A stretch of DNA of 64,000 bases, from IMG/VR virus record IMGVR_UViG_3300018036_000004, positions 1-64,000 of that record; one strand, written 5' to 3'. Each line of letters opens with the position of its first letter. The stretch's first letter is position 1. The position numbers and the translations under genes were made by a program. The stretch is from a virus. Below the pieces are notes generated by a model, which saw only the letters and a program-made list of their open reading frames with translations, was not told where the DNA came from and did not search any database. Shown one piece after another: positions 1 through 64,000 of this stretch.

Positions 1-382
1 CAGTAAGTCTAATCGTAGGGCAAGTATGTCTAAGAAAGCCAATTGGTGGAATACTACTATTGTATTCGACTATGGCACAGACTTTCGTTTACACATTGGT
101 GCGGAACAGTCTTTCAGTGCTGGCTCTAGTTCTTTAGATCGTATTCTAAGTAACTCTATGCCACGAGTTAAAAAAGAAACTTACGAACCTATTTTAGAAC
201 TGTTGTCCAATAATCCTGACATTGGAATTTACAGACCAAGTTCGTTTGACGAGTTGCATATGGATAGTAGGCGTAAAAGTGTAATCTTAGGATGGTCTTT
301 AAGTGGTGTTAAGCCAAGAGACATGGACTTAGCAGCCTACTTAAAGTCTAATGGTATTAAAGGTTATATTGTTAAGGGTTAA
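1..382 (+). CDS. hypothetical protein, probably 5'-truncated by the window edge
   Basis: Frame stays open upstream of ATG 26 (SKSNRRAS-MSKKAN) and carries K/R-x-A motifs. Confidence 0.6.
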   Translation, partial: SKSNRRASMSKKANWWNTTIVFDYGTDFRLHIGAEQSFSAGSSSLDRILSNSMPRVKKETYEPILELLSNNPDIGIYRPSSFDELHMDSRRKSVILGWSLSGVKPRDMDLAAYLKSNGIKGYIVKG

Positions 383-402
383 TACATAACAAGGAGTTAA
401 AA

Positions 403-1089
403 ATGTATAACAGAAATTGGAAACCAGGTATGTCTCGTACACAACATAAAACAGCAGGTGGTATTAAAAACTCGGACTTAGATAGTCTTTTAAGTTTTGC
501 AGAAGCCTACGCTTCCTTAGGTAGTGCTGTACAAGAACAAGTGTATGACTTGTTTATGGGTGATTTTGACGACATTAACCCAAGTGCTGTACAAGCTATG
601 GCTAGAAAACTTAAAGGTAAAAACAATGAGTTAGACTCATTGTTTACAGATTTCCAACAGTGGTGGCAAGGCGCTATGGGTGAGAGTATTAGATTAGGTA
701 GTACTAGAAAATCATCCTCCAAGGACATTATACTGGAAAGGTTTAGAGAGATGTGGGCTCATCGTAATCCTAAACTTAATGGTAGGAGTGATGTTATTTT
801 TGGTGGAAGTTTAGACATAGTTTCTACAAGTCCAGATGGAGATACAATCACAATTGCCTTTGAAGCGGAAGCAGAGTATTCCTCGATCATGAGTGGTGAC
901 CCAGAAGAATACGCGGAAGACGCGCTACATAATCAAGTAGAGTCTGTTCTCAGTCGTATTTTTGGAGACAGTGTTTTACTGAATGACACAAAGGATAGTG
1001 ACTTCGACATAGGACGAGGGGAGATTCAGGGTTGGTTTGAAGCCGAAGTGTATCTTCCAGACGCGTTAAAAGCGTTAAGTAAACTCTAA
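403..1089 (+). CDS. hypothetical protein, putative virion/internal head protein
   Basis: AAGGAG RBS; basic N-terminal leader ending KTAG; acidic body. Confidence 0.65.
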   Translation: MYNRNWKPGMSRTQHKTAGGIKNSDLDSLLSFAEAYASLGSAVQEQVYDLFMGDFDDINPSAVQAMARKLKGKNNELDSLFTDFQQWWQGAMGESIRLGSTRKSSSKDIILERFREMWAHRNPKLNGRSDVIFGGSLDIVSTSPDGDTITIAFEAEAEYSSIMSGDPEEYAEDALHNQVESVLSRIFGDSVLLNDTKDSDFDIGRGEIQGWFEAEVYLPDALKALSKL

Positions 1090-1157
1090 TAATAGTTAAT
1101 AGTTATTTAATCCTAGTATGTATATAAACACATTTTAACATACTAGGATTTTTTATT

Positions 1158-1787
1158 ATGGCAGTACCAAAGAAATACGAACACATTGATTTTAAGCCCC
1201 CTAAGACAGTAGCAGACGCTGCAAAGAAAGGTTTAGAGTACCGACGACAATCTGGTAAAGGTGGTTTAAGTGCCCAAGAGGCTGGAGAGAAAGGTATTGG
1301 TAGTGGTGTACAAAGGGCTGTGAATCTAAAGAACAGAAACAACCTTACAGTAGACACTATTAAGATGATGAGAGGTTTCTTTGCTAGACATGAAAAGAAT
1401 AAGTCTATAGCCCCTAAAAATAAAGATACTCCATGGGAAGACGCGGGTCATGTGGCTTGGTTGTTATGGGGCGGTGATCCTGGTAAGAAGTGGGTCGATG
1501 GTATCTTGAAACAGATGGAAGAAGCCGATAAGAAAGAAGAACAAGAACAGTCTAAGAAAGCCAGTGTTCTAAGTGTGGTGAAGGCCTACAATAAAACGGC
1601 TTCTACTTATCGTAAAGCGAAGATGTTAGAACTTACAGATAAGTTAACACCTAAGCAAGAAAAGGAACTGGATAAGTTAGTAAAACTTATGAATAAGGGA
1701 TATGTAGAACAGGCTTTTATACAAGCCACAATGTTAGGTTTATCTAAACACTTACAAAGTTTAGTCTTACAAAACCGAAAACAATAA
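1158..1787 (+). CDS. phage head-associated conserved domain protein
   Basis: PP..V...A.KGL..R / G..RA..L / RM..FF.RH / AW.LWGGD.G..W pattern, which I recognise from phage head-morphogenesis loci; C-terminal tag-like helix. Confidence 0.6.
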   Translation: MAVPKKYEHIDFKPPKTVADAAKKGLEYRRQSGKGGLSAQEAGEKGIGSGVQRAVNLKNRNNLTVDTIKMMRGFFARHEKNKSIAPKNKDTPWEDAGHVAWLLWGGDPGKKWVDGILKQMEEADKKEEQEQSKKASVLSVVKAYNKTASTYRKAKMLELTDKLTPKQEKELDKLVKLMNKGYVEQAFIQATMLGLSKHLQSLVLQNRKQ

Positions 1788-1836
1788 ATAGTCAATCCTT
1801 TGTATAATGTAGTAATACTATACAAAGGATTTTACC

Positions 1837-3552
1837 ATGCGTAGAAGGAAACTGTCAGACCTTAAACCACCCCTTGGAACAGATATGTGTTCCATTTATG
1901 ATCGTATGCATCGACAAATACCGGTACTTAAGGAAACTAAGGACCCCCAACTGGCAATTAAACTTCTAAATATGTACAACAAAATTGAAAAGGGAGAGGA
2001 CTTAGACAAGTCAGAAGAACATAAGATGTACTCTCCCTTCACAGAAACCTACTCGAATCTAGACTTCTTTAAGGAAGTCTATTTAACAACACATGCCCAA
2101 TACCGAATGGATCTTCGGGGTTTGTCTGTAAAGGAGTTAGGTCAAGTTTTAGGTAGATGGGAAGACAAGTTAAAAAATAACAGACAGGCTCGAAAGGCTT
2201 TTAATAAACTAGCACACTCTAACAATACATCAAAGAACTTAGAGGATAAAGTATTAAAAGTTAGATTGGCTTTAGAGTTAGCGTTCGACGAAAGTGTTAG
2301 GAAGGACAAAAGACAACCTAACAACATTAGTCAAGTAAGAGTTAAAACAATTTATTATCTAAGTGGTTATCAACAACAAATTCCACCTCTGCAGAATTGT
2401 GTGTCTAGGCCAACCAATTTTCCTCCAGAGGAAAATAGTATTATTACTGAAAATAATAGTTGGGAAACTGTTAAGTTAGGTAACAGCTTTATTTTTGGAC
2501 TTCTTAGGAACGCTCCACTAGAAGTACAAGAGATAGTTAAAAGACCTTTACACGAAAGTATTGACTTACCTTTTAACCCTTATCCAAGTTACGAAACTTC
2601 TATTAGTGAACTGGAACATATAAGATACATACAAGATACTACAGAAGATTGGAACTTTGTTAAATGGGCTGACGAGGATACTTATGGTATATTCGTAGAA
2701 TACTTAAACGAGTTAGGTGTATTGGAAGACGGTTTATATTTAGACATTGAAACCGTAGGAGAGTCTGTTATTCCTATCATCTTAAAGTTAAAGTATTACT
2801 ATAATAGACCAAGGCCTTACCAGTACGCACAAAAAGAAGGTATAAAACACTTTTCGATGGACTTTGAAACAGCCCGAACACCTAGTTATCCTAGTGGACA
2901 TACACTACAAGCCACTTATATAGCCGAGTACTTATCGGATAGGTTTCCACAATTTACAAGAGGACTTAAAGACTTAGGTCGTCGTATTTCTAAAACAAGA
3001 TTACAGGCGGGTGTTCATTTTCCAAGTGATTGTTTATTTGGAGCACACTTGGCTAGAGTACTATACAAAGGATTACCCACTACCATGAGAGTTGCTAATA
3101 TGGATCAACAGAAAATTATTCGTCTATTGGATACAGTGGACGAAAGTATTATTCACCAAGTTTTGTCTATCACAGATTCTTTAAACCTTGGGTTTCAGTT
3201 CAAACCTGGAGAAAACCTATTAGACTTAGTAATGGACGCTATTTACACTGAAGTGGCAGACAAGACACCTAATAAATGTTTAGATATGGAAAATATGGAA
3301 CTACTTAATGTTAAAGGTGTTGTAGATACAGACACATTAATAATTACAGGTAAATTAGACTGGAGTTTTTGGTTAGAAGGTGATTACCAACAAGGACAAT
3401 GTGCTTTAGCCTTACAAAAAGAGTATGGATCAGATACTGTATGGGAAGCCTATAATCATTTAGACAATACTACTGTATATGAAGTTGAAATAAAGAAAAT
3501 GTTTAGTGTTACATTTAAAAACGGTAGGATGTCTGTAAAAGTGAGTAAGTAA
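1837..3552 (+). CDS. multidomain protein with PAP2-family phosphatase domain
   Basis: KYYYNRPRP, PSYPSGH and SKTRLQAGVHFPSD are the three PAP2/haloperoxidase motifs; N-terminal THAQYRMDLRG resembles DUF4258. Confidence 0.8.
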   Translation: MRRRKLSDLKPPLGTDMCSIYDRMHRQIPVLKETKDPQLAIKLLNMYNKIEKGEDLDKSEEHKMYSPFTETYSNLDFFKEVYLTTHAQYRMDLRGLSVKELGQVLGRWEDKLKNNRQARKAFNKLAHSNNTSKNLEDKVLKVRLALELAFDESVRKDKRQPNNISQVRVKTIYYLSGYQQQIPPLQNCVSRPTNFPPEENSIITENNSWETVKLGNSFIFGLLRNAPLEVQEIVKRPLHESIDLPFNPYPSYETSISELEHIRYIQDTTEDWNFVKWADEDTYGIFVEYLNELGVLEDGLYLDIETVGESVIPIILKLKYYYNRPRPYQYAQKEGIKHFSMDFETARTPSYPSGHTLQATYIAEYLSDRFPQFTRGLKDLGRRISKTRLQAGVHFPSDCLFGAHLARVLYKGLPTTMRVANMDQQKIIRLLDTVDESIIHQVLSITDSLNLGFQFKPGENLLDLVMDAIYTEVADKTPNKCLDMENMELLNVKGVVDTDTLIITGKLDWSFWLEGDYQQGQCALALQKEYGSDTVWEAYNHLDNTTVYEVEIKKMFSVTFKNGRMSVKVSK

Positions 3553-3695
3553 TGAAAGACAAAAACTTAGACATAGAACATATCCATACTTGTTTAAGAG
3601 CTTTATTAAAAGATTATCCTAGTACAGAGGACCAGAAGAGGTTAGTACAAAGTATAATGAAGCAAGTTAAACAACTAAAAAATATGGAACAATGA
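3552..3695 (+). CDS. small hypothetical protein (47 aa), not in ORF track
   Basis: TAATG coupling to the upstream gene and ATGA coupling to the downstream gene. Confidence 0.55.
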   Translation: MKDKNLDIEHIHTCLRALLKDYPSTEDQKRLVQSIMKQVKQLKNMEQ

Positions 3696-4003
3696 AAGAC
3701 TTATACTTAATACAATCCGATGTTACCGGAGCCATAAAAGTAGGTGTGTCTAAAACACCTGAGAAAAGATTAAAACAACTACAAACAGGAAGCCCTTATA
3801 AGTTAAAACTTATAGGTGTGTTTAAAAACAAAGGGTCTTGTGAAAGGGGTTTACATCAACTTCTACAACCTTACAGACAAAACATTAACAGACAAAGTAC
3901 TAAGGGTGAGTGGTTTGACTTTATGTGTATGGGCAGTCTACCTTTATGGATAATAGAAAATCTAGATTTAGAAATTGTAAATACATGGTGGGATAATAGT
4001 TAG
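3692..4003 (+). CDS. GIY-YIG superfamily, T5orf172/MUG113-like protein
   Basis: YLIQ..IKVGVS..PEKRL.QLQTGSP..ERGLH..GEWF. Confidence 0.85.
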   Translation: MKDLYLIQSDVTGAIKVGVSKTPEKRLKQLQTGSPYKLKLIGVFKNKGSCERGLHQLLQPYRQNINRQSTKGEWFDFMCMGSLPLWIIENLDLEIVNTWWDNS

Positions 4004-4055
4004 TCTATAACTTTTATACAAACACAAGTATATAAACACAAATTAGGAGAAAACT

Positions 4056-4385
4056 ATGAGCAGAAACCATAATGGTTTAAAGTACGCTTTAAACGAAATT
4101 GTAGAGTATCTTTTAGATGTTAGACACGAGGCTAATAAAAAACTTAAAAGAGAATTAAGTTATGATACAGAGATCTATAGGGATTTAGAACAGTTAACTA
4201 ATGAGTTAGTACCTGGTGCCACTATGGAAAGATTATCGGATGATGAGTATGAAGAGTTATCTCAAGACCAAGACTGGATGGACTTGTATGAAACTTGGGG
4301 TTTCTATAATGATATGTACAATGTACCTAAAGAAGTGGAAGCTATTTTAAATAGAGCCGTTGCTAGTATTGAAAATCTAACCTAA
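4056..4385 (+). CDS. hypothetical protein
   Basis: AGGAG RBS; 109 aa ORF. Confidence 0.6.
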   Translation: MSRNHNGLKYALNEIVEYLLDVRHEANKKLKRELSYDTEIYRDLEQLTNELVPGATMERLSDDEYEELSQDQDWMDLYETWGFYNDMYNVPKEVEAILNRAVASIENLT

Positions 4386-4447
4386 CAACTACTTTATACA
4401 TAGTGTAAAAACTCCTGTGTACTATAAAAGGTCACAGGAGTTTTTTA

Positions 4448-4981
4448 ATGTCTAAGTATCAAATTATATATACAGACCCACCTTGGGACTACAAAGGTCA
4501 AACACAACACAATGGTAAAGGTGGTGTTAAAACAGGTGGTGCTATCACACACTATCCTACAATGACTCTAAAACAGTTAAAAGAGTTAAAGCCAATGATA
4601 GAAGACTTAGCGGACGCAGATAACTGTTTAATGTTTATGTGGACTAGTTCACCACACTTAGACCAAGCCATAGATTTATTAAAAGCGTGGGGCTTTGAGT
4701 GGGCTACTATCGCTTTTGTATGGGACAAAGTAAAAGTTAATCCAGGTTTCTATACTATGTCACAATGTGAGATAGTACTTTTAGGTAAGATGGGTAAGAT
4801 ACCAAAGCCTAGAGGGGCTAGAAACATTAGGCAGTTTTTATCCCAAGAAAGAACAAGACATAGTGCTAAACCACATGAGATTCGTAAGCGTATAGAACAG
4901 ATGTTTCCTACACAAAAGAAGATAGAAATGTTTGCACGAGAAAAGTGTGAAGGTTGGGACTGTTGGGGCAACGAAGTTTAA
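4448..4981 (+). CDS. MT-A70 family N6-adenine methyltransferase
   Basis: IYTDPPW, FMWT, WGF, HSAKP, IEMFAR, GWDCWGNE. Confidence 0.9.
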   Translation: MSKYQIIYTDPPWDYKGQTQHNGKGGVKTGGAITHYPTMTLKQLKELKPMIEDLADADNCLMFMWTSSPHLDQAIDLLKAWGFEWATIAFVWDKVKVNPGFYTMSQCEIVLLGKMGKIPKPRGARNIRQFLSQERTRHSAKPHEIRKRIEQMFPTQKKIEMFAREKCEGWDCWGNEV

Positions 4982-5069
4982 AATTAACATTAAACATATA
5001 AAATTAACCTTTAAGTAAGTATATGTAAGTGTTCGTTAGAACATAACTCTAATCCTTAAAGGAGAATAT

Positions 5070-5264
5070 ATGCGTAAAGTTTTAAGTTTGGTGGCTCTGG
5101 CTACTTTCCTTGTACTAGCCTTTGGTAGTAAAGGTAACCCTGAGTATCGTGCTTGTTACGATCGTTGTGTAGATCGTAAAAATAAAAAGTATGAAGGTAT
5201 GGGGGGTGCTAATAAGATAGACCTGCAAGTATGTGCCGAAAACTGTGACGCTCGTCACAAGTAA
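5070..5264 (+). CDS. small secreted/membrane-anchored Cys-rich protein
   Basis: AAGGAG RBS; N-terminal hydrophobic helix; CxxxC...CxxxC. Confidence 0.6.
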   Translation: MRKVLSLVALATFLVLAFGSKGNPEYRACYDRCVDRKNKKYEGMGGANKIDLQVCAENCDARHK

Positions 5265-5327
5265 GGTAGTCTTTCTATTGTAATAAGGAGATAGTTCACT
5301 ATCTCCTTTTAACTTTAAGGGTTTGTT

Positions 5328-5762
5328 ATGAAATTGTTTTATACGAGTTTAAATGTGTTTATACCATTACTACTTGGTGGTATTGTATATCTTACATACA
5401 GATCGTCTTGTTTGTTAATGTTTGAGTGGGTAGACTACTTACATCTTACAACATATATAGAGTGGTTAAGGGCTTATGGGTCTGGTCTTAACTACACACC
5501 TTCTAGATTTACCTTGTACTCTTTACCTGATGGTGTGTGGGTACATAGTATGACGGCTACTTATCTTAGTATATGGAAAGAGGACTATAAGAAAGGTTTG
5601 GTTTGGATACTACTGGGCTTACTATTAGGTGTTGGTAGTGAGTTAGGTCAACTGTTTGGGCTAGTAAGTGGTGTGTTCGACTTACAAGATGTGTTTGCTT
5701 ATGTACTATTCTTTATAATAGGTGGTGTAATACAAGTAACAATCAACAACAATAGGAGTTAA
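5328..5762 (+). CDS. integral membrane protein
   Basis: Several hydrophobic helices; YSLPDG..W and E..Q.....G.FD..D pattern. Confidence 0.6.
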   Translation: MKLFYTSLNVFIPLLLGGIVYLTYRSSCLLMFEWVDYLHLTTYIEWLRAYGSGLNYTPSRFTLYSLPDGVWVHSMTATYLSIWKEDYKKGLVWILLGLLLGVGSELGQLFGLVSGVFDLQDVFAYVLFFIIGGVIQVTINNNRS

Positions 5763-5764
5763 CA

Positions 5765-6322
5765 ATGGGTGGAAAAGGATACTCAAGTGATGACAATCGC
5801 TCTATGCAATTAAACGATAACAATGACAGATACTACTCATCAAGGGGGATAGATCGGGATGAAGATTATGACGATTACGAACATGGTGGTAGTTCTAATG
5901 TACAACACAAACCAGTATTCCAAGACTATGTACCTTTTGTAGACTGGTTCCCATATTTTAAGACTTGGATACAGAACATTAAGATTAATATAGGCGAGTC
6001 TTACGAGATTGAAGGTAAGTTGAATGGTCTTACTACGATTCAATATGTAGAACATTTTAAAGGTTTCAATCTTTGGAACAGTGAACATAAGAAGACATGG
6101 GACTACTACAAAACCAGAGCCTTGGTGGACTATTGTGTGGATAAAGGTTTAACTTATACTGTACAATATGGTAGTGTTGTGGAATACAAGGTACAGAACT
6201 GGTCTAACTTTGGATTTGAAGCACAAAACATTATGTATGTGAACCATGTTATCTACGAAAACAATAACCTACTGTTTCCTAACAACGCAGAGGATCTATT
6301 CTTAACTACAAGGGATTTATAA
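5765..6322 (+). CDS. hypothetical protein
   Basis: AGGAG RBS; N-terminal DNRSMQLN.NND.YYSSRG motif. Confidence 0.6.
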   Translation: MGGKGYSSDDNRSMQLNDNNDRYYSSRGIDRDEDYDDYEHGGSSNVQHKPVFQDYVPFVDWFPYFKTWIQNIKINIGESYEIEGKLNGLTTIQYVEHFKGFNLWNSEHKKTWDYYKTRALVDYCVDKGLTYTVQYGSVVEYKVQNWSNFGFEAQNIMYVNHVIYENNNLLFPNNAEDLFLTTRDL

Positions 6323-6373
6323 GTTAAGTGGTAGGTTTTGTGTAGTACTATATACAAAACCTAGGAGTGAAGA

Positions 6374-7126
6374 GTGGAATACAAGTTATGGAATGGTAAC
6401 TGTTTAGAACTTATGTCCGATATAGAGGATAAGTCTGTCGATATGATTCTGTGCGACTTACCTTATGGAACAACAAACTGTAAGTGGGATAACATCTTAC
6501 CTTTTGAGGAAATGTGGCTTCAATATAACAGAGTTATCAAAGATAAAGGTGCTATTGTATTGTTCGCCACACAACCTTTTACAAGTGCTCTGATAATGAG
6601 TAATGTAGATATGTTCAAGTATTGTTGGACATGGGATAAGTGTATTGGTAGAGGTCACTTAGTAGCTAAAATCAGACCTTTACAGCGTACAGAAGATATA
6701 TGTGTGTTTGGTAAAGGCCTTATTAACTACTTTCCTATAATGGAAGAGAGAGATAAGCCTGTAAAAGGTAAAGAGGGTAAAAGAACAGACATTATGGGTG
6801 GAGAGAGTACGGGTTATGAACAAGTTTATACACATAAGTATCCACAGACACTTTTAAGTTATCCTATCCGTATTAAAAAAGAAGACAGAGTACATCCCAC
6901 ACAAAAACCTGTGTCTTTATTAGAGTATCTCATTAAAACATACACACAAGAGAACGAGTGGGTATTAGATAATACTATGGGTAGTGGTTCCACCGGATTA
7001 GCCTGCCAAGATACTAATCGTAACTTCATAGGTATAGAACAAAACGAAGAGTATTACAACATCGCTCAAAGAAGAATGGGTACTAATACTTACAGTACAA
7101 CAAACTTATTTAGGGCTGTACAATGA
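6374..7126 (+). CDS. DNA N4-cytosine/N6-adenine methyltransferase (beta class)
   Basis: CDLPYG (motif IV) precedes HPTQKP and LDNTMGSGSTG (motif I). Confidence 0.93.
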   Translation: MEYKLWNGNCLELMSDIEDKSVDMILCDLPYGTTNCKWDNILPFEEMWLQYNRVIKDKGAIVLFATQPFTSALIMSNVDMFKYCWTWDKCIGRGHLVAKIRPLQRTEDICVFGKGLINYFPIMEERDKPVKGKEGKRTDIMGGESTGYEQVYTHKYPQTLLSYPIRIKKEDRVHPTQKPVSLLEYLIKTYTQENEWVLDNTMGSGSTGLACQDTNRNFIGIEQNEEYYNIAQRRMGTNTYSTTNLFRAVQ

Positions 7127-7929
7127 GTAAATTAACATTATGGAATGGTAACTGTTTAGAGTTAATGTCTAATATAGAGGACAATAGTGTAGATTTAATC
7201 TTATGTGATTTACCCTATGGTACTACGGCTTGTAAGTGGGATACTGTTATACCTTTTGACTTATTGTGGGAGCAGTACAATAGAATAACAAAAGAGGATA
7301 GTGCTATTGTATTGTTTGGTCAAGAACCTTTCAGTTCTCACTTAAGAATGAGTAACTTAAAGATGTGGAAGTACGACTGGATCTGGTACAAAAATAGACC
7401 AAGTGGTGTAGCAACAGCTAAGTACAAGCCCATGGTGAACCATGAAATCATTTCTGTGTTTTGTAAAACCAAGACTCGATACTATCCTATAAAAGAAGAA
7501 AGGGATTTAAAACCAGAAAACGCACACTTGAAAGAGAAAGAGTTTACTAGGGCTTTCTACGGGTCTAGTACACAAGGAATGAAAACAGACAAACCAAACA
7601 AGTCTACTTTTACACCTTTAAGGTATCCTACAACAGTAAAGAGATACGATGCTGTCTCCAACCATAAAGGTAATAGACTACATCCAACACAAAAGCCTAT
7701 AGATCTATTAGAGTATTTAGTAAATACTTATACTCTAGAAGGGGACATTGTACTAGACAATACAATGGGTAGTGGTAGTACAGGTGTGGCTTGTCAAAAT
7801 ACTAATAGAAGGTTTATCGGTATTGAACAGAATGAAGAGTATTACAACATTGCTTGTAAACGAATGGAAGAGAACTTACATTCTACATTACATTTATTTA
7901 AAGTAGAAAAGGACAACAACAATGAGTAA
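7123..7929 (+). CDS. DNA N4/N6 methyltransferase (beta class), tandem paralogue
   Basis: CDLPYG, HPTQKP, LDNTMGSGSTG; ATGA overlap with the previous gene. Confidence 0.93.
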   Translation: MSKLTLWNGNCLELMSNIEDNSVDLILCDLPYGTTACKWDTVIPFDLLWEQYNRITKEDSAIVLFGQEPFSSHLRMSNLKMWKYDWIWYKNRPSGVATAKYKPMVNHEIISVFCKTKTRYYPIKEERDLKPENAHLKEKEFTRAFYGSSTQGMKTDKPNKSTFTPLRYPTTVKRYDAVSNHKGNRLHPTQKPIDLLEYLVNTYTLEGDIVLDNTMGSGSTGVACQNTNRRFIGIEQNEEYYNIACKRMEENLHSTLHLFKVEKDNNNE

Positions 7930-8437
7930 CTCTGTAAACCATCCTCAACATTATGGTGGAGAAGACAATAAGTATGAAGCCATTAAAATTATAGAGGCTT
8001 GGAATTGTGGGTTCTGTTTAGGAACCGCTCTTAAGTACTTAGTAAGGGCCGGTAAGAAAGACCAGTCCAAACTAATAGAGGACTATAAGAAGGCATTATG
8101 GTATGTACAAAGGGCTTTTACTAATCAAGAGTGTGTAGATGTACCTAAAGAAGGTGACTACTGTTTAAACAGTGTTTTAAAAGGCCTTATAGTCTGTGAC
8201 GATGTAAAAGAAGTTTTAAAGTGTGTTGCTAATAACCAACTGGAACCTGGTATATGGGCTTTACAATACATGACAGATCATACCTTAATAGGCAAGGCCT
8301 TAAAGATAGCGGAGATGTGGAACCTACAAGACGACTTTTTAGAGTCCTACAATAACTATATCTGGGAAGGTCGTTTAGAAGACGAGGCTATTAATATGGC
8401 CTTGTATGATTGGGACTTACCTCTCATTACACAATAA
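7922..8437 (+). CDS. DUF3310 domain protein
   Basis: VNHPQHY..EAI.IIE...FCLGTALKY..RAGKK...EDYKKALWY. Confidence 0.85.
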   Translation: MSNSVNHPQHYGGEDNKYEAIKIIEAWNCGFCLGTALKYLVRAGKKDQSKLIEDYKKALWYVQRAFTNQECVDVPKEGDYCLNSVLKGLIVCDDVKEVLKCVANNQLEPGIWALQYMTDHTLIGKALKIAEMWNLQDDFLESYNNYIWEGRLEDEAINMALYDWDLPLITQ

Positions 8438-8498
8438 ATCGTATATAAGAAAAGACCCTTGTCTTTTGTGTAGTTTTTAATAAAATTACCCTTGTCTT

Positions 8499-9092
8499 TT
8501 GTGTGGGTTTTGTATGTGTAGTTATCTTAGGTTACAGTTATGGCTTAGTTTTGTTGGAAGTTTAACATATACAATACTGGCACCTTTGGTAATGAAGTGG
8601 CATGGTGTGTATTGGACTACAACCATGATTTCTATATATATGCTTAGTACTAGGCTGTCGGGTTTTGTAACACCTTACTTTAGAAATCTATCTTTATTGG
8701 TGGGAACAGTGATGTGGGTATTCATAGACTTAGGATACTTTGGTATTACTACATTGTACTTTTTAAGTATTGAGTGGTACTTACTAGCAGACGCCATATT
8801 GTTATTTTTCACCCTTGTATTTCACAGTGTCTTCTTAGTAAACTTTAATGCTTTCTGTGTTACAAAGTATGGTGAAGAGACTTTTAAAGATTATTCTTAC
8901 ACTTTACATAGAGTATCTTCGGTCAGTGGTATTATTACATTCTCTTCTGTTATTGTACTAGAACACTTTAAAACACCTGTAGAGTATTACTTTTATATAT
9001 ACTGGTGTGGACTTGTGTGTTGTCTAGCCTTACAAAGTTATAACTTGTATAAACATTGGACTTTGTTATACAACGAACACAATAAACAATAA
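8499..9092 (+). CDS. multi-pass membrane protein (MFS half-like)
   Basis: About 6 hydrophobic segments; start uncertain (8514 possible). Confidence 0.55.
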   Translation: MCGFCMCSYLRLQLWLSFVGSLTYTILAPLVMKWHGVYWTTTMISIYMLSTRLSGFVTPYFRNLSLLVGTVMWVFIDLGYFGITTLYFLSIEWYLLADAILLFFTLVFHSVFLVNFNAFCVTKYGEETFKDYSYTLHRVSSVSGIITFSSVIVLEHFKTPVEYYFYIYWCGLVCCLALQSYNLYKHWTLLYNEHNKQ

Positions 9093-9124
9093 AGTTACTA
9101 TAAGATTGTATAGTAAAGGGTGTA

Positions 9125-9385
9125 ATGACTTACTATGTAATAAACATAAAAGGTATGTGGGTAGCTACTACAAAAGAGCCAATGAACTGTCCTACTAATG
9201 TCTATAAAACAGACAATACAGGACCAGAGGGATTAGATAGTATCTTTGGTTTATGTTGTACATATATATGGGGCGCTCATGTTATGACGACATACAGGTT
9301 CTCTTGTACACCATTCAAAGGTACTTACGGTACAGGGTTAAGAAGTTATTTTAAAGTACCTGTTAATAACATTCTTTTAGGGTAG
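9125..9385 (+). CDS. hypothetical protein
   Basis: ORF within the co-directional operon. Confidence 0.5.
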   Translation: MTYYVINIKGMWVATTKEPMNCPTNVYKTDNTGPEGLDSIFGLCCTYIWGAHVMTTYRFSCTPFKGTYGTGLRSYFKVPVNNILLG

Positions 9386-9389
9386 AGCT

Positions 9390-9635
9390 ATGTCAGTAGA
9401 ACCAATGAATATATACAGATGTATTGTGACTAGTAGAACTATTTACTTAGAGCCTACTGTTTCTTGGTCCCCTCAATCTCATGGGCTTCAAAGAAGAAAA
9501 CATTACTTTCAAAAGCAATTCCCAGAAAAGTCCTTAGTGTGGGTACAGGATAAAGAGCAATGGGAAACACTTAAACAAAACTATGCGGTGACTACTTTTA
9601 TTGTAGAAAACAATAAGTTAAAAAGTGGAGAGTAG
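9390..9635 (+). CDS. hypothetical protein
   Basis: ORF abutting the next gene. Confidence 0.5.
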   Translation: MSVEPMNIYRCIVTSRTIYLEPTVSWSPQSHGLQRRKHYFQKQFPEKSLVWVQDKEQWETLKQNYAVTTFIVENNKLKSGE

Positions 9636-10133
9636 ATGAAAGTAATTTTCTTAGACCATGACGGTGTTGTCTGTTTACAACATCAATGGGGTACAAGATT
9701 TAAGACTGGTGATATGTTTGACCAGTTTGACCCTAAAGCCGTAAAAGTTTTAAACAGTATCCTACAAGAAGTACAGTGTGAGATAGTTGTGTCTAGTGAT
9801 TGGCGCTTACATTGTGACCTAGACCACATGAAACAAACATATAGGGATAGGGGTGTCTTACAGTATCCTTATGACTACACACCTAAGATAAGTTCGTACA
9901 GAGAAGATGTGTGGAATGAAACTCAATCCTATAAAGATCAAGTGTCAATAGACGCTAAGGTGAGAGAGTTTGAAATTAGAGAGTGGTTAGTCCAACACCC
10001 TTATGTCACACATTGGGTAGCCATAGACGATCTTAACATGAAAGGGTTATCGAACTTTGTACATACAAGATACCCTTTGGAAGGTATTAAGCAAACTGGT
10101 ATAAAAGACAAGGTGTTGTCTTTTCTAAGGTAA
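9636..10133 (+). CDS. HAD-family phosphatase (Swiss-army-knife RNA-repair-type HAD)
   Basis: KVIFLDHDGV, IVVSSDWR, WVAIDD. Confidence 0.85.
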   Translation: MKVIFLDHDGVVCLQHQWGTRFKTGDMFDQFDPKAVKVLNSILQEVQCEIVVSSDWRLHCDLDHMKQTYRDRGVLQYPYDYTPKISSYREDVWNETQSYKDQVSIDAKVREFEIREWLVQHPYVTHWVAIDDLNMKGLSNFVHTRYPLEGIKQTGIKDKVLSFLR

Positions 10134-10189
10134 ACACAATAATCTTTTAATAGATTGTTGTTTATTAAATTCTAGAGGAAACCTTAATC

Positions 10190-10969
10190 ATGAGTACATA
10201 CAAAACTTTACTTACAGAAGTAAGAACCCTTAAAAAAGTAGCTAATGATGACTTTAAAGAAAACCTTTTAGAGTTACTTAACAGTGAGGATCTAAGTCAG
10301 GTTAACCAAGCCTTATCTTTGAACGACGCGTTAAACATACTTAGCGACCAAGAAGTAGCAGACATCTTAATTCCAAAAACACATGATAATGGTTTTTACC
10401 GACTCGTCTACTGGGAAAATATGGATAGTTTTGGTTGGGAACTTTTGAAAAAGTATCCTAATCACCCAGAGTGGAAACAGTTGGATACACTAGTAAGTAT
10501 TGGGGAAGGAACTGGCAGTGTTCCTAAGGAAATAGAGAACTTAACTAACTTGACAGAGTTGTCTTTACGTAAGGCCAACGTACCTAAAGAGATAGGAAAC
10601 TTAACTAACTTGAAAGATCTAACTCTTTCAAGTTGTAACCTTACTAGCCTACCTAGTTGGATAGGAAACTTAAAGAACTTGACATACTTGGGTTTATATA
10701 GTAACAACCTATCTACTCTACCCAAAGAGATTGGCAACCTTACTAACTTGGACGCTTTAGGGTTAGACTTTAATAAACTAACAAGTCTACCTAAGGAAAT
10801 AGGAAACCTAACTAACTTGGAAAAGTTGTGGTTAAACGGAAACAAACTAACAAGTTTACCGGAAGAATTAGGGAAATTGCGTCGTAGTTTAAAAGTAGTA
10901 GAACTATATAACAATTATATTAAGAAAGACGAACTTCCAAATTGGCTTAAGCGAATTGTAAGTATGTAA
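10190..10969 (+). CDS. leucine-rich repeat protein 1
   Basis: 23-aa LRRs ([22 protein letters not shown]) after a shared leader and tag. Confidence 0.93.
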   Translation: MSTYKTLLTEVRTLKKVANDDFKENLLELLNSEDLSQVNQALSLNDALNILSDQEVADILIPKTHDNGFYRLVYWENMDSFGWELLKKYPNHPEWKQLDTLVSIGEGTGSVPKEIENLTNLTELSLRKANVPKEIGNLTNLKDLTLSSCNLTSLPSWIGNLKNLTYLGLYSNNLSTLPKEIGNLTNLDALGLDFNKLTSLPKEIGNLTNLEKLWLNGNKLTSLPEELGKLRRSLKVVELYNNYIKKDELPNWLKRIVSM

Positions 10970-11009
10970 TACTTACACCACATACTATAAAACACTTAAG
11001 GAGTTAAAA

Positions 11010-11726
11010 ATGAGAAGAAAACAAGCAAGTGATCCATTAAACCAAACTTATGTAAGCTTGGTAGAATTCGATCTACTTACAGGGGCTGAAGGTGCAAGGA
11101 TACATCGCAGGGAACAGGACGGATCTCCTTATGTTAGTGAAAAGGACTTGAACTTTTACGCTAAACAAGATTTAGAATTCTGGGAAGAGTACATTATGTA
11201 CACACCGGAGTGGGAAAAGGCTATGGAAGCTTTAGAGGAACTCTACGATACTTCTGACGTAGAGATTTATCCTAAGGCTGAGACTAGATCGATTGTTGTG
11301 TACTCAATAGAAAATGAAGAATACGATATGCGTGTTAGTGACTCCAAGGCTTGGGGTTATATGGAAAAACAAAAGAACAACATGAAAAGTATATATAACT
11401 CTGTTAAGGGTTCACAAGTCCTTAGACAGTTACAAGATACCCACAACAAGGCAAGTAAGGCACAAGTAGATAAAGTAAGACAGTCGTTGTTTACCTTTGA
11501 CTTAAGAAATATCAATCAGATGATAGACATTGCGTATGCGTTGGAAGACAAAAAGATTAACGATGTTATTAGGGAGTTTCTGGACTTCACACCATTAGAT
11601 ATAAATAGCGGTACTGTTTGGATGACTGTACAAATATTTACAAGGTGGAAAATTGCTACTCGTGGGGGTCTATCTTCTTGGGAAGACTCCGAGGAAGAAT
11701 CCTTTGACGATTCTGACTGGTATTAA
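11010..11726 (+). CDS. hypothetical protein with KQAS leader and internal tag-like helix
   Basis: AAGGAG RBS; MRRKQAS; LFTFDLRNINQMIDIAYAL. Confidence 0.65.
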   Translation: MRRKQASDPLNQTYVSLVEFDLLTGAEGARIHRREQDGSPYVSEKDLNFYAKQDLEFWEEYIMYTPEWEKAMEALEELYDTSDVEIYPKAETRSIVVYSIENEEYDMRVSDSKAWGYMEKQKNNMKSIYNSVKGSQVLRQLQDTHNKASKAQVDKVRQSLFTFDLRNINQMIDIAYALEDKKINDVIREFLDFTPLDINSGTVWMTVQIFTRWKIATRGGLSSWEDSEEESFDDSDWY

Positions 11727-11784
11727 TCTAATACTTACTCTATAAAGAACCCCTTACTGTTAAACACAGTCAAGGGGTTTTCTT

Positions 11785-12393
11785 ATGTTAACTGCAATGG
11801 GCGATGTAATGCGTGAAGCATACAAACGAGGATGGATTACTACTAGAGATGGAAACATATCGTTGGTACAATCTAACAGAGAAACATTCTACATCACACC
11901 TAGTGGTTGGCGTAAAACTATCTTACATCCTGAACATATCTTACGCATACCTATTGTGGATAACGAGTTAGAACTTAAAGAAGGTATGAACCCTAGTGGT
12001 GAACTAGAAATGCATTGGAACTTACAACAACCCAATAAGTTTCGAACAAGAGCCGTGGTACATCTACATCCTACTTATACTATAAGTGCTATGTTAAAAG
12101 GTTTCGATTTACAGTCAATGTCTAAACACTTTCCAGAGTTGTCTAGATATACAAGAGTAGGACCTACTGTACCAGTATTGCCTGTAATCTCTACAGAGTT
12201 AGCATGGGCAACTGCAGGGAACTTTTATATAGACAGTGATGGTAAAGTTAAGTATGACATTGTAGGGCAAGCAGGACATGGTGTTTGTGCTATTGGAGGG
12301 AACCCTTGGGATGCTTTTGAGCATATAGAGCGCTTAGAACATATCTGTCAGATAGTATTGGCTAGTGGTGTTGATCCAAAAGACTTACAATAA
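11785..12393 (+). CDS. class II aldolase/adducin family protein
   Basis: GNISL, YITPSG, PSGELEMH, VVHLHP, GHGV metal-binding motifs. Confidence 0.88.
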   Translation: MLTAMGDVMREAYKRGWITTRDGNISLVQSNRETFYITPSGWRKTILHPEHILRIPIVDNELELKEGMNPSGELEMHWNLQQPNKFRTRAVVHLHPTYTISAMLKGFDLQSMSKHFPELSRYTRVGPTVPVLPVISTELAWATAGNFYIDSDGKVKYDIVGQAGHGVCAIGGNPWDAFEHIERLEHICQIVLASGVDPKDLQ

Positions 12394-12453
12394 AGGTTTA
12401 ATCTTGTGTAGTACAATATAAACCTTAATAACATAATCTAAGGAAACCTAATT

Positions 12454-13101
12454 ATGACTACTTATAAAACATTATTACAAGAAGTAAGAACCCTTAAAAA
12501 AGTAGCAAGCGGTGACTTTAAAAAGAAACTTTTAAGTTTACTTAATAGTGATGATCCTAGTCAGGTTAACCAAGCCCTATCTTTAAATGATACCCTAGGT
12601 ATTCTTAGTGACCAAGAAATAGGTGACTGGTCTATACCTACAGTTATTAATAGAAACCGAAACGTGGAAGAACATTGGAAAACCTTAGACAGTTTAGGTT
12701 GGGTACTTTTAAAAGCCATACCTAATCATCCTATGTGGAGTAGCCTTACAGCTTTAGGGTGCTACGGTGGCAACATTACAAGTTTACCTAGTGAAATAGG
12801 AAACCTAACAAACTTAAAAACCTTGTTCTTAAATAATAACAATCTAACAAGTCTACCTAAAGAAATAGGAAACTTAAAGAACTTGGAAACGTTGTACGTA
12901 GAAGAAAACAATCTAACAAGTATCCCTAGTTCTATTGGTAACCTAAATAAGTTAAAGTTCTTTCGGTTAAGTGATAACAATCTAACAAGTCTACCCAGTT
13001 CTAGTGGTAACCTAACTAAGTTGAGAGCGTTAACCTTAGACAATAACAAACTAACAATTGATGATGTACCAGAAAACCTTAGAAAGGTTACAAAAATCTA
13101 A
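12454..13101 (+). CDS. leucine-rich repeat protein 2
   Basis: Same N-terminus and LRR consensus as 10190. Confidence 0.93.
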
Positions 13102-13159
13102 AGTTTAACCCTACTAAACCAATAAAAGTTATCTTGTACATAAATAAAGGAAACTATTC

Positions 13160-13879
13160 ATGACTACTTATAAATCCTTACTTACAGAAGTTCGTACTCT
13201 TAAAAAGTTAGCCAGTGAAGATTTTAAAGAAAGTCTTTTAGAGTTAATTAACAGTGGAGATATACAAGACATTAACCATGCTTTATTTTTAAACGAGGAC
13301 TTAGAAATCCTTACAGATCAAGAAATTGGTGATTTACTCTTTCCACAAGTTATTAATAGTAAAAGCGGGAAGACTGTATTTGGGGCATGGCTCCAAGACG
13401 GATTAGGTTGGATGCTTTTAGAAACTTTACCTAATCACCCTATGTGGAAAAACTTAACTAAATTGAGTCTACTTGGTAGAGGACTAACAAGTTTACCAAG
13501 TTCAATAGAAAACTTAAAGAACTTGAAAAGTTTGTTCTTATATGATAACGAATTAACAAGTTTACCTAAAGAACTTGAAAACCTAAAGAACTTGTTATAC
13601 TTGAACTTAATGAATAACGACCTAAAAAGTTTACCTAGTGCAATAGGAAACTTAACTAACTTGAAAGAGTTGAACTTAAGGAATAACAAACTATCCAATT
13701 TACCAAGTTGGATAGGTAATTTAAAGAACTTGGAATACTTGAGCTTAGAGAATAACAACCTAACAAGTTTACCTAAAGAAATAGGAAACTTAACTAACTT
13801 GAAAGTCTTGAACTTAAACAATAACAGCCTAACAATAGAGGATGTTCCGGAGAACATTAGATCTATCCTTTTTGATTAG
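13160..13879 (+). CDS. leucine-rich repeat protein 3
   Basis: Same N-terminus and LRR consensus as 10190. Confidence 0.93.
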   Translation: MTTYKSLLTEVRTLKKLASEDFKESLLELINSGDIQDINHALFLNEDLEILTDQEIGDLLFPQVINSKSGKTVFGAWLQDGLGWMLLETLPNHPMWKNLTKLSLLGRGLTSLPSSIENLKNLKSLFLYDNELTSLPKELENLKNLLYLNLMNNDLKSLPSAIGNLTNLKELNLRNNKLSNLPSWIGNLKNLEYLSLENNNLTSLPKEIGNLTNLKVLNLNNNSLTIEDVPENIRSILFD

Positions 13880-13889
13880 ATAGAACTAA

Positions 13890-14117
13890 TCACTTAATAT
13901 GATTAACAGACTGGGACATTTCAACATTCCAGTCTGTTCTTAATTCTATTAGTGGATTAAACGTGGCACTACTACGCTCGGCTATAAGGGAACCTTGTGG
14001 CTTTACCATCTCTCCTACAATGTCTATAGCATCAAAGTTTATCTCGGTTTCCCTTTGATACTTTACTTTAATGTTTTCCTGTCCTAAGGCTAACCCAATC
14101 AATACATACAACAACAT
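13890..14117 (-). CDS. GltF/CglF-like adventurous gliding motility protein homologue
   Basis: Signal peptide then T.I.F...I.G...KP.G.....R....F..LI..R......M.QSV..l, the pattern of the small myxobacterial CglF/GltF proteins. Confidence 0.72.
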   Translation of the reverse strand: MLLYVLIGLALGQENIKVKYQRETEINFDAIDIVGEMVKPQGSLIAERSSATFNPLIELRTDWNVEMSQSVNHIK

Positions 14118-14270
14118 AACATACTCACTATCTGTTAAGTGGGACTAAGTACAAGGATTGTGTTTACATATATACTTATTGGATTGTATCAATAGATTAT
14201 TGTATACAATCAATAGTTGCCTTATAACAACAGTATGTGTAAGAACATACCCTATAACAGTGGAGAAATT

Positions 14271-14840
14271 ATGTTGAAACATTTACAAAGAATGGCTATC
14301 CAAAAAGTAATGAAAACAGCCTCTTTTAATTTTGACCAGGACTTTTGGGGTGACCTGATTGTACAAGGTTGTGTTAAAGTTAAAACTAACTTTAAAGTTA
14401 GTAAGACAGAAGAATTTAGTATTTACACAACAGTTCGTAGTAGAGATTACTACACACCAGATGATTGGGACGAACATACTTTTAAAGCACCTTCCACCTA
14501 CGAAATTAATCTTAGTGGGGCTATGGACTTGGATTGTGTAGAAAAAGAACTCGGAGAACTAGTAACGGGTGACGAAGTATGGGAAGCCTTTGTAGAGTCT
14601 TTAGAGGACAATGGTAGTTATGGTGGAGGCATGTTTTACGAGGCCTTAGAAGATCTAACTATAGAACTAGAAGACGATTGGAGAGGTGAAGCCTCAGATT
14701 ACACTTTCGAAGACTGGAATGTGAGTTCTTGGAATGTTAAAAATCCTAAGTACAAAGTAGTAGGAGACCATGTAACTTTTAGTTTAACACTTCAAGTAAA
14801 CATTGAAGTAGAAGGTTTACAGTTTGACAGTGAATACTAA
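14271..14840 (+). CDS. hypothetical protein with KTAS leader
   Basis: GGAG RBS before ATG 14271; MLKHLQRMAIQKVMKTAS. Confidence 0.65.
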   Translation: MLKHLQRMAIQKVMKTASFNFDQDFWGDLIVQGCVKVKTNFKVSKTEEFSIYTTVRSRDYYTPDDWDEHTFKAPSTYEINLSGAMDLDCVEKELGELVTGDEVWEAFVESLEDNGSYGGGMFYEALEDLTIELEDDWRGEASDYTFEDWNVSSWNVKNPKYKVVGDHVTFSLTLQVNIEVEGLQFDSEY

Positions 14841-15168
14841 GTTAAAACAAACATATTGGACCTGTACAGAAAGTAATACTAAATTAACTCTAGAACAGGT
14901 CCTATCCTTTTCACAAAACATAAAACCTACACTAATTAAACACCAAGACCTTACTCACCTTAGAACTGTTAAATGTTCCATAGACAGAGTAGAAACAGCT
15001 AACACATCCTTTCCTATTATAGTATTACAACATGATGGACTCTACTGTAGAATACTAGATGGACACCATAGACTACAGAAATCTATACGGCTAGGAAACA
15101 CTAACATTCTGGCTAAAGTTATACAGAAAAACAAAACTCCAAGTCCTTGGCAATCCTTGTTGTTTTAA
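14824..15168 (+). CDS. ParB/Srx-like domain protein
   Basis: PIIV....ILDGHHRL.K. Confidence 0.7.
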   Translation: MTVNTKLKQTYWTCTESNTKLTLEQVLSFSQNIKPTLIKHQDLTHLRTVKCSIDRVETANTSFPIIVLQHDGLYCRILDGHHRLQKSIRLGNTNILAKVIQKNKTPSPWQSLLF

Positions 15169-15213
15169 TACACAATACTTTACTTATATAAAGTAATATA
15201 AGTAATAAATTGT

Positions 15214-15286
15214 GGGGCATTAACTCAGTTGGGAGAGTGTCACCCTTGCAAGGTGAAAGTCATCAGTTCGAATCTGATATGCTCCA
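15214..15286 (+). tRNA. tRNA-Ala(TGC)
   Basis: Cloverleaf: acceptor GGGGCAT/ATGCTCC with G3:U70; anticodon loop CTTGCAA; T-loop TTCGAAT; discriminator A; CCA not encoded. Confidence 0.95.
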
Positions 15287-15312
15287 CTTTCTTTTAAAAC
15301 ATAGGAAGACTT

Positions 15313-15627
15313 ATGAAACACTTGTATAAAACAGCTATTCGTAATGTTATGAGTAAAACTCTTACCTGGAAAGACATAGAATCTAAATATCCAAAATTAT
15401 ATAAAGAAGCACTACCTATGTTTATGAATCCTTTTGGGGATGGACCCTTTGATGGATTAACTTTTATAGAGTTTGTTAACTCTATAGACCCACATTACTT
15501 ACAAAGTAAAACATCTTTGTCTAAACAAGATACTATAGAACTAGCCTTCCTTTTCTTGGATAGACCTCAGTTTAAATCTAAATTGCCTGACTTGTACCAA
15601 CAAGTGAAAAGAACATACAAAATCTAA
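15313..15627 (+). CDS. hypothetical protein
   Basis: AGGA RBS; leader MKHLYKTAIRNVMSKT resembles that of 14271. Confidence 0.6.
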   Translation: MKHLYKTAIRNVMSKTLTWKDIESKYPKLYKEALPMFMNPFGDGPFDGLTFIEFVNSIDPHYLQSKTSLSKQDTIELAFLFLDRPQFKSKLPDLYQQVKRTYKI

Positions 15628-15650
15628 ACAGGATACTAGGAGTTAATACC

Positions 15651-16205
15651 ATGGTTAAACCTTACGTTGTACTAGATGTTAATGACGGTTCTAGATCTAG
15701 AAAACATCCACACTGGGAAATTACAGGACCTAATACTTTTACTGAATGTATTAAAAAAGCCTGTGACGAGTACATGAAAACGTTAAAACTCGAAATAGAG
15801 GCTATACAGAAACCTTGGACTCAAAAAGAGTTTAAAAAGTTTTACCCTGGTGTGGAACCACACCCAGACTTGTTTAAAAAATCTCAAGTTAAAGTTACTA
15901 ACGGTAACGTCTTCCCCAATAGAAACTGGGTAAAATCTGAACCAACTGGTACCACTATTAACTTTAATAATAGAGCAGGTTGTGTCTGTAGACTTTATGT
16001 AACTATTGAATACCAAGACTATGAAGTACAAGATAACAAAATGGTTCCTGTATACACAAAAGATACACATGTACTAACGATAGGATTTCGTTACGGAGAA
16101 CCCCTAGACGATAAATACTATGACCAAATGTTAAGTATAATGAGAACAGGCTCCAAAACAGCTTCCATCGCTACTACATACCATCTAAACAACCGTTATT
16201 TTTAA
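15651..16205 (+). CDS. hypothetical protein
   Basis: AGGAG RBS; 184 aa. Confidence 0.65.
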   Translation: MVKPYVVLDVNDGSRSRKHPHWEITGPNTFTECIKKACDEYMKTLKLEIEAIQKPWTQKEFKKFYPGVEPHPDLFKKSQVKVTNGNVFPNRNWVKSEPTGTTINFNNRAGCVCRLYVTIEYQDYEVQDNKMVPVYTKDTHVLTIGFRYGEPLDDKYYDQMLSIMRTGSKTASIATTYHLNNRYF

Positions 16206-16214
16206 TAAAAAGGA

Positions 16215-16799
16215 GTGGTGAAAACTATGTCGTATGAAGAAGCCTCTAAACTTTGGGAACTGATATTTACTAAAGACTTAGATAACATTAACCAAGCCGT
16301 TATGTTAAATGAAGTACTAAACATTATACCTTTACAAGATATACAAGACGCTCTATATCCACAATTTCTTTATTCTCAAACTCAACAACAGTTTATTAAC
16401 TTTGAAGACCTAGAAGACTTACTACTTAAAGTCTTTGACTATGTAGAACTAGACCCAGAAGACTATGACAGTATCTCTACTTTGTACAAAGACAAGTCCT
16501 TTCCTCTTACTTTGATTACAAACCCACCCTCTTTGTTAACACCTGAACCCGAACATATACCTCATCCAGATACTGTATCTGGACAAAGAGAATGGAAACA
16601 CTTAAAAGATAAGGCTTATAAATACACAGACAAACTAAATACTAACATACCACAGTTAAAAGGTATGACAGCAGAAGACTTTGTTACGGAAACACATAAA
16701 CAATATGTAAAACTAAATACTAAACTAGAAGCCTTACTGAATAAACTGGCTGAAGATCCTAACCTGTGGCAAACTACTACGGGTATCGTTTATAGATAG
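16215..16799 (+). CDS. hypothetical protein with N-terminal tag helix
   Basis: LWELIFTKDLDNINQAVMLNEVLNII. Confidence 0.65.
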   Translation: MVKTMSYEEASKLWELIFTKDLDNINQAVMLNEVLNIIPLQDIQDALYPQFLYSQTQQQFINFEDLEDLLLKVFDYVELDPEDYDSISTLYKDKSFPLTLITNPPSLLTPEPEHIPHPDTVSGQREWKHLKDKAYKYTDKLNTNIPQLKGMTAEDFVTETHKQYVKLNTKLEALLNKLAEDPNLWQTTTGIVYR

Positions 16800-17060
16800 A
16801 CAATATAACGATAGTTTCTACACCTTTTACATATATTTAGAAAACCACATATTCACTTCATTTAGAAGTTGTGTATGTGGTTTTATTACGCTTTACAACG
16901 ACACAAGTGTCTTACCCTAAAGACATAGATACACACTGTGTAAAACAAAAATTAAACCCCTTTACAACACTATACTAACATAAGACAACATAAGTATAAA
17001 CATAGTAAAAGTATAGAACTCTAGAGTGTATACATAGGATAATAAACAAAACATAACTAG

Positions 17061-17126
17061 GAATACAACAAGACAAGAACAAGACATAAACAAGACATAA
17101 ACAAGACATAAACAAGAATACAACAA
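17061..17126 (+). repeat. tandem 11-bp repeat ACAAGACATAA x3, flanked by GAATACAACAA x2
   Basis: Units at 17079, 17090 and 17101 in non-coding DNA. Confidence 0.9.
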
Positions 17127-17456
17127 AGGCCTTTAGAGCCTGAGTTAGGTATTTCTGATAGACCAACATCGAAAATAGATTGTTTTTCTATTTGTAATTG
17201 GGTTTGTTTACTTGGGTTTGTAAAACCACACTAAACATCTGTACCTGTGGTTATGTATATTTAGAGTGTATGGGTATAGTATTCACCCTAGTACTAATAC
17301 CTAATAAAACTAAACAAACATTTAGTTTTATTACTTTGTGTAGATTGTGTGAACCCTTTTCTGGTCTTTAGGTTTAAAAATGTACGAGTTAAAGTTCAGC
17401 TTCGTCTTTAGTAAGTACTTGTAAGAGTGTCTTAATGTTAACTTAAAGGAGTTGTA

Positions 17457-17777
17457 ATGGAAGATAAAGTAAAGGAAGTGTATAGTCTGGAAGTGTTCTT
17501 AGGTATGTTAGAAAGTAATTCCGAGGAAGTGTTATTCACAGATGTATGTAGTAGTCATATTCTGTTGTTAGTGGGTTTATTGGAAGCTGGAGTTTTGTCT
17601 TACTTAGTAGAAGGTTATTTGTTTGATAGTAAAGTATCTTTGAGTGGTAGGTATAAGGGTGTAGAGTTTGTGTTTAATATGGATGTAGGTTTGTATGAGT
17701 TGTTATTGTTGTGTGTACCTAAGTTAAAGGTTGTGTTAATACAGGGAGCTTATACAGGACAGGTAATTTTATTTTAG
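17457..17777 (+). CDS. hypothetical protein
   Basis: AAGGAG RBS. Confidence 0.55.
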   Translation: MEDKVKEVYSLEVFLGMLESNSEEVLFTDVCSSHILLLVGLLEAGVLSYLVEGYLFDSKVSLSGRYKGVEFVFNMDVGLYELLLLCVPKLKVVLIQGAYTGQVILF

Positions 17778-17896
17778 AATTAGTTTAAAAAAGTGTCCGA
17801 ATCTAATTATGGATTTAGTATATAGGGAAAGAAAGTCTTGTATAGGCCTTTGTATGTATTATCCCTCACCCCTCTCTATTAAGGAACTAGTAAGTC

Positions 17897-18454
17897 ATGG
17901 ACGAACGATTATTAAAAGACTACTTAAACTGTAAAGACCCTACCTCCTATCATATGACATTAATGTATCCAGATTATTTAAGTAAGTCCGATGTGTTAGC
18001 TTGTATAGACAGATTGGAAAAGAAGTTTTGTTTACAAGATTGGTATCATGTATGTTTGTATGTAATGAAGCCCGAGTGGTTATGTAACTACAAAGGTAAA
18101 GTAGAACAGAGATCTGTAATCCAGAAGTTATTTAAGAGTGTACAAGTATTCCAAGTAGTAGAAAAGGCTTTTAAACAGGATTGGTATGGTATACCTGTAT
18201 GTACACATCAGTTGTGGTACTTACTTTGTACCTTAGTAGTGTTTAAGAAGCTAGAGGTACAGTCTATGTTGTTTCCAATGTTAGAAGACTGTACAAGGCC
18301 TTATATCAACGTTTATGGACCTTTATTAGAAGGTAGTGATTGGTTGTTAGACGAGTTACAAGAGGAAGAAGGTCTTGTGTATGATTATTTGTGTGATTTA
18401 CGAGAGTTAAGTCGTAGGGACTTATTAGACTTTGCCAATATGCAAATAGATTAA
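17897..18454 (+). CDS. hypothetical protein
   Basis: 185 aa ORF with AAGGA upstream. Confidence 0.6.
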   Translation: MDERLLKDYLNCKDPTSYHMTLMYPDYLSKSDVLACIDRLEKKFCLQDWYHVCLYVMKPEWLCNYKGKVEQRSVIQKLFKSVQVFQVVEKAFKQDWYGIPVCTHQLWYLLCTLVVFKKLEVQSMLFPMLEDCTRPYINVYGPLLEGSDWLLDELQEEEGLVYDYLCDLRELSRRDLLDFANMQID

Positions 18455-18462
18455 AGGAATCT

Positions 18463-18510
18463 ACTCTCCTAAGTAAAGTAGATTCCTATACATATATGTA
18501 GAAGGAACCC
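18463..18510 (+). promoter_or_regulatory. early-type promoter cassette copy 1
   Basis: ACTCTC-N14-TTCCTATA-N7-GTAG. Confidence 0.7.
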
Positions 18511-18567
18511 TTTATATAGGTCGAACTGTACAAATGATAAATAAAAGAGAGAAGAGTGTAAAAAGTT

Positions 18568-18610
18568 CCTCTCTCTTTTATTTTAGCTTCCTATACATAT
18601 TACTTAGGAA
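18568..18610 (+). promoter_or_regulatory. promoter cassette copy 2 (no downstream hairpin)
   Basis: CCTCTC-N14-TTCCTATA. Confidence 0.65.
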
Positions 18611-18650
18611 CACTAAGTAAACATAAACAACACATAGAACGGATATAACA

Positions 18651-18962
18651 ATGACAGACAATCAAGTATTTACAGCATTCCAAAAGAAGGTCAAAGCAAT
18701 GCGTTTTGGTCATCATGTCGAAATCCCTTTCACAACCAAAGTAGTGGTTCATGTATGGACAGATAAAACAGATGCTAAATCCCGTAAAGAGATCACATTC
18801 ACAATGCTTGCCGGTATGAAAGCTGTAGATGCTGGTAAAATGGCCGATGGTCTTGTGAAAGCTCACTTTGGACTTACCCGTAAGGAAATGGAATACTCTG
18901 CAAACTTCTGTTCACAGATCGACATACTGTGTGCGGTAACTGGAAAGAAACTCAAGGTGTAA
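18651..18962 (+). CDS. hypothetical early protein
   Basis: Directly downstream of the cassette; GGA RBS. Confidence 0.65.
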   Translation: MTDNQVFTAFQKKVKAMRFGHHVEIPFTTKVVVHVWTDKTDAKSRKEITFTMLAGMKAVDAGKMADGLVKAHFGLTRKEMEYSANFCSQIDILCAVTGKKLKV

Positions 18963-18992
18963 TAAATAAAGGGAGAGGACTGTAAAAAAGTT

Positions 18993-19045
18993 CCTCTCCC
19001 TTTTATTTTGGATTCCTATACATATATGTAGAGGGGAAACTACAT
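18993..19045 (+). promoter_or_regulatory. promoter cassette copy 3 (compensatory GTAG..CTAC stem)
   Basis: CCTCTC-N14-TTCCTATA-N7-GTAG-N8-CTAC. Confidence 0.75.
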
Positions 19046-19082
19046 ATCAAAGGTATCCAAACCACTTAACTTAGGAGACATT

Positions 19083-19409
19083 ATGTCAGTAATTACTTTT
19101 GAAGATATGGAATGGTTACAAGAGGAAGCCAATTTGGATGCACAGCATTACGACGATCATGAGGATATGAAAGTATCTGAATGGTATTGGAATCGTTATC
19201 ATATGATTGGTTCTTGTATGAGCCAGTTGTTCTTTATCTATAATGGACATCAAAGTCCTCGTACAAAAGCCTCTGTATCTGTAGAAATCTTAAAAGAATA
19301 TGGATATGAAGCCATTGTAAAGGAATTAGAGGAAACAGAGACTCAAACAGACACAGACTGGGACGCTTTAGCGGACGAATGGTCTGAGTATCAGGCCTCT
19401 AAGGAGTAA
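19083..19409 (+). CDS. hypothetical acidic early protein
   Basis: AGGAG RBS. Confidence 0.65.
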   Translation: MSVITFEDMEWLQEEANLDAQHYDDHEDMKVSEWYWNRYHMIGSCMSQLFFIYNGHQSPRTKASVSVEILKEYGYEAIVKELEETETQTDTDWDALADEWSEYQASKE

Positions 19410-19429
19410 AAGGCCTTGTAGAGTGTTTA

Positions 19430-19482
19430 AAAGCCACTAGATCTAGTAAAAAGGCATGGATCTAGTGGCTTTTGTTGTTTTT
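19430..19482 (+). terminator. intrinsic terminator
   Basis: AAAGCCACTAGATC..GATCTAGTGGCTTT followed by a T-rich tract. Confidence 0.7.
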
Positions 19483-19514
19483 TCTAGAAAAAACACATAT
19501 TTTTATACTTTTTT

Positions 19515-19564
19515 ACTCTCTTTTGTATACTCGTTTCCTATATATATATGTGGAAGGACACCAC
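19515..19564 (+). promoter_or_regulatory. promoter cassette copy 4
   Basis: ACTCTC-N14-TTCCTATA-N7-GTGG-N7-CCAC. Confidence 0.8.
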
Positions 19565-19623
19565 GGTAAAAAATAGATCCGATAAACTCACTTCTAGTAC
19601 CTTTTAAGGTCAAGGAAAATACT

Positions 19624-20256
19624 ATGTCTCATAAAATTGAAAATACTGCTAAACAATTGGAATTCTTGTTAGGAAACAAGGCAACTTTCACAGTAGAAAA
19701 CGAAGCCACTGCTACTCGTATTACTTACAGAGTAGAGTTGGTAGAACAAGCCACTCAGACTTACGATGTAATGGCCATGACAGGAAGTGACAACACTTCT
19801 AAAGGGTCTTATACACTTGTAGGACGTTTGGTTAATGGTTCTTTTGAGTTTCCTAAGACCGCTGAACATTACTTACCAAAGATTGCACAATCTAGTAATC
19901 AATGGGAAGCAGACTTTGCTAAGTCTTTAATGAAGCGTTTGAACTACGGTCCTTTGTCTGATAAACAAGTAGCCCGATTGAACATTATCTGTAGAAAGAA
20001 TGGTTATACAGTACCAAAGAGTTTGGCTACTGACTCAGTACACACAAGAACATTCAAGTGGTTGTTCGCTAAGTTAAACACTACAGGGCTTCCACAAGGT
20101 GTAAACTTCTACCATGAAGGGTTGTGCTGTAGATGTAACCTTCCCTTAACTGTTCCAGCGTCTATTATGACTGGATATGGTCCTAACTGTGCAGATGTGG
20201 TAGGTATCAAGGCTGAGTGGAAACGATTGAACAAGTCTTTTCCACCTAAGGCGTAA
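19624..20256 (+). CDS. DUF6011-like zinc-binding domain protein
   Basis: C-terminal CCRCNLPLTVPASIMTGYGPNC. Confidence 0.75.
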   Translation: MSHKIENTAKQLEFLLGNKATFTVENEATATRITYRVELVEQATQTYDVMAMTGSDNTSKGSYTLVGRLVNGSFEFPKTAEHYLPKIAQSSNQWEADFAKSLMKRLNYGPLSDKQVARLNIICRKNGYTVPKSLATDSVHTRTFKWLFAKLNTTGLPQGVNFYHEGLCCRCNLPLTVPASIMTGYGPNCADVVGIKAEWKRLNKSFPPKA

Positions 20257-20273
20257 TAATCATTAAGAATAGG

Positions 20274-20325
20274 ACTCTCCTTTACAGGGATGAGTCCTAT
20301 ATATTTATGTGGATAGGGTAACCAC
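20274..20325 (+). promoter_or_regulatory. promoter cassette copy 5
   Basis: ACTCTC-N14-GTCCTATA-N7-GTGG-N9-CCAC. Confidence 0.8.
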
Positions 20326-20364
20326 ATTAAATAATCCCTTACTTACTAACTATTGGAGACAACC

Positions 20365-20637
20365 ATGGATACAAACTACACAGGCCCTACTAAAACCTAC
20401 AAAGAGTTATTAGAGACAGCCCAACAGTTATTAGAGACAGCCCAACAGTTAGACTTTGAAGGTCACTTGTATGGTGTGGAATACGCATACAATGTGTATA
20501 CACAAGCCCAACAGTTCTTGGACTACTTATATGAGAATGGGTTTAACACAGATACCACACTTCCTATCTGTAAACACCTAATGATTAACTTAGGTTTTAG
20601 AGATCTGGTTTACGACTTACTACATACATATCCTTAA
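20365..20637 (+). CDS. hypothetical protein
   Basis: GGAG RBS; internal 21-bp tandem duplication (LLETAQQ x2). Confidence 0.6.
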   Translation: MDTNYTGPTKTYKELLETAQQLLETAQQLDFEGHLYGVEYAYNVYTQAQQFLDYLYENGFNTDTTLPICKHLMINLGFRDLVYDLLHTYP

Positions 20638-20654
20638 TACCTTGGGAGAGACGG

Positions 20655-21038
20655 ATGAAGCTTAATTATAAGTACTACATTCAGTTAGACTGTCATTATA
20701 AGACAGATAACTGTCAGACACTATACTTACCTACACCTCATGGTATAAACACAGCTTTAGGTGAATACTATGATGTTCTTACGGACTTTGTAGAACATTT
20801 AAAACAAGATGTTCTACAAGACATCCCTAATACTAAGTACGATAAGGCCCCAGAACTAAACTGTTTAGTTGTAAAAGAGGACCCTTTAGGTACACACTCA
20901 GAGTGTACCTGTATAGCTAACTATCACTGGTATAATGTGGAAGCTTACCCAGCACACCTTATGGATATAATGATTGCTAGTATGAGAGAGATACAACAGA
21001 CAGTAGCTAGAGATCCACTTTTAGCTTTACTATTATAA
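20655..21038 (+). CDS. hypothetical protein
   Basis: GGGAG RBS. Confidence 0.6.
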   Translation: MKLNYKYYIQLDCHYKTDNCQTLYLPTPHGINTALGEYYDVLTDFVEHLKQDVLQDIPNTKYDKAPELNCLVVKEDPLGTHSECTCIANYHWYNVEAYPAHLMDIMIASMREIQQTVARDPLLALLL

Positions 21039-21050
21039 AAGGAGATTAGA

Positions 21051-21482
21051 ATGCCGTACTTACATTCAGAGACACTAAACAATCTATTTCTTAAACGATT
21101 GTACGCTAAAGGAAAACTATCTATCACAGAGATGGTATCTCATTGTATAGGTAAGCGTATTAGACATACTACAGGTATGGATTATATGGATTGGGACGAG
21201 TACCTAAGGGACTACGAACACTTATACGGTTGGATCTTAACAGAACTTGTATACAGTTGGTGGTTTAAGGACGATACCTCTAACTTACCGGGTCAACAGC
21301 TTATTCCAGCTTTTAAATCCAGTGAAGAGGAATCTGTATTCGGTATGTTAATGGATGGTACTATTACTTGGGATTGTACAGAACACCAAAGGGCTGTACT
21401 TGAAGGTATTCATTGGAAGTTCGGTCCAGGTTGGAGAAACAAGTGGAAAGAGATACCTGTGTGTAAAGGAATGGACTTGTAA
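21051..21482 (+). CDS. hypothetical protein
   Basis: AAGGAG RBS. Confidence 0.6.
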   Translation: MPYLHSETLNNLFLKRLYAKGKLSITEMVSHCIGKRIRHTTGMDYMDWDEYLRDYEHLYGWILTELVYSWWFKDDTSNLPGQQLIPAFKSSEEESVFGMLMDGTITWDCTEHQRAVLEGIHWKFGPGWRNKWKEIPVCKGMDL

Positions 21483-21500
21483 AGTTTTTTAAATAAAAAC

Positions 21501-21550
21501 ACTCTCCTTTTAAATCTAGTTTCCTATATATTTATGTGGAAGGAAACCAC
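21501..21550 (+). promoter_or_regulatory. promoter cassette copy 6
   Basis: ACTCTC-N14-TTCCTATA-N7-GTGG-N7-CCAC. Confidence 0.8.
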
Positions 21551-21590
21551 GATAAAAAATAGCCCAACCTACTTACTATTGGAGAACACA

Positions 21591-21806
21591 ATGAAAATCA
21601 ATCAAGAGATAACACGACAAGTTGCAGCTAGACTTTATGAAAGTCGCGTAGGCGAGATTCGGGAATACTTTGGTGACGCTGTAGCCCTCAAGTTTTATAC
21701 CGAAGTAGAGACTCGTACAAAAAACGTAAATAACTACGCTGAAGTAGTAGTAATTATCGGTGAAGTTTTCTTTCAATTCATAAATGAGGAGTTTTCAAAT
21801 GACTAA
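21591..21806 (+). CDS. hypothetical protein
   Basis: GGAG RBS before ATG 21591. Confidence 0.6.
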   Translation: MKINQEITRQVAARLYESRVGEIREYFGDAVALKFYTEVETRTKNVNNYAEVVVIIGEVFFQFINEEFSND

Positions 21807-22086
21807 TGAAATGTTAGAACTGTTAAAGTTCGCAAACCTTACAGGAACAATGGACGAGTGTTTAGCCTTGTTCGAACAAGGCCTGTCCTGTATTGAAGTT
21901 TACAAAGCGTTGGATGCAATGTTGGAACAAGAGGTACAACAAGAAGACCCTATTCAAAAAGGTATTCAACAATGGGTTGAAGCCCAACCCATTAGCAACT
22001 TAAGAACCTTACATGATAGTATGGTTCAAATGTCTAAAGAGTTGGAACAGTTGATTCCATTACCCACACAACCAAAATCTAAATAA
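21799..22086 (+). CDS. hypothetical protein
   Basis: GAGGAG RBS before ATG 21799. Confidence 0.6.
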   Translation: MTNEMLELLKFANLTGTMDECLALFEQGLSCIEVYKALDAMLEQEVQQEDPIQKGIQQWVEAQPISNLRTLHDSMVQMSKELEQLIPLPTQPKSK

Positions 22087-22096
22087 GGAGTTTAAA

Positions 22097-22240
22097 ATGG
22101 TATTCACATATAAAGTAAAAGTTAACGATGTTCCAATGTACTTGGAGAGTATTACCCAAGACCAATATGATAACTGGTTAGACACTATGGCTTCTCTCGG
22201 TATGAAAGTCGAGTTGTTAAAGACTTGGATAGCCCCATAA
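22097..22240 (+). CDS. small hypothetical protein (47 aa), not in ORF track
   Basis: AAGGAG RBS; MVFTYKVKVNDVPMY... Confidence 0.6.
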   Translation: MVFTYKVKVNDVPMYLESITQDQYDNWLDTMASLGMKVELLKTWIAP

Positions 22241-22319
22241 GAATATAAGTAAGTAAGGTTAAGGTCACCTTGTAAAGTGTAAAAAACTTTATGTGGTGGC
22301 CTTTTTTATTGACTTTTTC

Positions 22320-22370
22320 ACTCTCTTTTAGAGGGTCACTTCCTATATATATTTGTGGAGGGAAAACCAC
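22320..22370 (+). promoter_or_regulatory. promoter cassette copy 7
   Basis: ACTCTC-N14-TTCCTATA-N7-GTGG-N8-CCAC. Confidence 0.8.
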
Positions 22371-22414
22371 ATTAAAAAAGACGACCAGTAACTTATTAGT
22401 TCAAGGGAAAAACT

Positions 22415-22771
22415 ATGACTATTACAAAAGCACATTGGAACAGTGGATTTGGTGTACAGACACCTAAACAAGTACCTACAATCGATATGGAGCGCATTAC
22501 ACAATGGCGCGCCAATGTATGGATGTCTATACATGAAGTAATCGAGGTAATGAAAGACACTTGTCCTGAGTACAATGGATTCAATGTTGAAACATTAAAA
22601 CATTACGCTGAAGACTTACAAGACTTAGAGTTTCAAATTGCTCGTGAGGGTTCTGTTACTTTATACGCTCGTGGTAAAGTTAACATGGGACACATTACAG
22701 TGTTACACCTCGGTTTAAGAGTAGACGAGTTAGATAACGACGAAACTGGTTTTAGAGCATGGTGGGATTAA
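22415..22771 (+). CDS. hypothetical protein
   Basis: AAGGG RBS; ends RAWWD. Confidence 0.65.
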   Translation: MTITKAHWNSGFGVQTPKQVPTIDMERITQWRANVWMSIHEVIEVMKDTCPEYNGFNVETLKHYAEDLQDLEFQIAREGSVTLYARGKVNMGHITVLHLGLRVDELDNDETGFRAWWD

Positions 22772-22781
22772 GGAGATTAAA

Positions 22782-23273
22782 ATGGAATATGTTCGTAAAG
22801 ACTACTTTCCTGTAAAGAACTGTAGAGTTCGAGTACGGGAAAAACAAGGTAAGGCCAAGACCCAGGTACCTGTGGGTACCGAGGGTGTGGTCTTCTGGAT
22901 TGGAGAAGACGAGTACAGACCAGGTAAGCGTATGGGCTTCAAGGATTCTGCGGGTGTTACACATTGGGTACACGAGTCCTTCTGTGACTTTTCTGGGTAC
23001 GGTTTACCTTTCGGTCAAGTCCCAGAAGATGTGGAGCAGTGGGCAGGTTACATTCTCAAAGGGGCTATAGTAGTATCTACATCTCCTAAGGATGTAACTA
23101 TTGTGTGTAGACCAGCCGTATCTGTAAAGCCTACTAAGGTTTTACCAGATTACTTGGCAGATGCTTGGTACGCGGAACCTTATAAAGGTGATGTAAGTAT
23201 ATGGAATGTTGTGGACCAAAATCGACAGACCATTTGTTTAATACCAGTCACAGTACTAGGGGAAATATTTTAA
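22782..23273 (+). CDS. hypothetical protein (SH3-like N-terminus; C-terminal module shared with 26-29 kb genes)
   Basis: VPVGTEGVVFWIG; YLADAW....VVDQNRQTICLIP. Confidence 0.6.
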   Translation: MEYVRKDYFPVKNCRVRVREKQGKAKTQVPVGTEGVVFWIGEDEYRPGKRMGFKDSAGVTHWVHESFCDFSGYGLPFGQVPEDVEQWAGYILKGAIVVSTSPKDVTIVCRPAVSVKPTKVLPDYLADAWYAEPYKGDVSIWNVVDQNRQTICLIPVTVLGEIF

Positions 23274-23283
23274 GGAGAATAAT

Positions 23284-23688
23284 ATGACACTACAAGAATA
23301 CACAACAGAATTGTTTAATGGGGATTACAATGACTTAGTATGGTTATCTAGTATGGCCTTTAAGAGTCAAAGTAATCCTGTATGGAGAAAGGTCTATAAA
23401 AGATCAGCTTTCTTTCAAACCTATAAACATGATCCTAATAAGAATACTTATAGACAAGGCTTACAATGGTATATGACAGTGGCTTGGGTCATGGGTTGGA
23501 AAGATGTGTCTGAACAAGACATTACATCTTTGTTAGACAATACCGGGTTTCTTAGAAGCCCTAACGAAGACTTCTTAGACTTATGTTTCGATAAGGCTAT
23601 GGAGTACGGAGAAAAGAATTTAATGTCTAATGTAGACATAGATGCCCAAGAAGCTGTAGATAAAGACATAGCTTCCGGTCGATTTTAA
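23284..23688 (+). CDS. hypothetical protein
   Basis: AAGGAG RBS. Confidence 0.6.
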   Translation: MTLQEYTTELFNGDYNDLVWLSSMAFKSQSNPVWRKVYKRSAFFQTYKHDPNKNTYRQGLQWYMTVAWVMGWKDVSEQDITSLLDNTGFLRSPNEDFLDLCFDKAMEYGEKNLMSNVDIDAQEAVDKDIASGRF

Positions 23689-23736
23689 CTCTCTTTTAAA
23701 CAAACCCTTCCTATATATTTATGTAGGAAGGGTTTT
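23688..23736 (+). promoter_or_regulatory. promoter cassette copy 8
   Basis: ACTCTC-N14-TTCCTATA-N7-GTAG, inside the inverted repeat AAACCCTTCCTA..TAGGAAGGGTTT. Confidence 0.7.
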
Positions 23737-23758
23737 GTAAATTATCTTTGGAGGATAT

Positions 23759-23878
23759 ATGAAAGAACTTCTTACACGATACTACCTATGGTTAGCAGGA
23801 TTACCTGTAATAGGTGGTGTAATACATATTATAGTTCACACATTTTCACACATAATGGGCATTCATGGATGTCCCTAG
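23759..23878 (+). CDS. small membrane peptide (39 aa), not in ORF track
   Basis: GGAGG RBS; MKELLTRYYLWLAGLPVIGGVIHIIVH... Confidence 0.55.
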   Translation: MKELLTRYYLWLAGLPVIGGVIHIIVHTFSHIMGIHGCP

Positions 23879-23887
23879 GAGATTACA

Positions 23888-24439
23888 ATGATTACATTTA
23901 AATATCAAAAGACTGGTAATACTGTTAACGATACTGTATACGGCAACGACTTAGTTGAATACACTATTGTTCAGCAAGACTACACACAAGTTAAACAATC
24001 TAACATTGAAGCCTTACAAGGTATTACCGAAGAAGACCTTACAAGCATTATCGAAGGCTTACAGGGTTACGACTCTAGAAAGAAAACAGCTTCCTTGGTA
24101 CCGGCTACATTAGACTTAGCTAAAGAAATAGTTGTAGGGATGTTAGTAGGTCTGAAGAAAGAAGCGGATACAGACAAGGCTCCTTTGTATGTCTTTGATG
24201 GTTGTGTAGACATTAACGATCAGGAAGTCGAAGTACGAAAGTATAATGGTACTAATGACAAGCTAATGGGTACACATATTGTTCAAGGGTATGTACAGTC
24301 TAGAACAGTATTAGTACAAGGTTTGGAAGAGCCTAAGAAAGAGAAGCGTTCCCTGATTCAGACAGTCATTAAGGATGCTATTACTTACAAGTTCTTAAAG
24401 ACACCTATCACCTTCAAGTTAGATCAGATTGTGGGGTGA
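23888..24439 (+). CDS. hypothetical protein
   Basis: AGGAG RBS. Confidence 0.65.
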   Translation: MITFKYQKTGNTVNDTVYGNDLVEYTIVQQDYTQVKQSNIEALQGITEEDLTSIIEGLQGYDSRKKTASLVPATLDLAKEIVVGMLVGLKKEADTDKAPLYVFDGCVDINDQEVEVRKYNGTNDKLMGTHIVQGYVQSRTVLVQGLEEPKKEKRSLIQTVIKDAITYKFLKTPITFKLDQIVG

Positions 24440-24442
24440 CAT

Positions 24443-24598
24443 ATGAGTGTAAGATTCAGCGACGGTGTTGAAATAGATACAAGTGGACCTCTTCGGGTGT
24501 TAAAACTCGAAGACGGTCTGTATGTAGTAGGTCAAGGTACTTTAATGGCTGTAGACAATCTACAACAAGCCTATGACTATATTAAGGCTTTTAAGTAG
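24443..24598 (+). CDS. small hypothetical protein (51 aa), not in ORF track
   Basis: GGGGTG RBS; MSVRFSDGVEIDTSGPLR...GLYVVGQG. Confidence 0.6.
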   Translation: MSVRFSDGVEIDTSGPLRVLKLEDGLYVVGQGTLMAVDNLQQAYDYIKAFK

Positions 24599-24627
24599 TT
24601 AACTACTTAAAAAAAGCTAGTTAAAAC

Positions 24628-24676
24628 AAAACCCTCTAAAGATGTTTTTAAGTCTTTAGAGGGTTTTTTATTTTTT
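24628..24676. terminator. bidirectional terminator between convergent operons
   Basis: AAAACCCTCTAAAGA..TCTTTAGAGGGTTTT with flanking A and T tracts. Confidence 0.75.
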
Positions 24677-24686
24677 AAGAGTTCTG

Positions 24687-24995
24687 TTAACAGAAGGTAT
24701 AACTTTCCTCAGTGGGTACTTTCAAGGCACACCACTTACCTACATTGTCTTGACGAATGGTAATAGAGGCTCCGTTGTCATACTCAACAACAATGTCCTT
24801 AATAATAACCATTACATCTTTATTTAGGATGTCGTCATATATAAGTTCGGACATGAACTCACTATAACAATCCACTACTTTTAGATTTTGTAGGGATTGT
24901 TGTACATGATCAATGTTTTCTTGTTTAAAGTTTCTTTCTTGTAATACTTTTACAGGATCTACGGGAGAGCTTAGTTTTGTTTTTGTTATTTTCAT
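24687..24995 (-). CDS. hypothetical protein
   Basis: AAGGT RBS before ATG 24995. Confidence 0.55.
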   Translation of the reverse strand: MKITKTKLSSPVDPVKVLQERNFKQENIDHVQQSLQNLKVVDCYSEFMSELIYDDILNKDVMVIIKDIVVEYDNGASITIRQDNVGKWCALKVPTEESYTFC

Positions 24996-25008
24996 TGTTT
25001 TACCTTGT

Positions 25009-25992
25009 TTAAAATATGACCAGATCACCAGCATTAAACTGTCGTATCTGGAAGTACTCTAGTAACTGTTGTACAGTACCTAGATCTGGATTGTCCTTTT
25101 GAATGTTTACCTCTAAGTCTTGGTTAATAACGGCTAACTTAACACATAGTTGAACCAAGTCTTGATTTTCTACTAAGTTAGCTTGAATCTTTGTAGAGTT
25201 TCTAAACTTAGGTAATGTACCTTGTACGGCTAAGTCTAAAATAGCTTCTACACTACCATGTTCTGTTAATAGGTTAGCTGCTGTCTTTTGACCACAGCTT
25301 GGACAACCCGGTATATTATCACCACTGTCACCTGCTAACCCTTTAAGCTGAGGAATCATTGTAGGGTGTACACCCCACTTAGATTGTACATCAGATAGTT
25401 TATAAACAGTATCTTTCTGTTTACCCGAACCACCGGAAACAACATGAACATTAGGGGTAACACATTGGTGTAAGTCCCCATCCCCTGTGTAAATACATAC
25501 TCGGGTATCCCTATCTTGTGTAGAAAAGGTTTTAGCTAAAGATCCCATAGCGTCATCGGCTTCCCAACCTTCAACTCGACAGTATTCCCAACCCAAAAGA
25601 CTAATCATCTTTTCTATTGTACGAAGTTGTAGAAACATTTCTTGTTTATACAATTCTTTAGAGGCGACTTCTTCCTCTGTAAGTTTATCTTTATCTAATT
25701 TACGATTACCTTTGTAATCTGGGTACATCTCTTTACGAACAGTAGCCCCACCTTCCCAACAGACAATAAGTCTACATCCTTGAGGGTCCGACCATCGACG
25801 GTAAGTAGACATTACCATATTAAGGAAACCGTAGATAGCACCAGTAGGTATAAACTTATTTCTTTTCTCGTCTATAAACCCTAAACCAGAATAAGATCCC
25901 ATAGCCCTATGTAATAGATGATTACCATCTATTAAGATAACATCATAGAGGCCAGGTGTTTTAGCGTCTATGTCGAATAGATTTAACTGCAT
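25009..25992 (-). CDS. 5'-3' exonuclease / flap endonuclease (Pol I N-terminal-like)
   Basis: LIDGNHLLHR, RKEMYPDYKGNR, EADD, TGDGD, LAGDSGDNIPG..G.KTA. Confidence 0.93.
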   Translation of the reverse strand: MQLNLFDIDAKTPGLYDVILIDGNHLLHRAMGSYSGLGFIDEKRNKFIPTGAIYGFLNMVMSTYRRWSDPQGCRLIVCWEGGATVRKEMYPDYKGNRKLDKDKLTEEEVASKELYKQEMFLQLRTIEKMISLLGWEYCRVEGWEADDAMGSLAKTFSTQDRDTRVCIYTGDGDLHQCVTPNVHVVSGGSGKQKDTVYKLSDVQSKWGVHPTMIPQLKGLAGDSGDNIPGCPSCGQKTAANLLTEHGSVEAILDLAVQGTLPKFRNSTKIQANLVENQDLVQLCVKLAVINQDLEVNIQKDNPDLGTVQQLLEYFQIRQFNAGDLVIF

Positions 25993-26015
25993 AGTTCTTC
26001 CTTTGTTTTATGTAC

Positions 26016-26486
26016 TTATAGTACAATTTTGTACACTATATCTATAGTGTGTCTTATAGATAATTCGAAACCTACTAAGGCTGGTACCATAAATAAAATG
26101 TTATCTGATTTATCTTTTACAGTTAGCTTCGTTGGGTAATAACTATCCGCTTCCATATAATAAGCTTTACTTAAAGCTTCTGGTCTATATACCCAAGTAT
26201 AATTCTGTCTGAACACAATACTGTTTAATCTGTAACCACTATACAAGTATAGGCTTACTACCTCTTGTGTTTCTTTTAAGTTGGAACACTTGTAGGTTAA
26301 CCCCATACTTGTATTGTATATAGGTATGTTCATATTAGACAGTTCACAGTACTCATACTTTTGATCGTAAATACTAATGAGTATTACCACTGTATGGTTT
26401 TCCTTTATAAGACTAAGCCTACAATAACTAAAATGTTTATTACCCAAGTCTAATAAGGTAGTGTGTATGTCTAAGAATATATCCAT
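26016..26486 (-). CDS. hypothetical protein (WGR-array family member)
   Basis: SGY...ALSKAY...VKDKSDNILFMVP. Confidence 0.55.
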   Translation of the reverse strand: MDIFLDIHTTLLDLGNKHFSYCRLSLIKENHTVVILISIYDQKYEYCELSNMNIPIYNTSMGLTYKCSNLKETQEVVSLYLYSGYRLNSIVFRQNYTWVYRPEALSKAYYMEADSYYPTKLTVKDKSDNILFMVPALVGFELSIRHTIDIVYKIVL

Positions 26487-26509
26487 AAAGATATATTCAG
26501 ATAAGTCTT

Positions 26510-26893
26510 TTATTTCTTAGCCATTAACTGTTTTACAGGTAGGTTATAGTTCTTACAGAAGTTATAAGCCTCTTCCGGGTTAAACTCTTGTATACAATAC
26601 CCATCCACATCTACTAACTCATAGTTCATTTCTCCAGAGTCTTGTTTAGAGAAACACATACGGTAAGCGTCACTTAAATGTTTAGGTAAAGCTTGTCCGA
26701 ATCCATACTCTGTAGGAAACTTACTATACTTTACTACAAAACCTTTTTGTAGTAGTTGTTGAATCACTTTAAAGTAAGCCTGTGTAGGAGGTGTATCAAA
26801 CACATGGTATCTACCATGGCTGTCTTCAATACATAAGTGAAAGTGTTTACTTGGTTGTTTTATATCTTCATATATCAAGTCTTTAAAAGTCAT
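26510..26893 (-). CDS. hypothetical protein (WGR-array family member)
   Basis: LLQKGF...HLSDAY...LVDVDG. Confidence 0.55.
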   Translation of the reverse strand: MTFKDLIYEDIKQPSKHFHLCIEDSHGRYHVFDTPPTQAYFKVIQQLLQKGFVVKYSKFPTEYGFGQALPKHLSDAYRMCFSKQDSGEMNYELVDVDGYCIQEFNPEEAYNFCKNYNLPVKQLMAKK

Positions 26894-26895
26894 AC

Positions 26896-27378
26896 TTACC
26901 TCACATCTATAAGGATAGGATACCCTAGGGCTAAGGCTTCTTGTTTAGGTAGACGGAACAAGGTTTTAAAGGAAGAGTCTTTAGCTTCAAAAGAATCCTC
27001 ACCGCCTTGTTGTATACAGAAAATCTTATCTGTTAAAGGTGTGGGGTTAACACCTACAAGAGTAAAAACCTGTATACCTGCCAAGTAGTAGCCACTATCT
27101 CTAGACATTATGTTGTTAAAGTTGTCCCCACCTTTCATATTAGACAGGTAGGTAGTGTGTTTAGAAAACTGGTCAGTGTTATCCGGCAATACTACATAAT
27201 CGGAATCCACATAAAAGTGTTCTACCTTAATAGGTACATGGTCTTGTTTACTAAGGGGTTTACTAATAGTAGTAATCCTATGTTCTTTAAAACCTGTAGG
27301 TTGTCGAAAACAAAGCCAGAAACTTGGGGTGTTGTTCCAGTTTATCCTGTACAACATATCTTTTATTTCTCTTATCAT
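26896..27378 (-). CDS. hypothetical protein (WGR-array family member)
   Basis: SGYYL..IQ...AKDSSFKTLFRLPKQEALALG. Confidence 0.6.
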   Translation of the reverse strand: MIREIKDMLYRINWNNTPSFWLCFRQPTGFKEHRITTISKPLSKQDHVPIKVEHFYVDSDYVVLPDNTDQFSKHTTYLSNMKGGDNFNNIMSRDSGYYLAGIQVFTLVGVNPTPLTDKIFCIQQGGEDSFEAKDSSFKTLFRLPKQEALALGYPILIDVR

Positions 27379-27812
27379 AACCAAGACGCCATACAAATTA
27401 AAGGAAGACCCGCCACATAGGGCATCTCCTTAGGTAAGTGAAACAAAACATTATTGTCCTGGTCAAAAGCTACAGCCACATCTAACGGACTTAGATCTAC
27501 ATAGACAGCTTTATTTACAAGTGGATGCTCTTTTCGGAACTGAGGAATCTGTAAAGCGTAGAAACCATAACCTTTCTTGAGTTTCTCCCGATACAAACTC
27601 ATAGCCTTTTCCACACCTACAGAGGTCTTCTGGGACTTTTGTGGTAGTACACCAATCATTCGACCCCAACTTACAAGTACAGTGGGACCCTTTTTACTAA
27701 ACATATAATACTTGTCACTGTTAACAGCTGGGTCTTTAAGGCGAAGCCATAAGTTCCACTGGCCAATAGGACTTGTCCAACCACATTCATTTTCAAATAT
27801 AGTTCTAATCAT
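27375..27812 (-). CDS. WGR domain protein
   Basis: NSDKYY...VLVSWGR...A.SL..EKLKKGY. Confidence 0.8.
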   Translation of the reverse strand: MIRTIFENECGWTSPIGQWNLWLRLKDPAVNSDKYYMFSKKGPTVLVSWGRMIGVLPQKSQKTSVGVEKAMSLYREKLKKGYGFYALQIPQFRKEHPLVNKAVYVDLSPLDVAVAFDQDNNVLFHLPKEMPYVAGLPLICMASWL

Positions 27813-27837
27813 ATTACCTCCTAATATAAGTATGTTT

Positions 27838-27873
27838 TATAAATGTATAGGAAGTAAAAACCTAAAAGAGAGT
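27838..27873 (-). promoter_or_regulatory. promoter cassette copy 9 (no hairpin)
   Basis: ACTCTC-N14-TTCCTATA on the minus strand. Confidence 0.7.
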
Positions 27874-28442
27874 CACTTATTTAACTTGTCCCTATTAGTG
27901 TAATACCAATCCTGTAACTCCACTGGGAAACCTAACTGGTATGTTTCTTCTATACTAGGTAGTTTGAAGACACAATCTTTATTTACATCTAATGCTGTAC
28001 AGGTATCTTTAGTCCATAATAACTTATCAACCTTTCTAGATAAAGTATCTGTTGGCTTATTGTCTGTAAGGTATTGAAAAGCGTAAGGTATATAACCTAG
28101 GTTTATACGGGATTGTAAAAACTTTACCATTTCAACTCTGTCGTCGAAGTTCCTTAGTTCAGTGATGTTAAAATCTACTTGATGTGTCGCGTGTGGGTAT
28201 TGTCCATTAAAAGCACCTCTAATCTTACTAGGTAAGGGTAGGAAAGCTACACACTCTTTATACTTAAATCCCCACTCTCCTAACATAATTAAGTGGCACC
28301 CTTTGTATGAGAAGGAACCCACCCAACGATCTTTTAATTGTGGGTCTGGATTAGGTGCTCGGAACACCAACCAAGAGTTCTGTTTACCACAAGCGTTTAA
28401 TACTTGGGATAAGTACTGCATATGTTGTAAGTGGTCTAACAT
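27873..28442 (-). CDS. hypothetical protein, paralogue of 28442
   Basis: Shares LDHL, IPY.FQYL and CVFKLPS.E.TY.LG with its neighbour. Confidence 0.7.
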   Translation of the reverse strand: MLDHLQHMQYLSQVLNACGKQNSWLVFRAPNPDPQLKDRWVGSFSYKGCHLIMLGEWGFKYKECVAFLPLPSKIRGAFNGQYPHATHQVDFNITELRNFDDRVEMVKFLQSRINLGYIPYAFQYLTDNKPTDTLSRKVDKLLWTKDTCTALDVNKDCVFKLPSIEETYQLGFPVELQDWYYTNRDKLNK

Positions 28443-29026
28443 TAGGACACCACCAAATGTTTAGTTTTGTTTTGTTGGTACCATTCTTCAAAGACTACCA
28501 TATGACCTAGCTTATAGGTAGCCTCTACACTGGGTAACTTAAACACACACTGAGCATTTTTATTTAAACCTGTAGATACATTAGGTGACCAGTTAACTTG
28601 TTCTACATTCTGTGTTAGTACATCTACAGGTCTTTTAACATTTAAGTATTGGAAGCCATAAGGAATAAAGTTATCTTGTTCATATGTGTATATACTATGT
28701 CTAAGACCAGATAAACTTTTAAAGACATAACTGTTCTTGTAGCCATAATTCCGACCCCTATTAGACAGTATGTGTTTAGGAAGAAGGTGTACAAGGTTGT
28801 AGTGAAAATGTATAGGTTGAGGTGTGTATAAGTGGTTTTCCGGCCAAGGGTAGACCTTACCCCTGAGAGACATAAAGTTATCACCATAACACAAGGCTCC
28901 ATACCATATGTCTAAACCATTATCAATGTGTTTGCGGTATAGTAGCCAATAGTGTTGTGTTCTACAACACAACGACATAGCTTCCCGTACTTGTTCCCGA
29001 ATTTCTAAGTGGTCCAGTGTTAACAT
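28442..29026 (-). CDS. hypothetical protein, paralogue of 27873
   Basis: Same shared motifs; TAATG coupling. Confidence 0.7.
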   Translation of the reverse strand: MLTLDHLEIREQVREAMSLCCRTQHYWLLYRKHIDNGLDIWYGALCYGDNFMSLRGKVYPWPENHLYTPQPIHFHYNLVHLLPKHILSNRGRNYGYKNSYVFKSLSGLRHSIYTYEQDNFIPYGFQYLNVKRPVDVLTQNVEQVNWSPNVSTGLNKNAQCVFKLPSVEATYKLGHMVVFEEWYQQNKTKHLVVS

Positions 29027-29355
29027 TATTTATTACTCCATTGTTGTTTAAACTCTTGAAGCTTTGTGTAAGCGAAAGCCAGAACATGCTTACACGCTCC
29101 AGCTTTACCATGGTCCATACAAGAACAGTTATGGTCTATTCGAGGCATACCTGCTTTACGCATTACGATTTTAAGTTCTACGGAATAATCTTTAATGAAA
29201 GCTAAACCCTCACTTTGTACATTAACATGATGTCGAATGTACTCTGAGTTATGTAAACGCTTAGGACAAGATACTTCTAATAAATTATACAAGGCCTTAG
29301 CTTTTAACATGATGTCGGTCATTGGAGGTTTAGATCCAGTAGTCATCTTCGTCAT
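29026..29355 (-). CDS. SWIM zinc finger protein
   Basis: CSC......ACKHVLA. Confidence 0.75.
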   Translation of the reverse strand: MTKMTTGSKPPMTDIMLKAKALYNLLEVSCPKRLHNSEYIRHHVNVQSEGLAFIKDYSVELKIVMRKAGMPRIDHNCSCMDHGKAGACKHVLAFAYTKLQEFKQQWSNK

Positions 29356-29623
29356 CCTCTTCTAACTCTTCTCCTGAAGCTTTTCTTTGTAAGGCTTCCA
29401 AAGTATCCATCAAACCCATAATCTTTTCATTGTCTACAGGCATTGAGTAAACACTTTTGTACCCTAACTCTGTGTAGAAGTCTACAATCGTTTGCTTAAA
29501 GTCTTTAAAGACTTTTTCCGCATTACCCTGTTTAAAGGCTTCTACTGATAAAATGTCCAACATCTCAATGTGGGTTTGTACCCACATCTCGATGGTTTGT
29601 TTAATAATCATTTGGGCTAACAT
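29330..29623 (-). CDS. hypothetical protein
   Basis: AAGGAGG RBS; acidic tail. Confidence 0.6.
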   Translation of the reverse strand: MLAQMIIKQTIEMWVQTHIEMLDILSVEAFKQGNAEKVFKDFKQTIVDFYTELGYKSVYSMPVDNEKIMGLMDTLEALQRKASGEELEEDDEDDYWI

Positions 29624-29633
29624 TTCTGCCTCC

Positions 29634-29891
29634 TTATTTAAGATCTTTATCGTTCATGACGACCACATTACCTAAAATGATGTGACCACCTAATTGTTTA
29701 CTGGCCTTAAAGTTTAAAGGCAGTTTCTTTAACCACCCCTCTTCGTTTACAACCATGATACTATCTGGGTCTAAACGAATTACTTCAATGTACCCGCCAA
29801 CAATACCTTGTAAAGTTTCTAGTAAACCTTCTTCTTTTACGGTTATGTCTTCTTGTGTGTTATCTGTTTTTAATACTGTAATGTTTATCAT
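29634..29891 (-). CDS. DUF3846 domain protein
   Basis: LETLQGIVGGYIE...VNEEG.L..LP.N..AS...I.GNVV. Confidence 0.85.
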   Translation of the reverse strand: MINITVLKTDNTQEDITVKEEGLLETLQGIVGGYIEVIRLDPDSIMVVNEEGWLKKLPLNFKASKQLGGHIILGNVVVMNDKDLK

Positions 29892-29907
29892 GTTTACTCC
29901 TATCTAA

Positions 29908-29942
29908 ACATATATATAGAATCTACTCTAGGATGTTAGAGT
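29908..29942 (-). promoter_or_regulatory. promoter cassette copy 10 (degenerate)
   Basis: ACTCTA...ATTCTATATATATG. Confidence 0.45.
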
Positions 29943-30018
29943 GTTTGACGTTAAAAGTTAAATAAAAAGGGTGTGAAGTAAAACACCACACACCCCCCAA
30001 CCAACTTACAAAACAACC

Positions 30019-30132
30019 TTACTTATTTTTGTATTCTTTATAAGCCTCAATCCCCATTGTGATAAGAACCGAAGCAGAGGTGATCAACCAAAGATCACCT
30101 AAACATTGTAAAACGATTTGACTTGTACTCAT
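30019..30132 (-). CDS. small membrane peptide (37 aa), not in ORF track
   Basis: Sole ORF behind cassette copy 11; GGAG RBS; MSTSQIVLQCLGDLWLITSASVLITMGIEAYKEYKNK. Confidence 0.6.
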   Translation of the reverse strand: MSTSQIVLQCLGDLWLITSASVLITMGIEAYKEYKNK

Positions 30133-30173
30133 ATGAACTCCAAAGAAAGTATGTTAACGAAGTATTTTTTAAC

Positions 30174-30224
30174 GTGGTCCTCCTTCCACATAAATATATA
30201 GGAAGGAGGTTTCCAAAAGAGAGT
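30174..30224 (-). promoter_or_regulatory. promoter cassette copy 11
   Basis: ACTCTC-N14-TTCCTATA-N7-GTGG-N8-CCAC. Confidence 0.8.
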
Positions 30225-30574
30225 TATTTATTTAATCTAAATCCAACTCTCGCCGTTGGTGTGCTCAATACCACACCAGGTATTGGACTCTTCAACAACT
30301 CCTGTATACCATACTTGTTTAACTTCTGTATGGTCTGTGTTTCCAAGTATTGTTCAGGCACGAGCCTAGCGTCTTGTAAACGCACTACAGTGTCTTGGAA
30401 GGTCACCACTATGTGTCCACTAGTACCTTGCAAGGTAACACTGTTAGACTCTGTTGTAGCGTGTCCTACAGCGTGTTTACGAAGTTCTTCTTTTACTTCT
30501 TCTAACTCTTTATCCATTTCAGTACGGGCCTTGTACAAAGACAAGGCCTTATCGACTAATTCTTGTGTGTTCAT
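30224..30574 (-). CDS. Gp157/Gam-like coiled-coil protein
   Basis: N-terminal coiled coil plus V...D...VPEQY.......LNK..I..LL...IPGV.L. Confidence 0.5.
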   Translation of the reverse strand: MNTQELVDKALSLYKARTEMDKELEEVKEELRKHAVGHATTESNSVTLQGTSGHIVVTFQDTVVRLQDARLVPEQYLETQTIQKLNKYGIQELLKSPIPGVVLSTPTARVGFRLNK

Positions 30575-31278
30575 TACTCACCTCCCATACAGCCAATGTG
30601 AACATTACCAAAGTTTTCCACATTCACGAACTCAGTGTTCGCTTCGATAACTTTGACACACTTCGAGCAGATAGTAGCAAACCCTACTTTCGTGGTAGTA
30701 CCTGTGTGCTTAGGTGTTTCTTCTACTTCCTTAGCTTCTTCTACTTCTTGTGTTTCTTCTACAACAGGTTCTTTCAACTGATCCATCAAGTCGTCAGCCC
30801 ACATAGCAATCTTAGCGTATGTCGCTTGCTGACAAGACCCAGCCAATGGGCAACTGTTGCAAGTGTTATCTGGATAGTACTTCCCGAAACAACGATTAGA
30901 CATTAACGCAATGTCCTTTAAACTCAAGTACCCATCGTCCAAGTCCTCTTGGAACAACTCATGGTCAGTTTGGTCCAATGTAGGAACCCAACGGTTTGTA
31001 GATTCTACAACAGGTTGTTCTGTAACAGTTTCATTAACAGTTTCATTAACAGTTTCAGTGGTAGTAGTTTCTTCAAAAGGAATAGCTGTTTGAGTACCAG
31101 TAGGAAGTAAGTACCAACCACGCTTAGGTTTAGTACAACCCATTTCAGCTGTAGTAGACTCAAAAGCGGATTGGGAACAAGAAACACCTAACTCGTTGCA
31201 ACGGGCGACGACGGTACCTTTCTTAAAAGGGTTCTCAATAGCGGCGGTTTCAATAATGACAGATTGTATTGTATGCAT
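30574..31278 (-). CDS. hypothetical Cys-rich (zinc-binding) protein
   Basis: CFG..CNSCPL..SC and CSKC..H.GC clusters; AAGGAG RBS. Confidence 0.65.
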   Translation of the reverse strand: MHTIQSVIIETAAIENPFKKGTVVARCNELGVSCSQSAFESTTAEMGCTKPKRGWYLLPTGTQTAIPFEETTTTETVNETVNETVTEQPVVESTNRWVPTLDQTDHELFQEDLDDGYLSLKDIALMSNRCFGKYYPDNTCNSCPLAGSCQQATYAKIAMWADDLMDQLKEPVVEETQEVEEAKEVEETPKHTGTTTKVGFATICSKCVKVIEANTEFVNVENFGNVHIGCMGGE

Positions 31279-31337
31279 TGCATAACTCCTTGGCCTTAAA
31301 AGGCACTAGATGGTTTAAAGGCGGGCTATTTTTTATC

Positions 31338-31389
31338 GTGGTATCCCTTTCCACATTAATATATAGGAATCAAAAAGTAAAAGGAGAGT
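31338..31389 (-). promoter_or_regulatory. promoter cassette copy 12
   Basis: ACTCTC-N14-TTCCTATA-N7-GTGG-N9-CCAC. Confidence 0.8.
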
Positions 31390-31437
31390 GGAAAAGATAA
31401 ACTTTTTTAATCTTTTCCACTCTAGGGTACAACCCTA

Positions 31438-32586
31438 TTAGATTGTACCCAATACAGGATCGATCAGACGCTTAAGTTCGAAACGATTGTCCTCGTCCAA
31501 ACCATCTGTCCAAGACATTAAGGCTTCTTTTAACAACTCTACTGAGGATACAGTGTTATCATCTTTCCAGATGTCTGTAGCATCATTACAGATGTCACAC
31601 AAACCCCGCATCGTAAGTTCACCATAGATGTCACCATCCCCAATAGACTTACGAACACCTTTGGTGATCAAACCCAACTTGTCAAAGAACTCGTCCCCAA
31701 CTTGGATGGCCAACTCAGGATACAATCCTTTTAAGATGTTTCCTTCCTCTGACCAGTTCATGTAGTGTGTCTCAATTTTAGCTCCCAATCGGTCCATGAT
31801 AGAACCATCGATTGGATTAGAACTAGTCATTCGACCCCGGGCATCACCGGACCCAACACTGTTAGCAGTACAAACGAACTGTGGTTTGTTACCAAACTGA
31901 TCTCTAAACAAAGAGACCATGTTACCATGAGGATCAAGGATACGACCAGAGATACTGTCACACAAGATACGAAACCATTCTGCTTGGGCAGGGTCTGCAC
32001 GGTCAACATCTGACAATAAGATCAAAGGAGCACGACGAACACCATCTTTACCCTCTACACCTTGTGTCACAGCATGCCATACAGCACCGTACTGCCAGTA
32101 AGAACCTGTTTCGTCTAATTTCTCTTTGTAGAACCAACCATCCAAGTCTTTACCTGGTGTAAACGACAACGCCATTGCAGGACGACGAGTCAACGCGGAG
32201 AACGCGTGTACAAAGGCGTCTTTCCCAGTACCGGGCATTCCCCAGATAAACGCGTTACGACCATTCTTCACAGCGCGTAAGGCTCTTTTAAAGGAAACTC
32301 CTGCGTCACCCTTAGTTGGGAACTGATACCCTTTCGGCATCGGTAAGCACGTATCACCTTTTACACTTGTATCTACTGGAAGCTCTACTTTACCAATCTT
32401 AACAGACAACGCTGTAGATACAGTAGTACGGGACAACTTTTTGTTAACCATACCGTGAATCTTGTCTGAAATAACAGGGGCGTTGTACTCAGCCACATAA
32501 GCGTCTGGTGTCATATTGTGAACAGTTGAAAGGTGATTGATGATTGCGTGGTGTTCAAAACCACAGATAGCACATTTAATAGTCAT
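31438..32586 (-). CDS. MoxR/CobS-like AAA+ ATPase with N-terminal C2H2 zinc finger
   Basis: CAIC...HL...H; GMPGTGKD; LILLSDVDRA; TANS.GSG..G; D...DR. Confidence 0.85.
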   Translation of the reverse strand: MTIKCAICGFEHHAIINHLSTVHNMTPDAYVAEYNAPVISDKIHGMVNKKLSRTTVSTALSVKIGKVELPVDTSVKGDTCLPMPKGYQFPTKGDAGVSFKRALRAVKNGRNAFIWGMPGTGKDAFVHAFSALTRRPAMALSFTPGKDLDGWFYKEKLDETGSYWQYGAVWHAVTQGVEGKDGVRRAPLILLSDVDRADPAQAEWFRILCDSISGRILDPHGNMVSLFRDQFGNKPQFVCTANSVGSGDARGRMTSSNPIDGSIMDRLGAKIETHYMNWSEEGNILKGLYPELAIQVGDEFFDKLGLITKGVRKSIGDGDIYGELTMRGLCDICNDATDIWKDDNTVSSVELLKEALMSWTDGLDEDNRFELKRLIDPVLGTI

Positions 32587-32647
32587 GGCCGAAACTCCTT
32601 GGACTGAAAAGTCACTAGAATGAAAAGTATTGGGTCTATTTTTTATT

Positions 32648-32698
32648 GTGGTGTCCCTTCCACATATATATATAGGAAACTAGAATTTAAAAGAGAGT
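32648..32698 (-). promoter_or_regulatory. promoter cassette copy 13
   Basis: ACTCTC-N14-TTCCTATA-N7-GTGG-N8-CCAC. Confidence 0.8.
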
Positions 32699-32752
32699 AG
32701 AAAAGAGAAAACTTTTTAATTTTTTATGTAATCTTTTTTGTTTTAGACTACC

Positions 32753-33127
32753 TCAATCGTCTAATGTTCCGAAAGCCTCTATAAGATCTAAAGGTCCACT
32801 GAACTTTTCTCGTATACTACAGATACAATCTGTAAGTACTTTTAATAAAGATGCGTCTAAAGGTATGTCTTTATGTTTTAACCATTCATGGCACTGGAAC
32901 TCTTGGTCTAACCGTTTACCTGTGTTCCATTTCATTATGGCCAAGTAAGGTTCGTAGACATACCCTTTACCACCTTTTAAAGCGTAAGTTTCTATACTTT
33001 CATGATAGTCCTGTAAGGCCGTATTAAACAACCTTACAGTATCTGGACCCTGTTTAGTATACATAAAGTCATAACAGATTGGAGTTTGGTGGGAATCACC
33101 ACCCCTCCAAAGTAAAAGTTCCCACAT
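32753..33127 (-). CDS. hypothetical protein
   Basis: Co-directional ORF. Confidence 0.55.
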   Translation of the reverse strand: MWELLLWRGGDSHQTPICYDFMYTKQGPDTVRLFNTALQDYHESIETYALKGGKGYVYEPYLAIMKWNTGKRLDQEFQCHEWLKHKDIPLDASLLKVLTDCICSIREKFSGPLDLIEAFGTLDD

Positions 33128-33130
33128 AAC

Positions 33131-33544
33131 TCACACCGGAAAGTTCATAACACCAGTATCTAATAGCGTACCCATTAAGTACTTACCAGGACCATGTTTA
33201 TAGGTTGTAAGGATATTTATAGCCCAACCCCCTAACAGGGTACCTTGTAATAACATACTAATAAAAGCGTCTCTGTCTTTATCCCATGGGGATAAACTTA
33301 CACACTGAAAAACATTTAAGGTTTGATTGGGCATATGTTCACAAAGAAATATTTTCTTTGTCAGAGGACAACCGTATACAATGGGACCTTGTTTCCCATA
33401 CCGCTCCTCTCTAACAAACCACAAAGTGTGATTGTTTAACATATAAGCTGCCTCGTCTACAGACCAGTTAGGCACTTTCATTAAAAGAGTAGTAGAGGGC
33501 CTTAGACTAGGCCCCCTACCGGTTACTTTATGTAAAGTATACAT
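33131..33544 (-). CDS. hypothetical protein
   Basis: TAATG coupling at 33544; GGAGG RBS. Confidence 0.55.
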   Translation of the reverse strand: MYTLHKVTGRGPSLRPSTTLLMKVPNWSVDEAAYMLNNHTLWFVREERYGKQGPIVYGCPLTKKIFLCEHMPNQTLNVFQCVSLSPWDKDRDAFISMLLQGTLLGGWAINILTTYKHGPGKYLMGTLLDTGVMNFPV

Positions 33545-34692
33545 TACACCACCTCCACATCTAATGGTTGTATGCCAGTCTTTTCGTCTGGTACACCAGC
33601 CCATGTAACTCGGACTCGTTTACCATTCATAATAGCCTCGTCACCAACTTTAAAGATAGGTGGTTTGTTACTATTAGATTTAGTACCACCTTGTTGTTCA
33701 TCCTCTTCATCGTTATAGGCTTCACCTTGTTCATTGGACCCTTCATCACCATTACCTTCACCAGGATCTGACTTTGTACCATCATCTTGTTGTTCTTGTT
33801 GTTCCTCGTACAATCCTTCTAAGGCTAAAACAATGTCCATAGCCAACCACAAGTGATCCAAGTCGTCTTCTGGCTTAAGTGCGATAACTTTATCCAAGAT
33901 TGGTTTCAACTCTCCGGTAGATACCATTTCAAAAGCTTCTGGGTTGTCCTCATAGTAAGACTGTAAACATTGCATTTGTTGGAAAGACTGATAACCCAAT
34001 CCCAAGTCTCTAAAAGTACAAGTGATAACAGCCAACGCTGTACCCGTAGCGTTTACTTTACGATGTGGATTGGCTTCCTTACCCTCTTTCTCCATACGAA
34101 GAATCAGATCTTGTAAGGCTACAAGTTTCTCTTTAATAGGAGGAAACGCTTGAATACCACATCGTTCGATTCTAATGTCTTCGATAATGTTACCCCATGT
34201 GAGGATCACAGGAATGTATTTCTTCCACTTAGCGGGTTCCATCAAAGGAAGGCGCTTATTTAAGGGTTCCCACACTTCAGTTACAGATAACTGTCTAGTA
34301 CAAGAGTATGCAGTGTGTAATCCTTCATGATAGGCTCCACCTTGTAACTCGTGTGTAATGCGACGGGCTTCCGTCGCGGCCAACATCTCCAAGTTAGAAG
34401 GTGTTTCCGCGATTACAATAGCCTTCTCATAGTCATACACTTGTACTTGGTTTGCTTGTGTAACCAAGTAAGAGATGTCATCAAAAGACAAAGTACCAGT
34501 GAAGTTATACTTCACATATTGTCCAACCACATTCATTAATGAACGAGCGGTCCAGTTATCTTTATTGTAGAACTGGCGTCCTCTAGAAAACACTGGAGGG
34601 GCTTCGATCCCCAAAGGGGATAAGATACCTTGTACGGCCGCTCTATGTGTTGCTGCCCATTGTGAACTCTTGTAACTACTAACTTTTCTCAT
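33544..34692 (-). CDS. CobT-like N-terminal HExxH (metallopeptidase-like) domain protein
   Basis: GGAYHEGLH..YS and NIIED.RIE; C-terminal acidic linker. Confidence 0.75.
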   Translation of the reverse strand: MRKVSSYKSSQWAATHRAAVQGILSPLGIEAPPVFSRGRQFYNKDNWTARSLMNVVGQYVKYNFTGTLSFDDISYLVTQANQVQVYDYEKAIVIAETPSNLEMLAATEARRITHELQGGAYHEGLHTAYSCTRQLSVTEVWEPLNKRLPLMEPAKWKKYIPVILTWGNIIEDIRIERCGIQAFPPIKEKLVALQDLILRMEKEGKEANPHRKVNATGTALAVITCTFRDLGLGYQSFQQMQCLQSYYEDNPEAFEMVSTGELKPILDKVIALKPEDDLDHLWLAMDIVLALEGLYEEQQEQQDDGTKSDPGEGNGDEGSNEQGEAYNDEEDEQQGGTKSNSNKPPIFKVGDEAIMNGKRVRVTWAGVPDEKTGIQPLDVEVV

Positions 34693-34749
34693 TGTATTCT
34701 CCTTGGACTTATCAAGTCACTAGATTTAAAAGACGGACTATTTTTTAAT

Positions 34750-34799
34750 GTGGTTTCCTTCCACAAATATATATAGGAATCCACATCTCGAAAGAGAGT
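34750..34799 (-). promoter_or_regulatory. promoter cassette copy 14
   Basis: ACTCTC-N14-TTCCTATA-N7-GTGG-N7-CCAC. Confidence 0.8.
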
Positions 34800-34815
34800 G
34801 GATTCCAGAAACTTT

Positions 34816-36192
34816 TTATGTATCCAAACGAATCTTTTTAGTACGCTTTGGAAACATAATGTCTTCTAAACAAGACATTAATGCTTTTGGTAAGTCATTA
34901 ATGTTGTCCACAAGAATGTTTCGTTCTCTAAACACTGCTGTCACTCCAGCACACCCGGCGGATTCTAAACCCACACCAATAATAGCAACACCAGCCTCTT
35001 TAGCCAAACGAATCTGTCTAAGTACTACACCAGGATTATTTGGATAACCATCTGTCAACACCAAGATAACCTTGTGGGCCTCTGTACGCTGATTCATACC
35101 CATCATGGCATGATGGATACCGTCAGACATTGGTGTACCACCACGAGCCACTACATTGGTAAATCTGCCAGCACACTGTGCTACTTTTTCCTCATAACCT
35201 TTAAACACATCAATGTTCACAGATCCCTCACGATGGTACAATCTAGATTCATTGTAAGGAACTCTAAACCCACCTTCTCCATCTCGGAAACCAATAACTT
35301 CTACTGGACAATCTAAGGACTCCAACGCTTGTGCTATCGCTAAAGAAGCTGTAGCCTCTCCAGTAATAAGTCTCTTAGTCATTGAACTAGACTCATCCAA
35401 TACAATACTAACAGCCAATGTGGTTTGATCTTTATGTATTGTAGTCTGGTTAGGACGACTAGGCATTTTACCGCCTTTAATCTGTACCATGGATTGTACA
35501 AGTCTTCTGGAAGACAAGTCCCCTCTCTTTGTACCATGTAATGTTTCTGGTCTACGAGCCATCAAGAACTTAGTTCTCAACTTAGACTTCAACGCCCCAC
35601 ACAAAGGTTTAGCGGCATCCTTAAGTTTCTTAGCCTTACGAGGACCACCCGTTTCCACTTTAATGATCTGGTCATGACTAGTAGAGTAAGGACGATAGTG
35701 TTCCTCATCCCAAGAATCTACATTTTGTTGTAAGTCTTCATTGTCCATCAAACTATCTACCAAGTTATCCAACGCTTTTGAAGAGTCCACCATTTGTTCC
35801 TGTAAAGACTGTAACATCTGTTCGAACTCTTCATCTGACATCTGTTGGATTTCGTCTTGGACACTAGAAGAGCCACTTTCGTTACTCTCACTTGTTTCAC
35901 CTTTGTGGGCTTCCTCTTGTGTTTCAGTTTCTTCACCTTGTTCACCAGACTTACCGTCTTGGTCTTCTTCGTCTTCCTGACCACCATTCGAAGATTCTTC
36001 TTGGTCTTCTTCACCTTGCTGACCGGAACCATCCCCGTCTTGGTCTTCATTAGACTCGTCACCTTGGTCGTTCGAAGATCCGTCTTGGTTATCTTGGTCT
36101 TCATTAGACTCATCACCTTTAGTATTATCTTTATCTTTAGATGTGTCTTGTTGATCACGGATAACTTGTAAAAATTGATTTGTTACACGCAT
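34816..36192 (-). CDS. CobT-like vWA (MIDAS) domain protein
   Basis: VSIVLDESSSM, GGTP, VLTDG.P; long N-terminal acidic linker; GGAG RBS before ATG 36192. Confidence 0.88.
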   Translation of the reverse strand: MRVTNQFLQVIRDQQDTSKDKDNTKGDESNEDQDNQDGSSNDQGDESNEDQDGDGSGQQGEEDQEESSNGGQEDEEDQDGKSGEQGEETETQEEAHKGETSESNESGSSSVQDEIQQMSDEEFEQMLQSLQEQMVDSSKALDNLVDSLMDNEDLQQNVDSWDEEHYRPYSTSHDQIIKVETGGPRKAKKLKDAAKPLCGALKSKLRTKFLMARRPETLHGTKRGDLSSRRLVQSMVQIKGGKMPSRPNQTTIHKDQTTLAVSIVLDESSSMTKRLITGEATASLAIAQALESLDCPVEVIGFRDGEGGFRVPYNESRLYHREGSVNIDVFKGYEEKVAQCAGRFTNVVARGGTPMSDGIHHAMMGMNQRTEAHKVILVLTDGYPNNPGVVLRQIRLAKEAGVAIIGVGLESAGCAGVTAVFRERNILVDNINDLPKALMSCLEDIMFPKRTKKIRLDT

Positions 36193-36237
36193 TGTAAACT
36201 CCAATAAAGTAAGTAAGTGTTCGGGCTATTTTTTATT

Positions 36238-36287
36238 GTGGTTTCCTTCCACAAATATATATAGGAATCAAAAAGTAAAAGGAGAGT
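36238..36287 (-). promoter_or_regulatory. promoter cassette copy 15
   Basis: ACTCTC-N14-TTCCTATA-N7-GTGG-N7-CCAC. Confidence 0.8.
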
Positions 36288-36334
36288 ATGAAAGTAAAAC
36301 TTTTTTCATACTCTCCTTACAAGTACCTTTACTG

Positions 36335-37534
36335 TTACATCTTGTATTGTGTAGCAACCGTGACAGTAGGACGAACAGCTTTTATCTCTTTATGGCAATT
36401 AACTACTTGTTCCTTTCTAGGTCGTTCTACCTTATACAAAAGACCATCTCCGGACTTTCTTCTCTTAGTGGCAAACACTTGTTCGCCATCTCGAAGCTTC
36501 TTTCTACCTACCCACAATCTTACCATAGTAGGTCTTCTTGTGTATTGATAACCGTGCTCACCCCCTTTACCTGTAGGTACTTGGTCTACATACAAGGTAC
36601 GAACATTCGACAAGGTCTCTGCGTCGATTTCAATCTGTTGTAGATTAACCTTTACATTGGACTTAGACTTAACTTTTGTTGTACGACCATTAGGTGCTTC
36701 TACAACTTTAAACTTTCGTTTAATAAGCTTAGACTTTACAACAGTCTTAGGATTGTTAACCGCATGTAAGAAGTTAAGAACACCTCTACATCCCGCTCTT
36801 GTAGCTACTATATGGTCTTCGTCACAGTGTGGTACTAACAAGTTTTCGTTTACACCTGTAACACTTCTAATCTGTAACTCACCAGACTCTCTAACGTATC
36901 GAACCAAAGTAATACGATGTGTGTAACTTGTATAAGTATAGTTCTGTAATACTTGTGAGATTACATGATCTACATAAGCACTAGATCTATTAGTGTAATT
37001 TGTCCAGTTAGAACCAAACCGTTTATGTAAGTCTTTACTCTTTATAGGACTCATAAAGAACATCCATACATTGTCTTGTGTTGGACAACATACAAGTGTT
37101 GGCTCTTGTACGTTCACACTAGGTAAGGTACAGCTAAACGTTGTATCTACGGTTTCTTTAAACCGATCGTAATCGTCTATCTCGTCAACGTGTTTACCTA
37201 GGTACTCGTTAATAGCTTCTAACTGTGCAGGATCTTCTTCTGGTACCAGACTAAGATACAAGTCCTCATCCACTACATACATCGTTTGTTTACTGTTATA
37301 CCAGTCTCGAATAACTGGAATAGTATGTAACTCCCACTCTGTAAGACCGCCTTGTCTTTGTAAAGCATCCAAGTAACAAGCGGCATCCGCTTGCCGCTTA
37401 TGTTCACCTCGATACGGCATACGTTTCAAAGCTTGGGATACGTTTTGAATAGCGTCCCACCAACCTTGTCTTTGTTGGTACGTACTTGTTAGCTCTTTAT
37501 CTAACATGTCTAAAACATCTAAAATATGGTTCAT
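36335..37534 (-). CDS. hypothetical protein with basic C-terminus
   Basis: True start probably ATG 37534 (GGAG RBS), behind cassette copy 16. Confidence 0.7.
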   Translation of the reverse strand: MNHILDVLDMLDKELTSTYQQRQGWWDAIQNVSQALKRMPYRGEHKRQADAACYLDALQRQGGLTEWELHTIPVIRDWYNSKQTMYVVDEDLYLSLVPEEDPAQLEAINEYLGKHVDEIDDYDRFKETVDTTFSCTLPSVNVQEPTLVCCPTQDNVWMFFMSPIKSKDLHKRFGSNWTNYTNRSSAYVDHVISQVLQNYTYTSYTHRITLVRYVRESGELQIRSVTGVNENLLVPHCDEDHIVATRAGCRGVLNFLHAVNNPKTVVKSKLIKRKFKVVEAPNGRTTKVKSKSNVKVNLQQIEIDAETLSNVRTLYVDQVPTGKGGEHGYQYTRRPTMVRLWVGRKKLRDGEQVFATKRRKSGDGLLYKVERPRKEQVVNCHKEIKAVRPTVTVATQYKM

Positions 37535-37571
37535 AGTTTTCTCCAAGTAAGTAAGTACCTTATTGTTTAAC

Positions 37572-37622
37572 GTGGTTAGGCGTCCACAAATATGTATAGG
37601 AATCAAAAAGTAAAAGGAGAGT
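37572..37622 (-). promoter_or_regulatory. promoter cassette copy 16 (divergent pair with copy 17)
   Basis: ACTCTC-N14-TTCCTATA-N7-GTGG-N8-CCAC. Confidence 0.8.
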
Positions 37623-37657
37623 GAGTTTTTAAAAAATAAAAAAGAATTCAAAAAGTT

Positions 37658-37708
37658 ACTCTCTTTTAAAGAGTCACTTCCTATATAGTTTTGTGGAAGG
37701 GGAACCAC
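37658..37708 (+). promoter_or_regulatory. promoter cassette copy 17
   Basis: ACTCTC-N14-TTCCTATA-N7-GTGG-N8-CCAC. Confidence 0.8.
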
Positions 37709-37756
37709 TTTAAAAAATACTTCGCTACATAAACCTATACTTACTTGGAGTAAACA

Positions 37757-38086
37757 ATGGACGAGATCCGTTTTACCTGTCCTGTCTCTGGACACCACTA
37801 CTTATACTCACTTGTACGCTTTCGTCGAAAGTATCCTTTAACTGTAGAAGATATGGACTACTACTTTACAGTGATGACTTTTGATGTGTTGAAAGATGGT
37901 CGCTTTGCTATCCGTTCAATGCAAGATTACTGTCGTGAGAATGGTAGTTTGTCTACTGGTGACTTGGTAGTTGTACCAAAGGAAGATACTAACAAGTTCA
38001 AAGACTATGTCATTAAGTGGCACAGTCAGTGGACTAGTGGTAGTGTTGTATCCGACTTGTACGACCTATTACAAAACGAAGGCTAA
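37757..38086 (+). CDS. hypothetical protein
   Basis: GGAG RBS. Confidence 0.65.
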   Translation: MDEIRFTCPVSGHHYLYSLVRFRRKYPLTVEDMDYYFTVMTFDVLKDGRFAIRSMQDYCRENGSLSTGDLVVVPKEDTNKFKDYVIKWHSQWTSGSVVSDLYDLLQNEG

Positions 38087-38162
38087 CCTTTGTGTAGAGG
38101 GTTGGATACTGTAATGGTGTCCAACCTATCTTTGATTTTTTACTTACTTACTTGGAGAAACT

Positions 38163-38765
38163 ATGACAAAGACAAATAGAAAAACAACAAGAGACTGGAT
38201 GAAAACTAGTCGGTATGAATATGAGTGTAATGACTTAACTGTTAACATAATGTTAGCTGCTAACATTATGTGTAAGTCTACTGGTTGGAACAACCCACAT
38301 CGTATGAAAACTTTATGGGACCGTACTAGTAAGAATGGTCGTGGTGTGGAAAACACAAACAGTATAATCACCATACAACGATCCAAGCGTAACGAGTTTT
38401 CCCGAGGACATTGTGAGTCCTTAGTAGGGTACGGTTTTAACCACGGCTACAAAAGAGTTCATGTGTCGGGAGCTAAAACAAACTTAGGACACACATTGGT
38501 TATTTTGTTACATGAACTGTGTCATGCTGACCAAGGTAATCTCCCTACTATTAATGGTAAGACACGACCACACGACTTACCTTTTAATATACAACAGTAC
38601 AAGATGGCTCGTAAGTGGTGGGGTTACACTACTCATCCCGAGGATGCCGGATGGTCCATTGGTAAAGGGTACGCTCCCACTAAACATTTAAGGGTTTGGT
38701 TAGAACAAAAGATAGTAGACCAAGACCCAAAGGTTATGGCTTGGTTAAAAAAGATTGTCTTTTAA
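38163..38765 (+). CDS. SprT-like HExxH metalloprotease domain protein
   Basis: ILLHELCHA followed by PHDLPF. Confidence 0.65.
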   Translation: MTKTNRKTTRDWMKTSRYEYECNDLTVNIMLAANIMCKSTGWNNPHRMKTLWDRTSKNGRGVENTNSIITIQRSKRNEFSRGHCESLVGYGFNHGYKRVHVSGAKTNLGHTLVILLHELCHADQGNLPTINGKTRPHDLPFNIQQYKMARKWWGYTTHPEDAGWSIGKGYAPTKHLRVWLEQKIVDQDPKVMAWLKKIVF

Positions 38766-38816
38766 ACTCTCTTTTGTAATTCCGTTTCCTATATATATTT
38801 GTGGAAGGGATACCAC
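38766..38816 (+). promoter_or_regulatory. promoter cassette copy 18
   Basis: ACTCTC-N14-TTCCTATA-N7-GTGG-N8-CCAC. Confidence 0.8.
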
Positions 38817-38862
38817 TTTAAAAAATAGGACCCACTTACTTACAATGCTAATGGAGCACATC

Positions 38863-39132
38863 ATGGTCGATATGACATATGAACAACAACTCAATCTTAA
38901 AACCCTTAAGACTTTGGACTTGGAAGTCTTTAACTTGAAAGTACAGTTTAAAGACTTACTACAACAACAAGGATGCCACCCGGTAGCCATTAAAAGTTTC
39001 TTTGAAGGTATGATAACTACTTCTGAAGTGATTAGACATACACCAAGTCCTACTATGGAAACCTATGAAGTAGGTTTGGAACTTACAGAGAAACAAAACA
39101 GCTTGAACACTTACAAAAAACTTTGTAAGTAA
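38863..39132 (+). CDS. hypothetical protein
   Basis: GGAG RBS before ATG 38863. Confidence 0.55.
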   Translation: MVDMTYEQQLNLKTLKTLDLEVFNLKVQFKDLLQQQGCHPVAIKSFFEGMITTSEVIRHTPSPTMETYEVGLELTEKQNSLNTYKKLCK

Positions 39133-39195
39133 ACTACAACACAAGGTTGGTTGGTACTAGTATCAATCAACCTTACTTTATGGAGAATACCTATC

Positions 39196-39432
39196 ATGGT
39201 TAACAATACAGAAGACACTACAGCTTTGAAACAATGTGTTAAGATTATGAGTTCTACCGAACCTCAAGACTTGGACCAAGAACAAGCAGACTTTATGTTT
39301 GATACAATACAAGCATACAACGATGAAGATCGTATGTTTGATCCCGTATTGGATTGTGCCTTGTCTGACTTAGAAGCCTTCTTGGATAAAGCCGGTTCGT
39401 TAGAACAAGAGATTACTGAAGACAACGCTTAA
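39196..39432 (+). CDS. hypothetical acidic protein
   Basis: GGAG RBS before ATG 39196. Confidence 0.6.
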   Translation: MVNNTEDTTALKQCVKIMSSTEPQDLDQEQADFMFDTIQAYNDEDRMFDPVLDCALSDLEAFLDKAGSLEQEITEDNA

Positions 39433-39452
39433 CCCTATACCCTATACACATT

Positions 39453-39499
39453 AAGGCCTATACAGTACCTATACACTGTATAGGCCTTCTTTTGTTTTT
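39453..39499 (+). terminator. intrinsic terminator
   Basis: AAGGCCTATACAGT..ACTGTATAGGCCTT followed by a T tract. Confidence 0.75.
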
Positions 39500-39568
39500 T
39501 ACCTAGGTCCTTACATACCTATATACCTACAACACTATTAAACCTCAAATACGGGTACCCTATATACC

Positions 39569-40156
39569 ATGAACATCTTTACAATAGAATATAAGAATAT
39601 ACCTACACTAGATAATAAACATAAAGTAGAAATAGATTGGATTAGATCTGGCCAAACACAAGACGACCTAAGAACAGTTAAGATGGTAACTGAAACTACC
39701 CAACTACTATGTACAGCTGTTAATCTAAATGTTGGTAAACAAGTTACTAGATATAAAACAGCCCACCAACACCACCCATGCTCTAAATGGACTAGACACT
39801 CTTACATGAACTGGTGTAACTTACTTACTCATGGTATGGCCTTATCCTTTGAATACACAAAAAGATTTGGTAAGATACATAAGTGTCATGACGTACTACT
39901 ACAGCTTAACCAATGGAACTTGTTTGGGTTTAACAATACAACACTAGAAGACATATTCCCTAACTATAACTCTACGCCTGTATACCTATGTATACCTGAA
40001 GAATACATAAGAGAAAACGATCCAGTACTATCCTATAGACTATTCTATACCAGTAAACCTAGAATGAGATACAAAAGACAACAACCACCTACTTGGTTTA
40101 CGGAGATGAGAACACTACCCTATGAGTCTAGTACAGGTGTGTTAATACCTTCCTAA
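39569..40156 (+). CDS. pyrimidine-dimer DNA glycosylase-like (DenV family) protein
   Basis: MNIF...KM..E..QLLCTA..YK..H..HPC..W.R.S..N...L..EY..RFGK.HK. Confidence 0.75.
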   Translation: MNIFTIEYKNIPTLDNKHKVEIDWIRSGQTQDDLRTVKMVTETTQLLCTAVNLNVGKQVTRYKTAHQHHPCSKWTRHSYMNWCNLLTHGMALSFEYTKRFGKIHKCHDVLLQLNQWNLFGFNNTTLEDIFPNYNSTPVYLCIPEEYIRENDPVLSYRLFYTSKPRMRYKRQQPPTWFTEMRTLPYESSTGVLIPS

Positions 40157-40301
40157 ACCAACCTGATGGGATTTTTCCTACAGAACTGCACCATTAACTT
40201 CCGAATGAGTACGGACTACCCAATTCTCGTACATTAGATGTGTATTGAAAATTCAAAAGTAAATCCTAACGGTATTTAAACTAGGGATCTAAAGTCCAGT
40301 G

Positions 40302-40342
40302 TTATGTTGTATGTATTATGTTGTATGTATTATGTTGTATGT
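40302..40342 (+). repeat. tandem 14-bp repeat TTATGTTGTATGTA x3
   Basis: Units at 40302, 40316 and 40330 in non-coding DNA. Confidence 0.9.
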
Positions 40343-40565
40343 GTACTGTGTGTAAGTCTTACTGTGTTCAAAGTATACCTCAAAACCTTTTAGTCCATTA
40401 TTTATAAGAAATTGGTTTTGTAAGTGTAATTAGTGAATGGTGGAAATTGTTGTTATATAATTTTGCAAAGCTTTTTCCGATCGGGGGATTATGTACATAA
40501 ATAGTTTATCCGTATGTATAGGGTGTATTATTATGTACGACTTTAATAAGGAGTTTTAATATGGC

Positions 40566-40769
40566 TTGGAAAATAAAATGATGCAAAACTTTATTAACAA
40601 ACTTCCATACAGTCTTAGATGGACAACCCATAATTTAGTAGCACATCCAGCATTAGAAGTACTATACTTACTATCCATTCTTTTTAAATATCCCAAGTTG
40701 AATGATTGGGGAAATCGATTACACGATTGTACAATACCAAAACATGAAAAAGGGTCTGGGAGGGGTTGA
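40566..40769 (+). CDS. conserved phage hypothetical protein
   Basis: W..HNLVAHP..E.....G..LHD.T.P. Confidence 0.55.
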   Translation: MENKMMQNFINKLPYSLRWTTHNLVAHPALEVLYLLSILFKYPKLNDWGNRLHDCTIPKHEKGSGRG

Positions 40770-41098
40770 TGGCTAAGTTATTCTATTTACAAAGAACAGA
40801 AGACGAGTCTGGTGTTAGTGGTACGGGTAAGATAGCCCAAGGTGTTATCTTTGATAATGGGAAAGTAGCTCTAACCTGGTTGTCAGATCATCCTAGTGTG
40901 TCAATGTATGACAATATAGGGGATGTTAGAGTTATACATGGGCATGAGGGTAAAACAGAAGTGGTAATGGAACAAGATTGGAAAAGATCTTTTCAAGAGT
41001 TAAAGTCTGCTTTACATAACTTTGATATGGTAAGTGTAATGAAAGGTTGTGTACCGGAAGGCAGTGAAACAAAGGATTTATTAGATAAACACAAGTGA
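40769..41098 (+). CDS. conserved phage hypothetical protein
   Basis: F.L.R..D.SGVSGTG.IA.GV.F..G..A..W...HGH.G.T. Confidence 0.7.
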   Translation: MAKLFYLQRTEDESGVSGTGKIAQGVIFDNGKVALTWLSDHPSVSMYDNIGDVRVIHGHEGKTEVVMEQDWKRSFQELKSALHNFDMVSVMKGCVPEGSETKDLLDKHK

Positions 41099-41508
41099 TA
41101 GGAGTAAGTATGTCACAAATCAAGGTTGTAGTAGAATTAAACATAGATGAGGAAGGTAACATTCAGACTTTACATTATCCGTTAGATGAAGAAAACGAGA
41201 AGATGTTGAATGCCTTACCTGCTGGAGGTTTACCTCATTTATCTCAGTCGTTAATGATCGAGTCTTTTAAAAGGGAAGCGTATGTTTCTTTTGTGTCTGT
41301 ATTAAGTCAAGGTACCGCCATAGAGGATATACATCCAGAGGAAGTCAAACAAGTATGTAGGGGTCGTTTTGATAAGGCTTTAGATAAGTACTTGGGTGCT
41401 ATTTGTGGAATGGTTATGTTGGAACATATGCCACAAACAGAAGAAGCCTCTGACAGTGAACCAGAGGCTTCAAGTGGGGAAGAAGTAGATACGATTAGTT
41501 TCGACTAA
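41095..41508 (+). CDS. hypothetical protein
   Basis: AGGAG RBS (start probably 41110). Confidence 0.6.
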   Translation: MIGVSMSQIKVVVELNIDEEGNIQTLHYPLDEENEKMLNALPAGGLPHLSQSLMIESFKREAYVSFVSVLSQGTAIEDIHPEEVKQVCRGRFDKALDKYLGAICGMVMLEHMPQTEEASDSEPEASSGEEVDTISFD

Positions 41509-41792
41509 GTATCTGTAGACATTACATAAGGTTGGATAGATTCTTGTAAGGCTTGCAAGTTAACAGTATAGTTTTCAGGTGTATCGCTATCCAGCCTGTT
41601 TTGTATTAAGTGTTTAAGGTTACTAGGGTTTAAGTTATCTAGTAGAACATGACCAAGTAGTAGGACATCTTTTTGTTCTAACTGTATAGTCTTAATGTCG
41701 TACTCAGAAGTATTTGTAGGTAGGTCTATACTATCAAAGACCAGTTTAAAGTTATTTGTATTGTGTTTACTTGTAACAAGGTATAGTGTCAT
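41505..41792 (-). CDS. hypothetical protein
   Basis: AAGGAG RBS; TAATG coupling. Confidence 0.55.
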   Translation of the reverse strand: MTLYLVTSKHNTNNFKLVFDSIDLPTNTSEYDIKTIQLEQKDVLLLGHVLLDNLNPSNLKHLIQNRLDSDTPENYTVNLQALQESIQPYVMSTDT

Positions 41793-42055
41793 TATTTCTC
41801 CTTACCGGATCTACATTTAGAACACCAAGATTGTGGTATTTTCTTGCCGTTAATAGTTCTCCAACCAAAGTGTTCTTCTACAGTATCAAAGAGTTCACAG
41901 TTAGGACATTTAGTATATGTACTGTAAAAGTTTTGAATTCTGTCTTCTACATCAGTAAGAACTTGTTTCACTTTAGTTTTGTGTGGTACTGTTAAAGTAA
42001 CAGTAATAGTATCTTTGTTTCGAATAGTAGTAATTTGATGCATATTCACCTCCAT
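41792..42055 (-). CDS. zinc-ribbon protein
   Basis: CPNC....FGWR.....PQSWC..CR. Confidence 0.7.
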   Translation of the reverse strand: MEVNMHQITTIRNKDTITVTLTVPHKTKVKQVLTDVEDRIQNFYSTYTKCPNCELFDTVEEHFGWRTINGKKIPQSWCSKCRSGKEK

Positions 42056-42082
42056 ATTTATATACTGTAAAGTTGTGTGTGT

Positions 42083-43336
42083 TTATAGGTTTCTACTTCC
42101 AATACTGTCGGGTAGTTCTGGATAAAGTTCTTTGAGTTTACAATAGAATATATAAGTGTGGGCATATTCCCAAGGCTTACCTCTAGGTGTTAAGTATTGT
42201 GTTTCATTTAAGTGTTGACTTAAGTCTTCCATAGAGAAAGAAGGATTAGTTTCCACAAAAGCTTTAACAATTTTGTGTATACATTGATAGTAGTAGGCTG
42301 TGGGTGTCATACCTACTTTTTCACAGTTACGAAGAACAGACATAGCGGACATACAAAACATCCCCGCCAGTTCATCGTATCTAATTGGGTGTGTTTGACT
42401 TTCAAGAATACTTATTAGTTTGGTTTTAAAAGTAGTGTCTAACAAGTATTGTTTAACAGCGTCGTTATGGTTCTTAATTAAAGGTTGTAGTAATCCGTTA
42501 AGGTTTTCTACACTCTTGTATAAAGTCTGGTCATCACACAAAGATGGAAGAATGTCTTTTATATCTTTTATTGTAATAGTGTGTGTTAAAGGTAAAGTGC
42601 TTATATACTTCTGTATTCTAGGTAGTAGTACGGTTACATCTTGTTTTTGAATACAGATACCATGTTTATTACAAAGGATTGTAACGGACCATCGACCAAA
42701 GGACTTACCGTTTTTATTAGTATAGCCGGCTTCGTTTAGTTTCTTAGTAATCTCAGCATATGTCAAAGGTTGTTGTTCTAACAAGGATTTAATATAAGTT
42801 ATGGATTCTGGGTCTTCTAGTTTAGGTTGTTCCTGTTGAACGATAACACTATCCTCAAAGTTGATGTTAGTAACATCTGGTAGTAAGGTATAAGGATTAA
42901 ACACTTGAGGGTCAAACTCACAGATTTCCTCTATTGGTGTAGGTTGTATCTTTCTAAGACTTTGAACAGCCACAACACCTTTAACAGTTTGTACACCTCT
43001 AGTTTGTAGATAATAATTCAAACCATTACTAGACCAAGGTTTACCTTGAGTATTAGTAATTCTTAAACTGTTTAGAATGGAACAAAGTGTATTGCTAGAT
43101 ATAAGTGTTTTACCATGTTCTTCCAAAACTAAACTCAAGTCTACTAAGGGTGCGTCTATAAGGAAACTTAAAACTCTTTTTCTTTTAGGTAATGAGTTCT
43201 TAGTACGCATATAGTGAATAGTCTGTTTAGACACTTGTTTACCAAAAGACAACAGTTTAACCATGTCTTGGTCTTTATAGCCTTGTAGTGTATACTTCAG
43301 GATCTCAGTTTTTTGTTGTAAGTCCAGTTCTACCAT
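42083..43336 (-). CDS. multi-HTH DNA-binding protein with recombinase-type winged-helix repeats
   Basis: LNSLRITNTQGKPWS, LNEAGYTNKNGKSF, LNETQYLTPRGKPW; no catalytic serine domain. Confidence 0.65.
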   Translation of the reverse strand: MVELDLQQKTEILKYTLQGYKDQDMVKLLSFGKQVSKQTIHYMRTKNSLPKRKRVLSFLIDAPLVDLSLVLEEHGKTLISSNTLCSILNSLRITNTQGKPWSSNGLNYYLQTRGVQTVKGVVAVQSLRKIQPTPIEEICEFDPQVFNPYTLLPDVTNINFEDSVIVQQEQPKLEDPESITYIKSLLEQQPLTYAEITKKLNEAGYTNKNGKSFGRWSVTILCNKHGICIQKQDVTVLLPRIQKYISTLPLTHTITIKDIKDILPSLCDDQTLYKSVENLNGLLQPLIKNHNDAVKQYLLDTTFKTKLISILESQTHPIRYDELAGMFCMSAMSVLRNCEKVGMTPTAYYYQCIHKIVKAFVETNPSFSMEDLSQHLNETQYLTPRGKPWEYAHTYIFYCKLKELYPELPDSIGSRNL

Positions 43337-43413
43337 ATGTTCTCCTGTGGTTAGATACAGATATATACTAAAACACAAGAAAAAATTATAGGTTATTTTA
43401 TATTTTTAAAAGT

Positions 43414-43659
43414 CTAGTTAACATACACCACTGTATCCCAAGGACCTAAGTGTTCTGGTGTAAGTACTACTCTATACTTACAATCTAGTAAGACAGTGTT
43501 CCAAGTGTCACTGTCAATCACCATTTGTGTAGAGAAGGGTATTCCTAAGTTTAATTGTAGACAGCACACATACATAAACAATACCAAGTCTTCACACTCG
43601 AATTGTTTTAAATAGGCTGTGCCGTCTATTACGGTATATTGAAACTGTAGGAATCTCAT
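43414..43659 (-). CDS. hypothetical protein
   Basis: 81 aa ORF. Confidence 0.45.
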   Translation of the reverse strand: MRFLQFQYTVIDGTAYLKQFECEDLVLFMYVCCLQLNLGIPFSTQMVIDSDTWNTVLLDCKYRVVLTPEHLGPWDTVVYVN

Positions 43660-43780
43660 TCATCATTTATTGTATTAGTATTATCATATTTAATAAACAA
43701 ATTAAAGGACCCACAACCTATAAACTTTTCCCTTAGGTTGGGGTCCTTAGTAGTATTGTAGTTTATAACTGGGTTTAAAG

Positions 43781-44254
43781 TTATAATAAAACTTTGTAGT
43801 CTAGTGTAATGTAACCCTCGACATAAAAACCACCATCAATGTCAAAAGCTGAGTAAACATCTAAGGATGTATATTCTGTGTCTTCTAACTGTTCGTTTAA
43901 TATGTTCTCCACAAAACCAACAGCTTCCCTCTCACTTATATCGTAGACCTTGGTGTTAACAACAACACCCATTGGATAGTTATAATCTAAACGGGCCTCT
44001 ATAGTAGTATCTGAGTCTACATAAACATCTGACACAAGGTATTGTATACCTAAAGCTTTCTTTTGTAGTAAGGTACTAAAACCTCTATTACTCTGGTAGA
44101 GTTGTAAGAAGTATTTATTTAAGTCCTTTTCAGACATACCTAAAGCTTCAGCTAATACAATTGCTTGTTTTAGATGGGAGGAGGATCTGTCTCCGTTCCA
44201 GTTATTAAAAGTCTCTTGGAAAACTTGATCTAATTTTGGATCAATTTTGGTCAT
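43781..44254 (-). CDS. hypothetical protein with N-terminal tag helix
   Basis: HLKQAIVLAEALGM; AAGGA RBS. Confidence 0.65.
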   Translation of the reverse strand: MTKIDPKLDQVFQETFNNWNGDRSSSHLKQAIVLAEALGMSEKDLNKYFLQLYQSNRGFSTLLQKKALGIQYLVSDVYVDSDTTIEARLDYNYPMGVVVNTKVYDISEREAVGFVENILNEQLEDTEYTSLDVYSAFDIDGGFYVEGYITLDYKVLL

Positions 44255-44304
44255 ACTAGTAATCCTTGTTTTGTTAATTTATCTTCTACAATTTTATAAA
44301 CAAA

Positions 44305-44337
44305 TAAAAAGGGGGGTCCTTTTACAAGACCCCCCTT
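44305..44337 (-). terminator. intrinsic terminator after tail sheath
   Basis: GGGGGTC stem followed by a T tract on the minus strand. Confidence 0.75.
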
Positions 44338-44360
44338 AGTTCAGGTTCCTTTAGTTCGGT

Positions 44361-47300
44361 TTACAAACTAGAACGAACATTGAAAGTAATTACAATGTAG
44401 ATCAATGGGAACACTGGTTGGTAGTAGGCTTCCACTTCGATAGCCGTTGCATCCGTTTCAGATACTTTAGCACTAGCAGGAATAAAGGTAGCAATAATTT
44501 GGTTACCCACAAGTCCTTTAAGAGTAGCGTTTAACTGACCCTCGATTTGACTTGTAATCCCTGGTAAGAACTTAATACCAATGAAACGATCCAAAGTAGC
44601 ACGGGCTTGTCTTTGAACTTCATCTGCAATAGTAATAACAGAAGGAGTTCTAGACAAAGTGTTAGTCATGTCTGTTGTAAGACCGTGACGAACAGAAATA
44701 ACCTGTCTGTCTTGTCCAATAACAGTCACACCTCTAACGGCCACTTGGTTTTGTGCTACAGCATCTAACTTACGAGCAACTTCATCAAATCCAACAATAC
44801 GACCACGAGTCCAAGGAGTCGCAACATCAATTGTAGGACTTGCTCTGTTACCAGCCCAAGCGGCTGCTACATAAGTACCATCCACCAAGTAAGACTTAAC
44901 AGAACCATCCGCTGCAGTTAAAGACAATGTAACAATGTCCGGATACATAATTCTCAAACGAGAACGTTTAACGGCTTCTGCTATATTACCGACCTGTCTA
45001 GGTTGTGTTCCAGCACTAACACCAACAATCGCAGTTCTTTCCGCACGATAACGAATAGAACTTTGAATGTCACAATGTCTAGCCAAGTATTGGAACATTG
45101 GTAAACTATCACCCCGCATAGGAACAATGTAGTTAGGATAAATACCACCAGGTAAAGACCCTTCTACTTCATCGATAGCCTTAATGTAAGCGTCAATAGA
45201 AGCAGAGTCCGGAGTACCATCGTTGTTAATGTCTTCATCCTTTTCTACTTGTTTAATAGCAATGATTACGGCACCATTCAAGAACGCTAAGTAAGCACCT
45301 AAGGAAACAGGATTAGAAGGAGTCTTTTCACCAAACGCTTGTTCTACAGTCGCTTGTTTAGTGTAAATCTGACTACTAAAATCTTGTTTACGATAGTTGT
45401 ACGACACATAGTAGATGTCTCCTACACTAGGTTCATTTCCACCACTTGCATAAGTAGTAACAACAGCCGAGTCTCCAACATTAACACCTAAAGTATTAGA
45501 AACAATTGTTTCTACTCCCGGTAAAGTATTAATAGGAAGATTGGAGTCTGTTGTAACAACCTTACGAAGTTTGAAAGTGAAACTTTCACCTGTAGGATAA
45601 CTAGCGCCACCAGGTCTTGGTAAAACAGTAAAAGTCAAACCAGTAACTAAGTCACGATAGGTTTGTCCAACATTACCATCTTGTCCATTACCACTATTAA
45701 GTACAGAAGTATTAGCTGAACCCGAACCGTCAATAGGATCAGAAGATGTAACATAGAAACCATCTATGGATGGTTCACCAACATTACCTTCTCCACCAGT
45801 AACACCTAATCCAGTACCAGGTCTTGTTACAGAGTCTACAGCGGCTTCTACAATAGCAATAGAACTAGAAGTTCCAACACCAGAAGTACCTAAACTTTGT
45901 AAGTACAAGAACTCTCCACCAACACTATCACGAATAGTTTTAGCAATACCCACTTTAGTAAAGTAAGCAGACGCACCACCATCTGCCCAGTCGATTAAGT
46001 GCAATGCTATAGACGCTTGGTCGTGTGCCAAAAGAGCACTAACCAATGTTTCCACTTCTACAACAGTTCTAAATACTTGTTCACCGGTATTGAATCCAAG
46101 TGTGTCGTTAGCAGAACCATTACCAATAGTAATAGAAGCATCTGAACTAGAACTAGCACCACGGAAACGGATACCCACACCTTCTTGCATTACCAATCCA
46201 CTAGCCAAACCTTGAGCAACCATGGCCGCTTGGATTTGGTTTAAGACTGTATTCGCTGTACCAATAGGACCTAAAGGAACATCTGCAGATGTTGTAATAG
46301 CACCGCCAGTACCGTCTGTAAACTCAATAGTTACAGGTACACCTTCGAAAGTAAACTTAAAGATGTTACTTTGTGGGTTAGTTGAACTTGGACCATAGAA
46401 AGTTACTAAAGGTTGTCCACTACCGTCTTGTCCACCTTCAAGTCCAATGTGTGAACTAATAGTAGGTTCCATAACTGTACCACGAATACCACTAACACCA
46501 ATTTCGTTAGAAGTAAGACCACAGTTATTGTTTCCACTACCACCTAAGACTTGAATAAAGGCTTGGTCTTGAACATATTGTCCATCCATAGAACCAGATT
46601 TTCCAGGTACAAGGCGGTTACGAAGAATAAGTCTATCATAACGCTTTTGTCCTGAGGCACCTGTAAGTGAGAACACACGAGCAATTTTACCATTAACAAG
46701 TTTGGCTTGTCCACCTTGTGCACTGTCAGTATCGAAACCTGCTAACACAGCAAAGTCACGAGCAGGAGTTCCATTAGTTACAAACTCCAAGAAACCACCG
46801 TCAGTATCTGTATGATCTGGAATCAAACTAAATACTAATCTTCCACTAGTATCGGCTTCTACTGTAATAATACAGGAAAGACCCGCTACACCAACTGCTG
46901 TGTTTACTGCAGTTTGAATAGCAGATACTAAGTCACTTACAGAACCATAAGTACTTGCGGGAATTGTGACAGAGATTGGAACAGAACCTTTAACGGAACC
47001 AGTGTAGTTAAGTTCAATTTGATCAAACTCACTCGCACTGATAACAGTAGGAGCCAAGAACTGTGTTACTCCAGTAATACTAGGAGCAGCATCTGGATTG
47101 TACAAGTGGAATACAGAAGTAGCATCGAAAGTACCACCATCAAGTGTTAACACACCATTAACAGAGGCTGTAACAGTTCTAACTGTAGTACTTACACCAG
47201 TACCTCCTGTACACACAAGTTGCCAGCCTGCATACAGATTATCTGTATCACAAGGCATTTCCGAAGCGGGAATTGTAAGTGTGTTAAGACCACCCGCACT

Positions 47301-49511
47301 CGCTAATGCAAAGATACCTAAGGTGGCTTGGTTAATAGCTAAAGCATAGTAACCAACATCTACAGTACCTGTAGCGATACAAGCCATAATAAGTTTACCA
47401 TCAACAATAAACTCTAAGTTCTTATTAGTTTCGTCTACTACATAAGTAGTGTATCCACTAGAGGCTGTATACACAATCTCATTACTCACAAGTTGTGCGT
47501 GTATACCGCAACCTGCACCTGTTGGATCACTTAAGTCCACAAAGCCACCAGTAACAGTAGACCCTTCAAACTCTACATCAAAATGGTCAGAACCATTAGA
47601 GATAAGATAGTAAGGACCTGTACCTGGTACAGTGTATTTAGCCAATGTTGCATCTTGACTGTCGAATGTAACAGTTACATCTTCTTCTACTGAACCTTGA
47701 TAGAAGTTAGTATTAAAAGGTGTTTCTACACGACAATCAGGAAGTCTTTCTGTACCACTTGGAAACTGTAATTCGATAGTAGCCAACCCACTGGACTTAG
47801 ATCCAAATTGTGGTGTTACTAAGGCATTACTGTTTTCGTCTGTGATAGTATAAGTACCAACACCACTTGCTCCAGCCGTATTACTAACAATAGAGTACTC
47901 TAGGTCTACTAATGTGTTGTAATAGAATGTAGCGTATACTGTGGCCCCTACAGGTACTGCTTGTGCTAAAGTGATAGTATTGGTTTCACTATCAACCTTA
48001 GTTACTTGTACACGACCACGATTAACAGCGTCTTCTACAGAGAATCCCCAATAAGCCCAAACCAGGTCTGGTCTATTGGTTGGAAGATCGTAACGACCAT
48101 TAGATACTTTGTTGTATGTATCAGAAGACAGAGGAGTATTTCTACCATTACCCGTTGTGGCTTGTAAAGGTAAAGTGAACTCTTTACGACCTTCTACTGC
48201 AGGAGAAGTTGCTGTATTTACAACGGCTGTACATTCTGCTAAGTATTGTCTAACATCTACCAAAGAAGAGGTAACTTGTGTTCCATCGAAGAAGTTGTAA
48301 CCCAAAGTGTGAACACCAGACTCAACAGTACTAGCAGTACCCCAAAGGATTAAGTCGTCCTTTAGAATAAAGTCCGCACCGGCTGTGTAATCCTGACGAT
48401 CTGGTGTAATACCACATTGTGTGATTTGAGTAACACCACGATGTGCCAGATAATCAAAAGTGTCCTGCCAAGAGTTAAAGTAATACTGACAAGATACAGT
48501 ATCTCCAACCTTTGGAGCGAAAGGTAAAGTAATAGCACCAGATTGTCCATCTACTGAAGTAGGGATTACTTGGATACCGTTTACTTTAACTGTTACATCC
48601 GCGGGATCTGTTGAGGTAATACCACCATTAGAACCATCTACGATAGGTCTTTGGAATGTGTAGAACACATTATTTCTTGGAGTAGTTTGTCCTAGAGTAA
48701 GTCCTAATGTAGTATTAGCAGACCCGTTAAGGATTTCAATACTATTATCAGCACTTAATACTACAACAGTGTCTCCAAAGTTATTAACTGTAGTAGAACC
48801 ACTTAAAGAAGTACTACCACTACCACCATTAATAAAAGCAGCGATTTGAGCGGCTGTCCAAGGAGCGCCCGCGGCACTTGGAAGAATTGTAATGTCCAAA
48901 GTAGTTTGGTTATCTACCAAGATTTTAAGAGTGTCGTTTACACCTTGTGTGATTACAAAAGGTTCACCTTTTGCTCCGTAAATAATAGGTGCTTGGGATG
49001 TAACTTGTTCAGACAAGTTATCCGTAATCAAAGTGTCTGTTCTATTAAAGAAGTAAGTAACTCTTACTTCGTCACCTAAACTAGGAGAAGTAGAAAGTTT
49101 TAAAATACCTTTAGAACCGTCAATAGCCAGAACTACTACGGGTTCATTATTAATAGTTACAGAAACACTACCGGTATCTTTTGCAGTAGTTCCTGAACCG
49201 TCTCCTGTTACAATAGGAAAATGTTTAACTTGAATACGATCCAAGTTACCATCAAAAGCACCTAAAGTTACATTACCAGTTTGGGAAATACTAACAACAG
49301 CACGACCTGTTTCATCTTCTTGAACAATGCGTTGGTCTACTGAAGAAGAAGAACCACGAACAAGTTCAAGTTGATTTTGTGTTAAGATTTCAGAGCCCGT
49401 TCCTACCAATAAAGGAATACGGACATTAGAGGCCACACCTTGTAAAGGGTCCTCAAAGTTTGTTTGGGTATACACACCGGGAGGGGCGTATATAGAACCT
49501 GGGAAAGTCAT
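44361..49511 (-). CDS. contractile tail sheath protein (very large)
   Basis: N-terminal APPGVY; C-terminal sheath domain (VRHGLTT, LDRFIG, V...YQPVFPLIYI.ITF). Confidence 0.88.
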   Translation of the reverse strand: MTFPGSIYAPPGVYTQTNFEDPLQGVASNVRIPLLVGTGSEILTQNQLELVRGSSSSVDQRIVQEDETGRAVVSISQTGNVTLGAFDGNLDRIQVKHFPIVTGDGSGTTAKDTGSVSVTINNEPVVVLAIDGSKGILKLSTSPSLGDEVRVTYFFNRTDTLITDNLSEQVTSQAPIIYGAKGEPFVITQGVNDTLKILVDNQTTLDITILPSAAGAPWTAAQIAAFINGGSGSTSLSGSTTVNNFGDTVVVLSADNSIEILNGSANTTLGLTLGQTTPRNNVFYTFQRPIVDGSNGGITSTDPADVTVKVNGIQVIPTSVDGQSGAITLPFAPKVGDTVSCQYYFNSWQDTFDYLAHRGVTQITQCGITPDRQDYTAGADFILKDDLILWGTASTVESGVHTLGYNFFDGTQVTSSLVDVRQYLAECTAVVNTATSPAVEGRKEFTLPLQATTGNGRNTPLSSDTYNKVSNGRYDLPTNRPDLVWAYWGFSVEDAVNRGRVQVTKVDSETNTITLAQAVPVGATVYATFYYNTLVDLEYSIVSNTAGASGVGTYTITDENSNALVTPQFGSKSSGLATIELQFPSGTERLPDCRVETPFNTNFYQGSVEEDVTVTFDSQDATLAKYTVPGTGPYYLISNGSDHFDVEFEGSTVTGGFVDLSDPTGAGCGIHAQLVSNEIVYTASSGYTTYVVDETNKNLEFIVDGKLIMACIATGTVDVGYYALAINQATLGIFALASAGGLNTLTIPASEMPCDTDNLYAGWQLVCTGGTGVSTTVRTVTASVNGVLTLDGGTFDATSVFHLYNPDAAPSITGVTQFLAPTVISASEFDQIELNYTGSVKGSVPISVTIPASTYGSVSDLVSAIQTAVNTAVGVAGLSCIITVEADTSGRLVFSLIPDHTDTDGGFLEFVTNGTPARDFAVLAGFDTDSAQGGQAKLVNGKIARVFSLTGASGQKRYDRLILRNRLVPGKSGSMDGQYVQDQAFIQVLGGSGNNNCGLTSNEIGVSGIRGTVMEPTISSHIGLEGGQDGSGQPLVTFYGPSSTNPQSNIFKFTFEGVPVTIEFTDGTGGAITTSADVPLGPIGTANTVLNQIQAAMVAQGLASGLVMQEGVGIRFRGASSSSDASITIGNGSANDTLGFNTGEQVFRTVVEVETLVSALLAHDQASIALHLIDWADGGASAYFTKVGIAKTIRDSVGGEFLYLQSLGTSGVGTSSSIAIVEAAVDSVTRPGTGLGVTGGEGNVGEPSIDGFYVTSSDPIDGSGSANTSVLNSGNGQDGNVGQTYRDLVTGLTFTVLPRPGGASYPTGESFTFKLRKVVTTDSNLPINTLPGVETIVSNTLGVNVGDSAVVTTYASGGNEPSVGDIYYVSYNYRKQDFSSQIYTKQATVEQAFGEKTPSNPVSLGAYLAFLNGAVIIAIKQVEKDEDINNDGTPDSASIDAYIKAIDEVEGSLPGGIYPNYIVPMRGDSLPMFQYLARHCDIQSSIRYRAERTAIVGVSAGTQPRQVGNIAEAVKRSRLRIMYPDIVTLSLTAADGSVKSYLVDGTYVAAAWAGNRASPTIDVATPWTRGRIVGFDEVARKLDAVAQNQVAVRGVTVIGQDRQVISVRHGLTTDMTNTLSRTPSVITIADEVQRQARATLDRFIGIKFLPGITSQIEGQLNATLKGLVGNQIIATFIPASAKVSETDATAIEVEAYYQPVFPLIYIVITFNVRSSL

Positions 49512-49614
49512 TTTAAACTCCTAGTTTAAAGTACAAGAAAAAGGATCTAACCACGATAGTGGAACTAATACTCTTAGTTAATAGAAAGAGTATTGTGTTT
49601 AATATACACAAAGA

Positions 49615-50070
49615 TTATTGTTTATCTTTTTTAAACTTTTCAGAGAGTTTTTTATTATAATCTTCAGCCAACGACCTATTTACATTAACCCTATCTATCT
49701 CTTGTTGTGTAAGTGTTCTGTACGAACCATCCCCTGTAGGTGTTAAGTGATCCATATGAACATCCCTACCACTTCTTCTTTCGTCTAAAGCTGTAGCAAT
49801 TTTAACATCCCTTCTTTTATGAATCACTTCCCACTTCTGTTCAGCATCCCTACCTATAACTTTATCGTAGTTATAATCAATACCAGACACTCCAGTGTTT
49901 TGAGGTATAGGACCTGTTGGTGTATGTTGAAAAGTAAAACTGGAACCGGAAACTTGTTTGTCTGCTAACTCATTACAACAAGTACAAGGGCAGGTTTCTC
50001 TTTGTGTAGTACTTCTTAGTTGTTCAAACTCTAAACCACAATGTGAACATAAGTATTTATATCTAGGCAT
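49615..50070 (-). CDS. FmdB-family zinc-ribbon protein
   Basis: MPRYKYLC..CG..FE.....CPC..C; GAGGA RBS before 50070. Confidence 0.75.
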   Translation of the reverse strand: MPRYKYLCSHCGLEFEQLRSTTQRETCPCTCCNELADKQVSGSSFTFQHTPTGPIPQNTGVSGIDYNYDKVIGRDAEQKWEVIHKRRDVKIATALDERRSGRDVHMDHLTPTGDGSYRTLTQQEIDRVNVNRSLAEDYNKKLSEKFKKDKQ

Positions 50071-50323
50071 TAGTATCCTCGTCCAGAAACCACTGATTAT
50101 TTTTGTATACAATCCAAGTACAATCACTCTCAAAAACATCTAAATGAATCTTGTTCATAAGTGTTCGAGTAATACCTATCGTGTGTATAGAACTATTGTC
50201 CATACTAAGTTGAAAGTGTAAGTTATCCGCAACCTTTTCGGCTTTATAGTAATCCCTTAAAGCACATACAATTATAGGTTTAGAATGTTCGTTTGATGTA
50301 TACCAAAGTAAATAAACTTTCAT
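50063..50323 (-). CDS. hypothetical protein
   Basis: GAGGA RBS. Confidence 0.55.
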   Translation of the reverse strand: MKVYLLWYTSNEHSKPIIVCALRDYYKAEKVADNLHFQLSMDNSSIHTIGITRTLMNKIHLDVFESDCTWIVYKNNQWFLDEDTNA

Positions 50324-50349
50324 GTTTCCTCTTGTTTAAATAAGTATAC

Positions 50350-51147
50350 TCACTCATCCAACAAGGTATAACTAAAAGTTTCTCTTCCTGTTTTCTCTAC
50401 TTGTAGATGTGCCAGTTTTAACATCTTCTCAAAGTCGGCTAATCTTTTAAAGACCTGACAACCTGCAGACCACCTATTAACATTCTCACTTTCTCCATTA
50501 GCAGAAGACCTATGTATGTTAATACCGAAATATCCACTAGCAATAGTTTTTTCACTACGGTCTAGAATACTATCTTTGTCACCATCCCTGTAAATCTTAA
50601 CCTTACCAGACCTTTGACATAACGCTTCATACTTACCTTGATGTAGACCGAGTTTCCAAGTGTCTAAGTATTGTCCTTCTACTAAGATAGCCGTACCCAC
50701 AACATAACTAGGATTCTCTAACCAGTATGTACCAGGATCTGTTGTACCTGGCCAAAAGTAAGAGTGCCATCCACCATCTGCGTAATAGTAACAACCTAAT
50801 GTGTCGTCAAACTTATTAGACTGTGTTTCTTTAGAACGGATTCCAAATAACCAAAGTCTATATGGTTCATCCCATATCTCGTACCCTAACTTACGAGCCT
50901 TATCTAATATAGGGGGTAAAGGTGCTGTGGGTTCGTACTTAGTAGGGACTTGTAATAAACCAGTCCAAGTATCTTCTCCTACAATGCCGTCTGATAATAA
51001 ACCCTTATCTTGTTGAAACTTACACACAATTTTGTGTGTAGTAGGTCCGAAGTCCCCATCTACAGATAAAGTATAACCATGTTGTTTTAATAGTTTTTGT
51101 AGTTTTCTTACATCGGCACCTTTGTCGCCTTTCTTTAAAATGTCCAT
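50350..51147 (-). CDS. endolysin / cell-wall enzyme with peptidoglycan-binding domain
   Basis: PG_binding_1 pattern LKKGDKG.DV..LQ..L...VDGDFGP.T...V..FQ...DGIVG..TW; catalytic domain TTDPG..GINIH..WSAGCQV (L,D-transpeptidase-like His/Cys). Confidence 0.85.
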   Translation of the reverse strand: MDILKKGDKGADVRKLQKLLKQHGYTLSVDGDFGPTTHKIVCKFQQDKGLLSDGIVGEDTWTGLLQVPTKYEPTAPLPPILDKARKLGYEIWDEPYRLWLFGIRSKETQSNKFDDTLGCYYYADGGWHSYFWPGTTDPGTYWLENPSYVVGTAILVEGQYLDTWKLGLHQGKYEALCQRSGKVKIYRDGDKDSILDRSEKTIASGYFGINIHRSSANGESENVNRWSAGCQVFKRLADFEKMLKLAHLQVEKTGRETFSYTLLDE

Positions 51148-51158
51148 TAAAAAAACTC

Positions 51159-52382
51159 CTATTTAATAATCTCGAAATCTTTCGTTCTATTAGAGTAGAA
51201 CGGGTCTCTTAACTCTACTAACTTTAAACTCTCTACTAAAGTTAAAGTTGTAGGGTTTCCTGTTTCTATTAACTCATCATCTGTTAAAGCATTGGTAGCT
51301 ACTTCAGATACAAGTTGGTGGGGTACAACACGAGATAAGTATCTCGGCATTGGTTTAAACATAAACCAATCTGTCATAACTGTTACAGACACGCTTGCGG
51401 TGTAAAAATAATCATCCCCATTATCATCATATGTTTCTTCACCTTCTCCACCTAAAGAAACATCTGTAATAACAATACCTTCCTTGCCTAATCGATCCCT
51501 TAATGTTGTGTACAAGTACATTACAGTGCGATCCGCTATCTCACCTTGTGAGTAAAGGTCTCTAGCCATTATGTCAAAGTCTAAACTAAGTTCCCAGTTA
51601 CCGCCGTACTGTAAAAAGACATCTTCCCTTTGTCTAGTTACAAGTACACACATTACATCTCCAGCAAAAGCTCTTCTTCCAAAGGCTAGTATAACACCTG
51701 GTATGGCCGTATTGTTAGTACCATTTTCTTCTAATACATAAGGACCTGTAGATTGTCCTGCGTATCTATAGTCAACACTTAAAGACAAGTTGTTAGGTAA
51801 GGCTTTTAATAAAGTAATAGTACCTGTCTCTGGGTCTGCTGTATAGTTAACACCCTCGTAGTAAGGAAAATTACCGGGTACTTCGAATACTCGTAAGGAA
51901 CCTGCATGAAAACCACCAGCACCTACTTCGAAAGTATAGTTGTTAATCCTTAAAGGTATTTCATTAACTATCTCTAATAAAGGGTCTACATAGAACACAA
52001 GTTTATCTCTAGGTTCCCCTTTAACTAAAACTTGCTCTTCGACTACCTCTATATAATAGATACCTGGTGGTGTTGGAAACTTACTATTGTTTTGTTGAAT
52101 GGCTACACTGTCTTCTTTAATCCATTCAATACTAGTACCTTGTTTACCATAGTAACCAGTAAGGGTACAGTAAGAAGACACTGTACCCATAAAATGGTCT
52201 GCGGCTAACGATGTAGCGGACGCTGAGTTACTTTTAAGAATAATAGCCTGTTGAGGTCTTTCTTCGAAAGAGAACTTACCTTGAATAACAAGATTATCTT
52301 TATACTGGGGTTCCGTAGACCAATAGTTACGTAACTCCATTATAAATCTTCTTTTAATACTCTCCGTTAAGTTTGCAAACAT
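51159..52382 (-). CDS. putative virion structural protein (neck/tail completion-like)
   Basis: Close to the sheath gene; beta-rich with NYTADPETGTITL Ig-like insert. Confidence 0.55.
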   Translation of the reverse strand: MFANLTESIKRRFIMELRNYWSTEPQYKDNLVIQGKFSFEERPQQAIILKSNSASATSLAADHFMGTVSSYCTLTGYYGKQGTSIEWIKEDSVAIQQNNSKFPTPPGIYYIEVVEEQVLVKGEPRDKLVFYVDPLLEIVNEIPLRINNYTFEVGAGGFHAGSLRVFEVPGNFPYYEGVNYTADPETGTITLLKALPNNLSLSVDYRYAGQSTGPYVLEENGTNNTAIPGVILAFGRRAFAGDVMCVLVTRQREDVFLQYGGNWELSLDFDIMARDLYSQGEIADRTVMYLYTTLRDRLGKEGIVITDVSLGGEGEETYDDNGDDYFYTASVSVTVMTDWFMFKPMPRYLSRVVPHQLVSEVATNALTDDELIETGNPTTLTLVESLKLVELRDPFYSNRTKDFEIIK

Positions 52383-52419
52383 ACAGGGTCATCTTTAAAG
52401 GGTGTTTAAGTAAGGTTTT

Positions 52420-52992
52420 TTACAGTCGATAGTTTGTTGGAACTTTTACCTTTAGGATTCCTTTGGTTTCATTATCTATATCCCAACCAAGACCTCCCCT
52501 TCGTTCAACATCAAATGCTCTCGACCAGTCTTCCATATCCTCTAGAAAAGTATTATAAAAGTTATCACGGTCACGACCAAGATTGTACAATGTCCCAGAA
52601 GATGTAGTGATAGTGTATTCGAACTGCACATAAGGCATTCTATTCATTTCTATAATTTCGAAATCACTTACAACCTGTAATTCACGACGGTTTCGGCCGC
52701 GGCTATAAGACCTAGCTAATGTTGTAACCTTGTCCCGAACCAAGTCTAACCACTGTTGGGGTGTTCCAGCATCACTTAACCTTTCAGTTTCCGCTTGTAA
52801 AAATGTCTTATACCCTTCTAAGTGTCCTAGTAAGTTATCCTTTTCTCTTCCAGTCTGACCACGCATATAGTGCTTCAAAGTTTCTAAGGCTGAAAGTGTT
52901 TCCCTTATATTTATTAATTGTTCCTGTTTAGAAGCCAGTTTCTTTAATTGTTGAACTTCTTTAAGAAGTTGTTTTGCTGTTAATTTTCTCAT
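52420..52992 (-). CDS. hypothetical protein with KKLAS leader
   Basis: MRKLTAKQLLKEVQQLKKLAS. Confidence 0.7.
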   Translation of the reverse strand: MRKLTAKQLLKEVQQLKKLASKQEQLINIRETLSALETLKHYMRGQTGREKDNLLGHLEGYKTFLQAETERLSDAGTPQQWLDLVRDKVTTLARSYSRGRNRRELQVVSDFEIIEMNRMPYVQFEYTITTSSGTLYNLGRDRDNFYNTFLEDMEDWSRAFDVERRGGLGWDIDNETKGILKVKVPTNYRL

Positions 52993-53047
52993 GTGTTAAC
53001 TCCTAGTTAACCTATTAAATTAATGTTTGCAAACATACATGGTCATC

Positions 53048-53710
53048 CTAATATGCGTCTTTATTGTCTAGGTAATTCATTAGAATTTTTGGTGCTTCTT
53101 TATCAAACACAGATTTAAAATGTGTAAAACACTTATCCATCGACTCATCTATATTTGGAGTAAGAATATTTTTCTCAACATCGTAAGGGTCTTGAAACAA
53201 CCCGTAAAAATCACATTCGCTCTTATTGGTCCCATCTCTTGCGATCACATAATTGAACAAAATGAAATCACGACCCACGACTAACTTCATCTCTACATGT
53301 CCCCAAGCACCTTTACCCCCTATATTAGATTTTATTTTCCAATCTAAACCTGTTTTCTTAGCCCAATTTTCCATATAAGACAGGATTTTACCATAGGTGT
53401 CTTCAATGGCTTGTTTAGCGTCTTGGTCACATTCAGAACCTTGTTTCCACCAATCTATACAAACCTTTTGTTTTTGTACTCGAATAGGCTGTGTTCTTGT
53501 ATAGGTGACATAGGCTATGTCACCTTGAACATTAATGTCTTCGATATAATGTTGTGAGACATGCTGAGCAGCCCAAGACTCTACTTGACCCAACAGGTCT
53601 TCTTCGTCTTCGTAAACGAAAACATAATCTTCTAACCAGTCTTTAGAGGCCAGTTTCTTTAATTGTTGAACTTCAAGAAGAAGTTGTTTTGCTGTCAGTT
53701 TTTTATTCAT
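53048..53710 (-). CDS. hypothetical protein with KKLAS leader
   Basis: MNKKLTAKQLLLEVQQLKKLAS. Confidence 0.7.
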   Translation of the reverse strand: MNKKLTAKQLLLEVQQLKKLASKDWLEDYVFVYEDEEDLLGQVESWAAQHVSQHYIEDINVQGDIAYVTYTRTQPIRVQKQKVCIDWWKQGSECDQDAKQAIEDTYGKILSYMENWAKKTGLDWKIKSNIGGKGAWGHVEMKLVVGRDFILFNYVIARDGTNKSECDFYGLFQDPYDVEKNILTPNIDESMDKCFTHFKSVFDKEAPKILMNYLDNKDAY

Positions 53711-53783
53711 AACACACCTTTTTGGAATTGTTATTTTAACATAAATGTTTTTTGTATAAGGATTCTATTGAATGTATCTCTAG

Positions 53784-55229
53784 TTAATCTATTAAATAAA
53801 TGTAAGCACTGGAGTCTGTCTCGATAATACCATCGTCAAACATAATCTCTAAAACCTGACTTACTTGTTTAGCGTCTACTTTAAACTTACGCATTACTTG
53901 TTTTGTTAAGTCTTCAATGAAAATAGCATCTTTACGACTTAGTAAGTCTTGAATGTACTTTTCCATCTTAGACTGTAAGTTTGCAAACTTCCACTTATTA
54001 CGATCCATCATGTCCTTAGGTGAAAAGGTATTACGTTTAGGAAGAAACTTGTCAAAGTCATATCGTCCGTCTCCTTCTCGGGCTTGTAACCAAGCCAAAA
54101 CACCTCTAGCAGAACCATGTGTACCAAACCTTTTAACAATGGAGAATCTATTATCTACCATGTACATTGTGTAACGATCAATGTACTTGTTATTTTCAGA
54201 ATCTGCGTTTCTTAAAGCAAGGAATGTGTATTCAGGAGAGATTCTTTTAGTGAAACTAGATTGATCTCTGGACCATCCCGCTACACCTACGGCAGAGTGT
54301 GTAGGTATACCTTTTCTAGGAACACTGTCACCTTGTTTGTAGATAGGATACCCATAACCATTAAAGTCCGCTTTAAAGTTTCTACGGGCTTGTCTAGACT
54401 GGTTCATTTTAACAGCCCCTTGTAAATCCGGTTGTTCGGATTCTACAACAAACCTGTTTAAAGTAGACACATCACTACCACCGGGTAACTCTAAAATCTC
54501 GTCTGGAGTTAAAGGACTAGCTTCGTACTCTTTCTTTTCCTGTGATAGTGGGCTTTGGTGGCCTCTATCTTCTTTTAAAGTATTTTTAAAAGTAGTAGGG
54601 TCATTAGAAACAGCGTTGGACTCTGCAAACTGTGAAACCTCTACTTTACGAGGATCTTTGTAAAAGATTTCGGCGGCGTCTATATCTTCCGAAACTCTTC
54701 TGTTTAATTTGGCTGTTCTAGGTTCTACAATCTGTTGTAACAAGTATAAGTTACTTTCGTGGTTGGAAGCCAATGTGATTAATAAATCCTCTAGACCTAT
54801 TGTCATTAAACCAAAACCTTTTAAGTCCTCAATACTTTGTTCGATTAACTGTAAAAAGAACCTTTCAATGTGTAAGCCTCTTTTAATAGGATCTTGTACC
54901 TGAGAGAAACCTTGTAGGTATGAAAACATCAAAGGTGCTTGGTAGGCTAGTTTAAGTTGGCTAGTTCCCATAACCCCACCAATCTTTTCCGCCAAACTAT
55001 CAATCTCTTCGTTTGTAGAGTTGTACAGTCTTTCGAAAAGTAAGTGGTCTTGGAAAAAGTGTGATCCGTATACAGTCCAATGGGAAGTCTGGTAAGAAAT
55101 AGACATTGCTCTTAAACAGGCTAAAACAGGTCCTAGGATCTGTCCACCTACGGCCACCATTTCTAAGTCGTTAGTCACATACCCATTTTTAGTAAAGTTT
55201 TCGTATTGTTGTTCCATAGTATCTTCCAT
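53784..55229 (-). CDS. Dps/ferritin-like domain multidomain protein (may start at 55316 through an in-frame UGA)
   Basis: HWTVYG..F..DH.LFERLY.....EID.LAEK is a Dps-type ferroxidase motif. Confidence 0.8.
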   Translation of the reverse strand: MEDTMEQQYENFTKNGYVTNDLEMVAVGGQILGPVLACLRAMSISYQTSHWTVYGSHFFQDHLLFERLYNSTNEEIDSLAEKIGGVMGTSQLKLAYQAPLMFSYLQGFSQVQDPIKRGLHIERFFLQLIEQSIEDLKGFGLMTIGLEDLLITLASNHESNLYLLQQIVEPRTAKLNRRVSEDIDAAEIFYKDPRKVEVSQFAESNAVSNDPTTFKNTLKEDRGHQSPLSQEKKEYEASPLTPDEILELPGGSDVSTLNRFVVESEQPDLQGAVKMNQSRQARRNFKADFNGYGYPIYKQGDSVPRKGIPTHSAVGVAGWSRDQSSFTKRISPEYTFLALRNADSENNKYIDRYTMYMVDNRFSIVKRFGTHGSARGVLAWLQAREGDGRYDFDKFLPKRNTFSPKDMMDRNKWKFANLQSKMEKYIQDLLSRKDAIFIEDLTKQVMRKFKVDAKQVSQVLEIMFDDGIIETDSSAYIYLID

Positions 55230-55404
55230 TTCGATTTCTTCGTTATACTCATAAGGACCACCCTGCCCCTCATAAGAACCTCAACCCCTTTTGAGTCTGC
55301 GTTGTTGTTTCCACATTGTTTTCACCGTATTAGTTTGTCTATCTAAGTTGTATAGTAATAACATTTTATGTAGACGATAGTGTTTCTATTGAGAGGAGTG
55401 TTAC

Positions 55405-55794
55405 ATGAATATACAGTTTAAATTAAGTTTAGAATCTGAATACGAACTGTATGATTATTACGGGTATCCAGTAATACCACAAAAGTTATTTTCGGATATT
55501 TACTATAAACATAATGTTAAAACTAACTCTGTGGCTTTTGTTTCAAGACAAGACAATAAGTATCTTATGTTAATGGTACCTATACCTAAATACTTAAACA
55601 GAGACGACCTTGAAAGAGTTACTTATCGTAATGACTTTTACTTTAGATGTGAGTTTATGTCTAATATAGAAGGTAATCACGATAAGTGTTTCTTTATGGT
55701 TAAGGCTTTAGATGTAGACACTATACCTTATGTAGATACAAGTATCTGGGGTATATTTAATAGACAAATACAAGAGTTAAAGAGTAAAGAATGA
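55405..55794 (+). CDS. hypothetical protein
   Basis: GAGGAG RBS. Confidence 0.6.
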   Translation: MNIQFKLSLESEYELYDYYGYPVIPQKLFSDIYYKHNVKTNSVAFVSRQDNKYLMLMVPIPKYLNRDDLERVTYRNDFYFRCEFMSNIEGNHDKCFFMVKALDVDTIPYVDTSIWGIFNRQIQELKSKE

Positions 55795-56591
55795 GAGTTA
55801 TAAACAGATGGAAAGAGTGTTACGAAGGTGTTCACACTCAAACACCACCCAATGAGTTTAAACAGTTGTTTTGTAATAGCTGTATGAACACATCTTGTGA
55901 GTTATCTAAAGGTGGGGGTTTATCTTGGTCTAAACGCATGGCCTATCAAGTAGAGCGAATGTTAAACGATCCAAAGTTTGCAGACGAAAGGGACCCAGAG
56001 TTCCAACAAATTAGAAACTTAGACTTTAAAGACTTATTACATAGAGAACTAACTTTAAAGGTAAGTTCGGACAGAGGGGACTGGTCTATACCAACAGACA
56101 TAGAAGTTTCTGTAGAGGCTAGTAAGTTACTTAATACTATTGATGAGTTAGAACACCCACAAGGTTTTACACCAGAACTTTTACCAGAGGCTGTATTACC
56201 TCAACAACCTGTTCAACAGGATACAGAATACAAGTACTTTGTAAAAGGTAGTGGAGATAACACTTACATTGTTACTAATACAAAAGATAACTGGACTTGT
56301 ACTTGTCCTAGTTTTACTTACTCTAAGTTAGACACACCTACTTGTAAACATATAGACCAACATAAGCCTGTTAAACAAGACACACAAGACACAACACAAG
56401 AAGCGCCAGTACCAAGACCACCTCCTATTAATAAAGTCCCACAAATGAACACACAACAACCTACAACAGGTATTATGTTAAGTGGAAATAAAGAACAGCC
56501 CGAAGATGTAGATCCATGGGCTGCTCCTAGTGAAGTTAGTTCAGACAAAGGTACATTAAAGTCTGGAATGAAGTTTAGTTTTAAGAAGTGA
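55791..56591 (+). CDS. SWIM zinc finger protein
   Basis: V.GS....Y.V....W.CTCP.F.....CKHI. Confidence 0.75.
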   Translation: MRVINRWKECYEGVHTQTPPNEFKQLFCNSCMNTSCELSKGGGLSWSKRMAYQVERMLNDPKFADERDPEFQQIRNLDFKDLLHRELTLKVSSDRGDWSIPTDIEVSVEASKLLNTIDELEHPQGFTPELLPEAVLPQQPVQQDTEYKYFVKGSGDNTYIVTNTKDNWTCTCPSFTYSKLDTPTCKHIDQHKPVKQDTQDTTQEAPVPRPPPINKVPQMNTQQPTTGIMLSGNKEQPEDVDPWAAPSEVSSDKGTLKSGMKFSFKK

Positions 56592-57239
56592 TTACCACCC
56601 ATAAAAGGACAATACATCTTCTAGGACTTCCTTATCACCCCAAAAGTTCTTCTTTAATTGTTTAATAGCCTCTGGGTCTTGGAATAGTTTGTCACCATAG
56701 TCTTTAAAGGACTTATCAATAGTCTTAAAGTGTTTTTCAATTAAAGATGTAAGTTGTTTAGTGTTGTTGAATATAGTTAAAGGGATGAAAAAGTTTATAG
56801 GTAAGTATACTTTTTTGCTAACAAAAGAGTCTTGTAATGATAACGGACCATCATCCATAATTTCAGCTTCGTATTGTTTATTTCGTTTTAGGTATTCTCT
56901 TGGGATTACACTATACACATTAAAGTACTTATTGTGTACAACATTACAATAGAGGACAAGTTCATCGTCCTCTATTGACACAGAAACCTCAAATACACAA
57001 GCTAGTTGTAAGTGTCTGGTGTTTACTACCGTAAACACATTACCTTCGTCTTGTTCCATAACACTAAAATTACCAGACCAAGGTAAGTTTTCAAAGTCGT
57101 TTATACCATTAACGATGTCTATTAGTGGTTGTAGTTGGGGTAATAAGTCTAAGGAATCTGCTAACAATTCCGCTTGTTGTATTAAAGAAGGATCGTTTCT
57201 TAATACTAATTCTTGTAGTTTTTCAATTTCTGAGGACAT
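56592..57239 (-). CDS. hypothetical protein with N-terminal tag helix
   Basis: KLQELVLRNDPSLIQQAELLADSLDL. Confidence 0.7.
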   Translation of the reverse strand: MSSEIEKLQELVLRNDPSLIQQAELLADSLDLLPQLQPLIDIVNGINDFENLPWSGNFSVMEQDEGNVFTVVNTRHLQLACVFEVSVSIEDDELVLYCNVVHNKYFNVYSVIPREYLKRNKQYEAEIMDDGPLSLQDSFVSKKVYLPINFFIPLTIFNNTKQLTSLIEKHFKTIDKSFKDYGDKLFQDPEAIKQLKKNFWGDKEVLEDVLSFYGW

Positions 57240-57282
57240 ATTTTCTCCAATAGTTAGTAAATATTAAAGAACTATTAAAGAA

Positions 57283-57513
57283 CTATTGTGAGTCTATATA
57301 GGCCTGTATATCTTCTATAGCTTGGTCCACTGTACTAGGTATTTCATCATAAGATAAGTAGGAATCCAAACTATCCGAAATATATTGTAAGGCTAGTTCT
57401 AAAGGTTGTTCTAACTTAATACAAGCTAAAACAGCACATGCTATGGCTTGGAAAAATTGTGGATTGTTCTTTTCTTGTTCAACCCACTTTTGAAACTCTT
57501 GTTCAATACTCAT
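57283..57513 (-). CDS. hypothetical protein
   Basis: ATGA coupling with the PRTase gene. Confidence 0.55.
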   Translation of the reverse strand: MSIEQEFQKWVEQEKNNPQFFQAIACAVLACIKLEQPLELALQYISDSLDSYLSYDEIPSTVDQAIEDIQAYIDSQ

Positions 57514-57932
57514 AGTTCCCACCAGAACTCAATCCAAGACCCATCGTGTAAGTGTAACCAATCCACATTATGTAAATTGTCCTTACCATAAACACATAAA
57601 GTATTCATTTTACCTTTAAACTGTTTTAAGTCGAACTGAATAGTTTGAATGGTATGTCCTGTATCGTAAATATCATCTAACAATAAATAGGACTTACTAG
57701 ATTGTAAGTCTGCATCATGAATAAAAGATACGGCTTTATCTTTATTGTCGTAAGTCTGGTACTTAACAATAGACACAGGTAAGTCGTGTATGTTACTTAG
57801 ATGCACACCCATAGGTAAACTACCTCTATAAACACACACAATATGGTCAATGTTATTTTCCTTAATGTACTCACCTATTCTTTGTATGTCCGTCTGATAC
57901 ATATCTATAGAATATAAAGTTTTATTTATCAT
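57510..57932 (-). CDS. type I phosphoribosyltransferase (purine salvage-like)
   Basis: VYRG, PRPP loop LLLDDIYDTGHT, WI.F.WE. Confidence 0.85.
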   Translation of the reverse strand: MINKTLYSIDMYQTDIQRIGEYIKENNIDHIVCVYRGSLPMGVHLSNIHDLPVSIVKYQTYDNKDKAVSFIHDADLQSSKSYLLLDDIYDTGHTIQTIQFDLKQFKGKMNTLCVYGKDNLHNVDWLHLHDGSWIEFWWEL

Positions 57933-57933
57933 G

Positions 57934-58893
57934 TCATTCTCCTAACTCTAAATAATGTAAAACCATTTCTCTAACTTCATTAGATACTTCTAAGTTATTA
58001 ATACTGTCGTGTAAAGTGTCTTCTGTTTTAGTGTTCAGTTGTTCTTGTAATTTGTGTACAAAAGAATCCATCTCCATCTGTCTCTCTACTTGGCGTCTAC
58101 GACCTTCCATATCAAACACTTGCTCTGGAGCCTTAACTTTTAAAGGCTTTTGTGTACATACCACACCTTCTTTTGTACATTCTATTAACACACAACAAGG
58201 TATACGATTAACTTCGTCTTCAGATAAAGAACCACGCGTTAATGAGCCTGTATTAATAATAGTCTTATTACCTACTTGTGTAATACCTTGGTTCTTATGC
58301 CAGTGTCCAAAACAAAACACATCAGGCTCTAAGTCTTCTAAGTCACTATACTTAATAATGTCTTCACCCTCAAACATGGTACCGCCTTTCTCACTGGCTA
58401 GTATATGGGCTACACATATTAGTATATCTTCGTTCCCTTTCTTTATATGTTCAAACAAAGACTTGTCATAACTAGGACCTGGATAAGGAACACCAACTAC
58501 TCGTACTTTAAAGCCATCCTTTTCAAACACTACCTCATGTTCGTTATACAATCTTTTAAAGATACCTGTAGCATACAACACACCTAAAGGTTGTTGTGGT
58601 AGGAACTTATAATCTCCATACACACTGTCATGATTACCAGGGCAACAGTAAACGGGTATCTTGTAATCAATATGGTGTTCACTTGTCTTAATAATAAGTT
58701 TATGAGAGTTTTTTGTAGGAGACTTAACATGAAAAAAGTCACCCCCATCTAAGATAGCCATTGCGTTATTTGTGTAGGCTATATCCCTAACTTGTCCTAG
58801 TTTTTCTAATACTGTATCATCCCAGTCATCTAAACGAGAACTAGGTTTATGATCAGACATATGAACATCCGTTCGCCATACTAAGTTAATCAT
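57934..58893 (-). CDS. sbcD: SbcD/Mre11-like metallophosphoesterase nuclease
   Basis: TDVH, GGDFF, PGNHD, FGHWH, N.GS..R. Confidence 0.88.
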   Translation of the reverse strand: MINLVWRTDVHMSDHKPSSRLDDWDDTVLEKLGQVRDIAYTNNAMAILDGGDFFHVKSPTKNSHKLIIKTSEHHIDYKIPVYCCPGNHDSVYGDYKFLPQQPLGVLYATGIFKRLYNEHEVVFEKDGFKVRVVGVPYPGPSYDKSLFEHIKKGNEDILICVAHILASEKGGTMFEGEDIIKYSDLEDLEPDVFCFGHWHKNQGITQVGNKTIINTGSLTRGSLSEDEVNRIPCCVLIECTKEGVVCTQKPLKVKAPEQVFDMEGRRRQVERQMEMDSFVHKLQEQLNTKTEDTLHDSINNLEVSNEVREMVLHYLELGE

Positions 58894-60058
58894 TGTGTAC
58901 CTTTTTACATACAGGACATTCACCTAACTCACCAAGAGTATCCTGTATAAAACCTTGTACTTTATGATACTGTATCTCACACTCTTGTATAGAGTGTTGT
59001 TGTGTATTTATTTGTGTTTGTACACTCTTAAGTTGTTCACTTAACTTAAGTACTTTACTTAAAGTACTTTGTATTTTTAATAACTTTGTACTATCTGGTA
59101 ACTCTGGTATGTCTTGTTGATAAGTGTCCACTAAGTCCACACATTGGACATATCTAGTGTTTAAGGCTTGTACCCTTTGTATCTTACTTACAAGTTGTGT
59201 AAAGTCTGTTGTGGGTACTTGTACCTCTTTTAAACCACTATACTTATTCAAAGTACTTTTACAATTGTTTTGTCTTGTAAGTAGTTGTCCTACTTTAGTT
59301 AAACCTAAATGTAATCTTTCGACTTTACTTTTATCTGGTATTGTTAAACCTTCTAAGTCTTTATACTGTTCTACAACCTGTTTACAAGAGTTGTACTTAT
59401 CTTGTAAATCCTGTACTTGTGTAATTGTAGTTTGTATCTTTTGTAGTTTAAGTTGTAACAGTTCCAAGCCTTCAAACATACTTTCAAGAGTATCAAAGCC
59501 TTTATACACTTGTAAGGCTTCTTCTTGTTTAACTAAGTCTTGTTCTCTTACTTTTAACTCACTAGTTACAGATCGTTTATCCTTTTCCGCTAGCCTTAAA
59601 GCATTATTTAAACGACCTACCTTTTCAACATCAGATAAGGCTTCTCCTAATACAGCACCTGTTTCGTTTACAAGAAATAAAGTTCCTTGGAACTGTTTTG
59701 CTATCTGTGGCCAGATTACAGTATTACCGGCTTGAATCGGTTTAACACCTAAATCATTTAGTTCTTCAGGAACACCTCGTCCTACAGTTTCTAACTTATA
59801 ACCATTAATAGTATAAGCGTTTACTTTAGGTCCCTTTTCCCAAGTTACAGTTTGACCATCTTCAAACGATAAGTCTACTGTTAACTGCTTCTGTCCATGA
59901 CGAACTAAAGGGCCACTAGGAGAGTTTTCAAACACACCCCTAATAGCCCTCATTAACGCCGTCTTACCAGAGTTGTTGGGACCTGTAACTACTGTTAGAC
60001 CATTAATGTCTAGTGTTACATCTTTAAGGCTTTGGAAATTCTGTACTCTAACTTTCAT
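58886..60058 (-). CDS. SbcC/Rad50-like ATPase, N-terminal half only
   Basis: NFQS, GPNNSGKT, Q-loop, coiled coil, terminal CPVC; no signature motif or Walker B. Confidence 0.85.
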   Translation of the reverse strand: MKVRVQNFQSLKDVTLDINGLTVVTGPNNSGKTALMRAIRGVFENSPSGPLVRHGQKQLTVDLSFEDGQTVTWEKGPKVNAYTINGYKLETVGRGVPEELNDLGVKPIQAGNTVIWPQIAKQFQGTLFLVNETGAVLGEALSDVEKVGRLNNALRLAEKDKRSVTSELKVREQDLVKQEEALQVYKGFDTLESMFEGLELLQLKLQKIQTTITQVQDLQDKYNSCKQVVEQYKDLEGLTIPDKSKVERLHLGLTKVGQLLTRQNNCKSTLNKYSGLKEVQVPTTDFTQLVSKIQRVQALNTRYVQCVDLVDTYQQDIPELPDSTKLLKIQSTLSKVLKLSEQLKSVQTQINTQQHSIQECEIQYHKVQGFIQDTLGELGECPVCKKVHND

Positions 60059-60105
60059 AATATATAGTACAATATAAGTACTAAAAGTTAGAGGGTTATT
60101 CTAAT

Positions 60106-60645
60106 TTATCTTGTCCCAGGTATTAGTTTAAGGAACTTAGGGTCGTCCATTAGTTTCTTTAAAATAGGCTCTAACCTTGTTAAGTTTTTCTCAAAAGTAG
60201 TATCAATAAAGTCCAACATATCGTCGTAAGACATCTCTAATACATCTGTGGATACTACGGGTACTTTTCTGTTTAGGATTTGAGTTTGTACAAACTCAAA
60301 GGCCTTATTATTACCTCTCCAAGATCCAGCAGAAGAAGGATTGATTGTATACATAACACCATTACCTGTAAGTTTTACACCTGTATGTAACTCTCCATCC
60401 CTAATGATAGCGGTTGGCTCTAAAGACACATATAAACCAAAGTTGGTAGACATCCATTCCATATAGGTAGATTCTAACTCTGTATTTTTAATTTCTATTA
60501 ACTGTGTAAGTCTGTAATTGTATACCGCGGAATTAAAAACATCCCTTTCCTGTTTTGTTAAAGGTAAAGAATCCGCTAACACAATTGCTTGTGTTACTAA
60601 GGAATCGTCTTCTTTTTCTACTAAATCCAATAACTTATGTAACAT
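60106..60645 (-). CDS. hypothetical protein with N-terminal tag helix
   Basis: KLLDLVEKEDDSLVTQAIVLADSLPL. Confidence 0.7.
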   Translation of the reverse strand: MLHKLLDLVEKEDDSLVTQAIVLADSLPLTKQERDVFNSAVYNYRLTQLIEIKNTELESTYMEWMSTNFGLYVSLEPTAIIRDGELHTGVKLTGNGVMYTINPSSAGSWRGNNKAFEFVQTQILNRKVPVVSTDVLEMSYDDMLDFIDTTFEKNLTRLEPILKKLMDDPKFLKLIPGTR

Positions 60646-60674
60646 TGTCTTATACTCCCTTTATTAAACTAAGA

Positions 60675-61271
60675 CTATTTACACAAAGGTGTAGCCTTAT
60701 TTAATCGTGTCAGTTTAGGGTCCATTGCTAAGAACTTGGTTTTAAGGTGAACCTTAGCAGATATGTCATTCCAATAGTGTTCCACTACATCTTCCACTTT
60801 ATCCCAAGTATCGTCTACTGTGGTATCTATAGTTAGTTCCTTAAAGGCACCTTTAAGTTCTTTCTCTGCATACTTAAATGCCTTGTTACCGATAGAGCTT
60901 TGATAGTACCAGTTACCGTTCTTAGGGCAAAAGTAGATCATGTCGTCAAACCTTATACCCACACGAATAATGTTTGGGGCAATACTTACAGGCTCGATTT
61001 GGAAACTGAATGAGTAAGAGTCACTTTTACTCCCATCAGCAAAACCTAAACCTGGATTTTGTATACTGCGACCAACACTAACATAGTCATTAGAACCCCA
61101 ACCATTAAAGAATATGTTGGGTAGCACTAAGGCAATCTCTGTTTCCAACGCATAAATCTCTTGGGCATTAAGACCTACTAAGTACATAAGTTCTTTTACT
61201 TGTTCAATGTAAGCGAGGTTACCTGTTTCAACAAGTCTCATTAACTTTATTGCGTCTTCTGATAATCTCAT
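60675..61271 (-). CDS. hypothetical protein with N-terminal tag helix
   Basis: KLMRLVETGNLAYIEQVKELMYLVGL. Confidence 0.7.
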   Translation of the reverse strand: MRLSEDAIKLMRLVETGNLAYIEQVKELMYLVGLNAQEIYALETEIALVLPNIFFNGWGSNDYVSVGRSIQNPGLGFADGSKSDSYSFSFQIEPVSIAPNIIRVGIRFDDMIYFCPKNGNWYYQSSIGNKAFKYAEKELKGAFKELTIDTTVDDTWDKVEDVVEHYWNDISAKVHLKTKFLAMDPKLTRLNKATPLCK

Positions 61272-61273
61272 TC

Positions 61274-61846
61274 TTAAAATCCTGCGTAGGATCTAAAAGC
61301 CGATTGATTAACCCATCTTTGGGCTTCCCCTGCTAAACGGTTAATACGATTACGAAAGTATCTTTCTGCATACTTAACAAAGTCTTCGTATTCTGTATCC
61401 CACTTAACTTCAAACAAACCAGGTCCTAACTTTTTGTTAAGAACCTTAATAGCAAAATCATCGGCTCTTTTATTGACATTAGTTTCATTGTTAGAACGAA
61501 AAGGTCCTACAGTAGATCCTCCCTCAAATACAGGCTGAACCTTAATTAAAGGCATGTTTGGATTAGGGTAGAAACCACCAACATAAACAGGAAACATATA
61601 TTCATACTCATCGTCGTCTGTTCGGATTACAAGAACATCTTGTAAGTCATACCGACCATAGTCGTCCCAAATCATTTCAGTGAAAGCTATCTTTTTCCAA
61701 TCTACGATAAGTTCCTTAATGTACTGTTCTTCATCTCTAGGCAACTGTATGTCTTCTAATAAAAGAACAGCCTGATTTACAAACGTTTCATTACCATTAG
61801 TAATTAAGTCTTTAAGTTTTTGAGCGTCTTCTGATAAGTTACGCAT
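61274..61846 (-). CDS. hypothetical protein with N-terminal tag helix
   Basis: KLKDLITNGNETFVNQAVLLLEDIQL. Confidence 0.7.
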   Translation of the reverse strand: MRNLSEDAQKLKDLITNGNETFVNQAVLLLEDIQLPRDEEQYIKELIVDWKKIAFTEMIWDDYGRYDLQDVLVIRTDDDEYEYMFPVYVGGFYPNPNMPLIKVQPVFEGGSTVGPFRSNNETNVNKRADDFAIKVLNKKLGPGLFEVKWDTEYEDFVKYAERYFRNRINRLAGEAQRWVNQSAFRSYAGF

Positions 61847-62404
61847 AGTTTCTCCATAATAAAAAAGGATGTGTTTTAAACAAAAAACACATCCTTATAT
61901 ACAATTTATTGCTACTTACATTGCAGGTGTATAGATTGTAGTGTAAACAGTCACAACACCTTTTCTAGTAGTTTCTTCAATGTTTTTTAAGTCCCATTCG
62001 GCACCATAAACTTTATCCAACCATTTTGAAACAGGTCCCCAAATTGAGTGTGCATGGTCCAGCAATACCTCGTCCCACAAGTCATAATCTTCTTCTTCTA
62101 ACATAATTAATTCTTGGTGTTGTTGGGGTGTCAGTTTCTTAGATAACTCAAGATCTAGTTGTCCCTTATATTCATCTTGCTCTACTTTAATACCTCGAAA
62201 ATTCTTTTCTAAGGCTTTGATAAGTTCAGGCATATCAAACTTATCGAAGTTACCGGCTTGTTTAGTTGAAAGGGCTTCTACTTCTTGTTTAAGACTAGCT
62301 ACTTGGTTAGCCAATCTTTTTAGGGTTTGTTTATTAGTCATAGTTTCTCCATAATAAAAAAGGATGTGTTTAAACATAAACACATCCTTATATACAATTT
62401 ATTG
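61844..62404 (-). repeat. duplicated ~66-bp leader cassette (61844-61911 and 62339-62404)
   Basis: Near-identical CAATAAATTGTATATAAGGATGTGTTT..AAACACATCCTTTTTTATTATGGAGAAACTATG. Confidence 0.9.
61916..62341 (-). CDS. hypothetical protein with KQAG leader
   Basis: GGAG RBS; MTNKQTLKRLANQVASLKQEVEALSTKQAG. Confidence 0.7.
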   Translation of the reverse strand: MTNKQTLKRLANQVASLKQEVEALSTKQAGNFDKFDMPELIKALEKNFRGIKVEQDEYKGQLDLELSKKLTPQQHQELIMLEEEDYDLWDEVLLDHAHSIWGPVSKWLDKVYGAEWDLKNIEETTRKGVVTVYTTIYTPAM

Positions 62405-62412
62405 AAAATGTT

Positions 62413-63621
62413 TTAGAGATCTAAATCGTCTAAATCACTTAAAACATTATCGATGTCATTACCTGCCGTATCTTCCTCTTCGTCTTCATCTGTAAAGTTA
62501 TCTGCGGCCCCTGTACCCAATAATGGTAAGACAGTGTTACGCAAAGATAAGTAGTCGTCTTCAGATTGTATTAAGTGTGTTCTTAAACGCTCTGTACCTT
62601 GTAGTTTTAACGGACCACTTGGACAAGTTTCCCAAGTTAACCAAGAACCACCTTTCTTAATAATACCGTGAGCAATGGCAATTTCCATCATAGTACGAAC
62701 ATTGTCAATACCTTCACCCCAACGAATATAAAAGATCTCTTGACGACCTTGGGATCGTGACATCTTACACTTAACGGCTTCCACTTTAATAATACCACCC
62801 ACAACACGTTCATCTGTTTTATGAGTAAGTTTATTGTGTTCCTTAGCCTTTTCGTTTTGTACACGCCGTAATTCCAATCTAACAGAAGAATAAAACTTCC
62901 AAGCATTTCCACCTTGTGGTTTACTTTGTTTACCCATACTGTTCATTGTAGCACGGATCTGTGAGATACCAATAATAGCAGTTCCAGTCTTAGCGATAAC
63001 TTTCTTTAAGTTAGGTAGTTCCTGTGACCATACAGATTGTAACTCACCAATCTTACCTTGCTCTGCTACATCCAAGGCGTCTCGTTCAGATAGTCTTCTT
63101 GGAATAGCGGCTCCCACAGAGTCAAACACAATAATGTCAACACCAGCAGCGGCGTATGCCATTGCATACTTAATACCATCTTCTAAAGACTCTGGTTGTA
63201 ATAACTCAAAACGATCAGGGTCTGTAATAGGAACACCAAGTGCCATTGCATAATCAGGAACAATGTCGTTTTCCCAATCAATGTAAAGTGCGGAACCACC
63301 TTCAGCACAAACACGAGCACATGCTTCCAAACATAAAGTAGTTTTACCAGCCGACTCATGTCCCCATACTTGGGTAACACGACCACGAGGAAAACCTGGA
63401 CAAGGGGCTACACCAAACTTATTAGGTTCACCTCCAATAAGATAATCTACTACATCTGAACCACTACTAATGTGAGGTAAGGATTCTTTTAATGCGTCAT
63501 CATCCAAGGCTACACGAATACTGGTAAAGTCCTTACCAGCTTTCTTTTTTAAGTATTCACGAGCGGCTGCAAGTGGGTTAGACCCACCACTTTGTATTTC
63601 ACTTTTAGCTTTCTTAGCCAT
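62413..63621 (-). CDS. recA: RecA/UvsX recombinase
   Basis: GHESAGKTT, IVFDSV, ISQIR, GGNAWKFYSSVRLE, K.GSW. Confidence 0.95.
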   Translation of the reverse strand: MAKKAKSEIQSGGSNPLAAAREYLKKKAGKDFTSIRVALDDDALKESLPHISSGSDVVDYLIGGEPNKFGVAPCPGFPRGRVTQVWGHESAGKTTLCLEACARVCAEGGSALYIDWENDIVPDYAMALGVPITDPDRFELLQPESLEDGIKYAMAYAAAGVDIIVFDSVGAAIPRRLSERDALDVAEQGKIGELQSVWSQELPNLKKVIAKTGTAIIGISQIRATMNSMGKQSKPQGGNAWKFYSSVRLELRRVQNEKAKEHNKLTHKTDERVVGGIIKVEAVKCKMSRSQGRQEIFYIRWGEGIDNVRTMMEIAIAHGIIKKGGSWLTWETCPSGPLKLQGTERLRTHLIQSEDDYLSLRNTVLPLLGTGAADNFTDEDEEEDTAGNDIDNVLSDLDDLDL

Positions 63622-63650
63622 AGTTATTTCTCCACATAGAGTTGTTAGTT

Positions 63651-64000
63651 TTATTTTTGTGACCAAAGGAAGAACCGATCTTCTTCTCTATACATCATCC
63701 CAGTACGAACAGTTTTACCCGCTTTCTTACCACGAGAAAAAGTATGTTCCTTAGTAAAGTACTTCTTTTCAACTGAGTTTAATAGGCTTTCTGTAGTGTT
63801 TCCTAAATAAAAATTCCAGAATGAAGCCGACAATCTAGCAACATGATAAGCGTCGGCTTCATTGTGATTTATTCTACCAAAACCACCGTCTACTTTAGCC
63901 GCTTCACACATATCCATTTTATCCATAGCCCAACCTTTAGGTCTATCTATTAGTAAACGAGCATATGCTTTAACTTGTAAAGGTGACCAGAATACAACAT
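63651..64000 (-). CDS. RuvC-like Holliday junction resolvase, 5'-truncated by the window
   Basis: Frame open to the window end: SPLQVK...K..M...NHNEADA. Confidence 0.65.
   Translation of the reverse strand, partial: VVFWSPLQVKAYARLLIDRPKGWAMDKMDMCEAAKVDGGFGRINHNEADAYHVARLSASFWNFYLGNTTESLLNSVEKKYFTKEHTFSRGKKAGKTVRTGMMYREEDRFFLWSQK

Follow-up and report, generated by a model that had tools for sequence, protein, structure and literature searches.

A conserved N-terminal helical hairpin on three unrelated kinds of accessory protein in an uncultured large phage

An uncultured, large salt-marsh phage carries the same N-terminal tag of about 30 residues on three unrelated kinds of fast-evolving accessory proteins. 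In the window (the whole stretch of 64,000 nucleotides that was analysed), this tag is a gap-free helix-turn-helix of 30-36 residues found in eight ORFs, named here by their lowest coordinate: 10190, 12454, 13160, 16215, 56592, 60106, 60675 and 61274. A ninth copy, which did not enter the first model, sits beyond the window, at 90293-91894 of the contig (25.9 bits, E 3.5e-7). We tentatively read the hairpin as a docking handle that would tie diversifying accessory proteins to one conserved partner, most likely a component of the virion or prohead.

The eight window copies align in register across 36 columns with zero gaps. All of them lie within the first residues of their ORFs, starting 4-25 residues past the Met, and each protein has one tag domain in every case. 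The length rises to 45 residues if a third helix is counted. Four copies are on the plus strand. In the leucine-rich repeat (LRR) protein of ORF 10190-10969, the tag covers residues 21-56 (10250..10357; ungapped alignment, held-out HMM E 4.7e-9), and the cargo matches Pfam LRR_14, LRR_4 and LRR_8. Two further LRR proteins carry it at 12514..12621 (ORF 12454-13101; alignment, held-out E 7e-8, Pfam LRR) and at 13220..13327 (ORF 13160-13879; held-out E 9e-5, AF2 model), and a protein of the small acidic family, termed family B, at 16236..16343 (ORF 16215-16799; LRR-only HMM E 8e-7, held-out HMM E 2e-6). On the minus strand, tags were located at 57126..57233 (ORF 56592-57239, family-B-like with the most divergent body; held-out E 0.016, rank 7 of 791, tag BLAST against 60106 E 0.004), and in three family-B proteins at 60541..60645 (ORF 60106-60645; alignment, held-out E 0.010, AF2 model), 61152..61259 (ORF 60675-61271) and 61724..61831 (ORF 61274-61846; alignment, held-out E 0.018). 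The tag of 60675 diverges most and is counted in for its register, its place at the N terminus and the homology of its body to that of 60106; orthologue P0025 keeps the tag.

Helix A of the tag reads K-L-x-x-L-[LIV], the capped turn [ST]-x-D, and helix B [IV]-N-Q-A-x-x-L-x-[DE]-x-L. The hairpin is followed in most copies by a third short helix, opened by a [ST]-x-Q-E capping box. In the AF2 model of 13160 (pLDDT 89.6), a helix extends to residue 30 and is followed by a turn and helices 35-48 and 53-63, while in 60106 the tag comprises helices 2-10 and 14-26 at pLDDT of about 90 (64.5 for the whole model). The hairpin reaches pLDDT 84-92 in these two independent monomer models, and the third helix packs behind it. 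From the models, the tag is confidently predicted to be a small folded N-terminal alpha-hairpin with a HEAT-like look. Look-alikes of residues 20-72 in the ESM Atlas are of HEAT type in five of the ten matches listed (TM 0.55-0.63 by query), TM over 45 residues carrying little weight. The HEAT/HEAT_PBS hairpin appears to share the geometry of helix A, turn with Asp, and helix B, but HEAT repeats form tandem arrays, whereas the tag is present once per protein. The nine 36-aa tags had no match to a HEAT family in Pfam (hmmscan, E up to 10), and the whole proteins had none at E <= 0.1. Sequence matches of the tag to F-box, U-box, SOCS or any Pfam family were likewise absent.

Among 21 tags of the clade, L24 is conserved in 21, L9 in 20, Q20 and A21 in 19 each, and D14 in 16. 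Conserved positions are mostly hydrophobic and lie on one face of each helix, with K5, D14, N19 and Q20 as the conserved polar ones; an E occupies column 8 of helix A in just six of the 21. Tag DNA is only 35-58% identical between cargo classes, which together with the strong columns points to old divergence under long-standing purifying selection. The tag is conserved far better than any cargo, the cargo domains having diverged beyond recognition. A conserved cleavage site at the tag end was not found in the 21 tags, and the recurring Glu that follows the tag fits a [ST]-x-x-E helix capping box at the start of AF2 helix 53-63. In the 13160 model, LRR alignments do not start before residue 52-60, so the tag is distinct from the LRR N-cap.

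Specificity was assessed on 791 six-frame ORFs of the contig, using HMMs with each cargo class held out in turn. Models built from two classes find the third right behind the training set, except for 60675, which was missed by the model of the LRR and 533-aa proteins in this ORF set. The held-out LRR trio was recovered at E 5e-9 to 9e-5, the 533-aa protein at E 9e-9, and in family B 16215 at E 2e-6, with 60106, 56592 and 61274 at E 0.010-0.018 and ranks straight after the training set. In 40 shuffles of the 791 ORFs, the top score was 5.5 +/- 1.7 bits, with a maximum of 12.3, against held-out scores of 18-32 bits for the LRR trio, the 533-aa protein and 16215, and only 10-11 bits for the other three recovered family-B tags. 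In a search of 1.84 billion representative proteins, only 19 matches fell below E 1e-3. The sequence-only reading had asked whether such segments score better than random amphipathic helices, and they do, as a specific, conserved, N-terminal module. Chance likeness of amphipathic helices would suit the two weakest copies cited in that reading, 1158 and 11010, which stay at noise level (E 0.4-7) and were rejected. For the nine core copies, given the recovery of every held-out class, the shuffle scores and the few database matches, we regard it as refuted.

The remaining ten copies cited there fared unevenly. The eight named above are present and align without gaps. A probable internal copy, judged by its score, is that of ORF 1837-3552 (residues 422-457, 3100..3207, plus strand), which outscores every other non-member (E 9e-4 to 0.045, 9.7-14.9 bits); its lower score of 9.7 bits is matched in one of 40 shuffles. 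It stands straight after R-V-A-N, downstream of a PAP2 domain (residues 317-410), and a search for a stand-alone homologue of the C-terminal part of 1837 found none. In 43781, the second helix alone matches (7.6 bits, E about 0.03-0.2, a score reached by three of 40 shuffles), so that this copy appears marginal. The 1158 segment resembles the basic linker of the 533-aa family, which is a recurrent motif of its own. Outside the window, a RecD2-like helicase has a half-copy limited to the first helix (E 0.001-0.05), which is probably due to chance. The HMM search of contig ORFs also bore out that the island at 17.4-40.2 kb has zero tag copies.

The cargos are fewer in kind than the "about 12 unrelated" ones first proposed. 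The genome has three classes, made up of three LRR paralogues, five diverged members of family B and one modular protein of 533 aa; five of the eight window copies are thus on diverged full-length paralogues and three on LRR paralogues. LRR proteins 10190, 12454 and 13160 are 47-53% identical to one another and score 69-105 bits with Pfam LRR_14, in addition to LRR_4 and LRR_8. They pass the Pfam LRR cut-off and have the LRR solenoid fold, which in the 13160 AF2 model spans residues 52-239 (Z 18-22 against Leptospira LRR proteins, SHOC2 and LRRC8). Family B is held together by a full-length BLAST match between 60106 and 61274 (21% identity over 190 aa, E 9e-4), by homology of 60106 to 16215 (E 0.003), by jackhmmer for 60675 and by an architecture that 56592 shares in alignment. 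K-x-A-S sites are absent from its proteins, which are acidic (net -4 to -14), and no untagged family-B homologue was found in 5.8 billion clusters. Common descent alone explains the sharing in five of the nine copies. The suspicion that all tagged proteins are full-length homologues of one family holds in part, because of these paralogues: it is true within the LRR trio and within family B, but no homology beyond the tag was detected between LRR proteins, family B and the 533-aa protein.

Portability of the tag, as originally suggested, is upheld by the number of unrelated cargo classes that bear it, at least three here and six or seven across the clade, and by one chimera. The tag region of 16215 is of LRR type (BLAST against 13160, 56 aa, E 2e-6) and its body matches the family-B protein 60106; by these alignments the protein is chimeric, which implies that the module has moved. 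The true start of 16215 is probably the ATG at 16227, the start used in orthologues P0008 and P0024. Of the 19 database matches, 16 come from this phage or a few metagenomic relatives. At least six of the clade's cargo classes differ in fold, and the tag is strictly N-terminal in 20 of 21 clade copies.

A separate N-terminal leader precedes the tag in the LRR trio (10190..10255, 12454-12519 and 13160-13225, plus strand) and is also found on ORFs 52420-52992 and 53048-53710 (minus strand). The leader HMM collects seven proteins at E 1e-14 to 6e-12 and nothing further below E 0.38; besides the trio, these are four proteins encoded next to a C39-like peptidase in structural clusters. L-L-x-E-V is present in all seven leaders, and those of the trio end in K-x-A-[SN]. 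Tag and leader can be separated, since the LRR homologue P0016 has the tag without the leader and the leader of P0012 is a different one. Over its first ten residues, the leader is similar to the T4 capsid targeting sequence (CTS), sharing M1, T3, Y4, E10 and hydrophobic positions 7 and 8 with IpII/IpIII; by this analogy, it is more likely than the tag to be a packaging signal in the strict T4 sense in the LRR trio. In the 533-aa protein, K-R-Q-A-S junctions separate modules that come and go among homologues; these and the leader ends are candidate processing marks in two of the three cargo classes. The 533-aa gene lies 7 kb upstream of the terminase gene and just ahead of the leader/C39-like peptidase cluster. 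Family-B genes lie between UvsX-like and SbcCD-like genes, among recombination genes, and are preceded by a G-T-A-T-A-T-A-A promoter-like motif common to helicase, methylase and clamp-loader genes. Tagged paralogues are arranged in tandem arrays. A search for a T4-type prohead protease of family S77 (PF03420) gave no match in the contig or in the records of four relatives, all of them incomplete, nor did it in control genomes.

Like the tag, the T4 CTS of IPI, IPII and IPIII is a constant N-terminal element on unrelated, fast-evolving, non-essential proteins with genes in small arrays. In T4 it is sufficient to bring foreign proteins into the head, and the T4 internal proteins are described as basic in a T4 review (PMC9026906). 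The CTS is a propeptide of 10-19 residues cut by gp21 after L/I-x-E, whereas the tag, a folded hairpin of 30-45 residues, has neither propeptide length at the extreme N terminus nor a conserved prohead-protease site. It has no sequence similarity to the CTS, and the CTS-like element of this phage is the separate LRR-trio leader. Propeptides of the phiKZ/SPN3US type are cleaved after Glu in S/A/G-x-E motifs. Passages on the large phages phiKZ and SPN3US describe many packaged proteins in paralogue families, with N-terminal regions processed by the prohead protease (PMC5694885, PMC7411985, PMC10052503). These ejection and inner-body propeptides have no sequence relation to the tag. Phage receptor-binding proteins and MuF-type polymorphic phage toxins combine a constant N-terminal virion-docking part with a swappable C-terminal end; their anchors are much larger domains, and searches of PHROGs and BFVD gave no homology to the tag. 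In architecture alone, F-box/LRR adaptors are similar: a helical docking motif of ~40 residues at the N terminus precedes LRRs or other binding domains that vary. F-box proteins work within the ubiquitin system of eukaryotes, and the tag has no known Skp1-like partner.

If the hairpin is a docking handle, the tag would be held constant while LRR binders, the small acidic alpha/beta family and the modular 533-aa protein diversify behind it, and a common partner, itself virion-associated, would bind it, so that the set would be carried on or in the particle. The specific, N-terminal and conserved module, its several cargo classes and chimera, its separability from the leader and the modelled hairpin argue for a handle, as do arrays like the T4 internal-protein loci, the candidate processing marks and the position of the 533-aa gene. 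Docking to the virion sits less well with the recombination setting and replication-type motif of family B, with the acidity of its proteins, unlike the T4 internal proteins, with a tag that has no conserved cleavage site, with searches that found neither an untagged family-B homologue nor, in the incomplete records, an S77 protease, and with a leader that could itself do the addressing. A stronger form, which we consider rather doubtful, would make the hairpin, which is unrelated to the T4 CTS, an all-purpose address for loading or display: the virion would take along, inside or on its surface, whatever domain is fused to it, the phage would maintain an exchangeable and diversifying stock of binders for delivery, LRR arrays among them, and the CTS-like leader with the C39-like peptidase would form a second, processing-dependent layer.

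Family-B gene location and promoter-like motif favour docking outside the virion, where the hairpin would link variable domains to a putative shared intracellular hub, whether a phage compartment or an enzyme of phage or host, and LRR and family-B domains would bring different targets, as the F-box does in F-box/LRR proteins. A constant module of 30-45 aa before variable protein-binding domains, folded and lacking a conserved cleavage site, with the packaging-like signal in the leader, is what such adaptors would show; the lack of any adaptor-family match, and an LRR leader and polyprotein-like 533-aa protein that point to virion processing, make this a doubtful reading too. Self-association into a four-helix bundle of two copies, like RIIa/DPY-30 docking-dimerisation domains, would yield homo- or hetero-oligomers of tagged proteins. 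The core of a two-helix hairpin is too small for stability alone, and one-faced hydrophobic conservation and N-terminal position on unrelated cargos would fit; yet the AF2 monomers are already confident, with the third helix packed behind, and polar positions are conserved too, and we think it improbable. We put no more weight on the tag having no common function, as an N-terminal subdomain inherited by two paralogue families after one or two old fusions and kept as a cap or stabiliser of what follows. Eight of nine copies are in two such families, the tags are old, the search for an untagged family-B homologue found none, and HEAT-type hairpins often act as caps; against this, the tag outlasts every cargo in conservation, occurs on cargos of different folds and does not coincide with the LRR N-cap. 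If it were correct, the finding would shrink to two lineage-specific paralogue families.

Should the tag prove to be a docking address, it would answer in a second and structurally different way the problem that T4 solves by its capsid targeting sequence, and would explain how accessory proteins that diversify rapidly, LRR proteins included, stay tied to a single machine in a large phage. It would also offer a sequence-only handle on delivered or displayed proteins of uncultured large phages, and laboratory phage systems might use it as a fusion tag to deliver proteins.

Eight N-terminal segments in the window, belonging to ORFs 10190, 12454, 13160, 16215, 56592, 60106, 60675 and 61274, align over 36 columns with no gap and define the helix-turn-helix tag studied here. 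Searching with a model of these segments brought the number of copies to nine; the additional, independent one is N-terminal in a 533-aa protein encoded beyond the window (contig 90293-91894; 25.9 bits, E 3.5e-7). For cross-validation, each cargo class was held out in turn and the model of the others was searched against 791 six-frame ORFs. The held-out proteins ranked directly after the training set: the LRR trio (10190, 12454, 13160) with E values of 5e-9 to 9e-5, the 533-aa protein with 9e-9, and, in family B, 16215 with 2e-6 and 60106, 56592 and 61274 with 0.010-0.018. The exception is family-B ORF 60675, which the model of the other classes did not recover. In 40 shuffles of the ORF set, top scores were 5.5 ± 1.7 bits with a maximum of 12.3. 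When 21 tags are compared, conservation falls on columns K5, L6, L9, [LIV]10, [ST]12, D14, [IV]18, Q20, A21, L24, [DE]26 and L28.

These eight copies are among 12 places cited in the sequence-only reading; the other four fared less well. The internal segment in ORF 1837 is the top non-member (9.7-14.9 bits) and a probable copy, since R-V-A-N directly precedes it. ORF 43781, in which the second helix alone matches, is a marginal candidate, and the segments in 1158 and 11010 are noise; that in 1158 is instead similar to the recurrent basic linker of the 533-aa family. A half-copy, limited to helix one and the S-G-D turn, was detected at residues ~137-151 of a RecD2-like helicase (contig 66065-68395, − strand; 2065-4395 of L001, a contig piece beyond the window), with E 0.001-0.05, and is probably due to chance. 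In addition, ORFs 1837, a PAP2 protein, and 11010 resemble each other over their N-terminal ~85 residues (window 1837-2100 and 11010-11270; 29% identity, with E 6e-4 from a small database), and both begin with M-R-R-[RK].

The claim of about 12 unrelated cargos overstated both their number and their unrelatedness, as the tagged proteins make up three classes. The LRR trio are paralogues of 47-53% identity. Tag-free sequences of family B connect 60106 with 16215 (E 0.003); 60675 joins through jackhmmer, and 61274 falls on the borderline (E 0.013). Once the tag is included, the alignment of 60106 with 61274 covers the whole protein (190 aa at 21% identity, E 9e-4). ORF 56592 matches the rest in length and in how its elements are ordered and, like them, has a C-terminal helix that finishes in D-P. 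Family-B proteins are acidic, have no homologues beyond close relatives, where all homologues are tagged, and gave nothing from ESM features or BFVD. The third class is the 533-aa family (L002 7293-8894, L002 being another piece beyond the window; homologues P0013, P0014 and P0021), in which beta-rich modules are separated by a basic helix of 3-5 copies, [RK]-[LM]-T-[KP]-[RK]-Q-A-S-[RK]-x-L-D-x-L (R-K-L-T-K-R-Q-A-S type). Entire beta-rich modules are gained or lost among its homologues, and the layout appears polyprotein-like. Relatives add three further unannotated cargo classes (P0015/P0017, P0022 and P0019). In sequence, the small beta-rich C-terminal modules of 14217, 43781, 1837, the 533-aa family and P0015 showed no relationship to one another, and a search for a free-standing homologue of the C-terminal part of 1837 yielded none.

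Among 1.84 billion representative proteins, the profile matched only 19 at E<1e-3. In three of them, all repeat proteins, the match is piecemeal. Each of the remaining 16 has a single tag, which with one exception lies within residues 1-25; these are the phage's own proteins or those of metagenomic relatives, residing on contigs of up to 76 kb and 267 kb, and a 267-kb contig encodes proteins identical to those studied here. Pfam, PDB sequences and ESM features produced no hit for the tag. No copy occurs in IMG/VR or GenBank phages, and the tagged region matched nothing in GenBank phages at either the DNA or the protein level. The profile gave no match in five relatives' records, in a search whose initial pass may miss a 36-position model. 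Neither the tag nor a homologue of any tagged protein was present at 26 IMG/VR loci around UvsX homologues (60-81% identity). Scanning IMG/VR with the 533-aa protein, 16215 and the LRR N-terminus revealed no relatives; a metagenome scan returned one 1.7-kb contig. The 61 IMG/VR loci obtained with back-translated I-N-Q-A-x-x-L-N-[DE] were discarded, as all share the pattern only.

In the AF2 model of LRR protein 13160 (pLDDT 89.6, pTM 0.83), the tag consists of a helix up to residue 30, a turn and a helix at 35-48, followed by a helix at 53-63; alignment of the LRR solenoid with solved LRR proteins starts only at residue 52-60. The model of 60106 again shows the tag as a hairpin (pLDDT about 90), although overall it is too weak (64.5) for a fold assignment of family B. 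Of 10 rows for residues 20-72 of 10190 as modelled in the Atlas, 5 show a resemblance to HEAT-type hairpins, as look-alikes only. A Glu following the tag was dismissed as a protease site because it fits a helix capping box equally.

Proteins of the LRR trio start with a separate 22-residue leader (window 10190-10255, 12454-12519 and 13160-13225), which ends in K-K-x-A-[SN] just ahead of the tag. Over seven proteins its motif is L-L-x-E-V-x-x-[LI]-K-K-x-A-[SGNA]. Two of the four untagged leader genes, ORFs 52420 and 53048 (leaders at window 52927-52992 and 53645-53710, − strand), adjoin endolysin, sheath-like and other large, beta-rich, structural-looking genes. The other two (contig 92280-93002 and 93833-94573; L002 9280-10002 and 10833-11573) flank the gene of a Peptidase_C39_2 protein (contig 93007-93843, L002 10007-10843) that passes the Pfam cut-off with E 5e-9; the terminase gene follows 5 kb downstream. 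This protein, which also contains an internal leader-like piece, is a candidate for the peptidase that would act on the leader. Over their first ten residues, the LRR proteins have M1, T3, Y4, E10 and hydrophobic positions 7 and 8 in common with the capsid targeting sequence of the T4 internal proteins IpII and IpIII, in which positions 4 and 7 concern targeting and positions 8 and 10 processing (PMC9026906); a likeness of ten residues cannot prove homology. Some LRR homologues have the tag and lack this leader.

The window is the opening 64 kb of one 102,476-bp contig, which has ORFs interrupted at both ends and no terminal overlap. The contig encodes a UvsX-like recombinase, SbcCD-like nuclease subunits, a RecD2/Dda-like helicase, ribonucleotide reductase, a clamp loader, PhoH, large terminase, endolysin and a 1716-aa protein with a tail-sheath-like C-terminus. 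IMG/VR relatives found by recombinase are contigs of up to 297 kb, rated 67% complete, and the closest GenBank record is an uncultured 485-kb phage (51% identity), which indicates a fragment of a large, uncultured phage. Its DNA is present in salt-marsh metagenomes. Interleaved with the LRR genes are class II aldolase-like and HAD_SAK_2 (RNA-repair type HAD) genes (window 11785-12393 and 9636-10133), and a tRNA-Ala (TGC) lies at window 15214-15287 (+) within the LRR/family-B accessory cluster, where RNA-library contigs have a loose end at 15282. RNA-library contigs over parts of the LRR genes reach a depth of 1-5 only and may be DNA carry-over, so they were not taken as proof of transcription.

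A promoter-like motif, C-A-A-T-A-A-A-T then G-T-A-T-A-T-A-A, is 12-13-fold enriched upstream of genes. It occurs at window ~61888-61915 and ~62381-62407 (− strand) and upstream of 1158, 4056, 8499, 65276, 66065, 71439, 76075 and 96973 (contig coordinates). A copy 24 nt long stands twice, once ahead of 61916 and once ahead of 61274, each time with a hairpin and T-run after it. G-T-A-T-A-T-A-A fronts replication genes as well as one gene that lies upstream of the terminase cluster, so no temporal class was assigned from it. In window 61916-62383 (−), an ATG 14 codons downstream of the listed GTG follows the motif; the GTG start is probably wrong, and the ATG yields an N-terminus with a leader-like K-R-L-A-N piece. 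At window 18-38 kb, the 8-mers G-T-G-G-A-A-G-G, T-T-C-C-T-A-T-A and A-A-A-A-A-A-T-A are 7-11-fold enriched upstream of genes; they derive from a promoter-hairpin cassette that recurs in the early island.

ORF 16215 combines a 56-aa tag region most similar to that of the LRR proteins (E 2e-6) with a family-B body. Tag DNA identity between cargo classes is only 35-58%, so any exchanges must be old, with selection preserving the tag as the cargos drifted. That it is an inherited subdomain with no shared function is improbable. Because the hairpin is constant, folded and strictly N-terminal on diverging, partly unrelated domains, binding to one conserved partner is the best explanation. Self-association of the tag is likewise a reading to which we give little credence.

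That the partner is a virion component is a tentative proposal, the likeliest of those considered. In its favour, tagged genes lie in arrays, like T4 internal-protein loci, two of the three cargo classes bear candidate processing marks, and the 533-aa gene adjoins the leader/peptidase cluster, not far from terminase. Against it, family-B genes sit amid recombination genes, behind the promoter-like motif common to replication genes, their products are acidic, a conserved cleavage site is missing from the tag, and the separate leader is a better packaging candidate. Docking to a hub outside the virion is rather unlikely.

The tag is a genuine, clade-restricted N-terminal module on three cargo classes, with a putative partner. 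Capsid loading, as suggested in the sequence-only reading, has the standing of a testable hypothesis.

Follow-up and report, generated by a model that had tools for sequence, protein, structure and literature searches.

Excerpts of one article (PMC3012670) describe the internal proteins of T-even phages as injected and anti-defence, a diverse set of defence proteins in which the targeting sequence is the only common feature. According to parts of another article (PMC9026906), the T4 capsid-targeting sequence (CTS) has its targeting function at residues 4 and 7 and its processing function at residues 8 and 10, with cleavage after a glutamate. In T4, the internal proteins IPI, IPII and IPIII are otherwise unrelated small proteins with one common short N-terminal peptide, and their genes adjoin tRNA genes and the lysozyme gene. 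For the chimallivirus Goslar, sections of a third article (PMC13742148) report several DUF7941 paralogues per phage, in which one common N-terminal module is followed by variable binding domains (carbohydrate-binding, glycoside hydrolase or leucine-rich repeat, LRR); they are assigned to the tail, as fibres, and a host-recognition role has been proposed for them.

Among cellular proteins, LIC12234, LIC11098 and LIC10831 of Leptospira interrogans and SHOC2/Rsu1 have the same 23-residue unit, consensus and fold as the proteins described here, but they have N-termini of their own, and none carries the phage leader or N-domain. The type III effectors XopL, XopAC, YopM and SlrP/SspH2 are likewise LRR binders, delivered into target cells, where they act on proteins. 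The variable lymphocyte receptors of lampreys, a pre-made panel of LRR proteins, may be comparable in logic. Substrates of C39 peptidases carry a leader that ends in a Gly-Gly-type cleavage site.

The window, a stretch of 64,000 nucleotides at the start of a 102-kb record (IMG/VR record IMGVR_UViG_3300018036_000004), contains three genes of a multigene family that is lineage-specific and encodes small soluble LRR proteins; the phage is huge, uncultured and from a salt marsh. What stands out is the front end of these proteins (leader and N-domain) and the family as such, not the variable face. The common short address peptide suggests loading of the LRR family into the virion and delivery to the host, and this is our best reading of the LRR binders, to which we assign a probability of roughly 40%. 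No comparable leader-tagged LRR family was found in print.

Architecture and fold of the window proteins

The three paralogues recognised in the initial annotation are real: all are plus-strand open reading frames that score above the Pfam LRR_14 cut-off of 40 bits (73.8, 68.9 and 105.1 bits for paralogues 1, 2 and 3). The features of this region are as follows.

10170–10189, 12434–12453 and 13140–13159, + strand: ribosome-binding site and 5' leader, about 20 nucleotides, conserved in an upstream alignment of the three window genes and five related genes
10190–10969, + strand: LRR paralogue 1, open reading frame of 259 amino acids; LRR_14 E 1.4e-20; seven LRR units and end cap; leader, amino acids 1–20 (nucleotides 10190–10249); N-domain, amino acids 21–100 (nucleotides 10250–10489); LRRs from nucleotide 10490
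11010–11726: gene between paralogues 1 and 2, unknown, unrelated to the LRR genes
11785–12393: gene between paralogues 1 and 2, class II aldolase, unrelated to the LRR genes
12454–13101, + strand: LRR paralogue 2, open reading frame of 215 amino acids; LRR_14 E 4.5e-19; five LRR units and end cap; leader, nucleotides 12454–12513; N-domain, nucleotides 12514–12753; then LRRs
13160–13879, + strand: LRR paralogue 3, open reading frame of 239 amino acids; LRR_14 E 4.2e-30; six LRR units and end cap; leader, nucleotides 13160–13219; N-domain, nucleotides 13220–13459; then LRRs

LRR_4 and LRR_8 likewise exceed their Pfam cut-offs in the window proteins, and besides LRR families the Pfam scan of the three proteins returned two weak unrelated matches and nothing else. 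The 23-residue repeats, with their 69-bp DNA period, are present in all three genes (Tandem Repeats Finder), and their copy number differs, as first described: seven, five and six units. The near-identical upstream and leader DNA that had also been reported was not borne out; the genes are alike only over the ribosome-binding site with the 5' leader (about 20 nucleotides together) and the first 60–100 or so coding nucleotides, and over nucleotides 1–63 they are 73–81% identical. Between paralogue 2 and a relative (L012:10001), about 50 upstream nucleotides are nearly identical, while the coding sequences are only 73% alike. At the protein level, the other two paralogues are 56% and 52% identical to the first overall, with a common N-terminal region of about 100 residues.

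Four elements make up each protein. A basic leader, about 20 residues long, is followed by an N-domain that is helical and acidic, by five to eight 23-residue LRRs (the range of unit number across the family copies) and by a conserved carboxy-terminal cap. Within the N-domain, the first hairpin is a portable module and the second half caps the solenoid. The repeats are of the SHOC2/Leptospira LIC subclass, as defined by the unit length and the consensus LxxLxLxxNxLxxLPxxIGxLxxL. The best sequence matches in the PDB are LIC11098, LRRD1, LIC10831 and SHOC2, and phmmer gives E-values of 3.1e-85 to LIC11098 and 9.8e-78 to SHOC2. An AlphaFold2 model of paralogue 3, made from a 22-sequence alignment (pLDDT 91.9), is a short LRR solenoid with helices at residues 4–30, 35–48, 53–63, 74–77, 82–89 and 94–98 and six strands between residues 101 and 218. 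The closest fold is that of LIC12234 (4tzh; Z 21.4, r.m.s.d. 2.6 over 171 residues), followed by 4u08 (Z 19.4), SHOC2 (7sd0; Z 17.5) and YopM (Z 15.6). The fold matches to the Leptospira and SHOC2-type proteins begin at model residue 52–59.

No hydrophobic segment was found in the LRR proteins (maximum KD19 at most 0.78, and KD9 over the first 40 residues at most 0.78, compared with 2.68 for an exported neighbour); as judged from their sequence, they are soluble and have no signal peptide. Identity with a type III LRR effector was rejected. The best NCBIfam effector match, XopL, reaches 98.4 bits, far below the cut-off of 500, the LRR part alone aligns (XopL, XopAC, XopAE and SlrP were tested), and neither an effector catalytic domain nor such a secretion signal was found in the window proteins, the LRRs being the sole likeness.

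Leader, hairpin module and the putative route into the head

The leader and the hairpin module recur, separately, in proteins that have no LRRs. The relevant genes are listed here, together with a peptidase gene.

16215–16799, + strand: 194-residue protein with an N-terminal hairpin module and a non-LRR body; HMM E 2e-10, tblastn E 1.3e-6
52420–52992, − strand: unrelated 190-residue protein with an LRR-type leader; leader HMM at residues 7–22, E 2.8e-5; no Pfam family
53048–53710, − strand: unrelated 220-residue protein with an LRR-type leader; leader HMM at residues 8–24, E 3.5e-5; no Pfam family
56592–57239, − strand: weaker hairpin look-alike; HMM E 0.13, residues 4–40; not significant alone
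60106–60645, − strand: 179-residue protein with an N-terminal hairpin module; hairpin HMM E 1.5e-4, match at residues 4–40
60675–61271, − strand: weaker hairpin look-alike; HMM E 2.6, residues 4–40; not significant alone
61274–61846, − strand: weaker hairpin look-alike; HMM E 0.011, residues 4–40
G000:93007–93843: C39-like cysteine peptidase; Peptidase_C39_2, 37.3 bits, cut-off 24

Leader residues T3, Y4, K5, L7, L8, E10 and V11 are invariant in all eight aligned N-domains, and an HMM of the leader (LRR protein residues 1–22) matches the N-termini of four unrelated proteins with E-values from 2e-6 to 3.5e-5. The hairpin module occupies LRR protein residues 21 to 50, approximately, and was searched for with an HMM of residues 12–62. 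It heads several small non-LRR proteins near recombination genes; when the product of 16215–16799 is compared with P0018, the N-module alone aligns (E 7e-7).

When the leader is compared with the N-terminus of IPII/IPIII in the T4 record, M1, T3, Y4 and E10 are found to be common and positions 7 and 8 hydrophobic, so that the CTS pattern is present with Y4 and E10 identical to IPII/IPIII and with L7 and L8 as its hydrophobic residues. The motif is short, and in a survey of 431 open reading frames 3 of the 424 outside the LRR family also reach three identities. The terminase best matches those of an uncultured 485-kb phage (54%) and of Tunturiibacter phage Tunturi_5 (29%); T4-type phages are absent from the 15 matches listed and from the organisms named in the tallies for the 201 records that matched. 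By these matches, the terminase is not T4-type and the phage does not belong to the T4 lineage, and the CTS likeness is for this reason to be read as a short-motif analogy. Unlike in the T4 internal proteins, the leader here is conserved over about 20 residues and is followed by a second portable module, and the cargo is an LRR solenoid. Neither a capsid gene nor a T4-type prohead protease (S77, gp21; PF03420) was found in the 102-kb record, which is a fragment, and PF03420 was also not found in the 485-kb nearest relative by a search that detects T4 gp21 at E 4e-113. That these two genes were not found in the record counts against packaging.

The Peptidase_C39_2 gene is flanked by two of the four leader-bearing genes and is located about 5 kb from the terminase gene; in the nearest deposited relative it is conserved, with 48% identity (E 4.8e-50). 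As in C39/double-glycine systems, a papain-like C39-type peptidase gene lies beside genes whose products start with a conserved leader that is amphipathic and has small residues at its end. In contrast to those systems, the phage peptidase is encoded by a stand-alone gene, and neither a Gly-Gly site nor an ABC exporter was noticed. The last residues of the leaders are Ala-Ser, Ala-Gly, Ala-Ala-Gly or Ala-Asn rather than Gly-Gly, which counts against our best reading.

Packaging is favoured because the leader is common to unrelated cargo, with two of its four bearers flanking the peptidase near the terminase, and because its first ten residues fit the T4 capsid-targeting pattern. The leader would act as an address peptide that brings the LRR protein into the assembling head, and would probably be trimmed there, the candidate enzyme being the C39-like peptidase. 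Carried by the virion, the LRR proteins would reach the host cell together with the DNA, and there each LRR face may bind a host protein of its own, such as part of a defence system. Support for injection is indirect. Neutralisation of host sensors, suggested in the initial annotation, would be a possible function; no PADLOC family matched. The most complete version of this scheme is unlikely as a whole: a pre-made panel of LRR binders, addressed to the head by a signal not homologous to that of T4 (the basic leader of about 20 residues plus the hairpin), trimmed by the C39 peptidase and injected, with each copy neutralising a different host sensor and short-tract exchange renewing the specificities.

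Replication and metabolic genes, not head genes, surround the LRR genes, which counts against packaging. Their neighbours in the window encode a HAD phosphatase, an aldolase and DNA methylases, and on a related contig LRR genes sit between GroEL and a DnaB-like helicase. Such non-structural surroundings, the solubility of the proteins, their lack of a signal peptide and the presence of the hairpin module on small non-LRR proteins near recombination genes would suit intracellular binders that are never packaged and serve host takeover or anti-defence, with the leader and hairpin as docking elements for one shared partner (a chaperonin, a protease adaptor or the replication factory, for instance). 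We consider this possible but doubtful: the leader is common to genes that flank the peptidase not far from the terminase gene; an extreme N-terminus that is invariant and has Glu10 is seen more typically in processed signals than in docking helices; and gene position does not discriminate, because in T4, too, the internal proteins are encoded outside the head module.

The proteins might instead be virion-surface adhesins, anchored by their N-modules to the capsid, collar or tail and binding the host surface with their LRR faces, in the manner of the DUF7941 'fibre cloud' of Goslar. The domain order of the Goslar paralogues, the multi-copy nature of the family with its differing faces, and one related LRR gene that immediately follows a 1742-residue open reading frame are consistent with this. 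That giant neighbour has no PHROG match, however, and the LRR genes are outside any recognisable tail module. The N-module differs from that of Goslar, Pfam matching LRR families alone and no DUF7941, and the window proteins are small, predicted to be monomer-like solenoids with no obvious fibre or trimerisation domain. Surface adhesins are, in our view, decidedly unlikely.

If, as in the packaging reading, the leader loads the head, this huge-phage lineage would carry a modular binder repertoire into every infection. The internal-protein idea, which in T4 covers a small number of injected anti-restriction proteins, would be extended to a scalable scaffold with re-settable specificity. Such loading would also represent a second, non-T4 route by which cargo is addressed to a capsid; the leader would be usable as a packaging tag in phage engineering, and the LRR panel would direct attention to defence components or surface structures of salt-marsh bacteria that are not yet known. 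Should the leader have no such role, what remains is a family of phage-specific LRR genes whose N-domain is unusual, a modest gain in annotation.

Family size and mosaic history

The N-domain was found by profile search in 15 of 1.84 billion representative proteins, and its family forms nine clusters among 5.8 billion proteins; in the bacterial and archaeal genomes scanned, none of 30 candidate stretches was confirmed. Five further LRR family genes are located on related metagenome loci, and intact copies number at least eight in this phage or a close relative, their history being mosaic. The same longest contig, of 267,244 bases, is listed for the clusters of LRR3, P0003 and P0008. That LRR proteins are uncommon in tailed phages, as initially supposed, fits loosely: blastn matched one of 50,697 phage records, an LRR gene of a Leptospira phage, but two PHROG families match the LRR part. 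Among the best 50 BFVD fold matches listed, nearly all are from giant viruses of eukaryotes.

Copies of the family share exact runs of 41–65 nucleotides against a background that is 65–75% identical, and a test for short-tract exchange gave p ≤ 0.001 in 5 of 28 gene pairs. In all eight genes, the nearest relative switches between gene segments. Growth of the family by duplication and short-tract exchange between copies is in part demonstrated by these data and belongs to the packaging reading. Both proteins that look recombinant could be chimeras produced by assembly. Repeat-number variants were not seen in any of four runs, and the arrays did not vary between runs, being letter-identical in three non-source metagenome DNA runs. 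The earlier proposal that the genes are diversified by recombination has partial support. RNA-library contigs, which can contain DNA, match all three window genes exactly.

Variability and selection at the concave face

All nine variable strings (xLxLxxN) quoted in the initial annotation occur in the window genes. Over the 11 canonical 23-residue units of these genes, entropy is 1.97–2.91 bits at positions 2, 3, 5, 7 and 8, and 0–0.44 bits at the backbone positions L1, L4, L6, N9, L11, L14, P15, G19, N20 and L21. A constant scaffold with a variable face is therefore a correct description of the window genes, but a generic one, ordinary for this LRR fold. In six-unit subsamples, the entropy at the x positions is 2.08 bits in the window genes versus 1.91 bits (s.d. 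0.21) in 25 ordinary LRR proteins, those of 114 unrelated ones with at least six canonical units; the difference is within one standard deviation, and the excess variability expected at the x positions is not seen.

Targeted hypermutation of x codons by a diversity-generating retroelement or similar was disfavoured as a source of this variability and is extremely improbable. Variable codons are interleaved with constant ones, as it would predict, and nothing else speaks for it. No reverse transcriptase (RVT_1) was found in the fragmentary 102-kb record, with a control search positive in 3 of 14 genomes, the arrays are invariant in the three non-source runs, and closely related units are as different in their concave halves as random pairs are (8–14 versus a mean of 10.4 of 18 nucleotides).

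At the x codons, dN/dS is about 0.9–1.2, at saturation, the pattern of divergence confined to x codons has a joint p of about 0.18 under an empirical null, and codon tests gave no demonstration of positive selection there. The core has a pN of 0.09 versus a pS of 0.54, and the backbone and cap are clearly under purifying selection. The ordinary variability of the face, the identity of the arrays in four runs and the lack of demonstrated selection count against our best explanation, and are what would be expected of ordinary paralogues with no repertoire function, in which the x differences are neutral LRR drift and the copies are redundant or have one housekeeping role. This is improbable, given that at least eight intact copies are kept, with varying unit number and charge, that the backbone and cap are constrained, and that contigs from an RNA library match the three genes.

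Returning to delivered binders, the suggestion of a binder repertoire finds agreement in the solenoid model, in which each concave LRR face differs, whereas a binding function is so far a prediction. Hardly any concave-face residue is the same in the paralogues, and their LRR parts have isoelectric points that span 4.6–9.6. At the concave-face positions, tyrosine is enriched 3.2-fold and glutamate 2.8-fold.

Three LRR genes and the predicted fold of their products

The source record of the window comprises 102,476 bases and has a CheckV completeness of 58%. Three genes of the window encode leucine-rich repeat (LRR) proteins, each made up of a leader of about 20 residues, a helical N-domain, a series of repeat units and an end cap:

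10190–10969, plus strand, LRR1, 259 amino acids, 7 units
12454–13101, plus strand, LRR2, 215 amino acids, 5 units
13160–13879, plus strand, LRR3, 239 amino acids, 6 units

All three proteins exceed the Pfam cut-offs for LRR_14, LRR_4 and LRR_8 and match PHROG 6688, a group of unknown function, with E-values of 1e-30 to 1e-38. The unit is 23 residues long, and Tandem Repeats Finder reports a 69-bp period in each gene, as described in the initial annotation, which had also noted the differing copy number; the nine concave-face strings that it listed are all present in the window genes. The near-identical upstream and leader DNA that it reported does not extend to the upstream DNA as a whole: what is alike is a ribosome-binding site and leader stretch of about 20 nt, together with the first 60–100 nt of coding sequence. 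Upstream motifs of the family genes are loosely similar when judged by eye. About 50 nt upstream of LRR2 (12394–12453) are nearly identical to L012:9949–10000, which precedes the gene at L012:10001 on a related metagenome locus, while identity between the two coding regions is just 73%; conservation is higher in the regulatory region than in the gene itself. A HAD phosphatase-like gene is located directly upstream of the trio, and LRR1 is separated from LRR2 by two unrelated genes, one an ORF of 238 amino acids and the other class II aldolase-like.

The model of LRR3, built from a 22-sequence alignment, has a pLDDT of 91.9 and a pTM of 0.85, residues 1–20 being its least confident part (pLDDT 67–70). 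Helices are formed by residues 4–30, 35–48, 53–63, 74–77, 82–89 and 94–98, followed by six LRR strands and a short carboxy-terminal helix. Among 48,161 chains searched, the top fold match is Leptospira LIC12234 (Z 21.4, r.m.s.d. 2.6, 171 residues), with LRRC8 (Z 20.1), LIC11098 (19.4), designed LRRs, a Roco LRR, Rsu1 and SHOC2 (17.5) next. The matches start at residues 52–59 of the model, so residues from about 52 to 100 are predicted to act as the N-cap, preceded by an added helical hairpin of residues 1–51. For the N-domain, a structure search of the Atlas returned only HEAT/TPR-like neighbours with TM-scores of 0.42–0.58, too weak to name its fold. No hydrophobic segment or signal-peptide-like core was found in the LRR proteins. 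The leader is basic (pI 9.5–10.4), residues 21–100 are acidic in most copies and the pI of the LRR part ranges from 4.6 to 9.6 across the family. Unit positions 2, 3, 5, 7 and 8, the x positions of the concave face, are enriched in tyrosine (3.2-fold) and glutamate (2.8-fold). We regard the LRR genes as a family of soluble protein binders, with a probability of about 0.8.

Variation on the concave face

In the 11 canonical units of the window genes, the entropy is 1.97–2.91 bits at the x positions and 0–0.44 bits at the backbone Leu, Asn, Pro, Gly and Asn positions. The constant scaffold with a variable binding face claimed earlier is therefore real as a pattern, but not as a special trait. 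In subsamples of six units, the window genes have entropies of 2.08 (x), 0.21 (core) and 0.75 (convex), compared with 1.91 (s.d. 0.21), 0.38 and 1.04 for ordinary proteins with this type of LRR, of which 25 out of 114 had at least six canonical units; the contrast between scaffold and face thus belongs to the fold.

Nei-Gojobori counts were made on 31 units from eight genes (465 pairs). The core backbone has a pN of 0.09 and a pS of 0.54, which indicates purifying selection. The x codons, with a pN of 0.61 and a pS of 0.64, are saturated and uninformative. In two unit pairs the convex half is identical in nucleotide sequence, yet every x codon differs. Diversification specific to the x positions, considered for these pairs on a hand estimate of p ~0.06, was dropped when the joint p from an empirical null came to ~0.18: of 168 unrelated pairs matched for backbone residues, 51 are identical at the interleaved backbone codons and 49 differ there once, and the x-codon differences of the two pairs (8–14 of 18 nt) match the null mean of 10.4. 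The apparent divergence at x codons only is accounted for by codon bias. Neither the counts nor the unit-pair null demonstrates positive selection at x codons; that the copies are just ordinary redundant paralogues is judged improbable.

Family, mosaic history and population data

The N-domain is rare. Searched by word index, 5.8 billion proteins yielded nine clusters, all combining the N-domain with LRRs in 214–263 residues. An N-domain profile run against 1.84 billion representatives matched 15 proteins at E <= 0.001. When their sequences were read, most proved to be N-domain plus LRRs; one consists of repeats of the second-half motif only, and two database proteins, P0018 and P0020, have no more than the first ~50 residues of the domain, on a non-LRR body. 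None of 30 candidate stretches in the bacterial and archaeal genomes scanned was confirmed as an N-domain, and related loci were absent from the stretches examined in viral contigs (0/22 with a protein query, 0/119 with an alignment query). With tblastn, LRR3 had no match in the phage collection, probably because of the low-complexity filter; blastn did match a Leptospira phage LRR gene.

A metagenome scan yielded four loci out of 139 pattern matches, two of them differing by 2 of 20,303 bases. They hold five more complete genes (233–277 amino acids, 6–8 units) and the end of a sixth; the other ORFs of these loci have no match in the 102-kb record. Three of the five genes are flanked by those for a DnaB-like helicase and a phage GroEL, and a DNA polymerase gene lies upstream. 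The GroEL-type chaperonin (L012:7920–9521; PHROG 5725, E 1e-164) is separated from the three LRR genes downstream of it by about 500 bases that include a single small ORF. The longest contig listed for the clusters of LRR3 and of the database proteins P0003 and P0008 is 267,244 bases in each case, and the runs in which L012 paralogue sequences were found also contain the window. On the simplest reading, at least eight or nine copies would be carried by a single phage, no smaller than 267 kb, or by phages very closely related to each other. By terminase, the nearest deposited relative is an uncultured 485-kb phage (54% identity), in which neither the N-domain nor LRR_14 or this LRR type was found; the family is therefore a lineage-specific expansion.

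Pairs of family genes are 65–84% identical overall, yet have identical stretches as long as 65 nt in common. The longest are in the leader (LRR1 with L012c, 65 nt), the convex half-units (42–51 nt) and the carboxy-terminal cap (52 nt). A column-shuffling test, which ignores rate differences between sites, gives p <= 0.001 for 5 of 28 gene pairs, and across four gene segments the nearest relative changes at least once in all eight genes. Short-tract exchange between copies explains this mosaic best. The repertoire diversified by recombination that had been proposed gains partial support from the identical stretches, the five pairs and the shifts of relative; no variant in repeat number was seen in the four runs compared. 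Two further database proteins, P0002 and P0009, are exact piecewise copies of known family genes, with joints where the parents share exact runs of 31–41 nt; considered as reciprocal recombinants, they were not counted as evidence, since their contigs are only 1905 and 1070 bases long and they may be assembly chimeras.

The locus recurs in salt-marsh metagenomes, with at least half of the sampled words in 12 DNA runs. Exact pieces from non-source DNA runs cover LRR1 completely and LRR2 and LRR3 in large part. Four runs were compared, all as contigs, which cannot show rare variants or depth; at this level, none of the repeat-number variants that were to be sought in reads was seen in the window genes. 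Listed joints and loose ends were rejected as array variants, being explained by paralogues mapping piecewise. A hypermutation system acting on the arrays is very improbable: no reverse transcriptase was found in the 102-kb record and the arrays are stable across the four runs, as contigs. Contigs of one RNA library exactly match all three LRR genes, a hint, rather than proof, of transcription.

Leader, hairpin module and comparison with T4

Residues T3, Y4, K5, L7, L8, E10 and V11 are invariant in the eight aligned N-domains. A hidden Markov model of residues 1–22 matches the amino-termini of four unrelated proteins of the record (E 2e-6 to 3.5e-5; G000 denotes coordinates on the full record):

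52420–52992, minus strand, leader-bearing protein
53048–53710, minus strand, leader-bearing protein
G000:92280–93002, leader-bearing protein, on one side of a peptidase gene
G000:93833–94573, leader-bearing protein, on the other side of the peptidase gene

The peptidase gene (G000:93007–93843), 29 kb beyond the window end, belongs to a cluster about 5 kb from the large terminase. Its product scores 37.3 bits against Peptidase_C39_2 (cut-off 24) and has a weaker match to the AvrRpt2-like C70 family. A conserved counterpart with 48% identity (E 4.8e-50) is encoded by the 485-kb relative, where leader-like amino-termini beside the peptidase are not significant (E 0.087). The peptidase of the record is a stand-alone papain-like cysteine peptidase of C39 type, shares a 14-residue amino-terminal opening with its upstream neighbour and has a diverged leader copy after the peptidase domain. 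PADLOC assigned no family to the three LRR proteins or the peptidase.

The hairpin module (about residues 21–50 of the LRR proteins) stands at the amino-terminus of three further proteins, besides three weaker cases:

16215–16799, ORF, E 2e-10
G000:90293–91894, 533-amino-acid protein, E 1.8e-7
60106–60645, minus strand, ORF, E 1.5e-4

When the ORF at 16215 is compared with P0018, the hairpin module is the only part that aligns, so the module is portable; P0018 and P0020 were accordingly rejected as members of the window's family of ~190-residue proteins. A basic helical motif with many Arg, Lys, Gln, Ala and Ser residues occurs three or four times in the 533-amino-acid protein.

According to the T4 record, internal proteins IPII and IPIII share M1, T3, Y4 and E10 with the LRR family and IPI has K5 in common with it; hydrophobic residues occupy positions 7 and 8 in both groups. 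According to the part of PMC9026906 consulted, targeting to the head needs no more of IPIII than its first 10 residues, of which 4 and 7 matter for targeting and 8 and 10 for processing by a protease that cuts after Glu. T-even internal proteins are diverse defence proteins with the targeting sequence alone in common, according to an excerpt of PMC3012670. Three identities with T4 at positions 2–10 occur in 10 of 431 ORFs, namely three unrelated ORFs and seven from the family, whose matches are not independent of each other; the match to the targeting sequence is short. By terminase, the phage is not of the T4 lineage. An S77 protease was not found in the 102-kb fragment, in which no capsid gene was found either, or in the 485-kb relative, while the T4 positive control worked. 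T4 is thus an analogy of working, not of family.

By this analogy, the leader would address the LRR protein to the head and the tagged protein would be trimmed, delivered with the DNA and, in the host, bind host proteins. This full chain is tentative, its chances being somewhat short of even. Binders that act inside the cell and are never packaged are a rather doubtful alternative. Adhesins on the virion surface, of the kind of Goslar DUF7941 (described in the consulted part of PMC13742148), are unlikely; the phage LRRs found in the literature, as far as the portions consulted go, are tail-fibre or eukaryote-directed cases (including PMC13742148 and PMC10945359). LRR proteins and leader-tagged internal proteins are each already known, and no paper was found that joins LRR proteins with a capsid targeting sequence or T4-like internal proteins.

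Several other features of the window were recorded. Convergent with LRR3 is a 75-amino-acid ORF (13890–14117, minus strand) with a hydrophobic amino-terminus and a match to CglF (NF033764; E 4e-11, 42.8 bits against a cut-off of 90), a possible clue to a gliding Myxococcota host. A 21-nt direct repeat in two copies (14176–14216) directly precedes the ORF at 14217–14840, and a tRNA-Ala (TGC) gene (15214–15287) lies 1.3 kb downstream of the LRR genes. The stretch 4448–7929 encodes, one after another, two N6/N4 DNA methylases and an MT-A70-like methylase, with a further methyltransferase at G000:76075–77067. The last ~350 residues of a 1716-amino-acid ORF (44361–49511, minus strand) match a tail-sheath PHROG (E 3.8e-27), and there is a weak DUF2460 match too. 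An intergenic element of about 60 bp, probably a regulatory cassette, occurs at no fewer than 12 window sites on both strands (near 19045, 19574, 20339, 21561, 22379, 30160, 31328, 32638, 34740, 36228, 37561, 37724 and 38827) and twice on the related locus L010 (1672–1771 and 2824–2913), with 76–90% identity.

What the first reader, a model, noticed from the sequence alone, without database searches (positions are those of the whole stretch)
13890..14117. Phage-encoded GltF/CglF gliding-motility homologue
Seen: a lone minus-strand 75-aa secreted-type protein, ...RETEINFDAIDIVGEMVKPQGSLIAERSSATFNPLIELRTDWNVEMSQSVNHIK. Established: CglF/GltF is a small envelope component of the Agl-Glt gliding machinery in Myxococcus, with homologues in Bdellovibrio-like predators; this is a match from my recollection of the motif. 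Inference: it points to the host group, and the phage may modulate motility or mask an outer-membrane receptor (superinfection exclusion).
Basis: partly seen in the sequence, partly recalled or inferred. Interest (0 to 1): 0.75.

Follow-up and report, generated by a model that had tools for sequence, protein, structure and literature searches.

The report
Phage-borne copy of gliding-machine protein GltF
A large uncultured marine T4-like phage carries, alone and under strong selection, its own exported copy of GltF, a small periplasmic subunit of the myxobacterial Glt gliding-type envelope machine, which points to marine Myxococcota hosts and to the phage acting on that machine.

Summary
Window 13890-14117 (-) is a real 75-aa gene and the only homologue-supported minus-strand gene in a 24-kb plus-strand block. 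The closest cellular homologues (57-66% identical, marine Myxococcota MAGs) score below it too, yet sit exactly between gltE and gltG in a complete gltA/B-C-D-E-F-G-H module.

The record is a T4-like myovirus with TerL, tail sheath, UvsX, Dda helicase, RNR and clamp loader. It carries no other glt gene, and neither do four 94-100% complete gltF-bearing phages. At least 30 further IMG/VR phage contigs carry gltF alone, in at least four unrelated gene contexts.

GltF is 52-63% identical between phages whose UvsX is only 25-30% identical. Phage-phage dN/dS is 0.00-0.10, and all residues invariant in both sets are kept. The tree places this copy beside low-GC marine Myxococcota and other phage clades among high-GC ones, implying repeated capture.

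AF2 gives an extended, partner-dependent peptide. My best reading is an exported mimic that occupies GltF's site in the host machine. Whether it interferes or maintains is unresolved.

This scan already noted phage GltF in at least 51 other genomes. I found no publication.

The parts
13890..14117 (-). gltF/cglF homologue, 75 codons plus stop
   Evidence: ORF. NF033764 hit at E 4.1e-11. 84 homologues. 57% identical to the gltF-slot gene of MAG locus L005.
14079..14117 (-). Short N-terminal leader (residues 1-13): hydrophobic run, then an A-L-G|Q cleavage-like site. Presumed Sec signal peptide.
   Evidence: Read directly. All phage and cellular homologues have a hydrophobic leader ending in A-x-[AG] before Q/D/E. 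About two-thirds of phage leaders lack K/R and are 12-16 aa, against 22-30 aa with R/K in cells. Export itself is inferred.
13893..14078 (-). Conserved mature core (residues 14-75). Motifs: Y..TEI[DN]F, GE.VKPQG, FNPLI.LR, and a C-terminal helix E..(Q)SV..IK.
   Evidence: Invariant columns in alignments A1/A2. Phage and cellular column entropies correlate at rho 0.75. AF2 gives an extended chain with a helix at 64-74.
14118..14216 (.). AT-rich divergent intergenic region between gltF and the next plus-strand ORF. Holds the palindrome TTGTATACAA (14200-14209). Presumed promoter region.
   Evidence: Sequence. The palindrome occurs 3 times in the window against 0.23 expected. The sigma-70 consensus scan found nothing convincing here. 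Assignment is inferred.

Best explanation
The ORF is a host-derived copy of gltF/cglF, a small periplasmic subunit of the envelope-spanning Glt (Agl-Glt/Nfs-type) machine of Myxococcota. A large T4-like phage captured it and keeps it without any other glt gene. Shown: homology, host-module synteny of the cellular relatives, the solitary state in phages, repeated capture, and very strong purifying selection on the same residues as in cells. Inferred: during infection the protein is exported through Sec by its short leader. As an extended, partner-dependent peptide it then occupies the site that host GltF uses on its periplasmic partners (GltD/E/G-type proteins), giving the phage control of the machine. 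I favour interference, at about 55:45 over maintenance. An excess of one connector subunit, or a variant of it, would uncouple the complex. That would stall surface transport or gliding, save proton-motive force, or hide a surface receptor (superinfection exclusion). This parallels phage proteins that block type IV pili.
For: - Homology: NF033764 hit at E 4.1e-11 over profile positions 27-87 of 88.
- Host synteny: cellular homologues 57-66% identical lie in the order OMP-OMP-GltC-TPR(GltD position)-GltE-[GltF]-GltG-CglE/GltH.
- Phage identity: IMG/VR virus record of 102 kb with tail sheath, UvsX, TerL, Dda helicase, RNR, PhoH, clamp loader and sliding clamp.
- Solitary state: BLAST of L005 Glt proteins finds only GltF in G000 and in 30 viral loci. 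The GltG, CglE and GltC models find nothing in G000 or in four 94-100% complete gltF phages, although they score E 1e-27 to 1e-77 on L005.
- Other carriers are real phages: terminase and portal genes lie beside gltF in L071 and L088.
- Diverse contexts: at least 4 synteny groups, none sharing neighbours with G000.
- UvsX is 25-30% identical between these phages, against 52-63% for GltF.
- Selection: dN/dS is 0.00-0.10 in every unsaturated phage pair.
- Entropy profiles of phage and cellular copies correlate at rho 0.75, and all residues invariant in both sets are retained.
- Tree: the window plus 7 phage rows form a clade (SH-aLRT 98) that joins the 43-46% GC MAG sequences L002-L005 (91; 94 with phage L068 added). 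Other phage clades nest inside high-GC cellular clades, and phage GC tracks that of the neighbouring cellular clade.
- Structure: AF2 pLDDT 75 but pTM 0.22, an extended chain with one C-terminal helix, as expected for a peptide that folds on a partner.
- Literature: GltF (MXAN_4868, 89 aa) has a signal peptide, is essential for gliding, localises to focal-adhesion clusters, and GltD clustering depends on it (PMC3169522; PMC4488436).
- Hint of altered function in phages: Glu36 is present in 47/47 cellular sequences but only 14/30 phage sequences, and Met67 in 47/47 against 16/30.
Against: - No experiment or co-fold shows binding to any Glt partner.
- Export is inferred from a leader that is short and lacks a basic n-region.
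- The score is below NCBIfam's equivalog cut-off (42.8 against 90 bits).
- The window's own copy keeps Glu36 and Met67, so it looks like a faithful subunit. That fits maintenance as well as interference.
- No independent host link was found: no CRISPR-type matches in 31 related MAGs over the first 60 kb of the window.
- In the nearest MAGs the CglB model finds nothing and the GltJ model matches only its C-terminal domain. The host machine may therefore not be a motility device.
- The record is only about 58% complete.
- The Glu36 and Met67 statistics are not corrected for phylogeny.
Confidence: 0.68

Rival explanations
1. Maintenance (psbA-like). The phage supplies a fully functional GltF to keep the host's Glt machine running after host gene expression is shut off. 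GltF would be the labile or limiting subunit, so the infected cell keeps moving or keeps its envelope function until lysis.
For: The window's copy keeps every residue invariant in cells, including Glu36 and Met67. The constraint profile matches the cellular one (rho 0.75). dN/dS is 0.00-0.10. Phage clades track host clades, as expected if the protein must fit host partners.
Against: Nothing is known about GltF turnover. Half of the phage copies have lost Glu36 or Met67, both invariant in cells, which argues against simple equivalence across the family. A single 60-residue connector is an odd choice of bottleneck among at least 8 module genes. No other glt gene was ever co-captured.
Confidence: 0.27
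2. The protein has been re-purposed for a phage-specific job unrelated to the host Glt machine. Examples would be an envelope or lysis accessory (spanin-like), or a periplasmic factor aiding DNA entry or virion release.
For: It is a small exported protein. In several phage groups the gene sits just upstream of terminase and portal genes. An earlier scan note places one copy in a lysis-like cassette (e1-5688861, not tested here). Glu36 and Met67 are relaxed in phages.
Against: The residues under constraint are the same as in cellular GltF, and phage clades follow host GltF clades. That is hard to explain unless host partners are still the target. There is no lipobox or C-terminal transmembrane segment as in spanins. 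Contexts differ between phage groups.
Confidence: 0.04
3. Artefact. The contig is cellular or chimeric, or the gene is a neutral, recently acquired passenger with no role.
For: The record is an uncultured, incomplete (58%) metagenomic contig. The gene is antisense to its neighbours, like a recent insertion.
Against: Phage hallmark genes lie on both sides along the whole 102 kb. GC is 37% against 43-70% in cellular glt loci. The same solitary gene occurs in at least 30 other phage contigs, including DTR-bounded and 94-100% complete genomes. dN/dS of 0.00-0.10 excludes neutrality.
Confidence: 0.01

Closest known systems
GltF = CglF of Myxococcus xanthus (MXAN_4868; NCBIfam NF033764; Luciano et al. 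2011, PMC3169522)
   Same: Same family by profile (E 4e-11). Similar size (75 against 89 aa). N-terminal export leader and no Pfam domain. The same conserved core is found in positional orthologues from MAGs.
   Different: Encoded by a phage, alone, outside any glt cluster. The leader is shortened to about 13 aa with no basic residue. It scores below the equivalog cut-off. It has the unusual substitutions D27N and F63W. Its closest cellular kin are uncultured low-GC marine Myxococcota, not Myxococcales.
Phage-encoded inhibitors of host surface-motility machines, such as Tip of phage D3112 and Aqs1 of DMS3, which block the type IV pilus ATPase PilB in Pseudomonas (from my own knowledge, not checked here)
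   Same: A small phage protein aimed at a host motility or surface machine. The plausible pay-off is superinfection exclusion or host takeover.
   Different: Those inhibitors are not homologues of a machine subunit and act in the cytoplasm. Here the phage carries a faithful copy of a periplasmic subunit, and inhibition is only inferred.
Cyanophage psbA/psbD and similar host-derived subunit genes ('auxiliary' genes)
   Same: One subunit of a multi-protein host machine is captured repeatedly from hosts, kept under purifying selection, and tracks host lineages.
   Different: This is not a metabolic enzyme or reaction-centre protein but a 60-residue connector of an envelope machine. Whether it sustains or subverts the machine is unknown.

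Membership tests
GltF/CglF (NCBIfam NF033764) | Significant profile match over most of the model | tested here: met
   E 4.1e-11, 42.8 bits, profile positions 27-87 of 88. The same result came from six-frame search of the record.
GltF/CglF (NCBIfam NF033764) | Score above the curated equivalog cut-off (90 bits) | tested here: not met
   42.8 bits. The gltF-slot genes of Myxococcota MAGs also fail it: 48-50 bits, and 67.7 bits for L056. The cut-off therefore reflects the model's Myxococcales training set rather than non-membership.
GltF/CglF (NCBIfam NF033764) | Small (about 75-90 aa) exported protein with an N-terminal signal peptide and no other domain | tested here: inconclusive
   75 aa with no Pfam domain. 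Hydrophobic leader plus an A-L-G|Q site. The leader is very short and uncharged, and no predictor or export assay was available.
GltF/CglF (NCBIfam NF033764) | Family-invariant core residues (Y20, T24-E25-I26, F28, G35, P40, F53-N54-P55, I57, R60, E66, S70) | tested here: met
   All are present in the window ORF. E36 and M67, invariant in cells, are also present. D27, which is 100% in cells, is N here.
GltF/CglF (NCBIfam NF033764) | Gene located between gltE and gltG within a glt/nfs-type cluster | tested here: not met
   The phage gene is solitary and flanked by LRR-protein and unknown genes. The feature is met by its closest cellular homologues. The family assignment therefore rests on homology to positional orthologues.
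GltF/CglF (NCBIfam NF033764) | Required for gliding, localises to focal-adhesion complexes, and is needed for GltD clustering | not testable with these tools
   Known for M. xanthus GltF (PMC3169522).

The most novel reading that the evidence does not exclude
Many unrelated lineages of large marine and freshwater phages have independently captured one connector subunit (GltF) of the Glt envelope machine and use it as a periplasmic molecular mimic to switch that machine off or re-tune it. This would be a previously unreported class of phage takeover or superinfection-exclusion factor acting on gliding-type machinery. It would also serve as a sequence marker assigning dozens of orphan jumbo and T4-like phages to uncultured aquatic Myxococcota hosts.
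Probability: 0.4. Interest if true: 0.78.

Novelty: new variant of a known kind. Interest (0 to 1): 0.62.

Why it matters
GltF is one of the least understood parts of the myxobacterial focal-adhesion gliding motor. No structure or partner map exists: there were no PDB relatives and the monomer model is non-globular.

- Phages have in effect run a natural mutagenesis experiment on it. The residues they always keep, and the two cell-invariant residues they can lose (Glu36, Met67), nominate the binding surfaces.
- A solitary, strongly selected phage copy makes 'what does GltF bind?' testable with a 60-residue peptide.
- Ecologically, the gene links a set of very large uncultured aquatic phages to uncultured Myxococcota, for which almost no phages are known.
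- It also suggests that phages manipulate gliding-type surface machinery, as they do pili.
- I found no publication reporting this.
- The scan itself has flagged the same thing on at least 51 other genomes, so this window is one more instance, not a first sighting.

Tried and rejected
- Pfam gave no hit and PHROGs only noise.
- PDB sequence search with the family profile gave no relative.
- I did not run a fold search, because pTM 0.22 would give meaningless matches.
I recovered contexts through the search for related loci instead.
- The metagenome scan returned no relatives above 71% identity. dN/dS for the window's own gene is therefore saturated (pS 0.7-1.0), and selection had to be shown on other phage pairs.
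- Host link by short DNA matches: 60 kb of the window against 31 MAGs gave only gltF itself, the tRNA-Ala, an aldolase N-terminus and a 32-nt match. That 32-nt match lies in coding DNA without repeats and without protein-level support, so it is not a CRISPR spacer.
- GTDB names of the MAGs are withheld. Submitter labels are coarse and partly wrong.
- The promoter and terminator consensus scan found nothing useful.
- Fused long proteins with a GltF-like segment were checked for partner domains. Only one (VIT-VWA) had any, so there is no Rosetta-stone hint.
- The CglB and TraA models found nothing in the nearest MAGs, but they also rang in no control genome, so this is uninformative.

Full report
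**1. Observation**

The ORF at 13890..14117 (-) exists exactly as quoted: 75 aa with an ATG start. The open frame is only 84 codons, and the nine codons upstream hold no start codon, so the short N-terminus is real. Every ORF of 150 aa or more from 403 to 24439 is on the plus strand. This makes it the lone homologue-supported antisense gene in the block. It converges on an LRR-protein gene with a 10-bp gap and diverges from the next gene across about 100 bp of AT-rich DNA.

**2. Is it GltF/CglF?**

- Pfam and PHROGs give nothing.
- NCBIfam NF033764 (gliding_CglF) matches at E 4.1e-11 and 42.8 bits, over model positions 27-87 of 88. This is below the 90-bit equivalog cut-off.
- The protein has 84 homologues of 42-92 aa in the 5.8-billion-protein set, and 273 cluster representatives in the exhaustive search.
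- In GTDB genomes 57 loci encode relatives.
- In MAG locus L005 (57% identical) the homologue lies in the order OM beta-barrel, OM beta-barrel, GltC (E 1e-73), a 1076-aa TPR protein in the GltD position, GltE (4e-28), [homologue], GltG (1e-77), CglE/GltH (1e-27).
- The same neighbours recur across L002-L052.
- These positional gltF genes also score under the cut-off (48-68 bits). The cut-off is therefore lineage-bound, and the family assignment is sound.
- Reference facts on M. xanthus GltF: 89 aa, signal peptide, no domain, essential for gliding, located at focal-adhesion clusters, and required for GltD clustering. The gene is confined to Myxococcales and Bdellovibrionales (PMC3169522; PMC4488436).

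**3. Is it phage-borne, and is it alone?**

- The window is part of a 102,476-bp IMG/VR record with CheckV completeness 58%.
- The record carries a tail-sheath domain, UvsX-like recombinase, terminase large subunit, Dda-like helicase, RNR, PhoH, clamp loader and sliding clamp.
- GC is 37%, against 43-70% for cellular glt loci.
- BLAST with the six L005 Glt proteins finds only GltF in the whole record and in 30 IMG/VR loci.
- The GltG, CglE and GltC models find nothing in this record or in four gltF-carrying phage genomes that are 94-100% complete, one of them with terminal repeats. The same models score strongly on L005.
- The other carriers are real phages. Terminase and portal genes lie beside gltF in L071 and L088, and nucleotide-metabolism genes flank it in L061.

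**4. Evolution**

- The flanks of gltF fall into at least four synteny groups, none of which shares neighbours with this phage.
- UvsX of this phage is only 25-30% identical to that of the other carriers. GltF is 52-63% identical.
- The tree has 64 columns, so resolution is limited. The window groups with seven phage sequences (SH-aLRT 98). That clade joins the four 43-46% GC marine MAG sequences L002-L005 (91; 94 with phage L068 added).
- Phage clade L073/L078/L083 (51-57% GC) and L087/L088 nest within high-GC cellular clades. The phage/cell labelling as a whole needs at least 2 changes on starred branches and 8 by parsimony.
- This pattern implies repeated host-to-phage capture, or phage-to-phage spread with host tracking.
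- dN/dS among phage copies is 0.00-0.10 wherever dS is unsaturated. For example, L063 and L111 have 60 identical residues at pS 0.47.
- Column entropies of the phage and cellular sets correlate (rho 0.75), and every residue invariant in both is kept.
- There are two exceptions. Glu36 (47/47 in cells) survives in 14/30 phage sequences (Fisher p 1e-8, uncorrected for phylogeny). Met67 (47/47 in cells) survives in 16/30.
- This window keeps both residues, but carries D27N (unique to it) and F63W.

**5. Anatomy and mechanism**

- All homologues have a hydrophobic leader ending in A-x-[AG] before Q/D/E.
- About two-thirds of phage leaders, including this one, are 12-16 aa without K/R. Cellular leaders are 22-30 aa with R/K.
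- AF2 with 122 sequences gives pLDDT 75 but pTM 0.22. The model is an extended chain with one C-terminal helix at residues 64-74. That is the signature of a peptide that folds on partners.
- There are no PDB relatives.
- I therefore read it as an exported mimic that takes GltF's place on periplasmic Glt partners.
- The direction of the effect is inferred. The faithful core fits maintenance. Three things tilt me slightly (55:45) to interference: the loss of cell-invariant residues in half the phage copies, the solitary capture of a connector subunit, and the analogy with phage inhibitors of pili.

**6. Host machine caveat**

The nearest MAGs have a full A/B-C-D-E-F-G-H module. However, the GltJ model matches only its C-terminal domain there, and the CglB model finds nothing. 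The CglB result is uninformative, because that model rang in no control genome. The target may be a Glt/Nfs-type envelope machine rather than a proven gliding motor.

**7. Host link**

Only the GltF phylogeny and a 59-146-nt DNA similarity of gltF itself link phage and host. No CRISPR-type match was found.

**8. Prior knowledge**

Full-text searches found no report of phage-borne glt or cglF genes, including a 2026 preprint on myxobacterial viruses. The scan's own notes list the same finding on at least 51 other genomes. My results agree with them and were obtained independently.

**9. Tool limitation**

**10. Verdict**

This is a new, phage-borne and solitary variant of a known protein family. 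The mechanism is inferred. Interest is moderate to high.

Noticed in passing
window 12454-13101 (+), 13160-13879 (+), also 16215-16799 (+): Two adjacent paralogous LRR proteins (Pfam LRR_14/LRR_4/LRR_8) share an about 60-aa N-terminal module. A similar N-terminal module heads the non-LRR ORF at 16215-16799. They lie immediately next to gltF.
   Followed up: partly
window 44361-49511 (-): A 1716-aa protein whose last about 350 residues match tail sheath (phrog_2839, E 4e-27). This is an unusually long N-terminal extension for a sheath protein.
   Followed up: no
window 14200-14209, 26588-26597, 50103-50112: The perfect palindrome TTGTATACAA occurs three times against 0.23 expected. One copy lies in the divergent region upstream of gltF. 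It may be a phage regulatory site.
   Followed up: no
window 15214-15287 (+): A phage tRNA-Ala (TGC) lies 1.1 kb from gltF. It is 75-78% identical to tRNA genes in two of the Myxococcota MAGs searched, which is not diagnostic.
   Followed up: partly
L053-L058; proteins P0132, P0147, P0151, P0153, P0212: A GltF-like segment is embedded near the C-terminal third of 670-1400-aa cellular proteins with no other recognised domain. In P0212 it follows VIT and VWA domains. Their function and their relation to the Glt machine are unknown.
   Followed up: partly
phage loci L062, L065, L069, L070, L072-L075, L077-L079, L083, L085, L091-L093: In these phage copies the Glu after the invariant Gly (Glu36, 47/47 in cells) is replaced by Q/A/S/V/M/I/T. 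Met67 is often I or L. This may mark a functionally altered, perhaps inhibitory, subclass.
   Followed up: partly
window 11785-12393 (+); L117: A class II aldolase/adducin-family gene (Pfam PF00596). Its first 21 residues are 90% identical to a stretch in MAG G003. It may be a second host-derived gene.
   Followed up: partly
L006, L012, L015, L018-L020, L023, L032, L037, L048, L052: MAGs labelled Enterobacterales, Enterobacteriaceae or Klebsiella pneumoniae by submitters have 60-70% GC and most carry glt-cluster genes beside the gltF homologue. The labels look like placeholders or errors.
   Followed up: no
window 31438-32586 (-): A 382-aa protein with a partial match to phrog_249 'porphyrin biosynthesis' (E 1e-17). 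It is a possible auxiliary metabolic gene.
   Followed up: no
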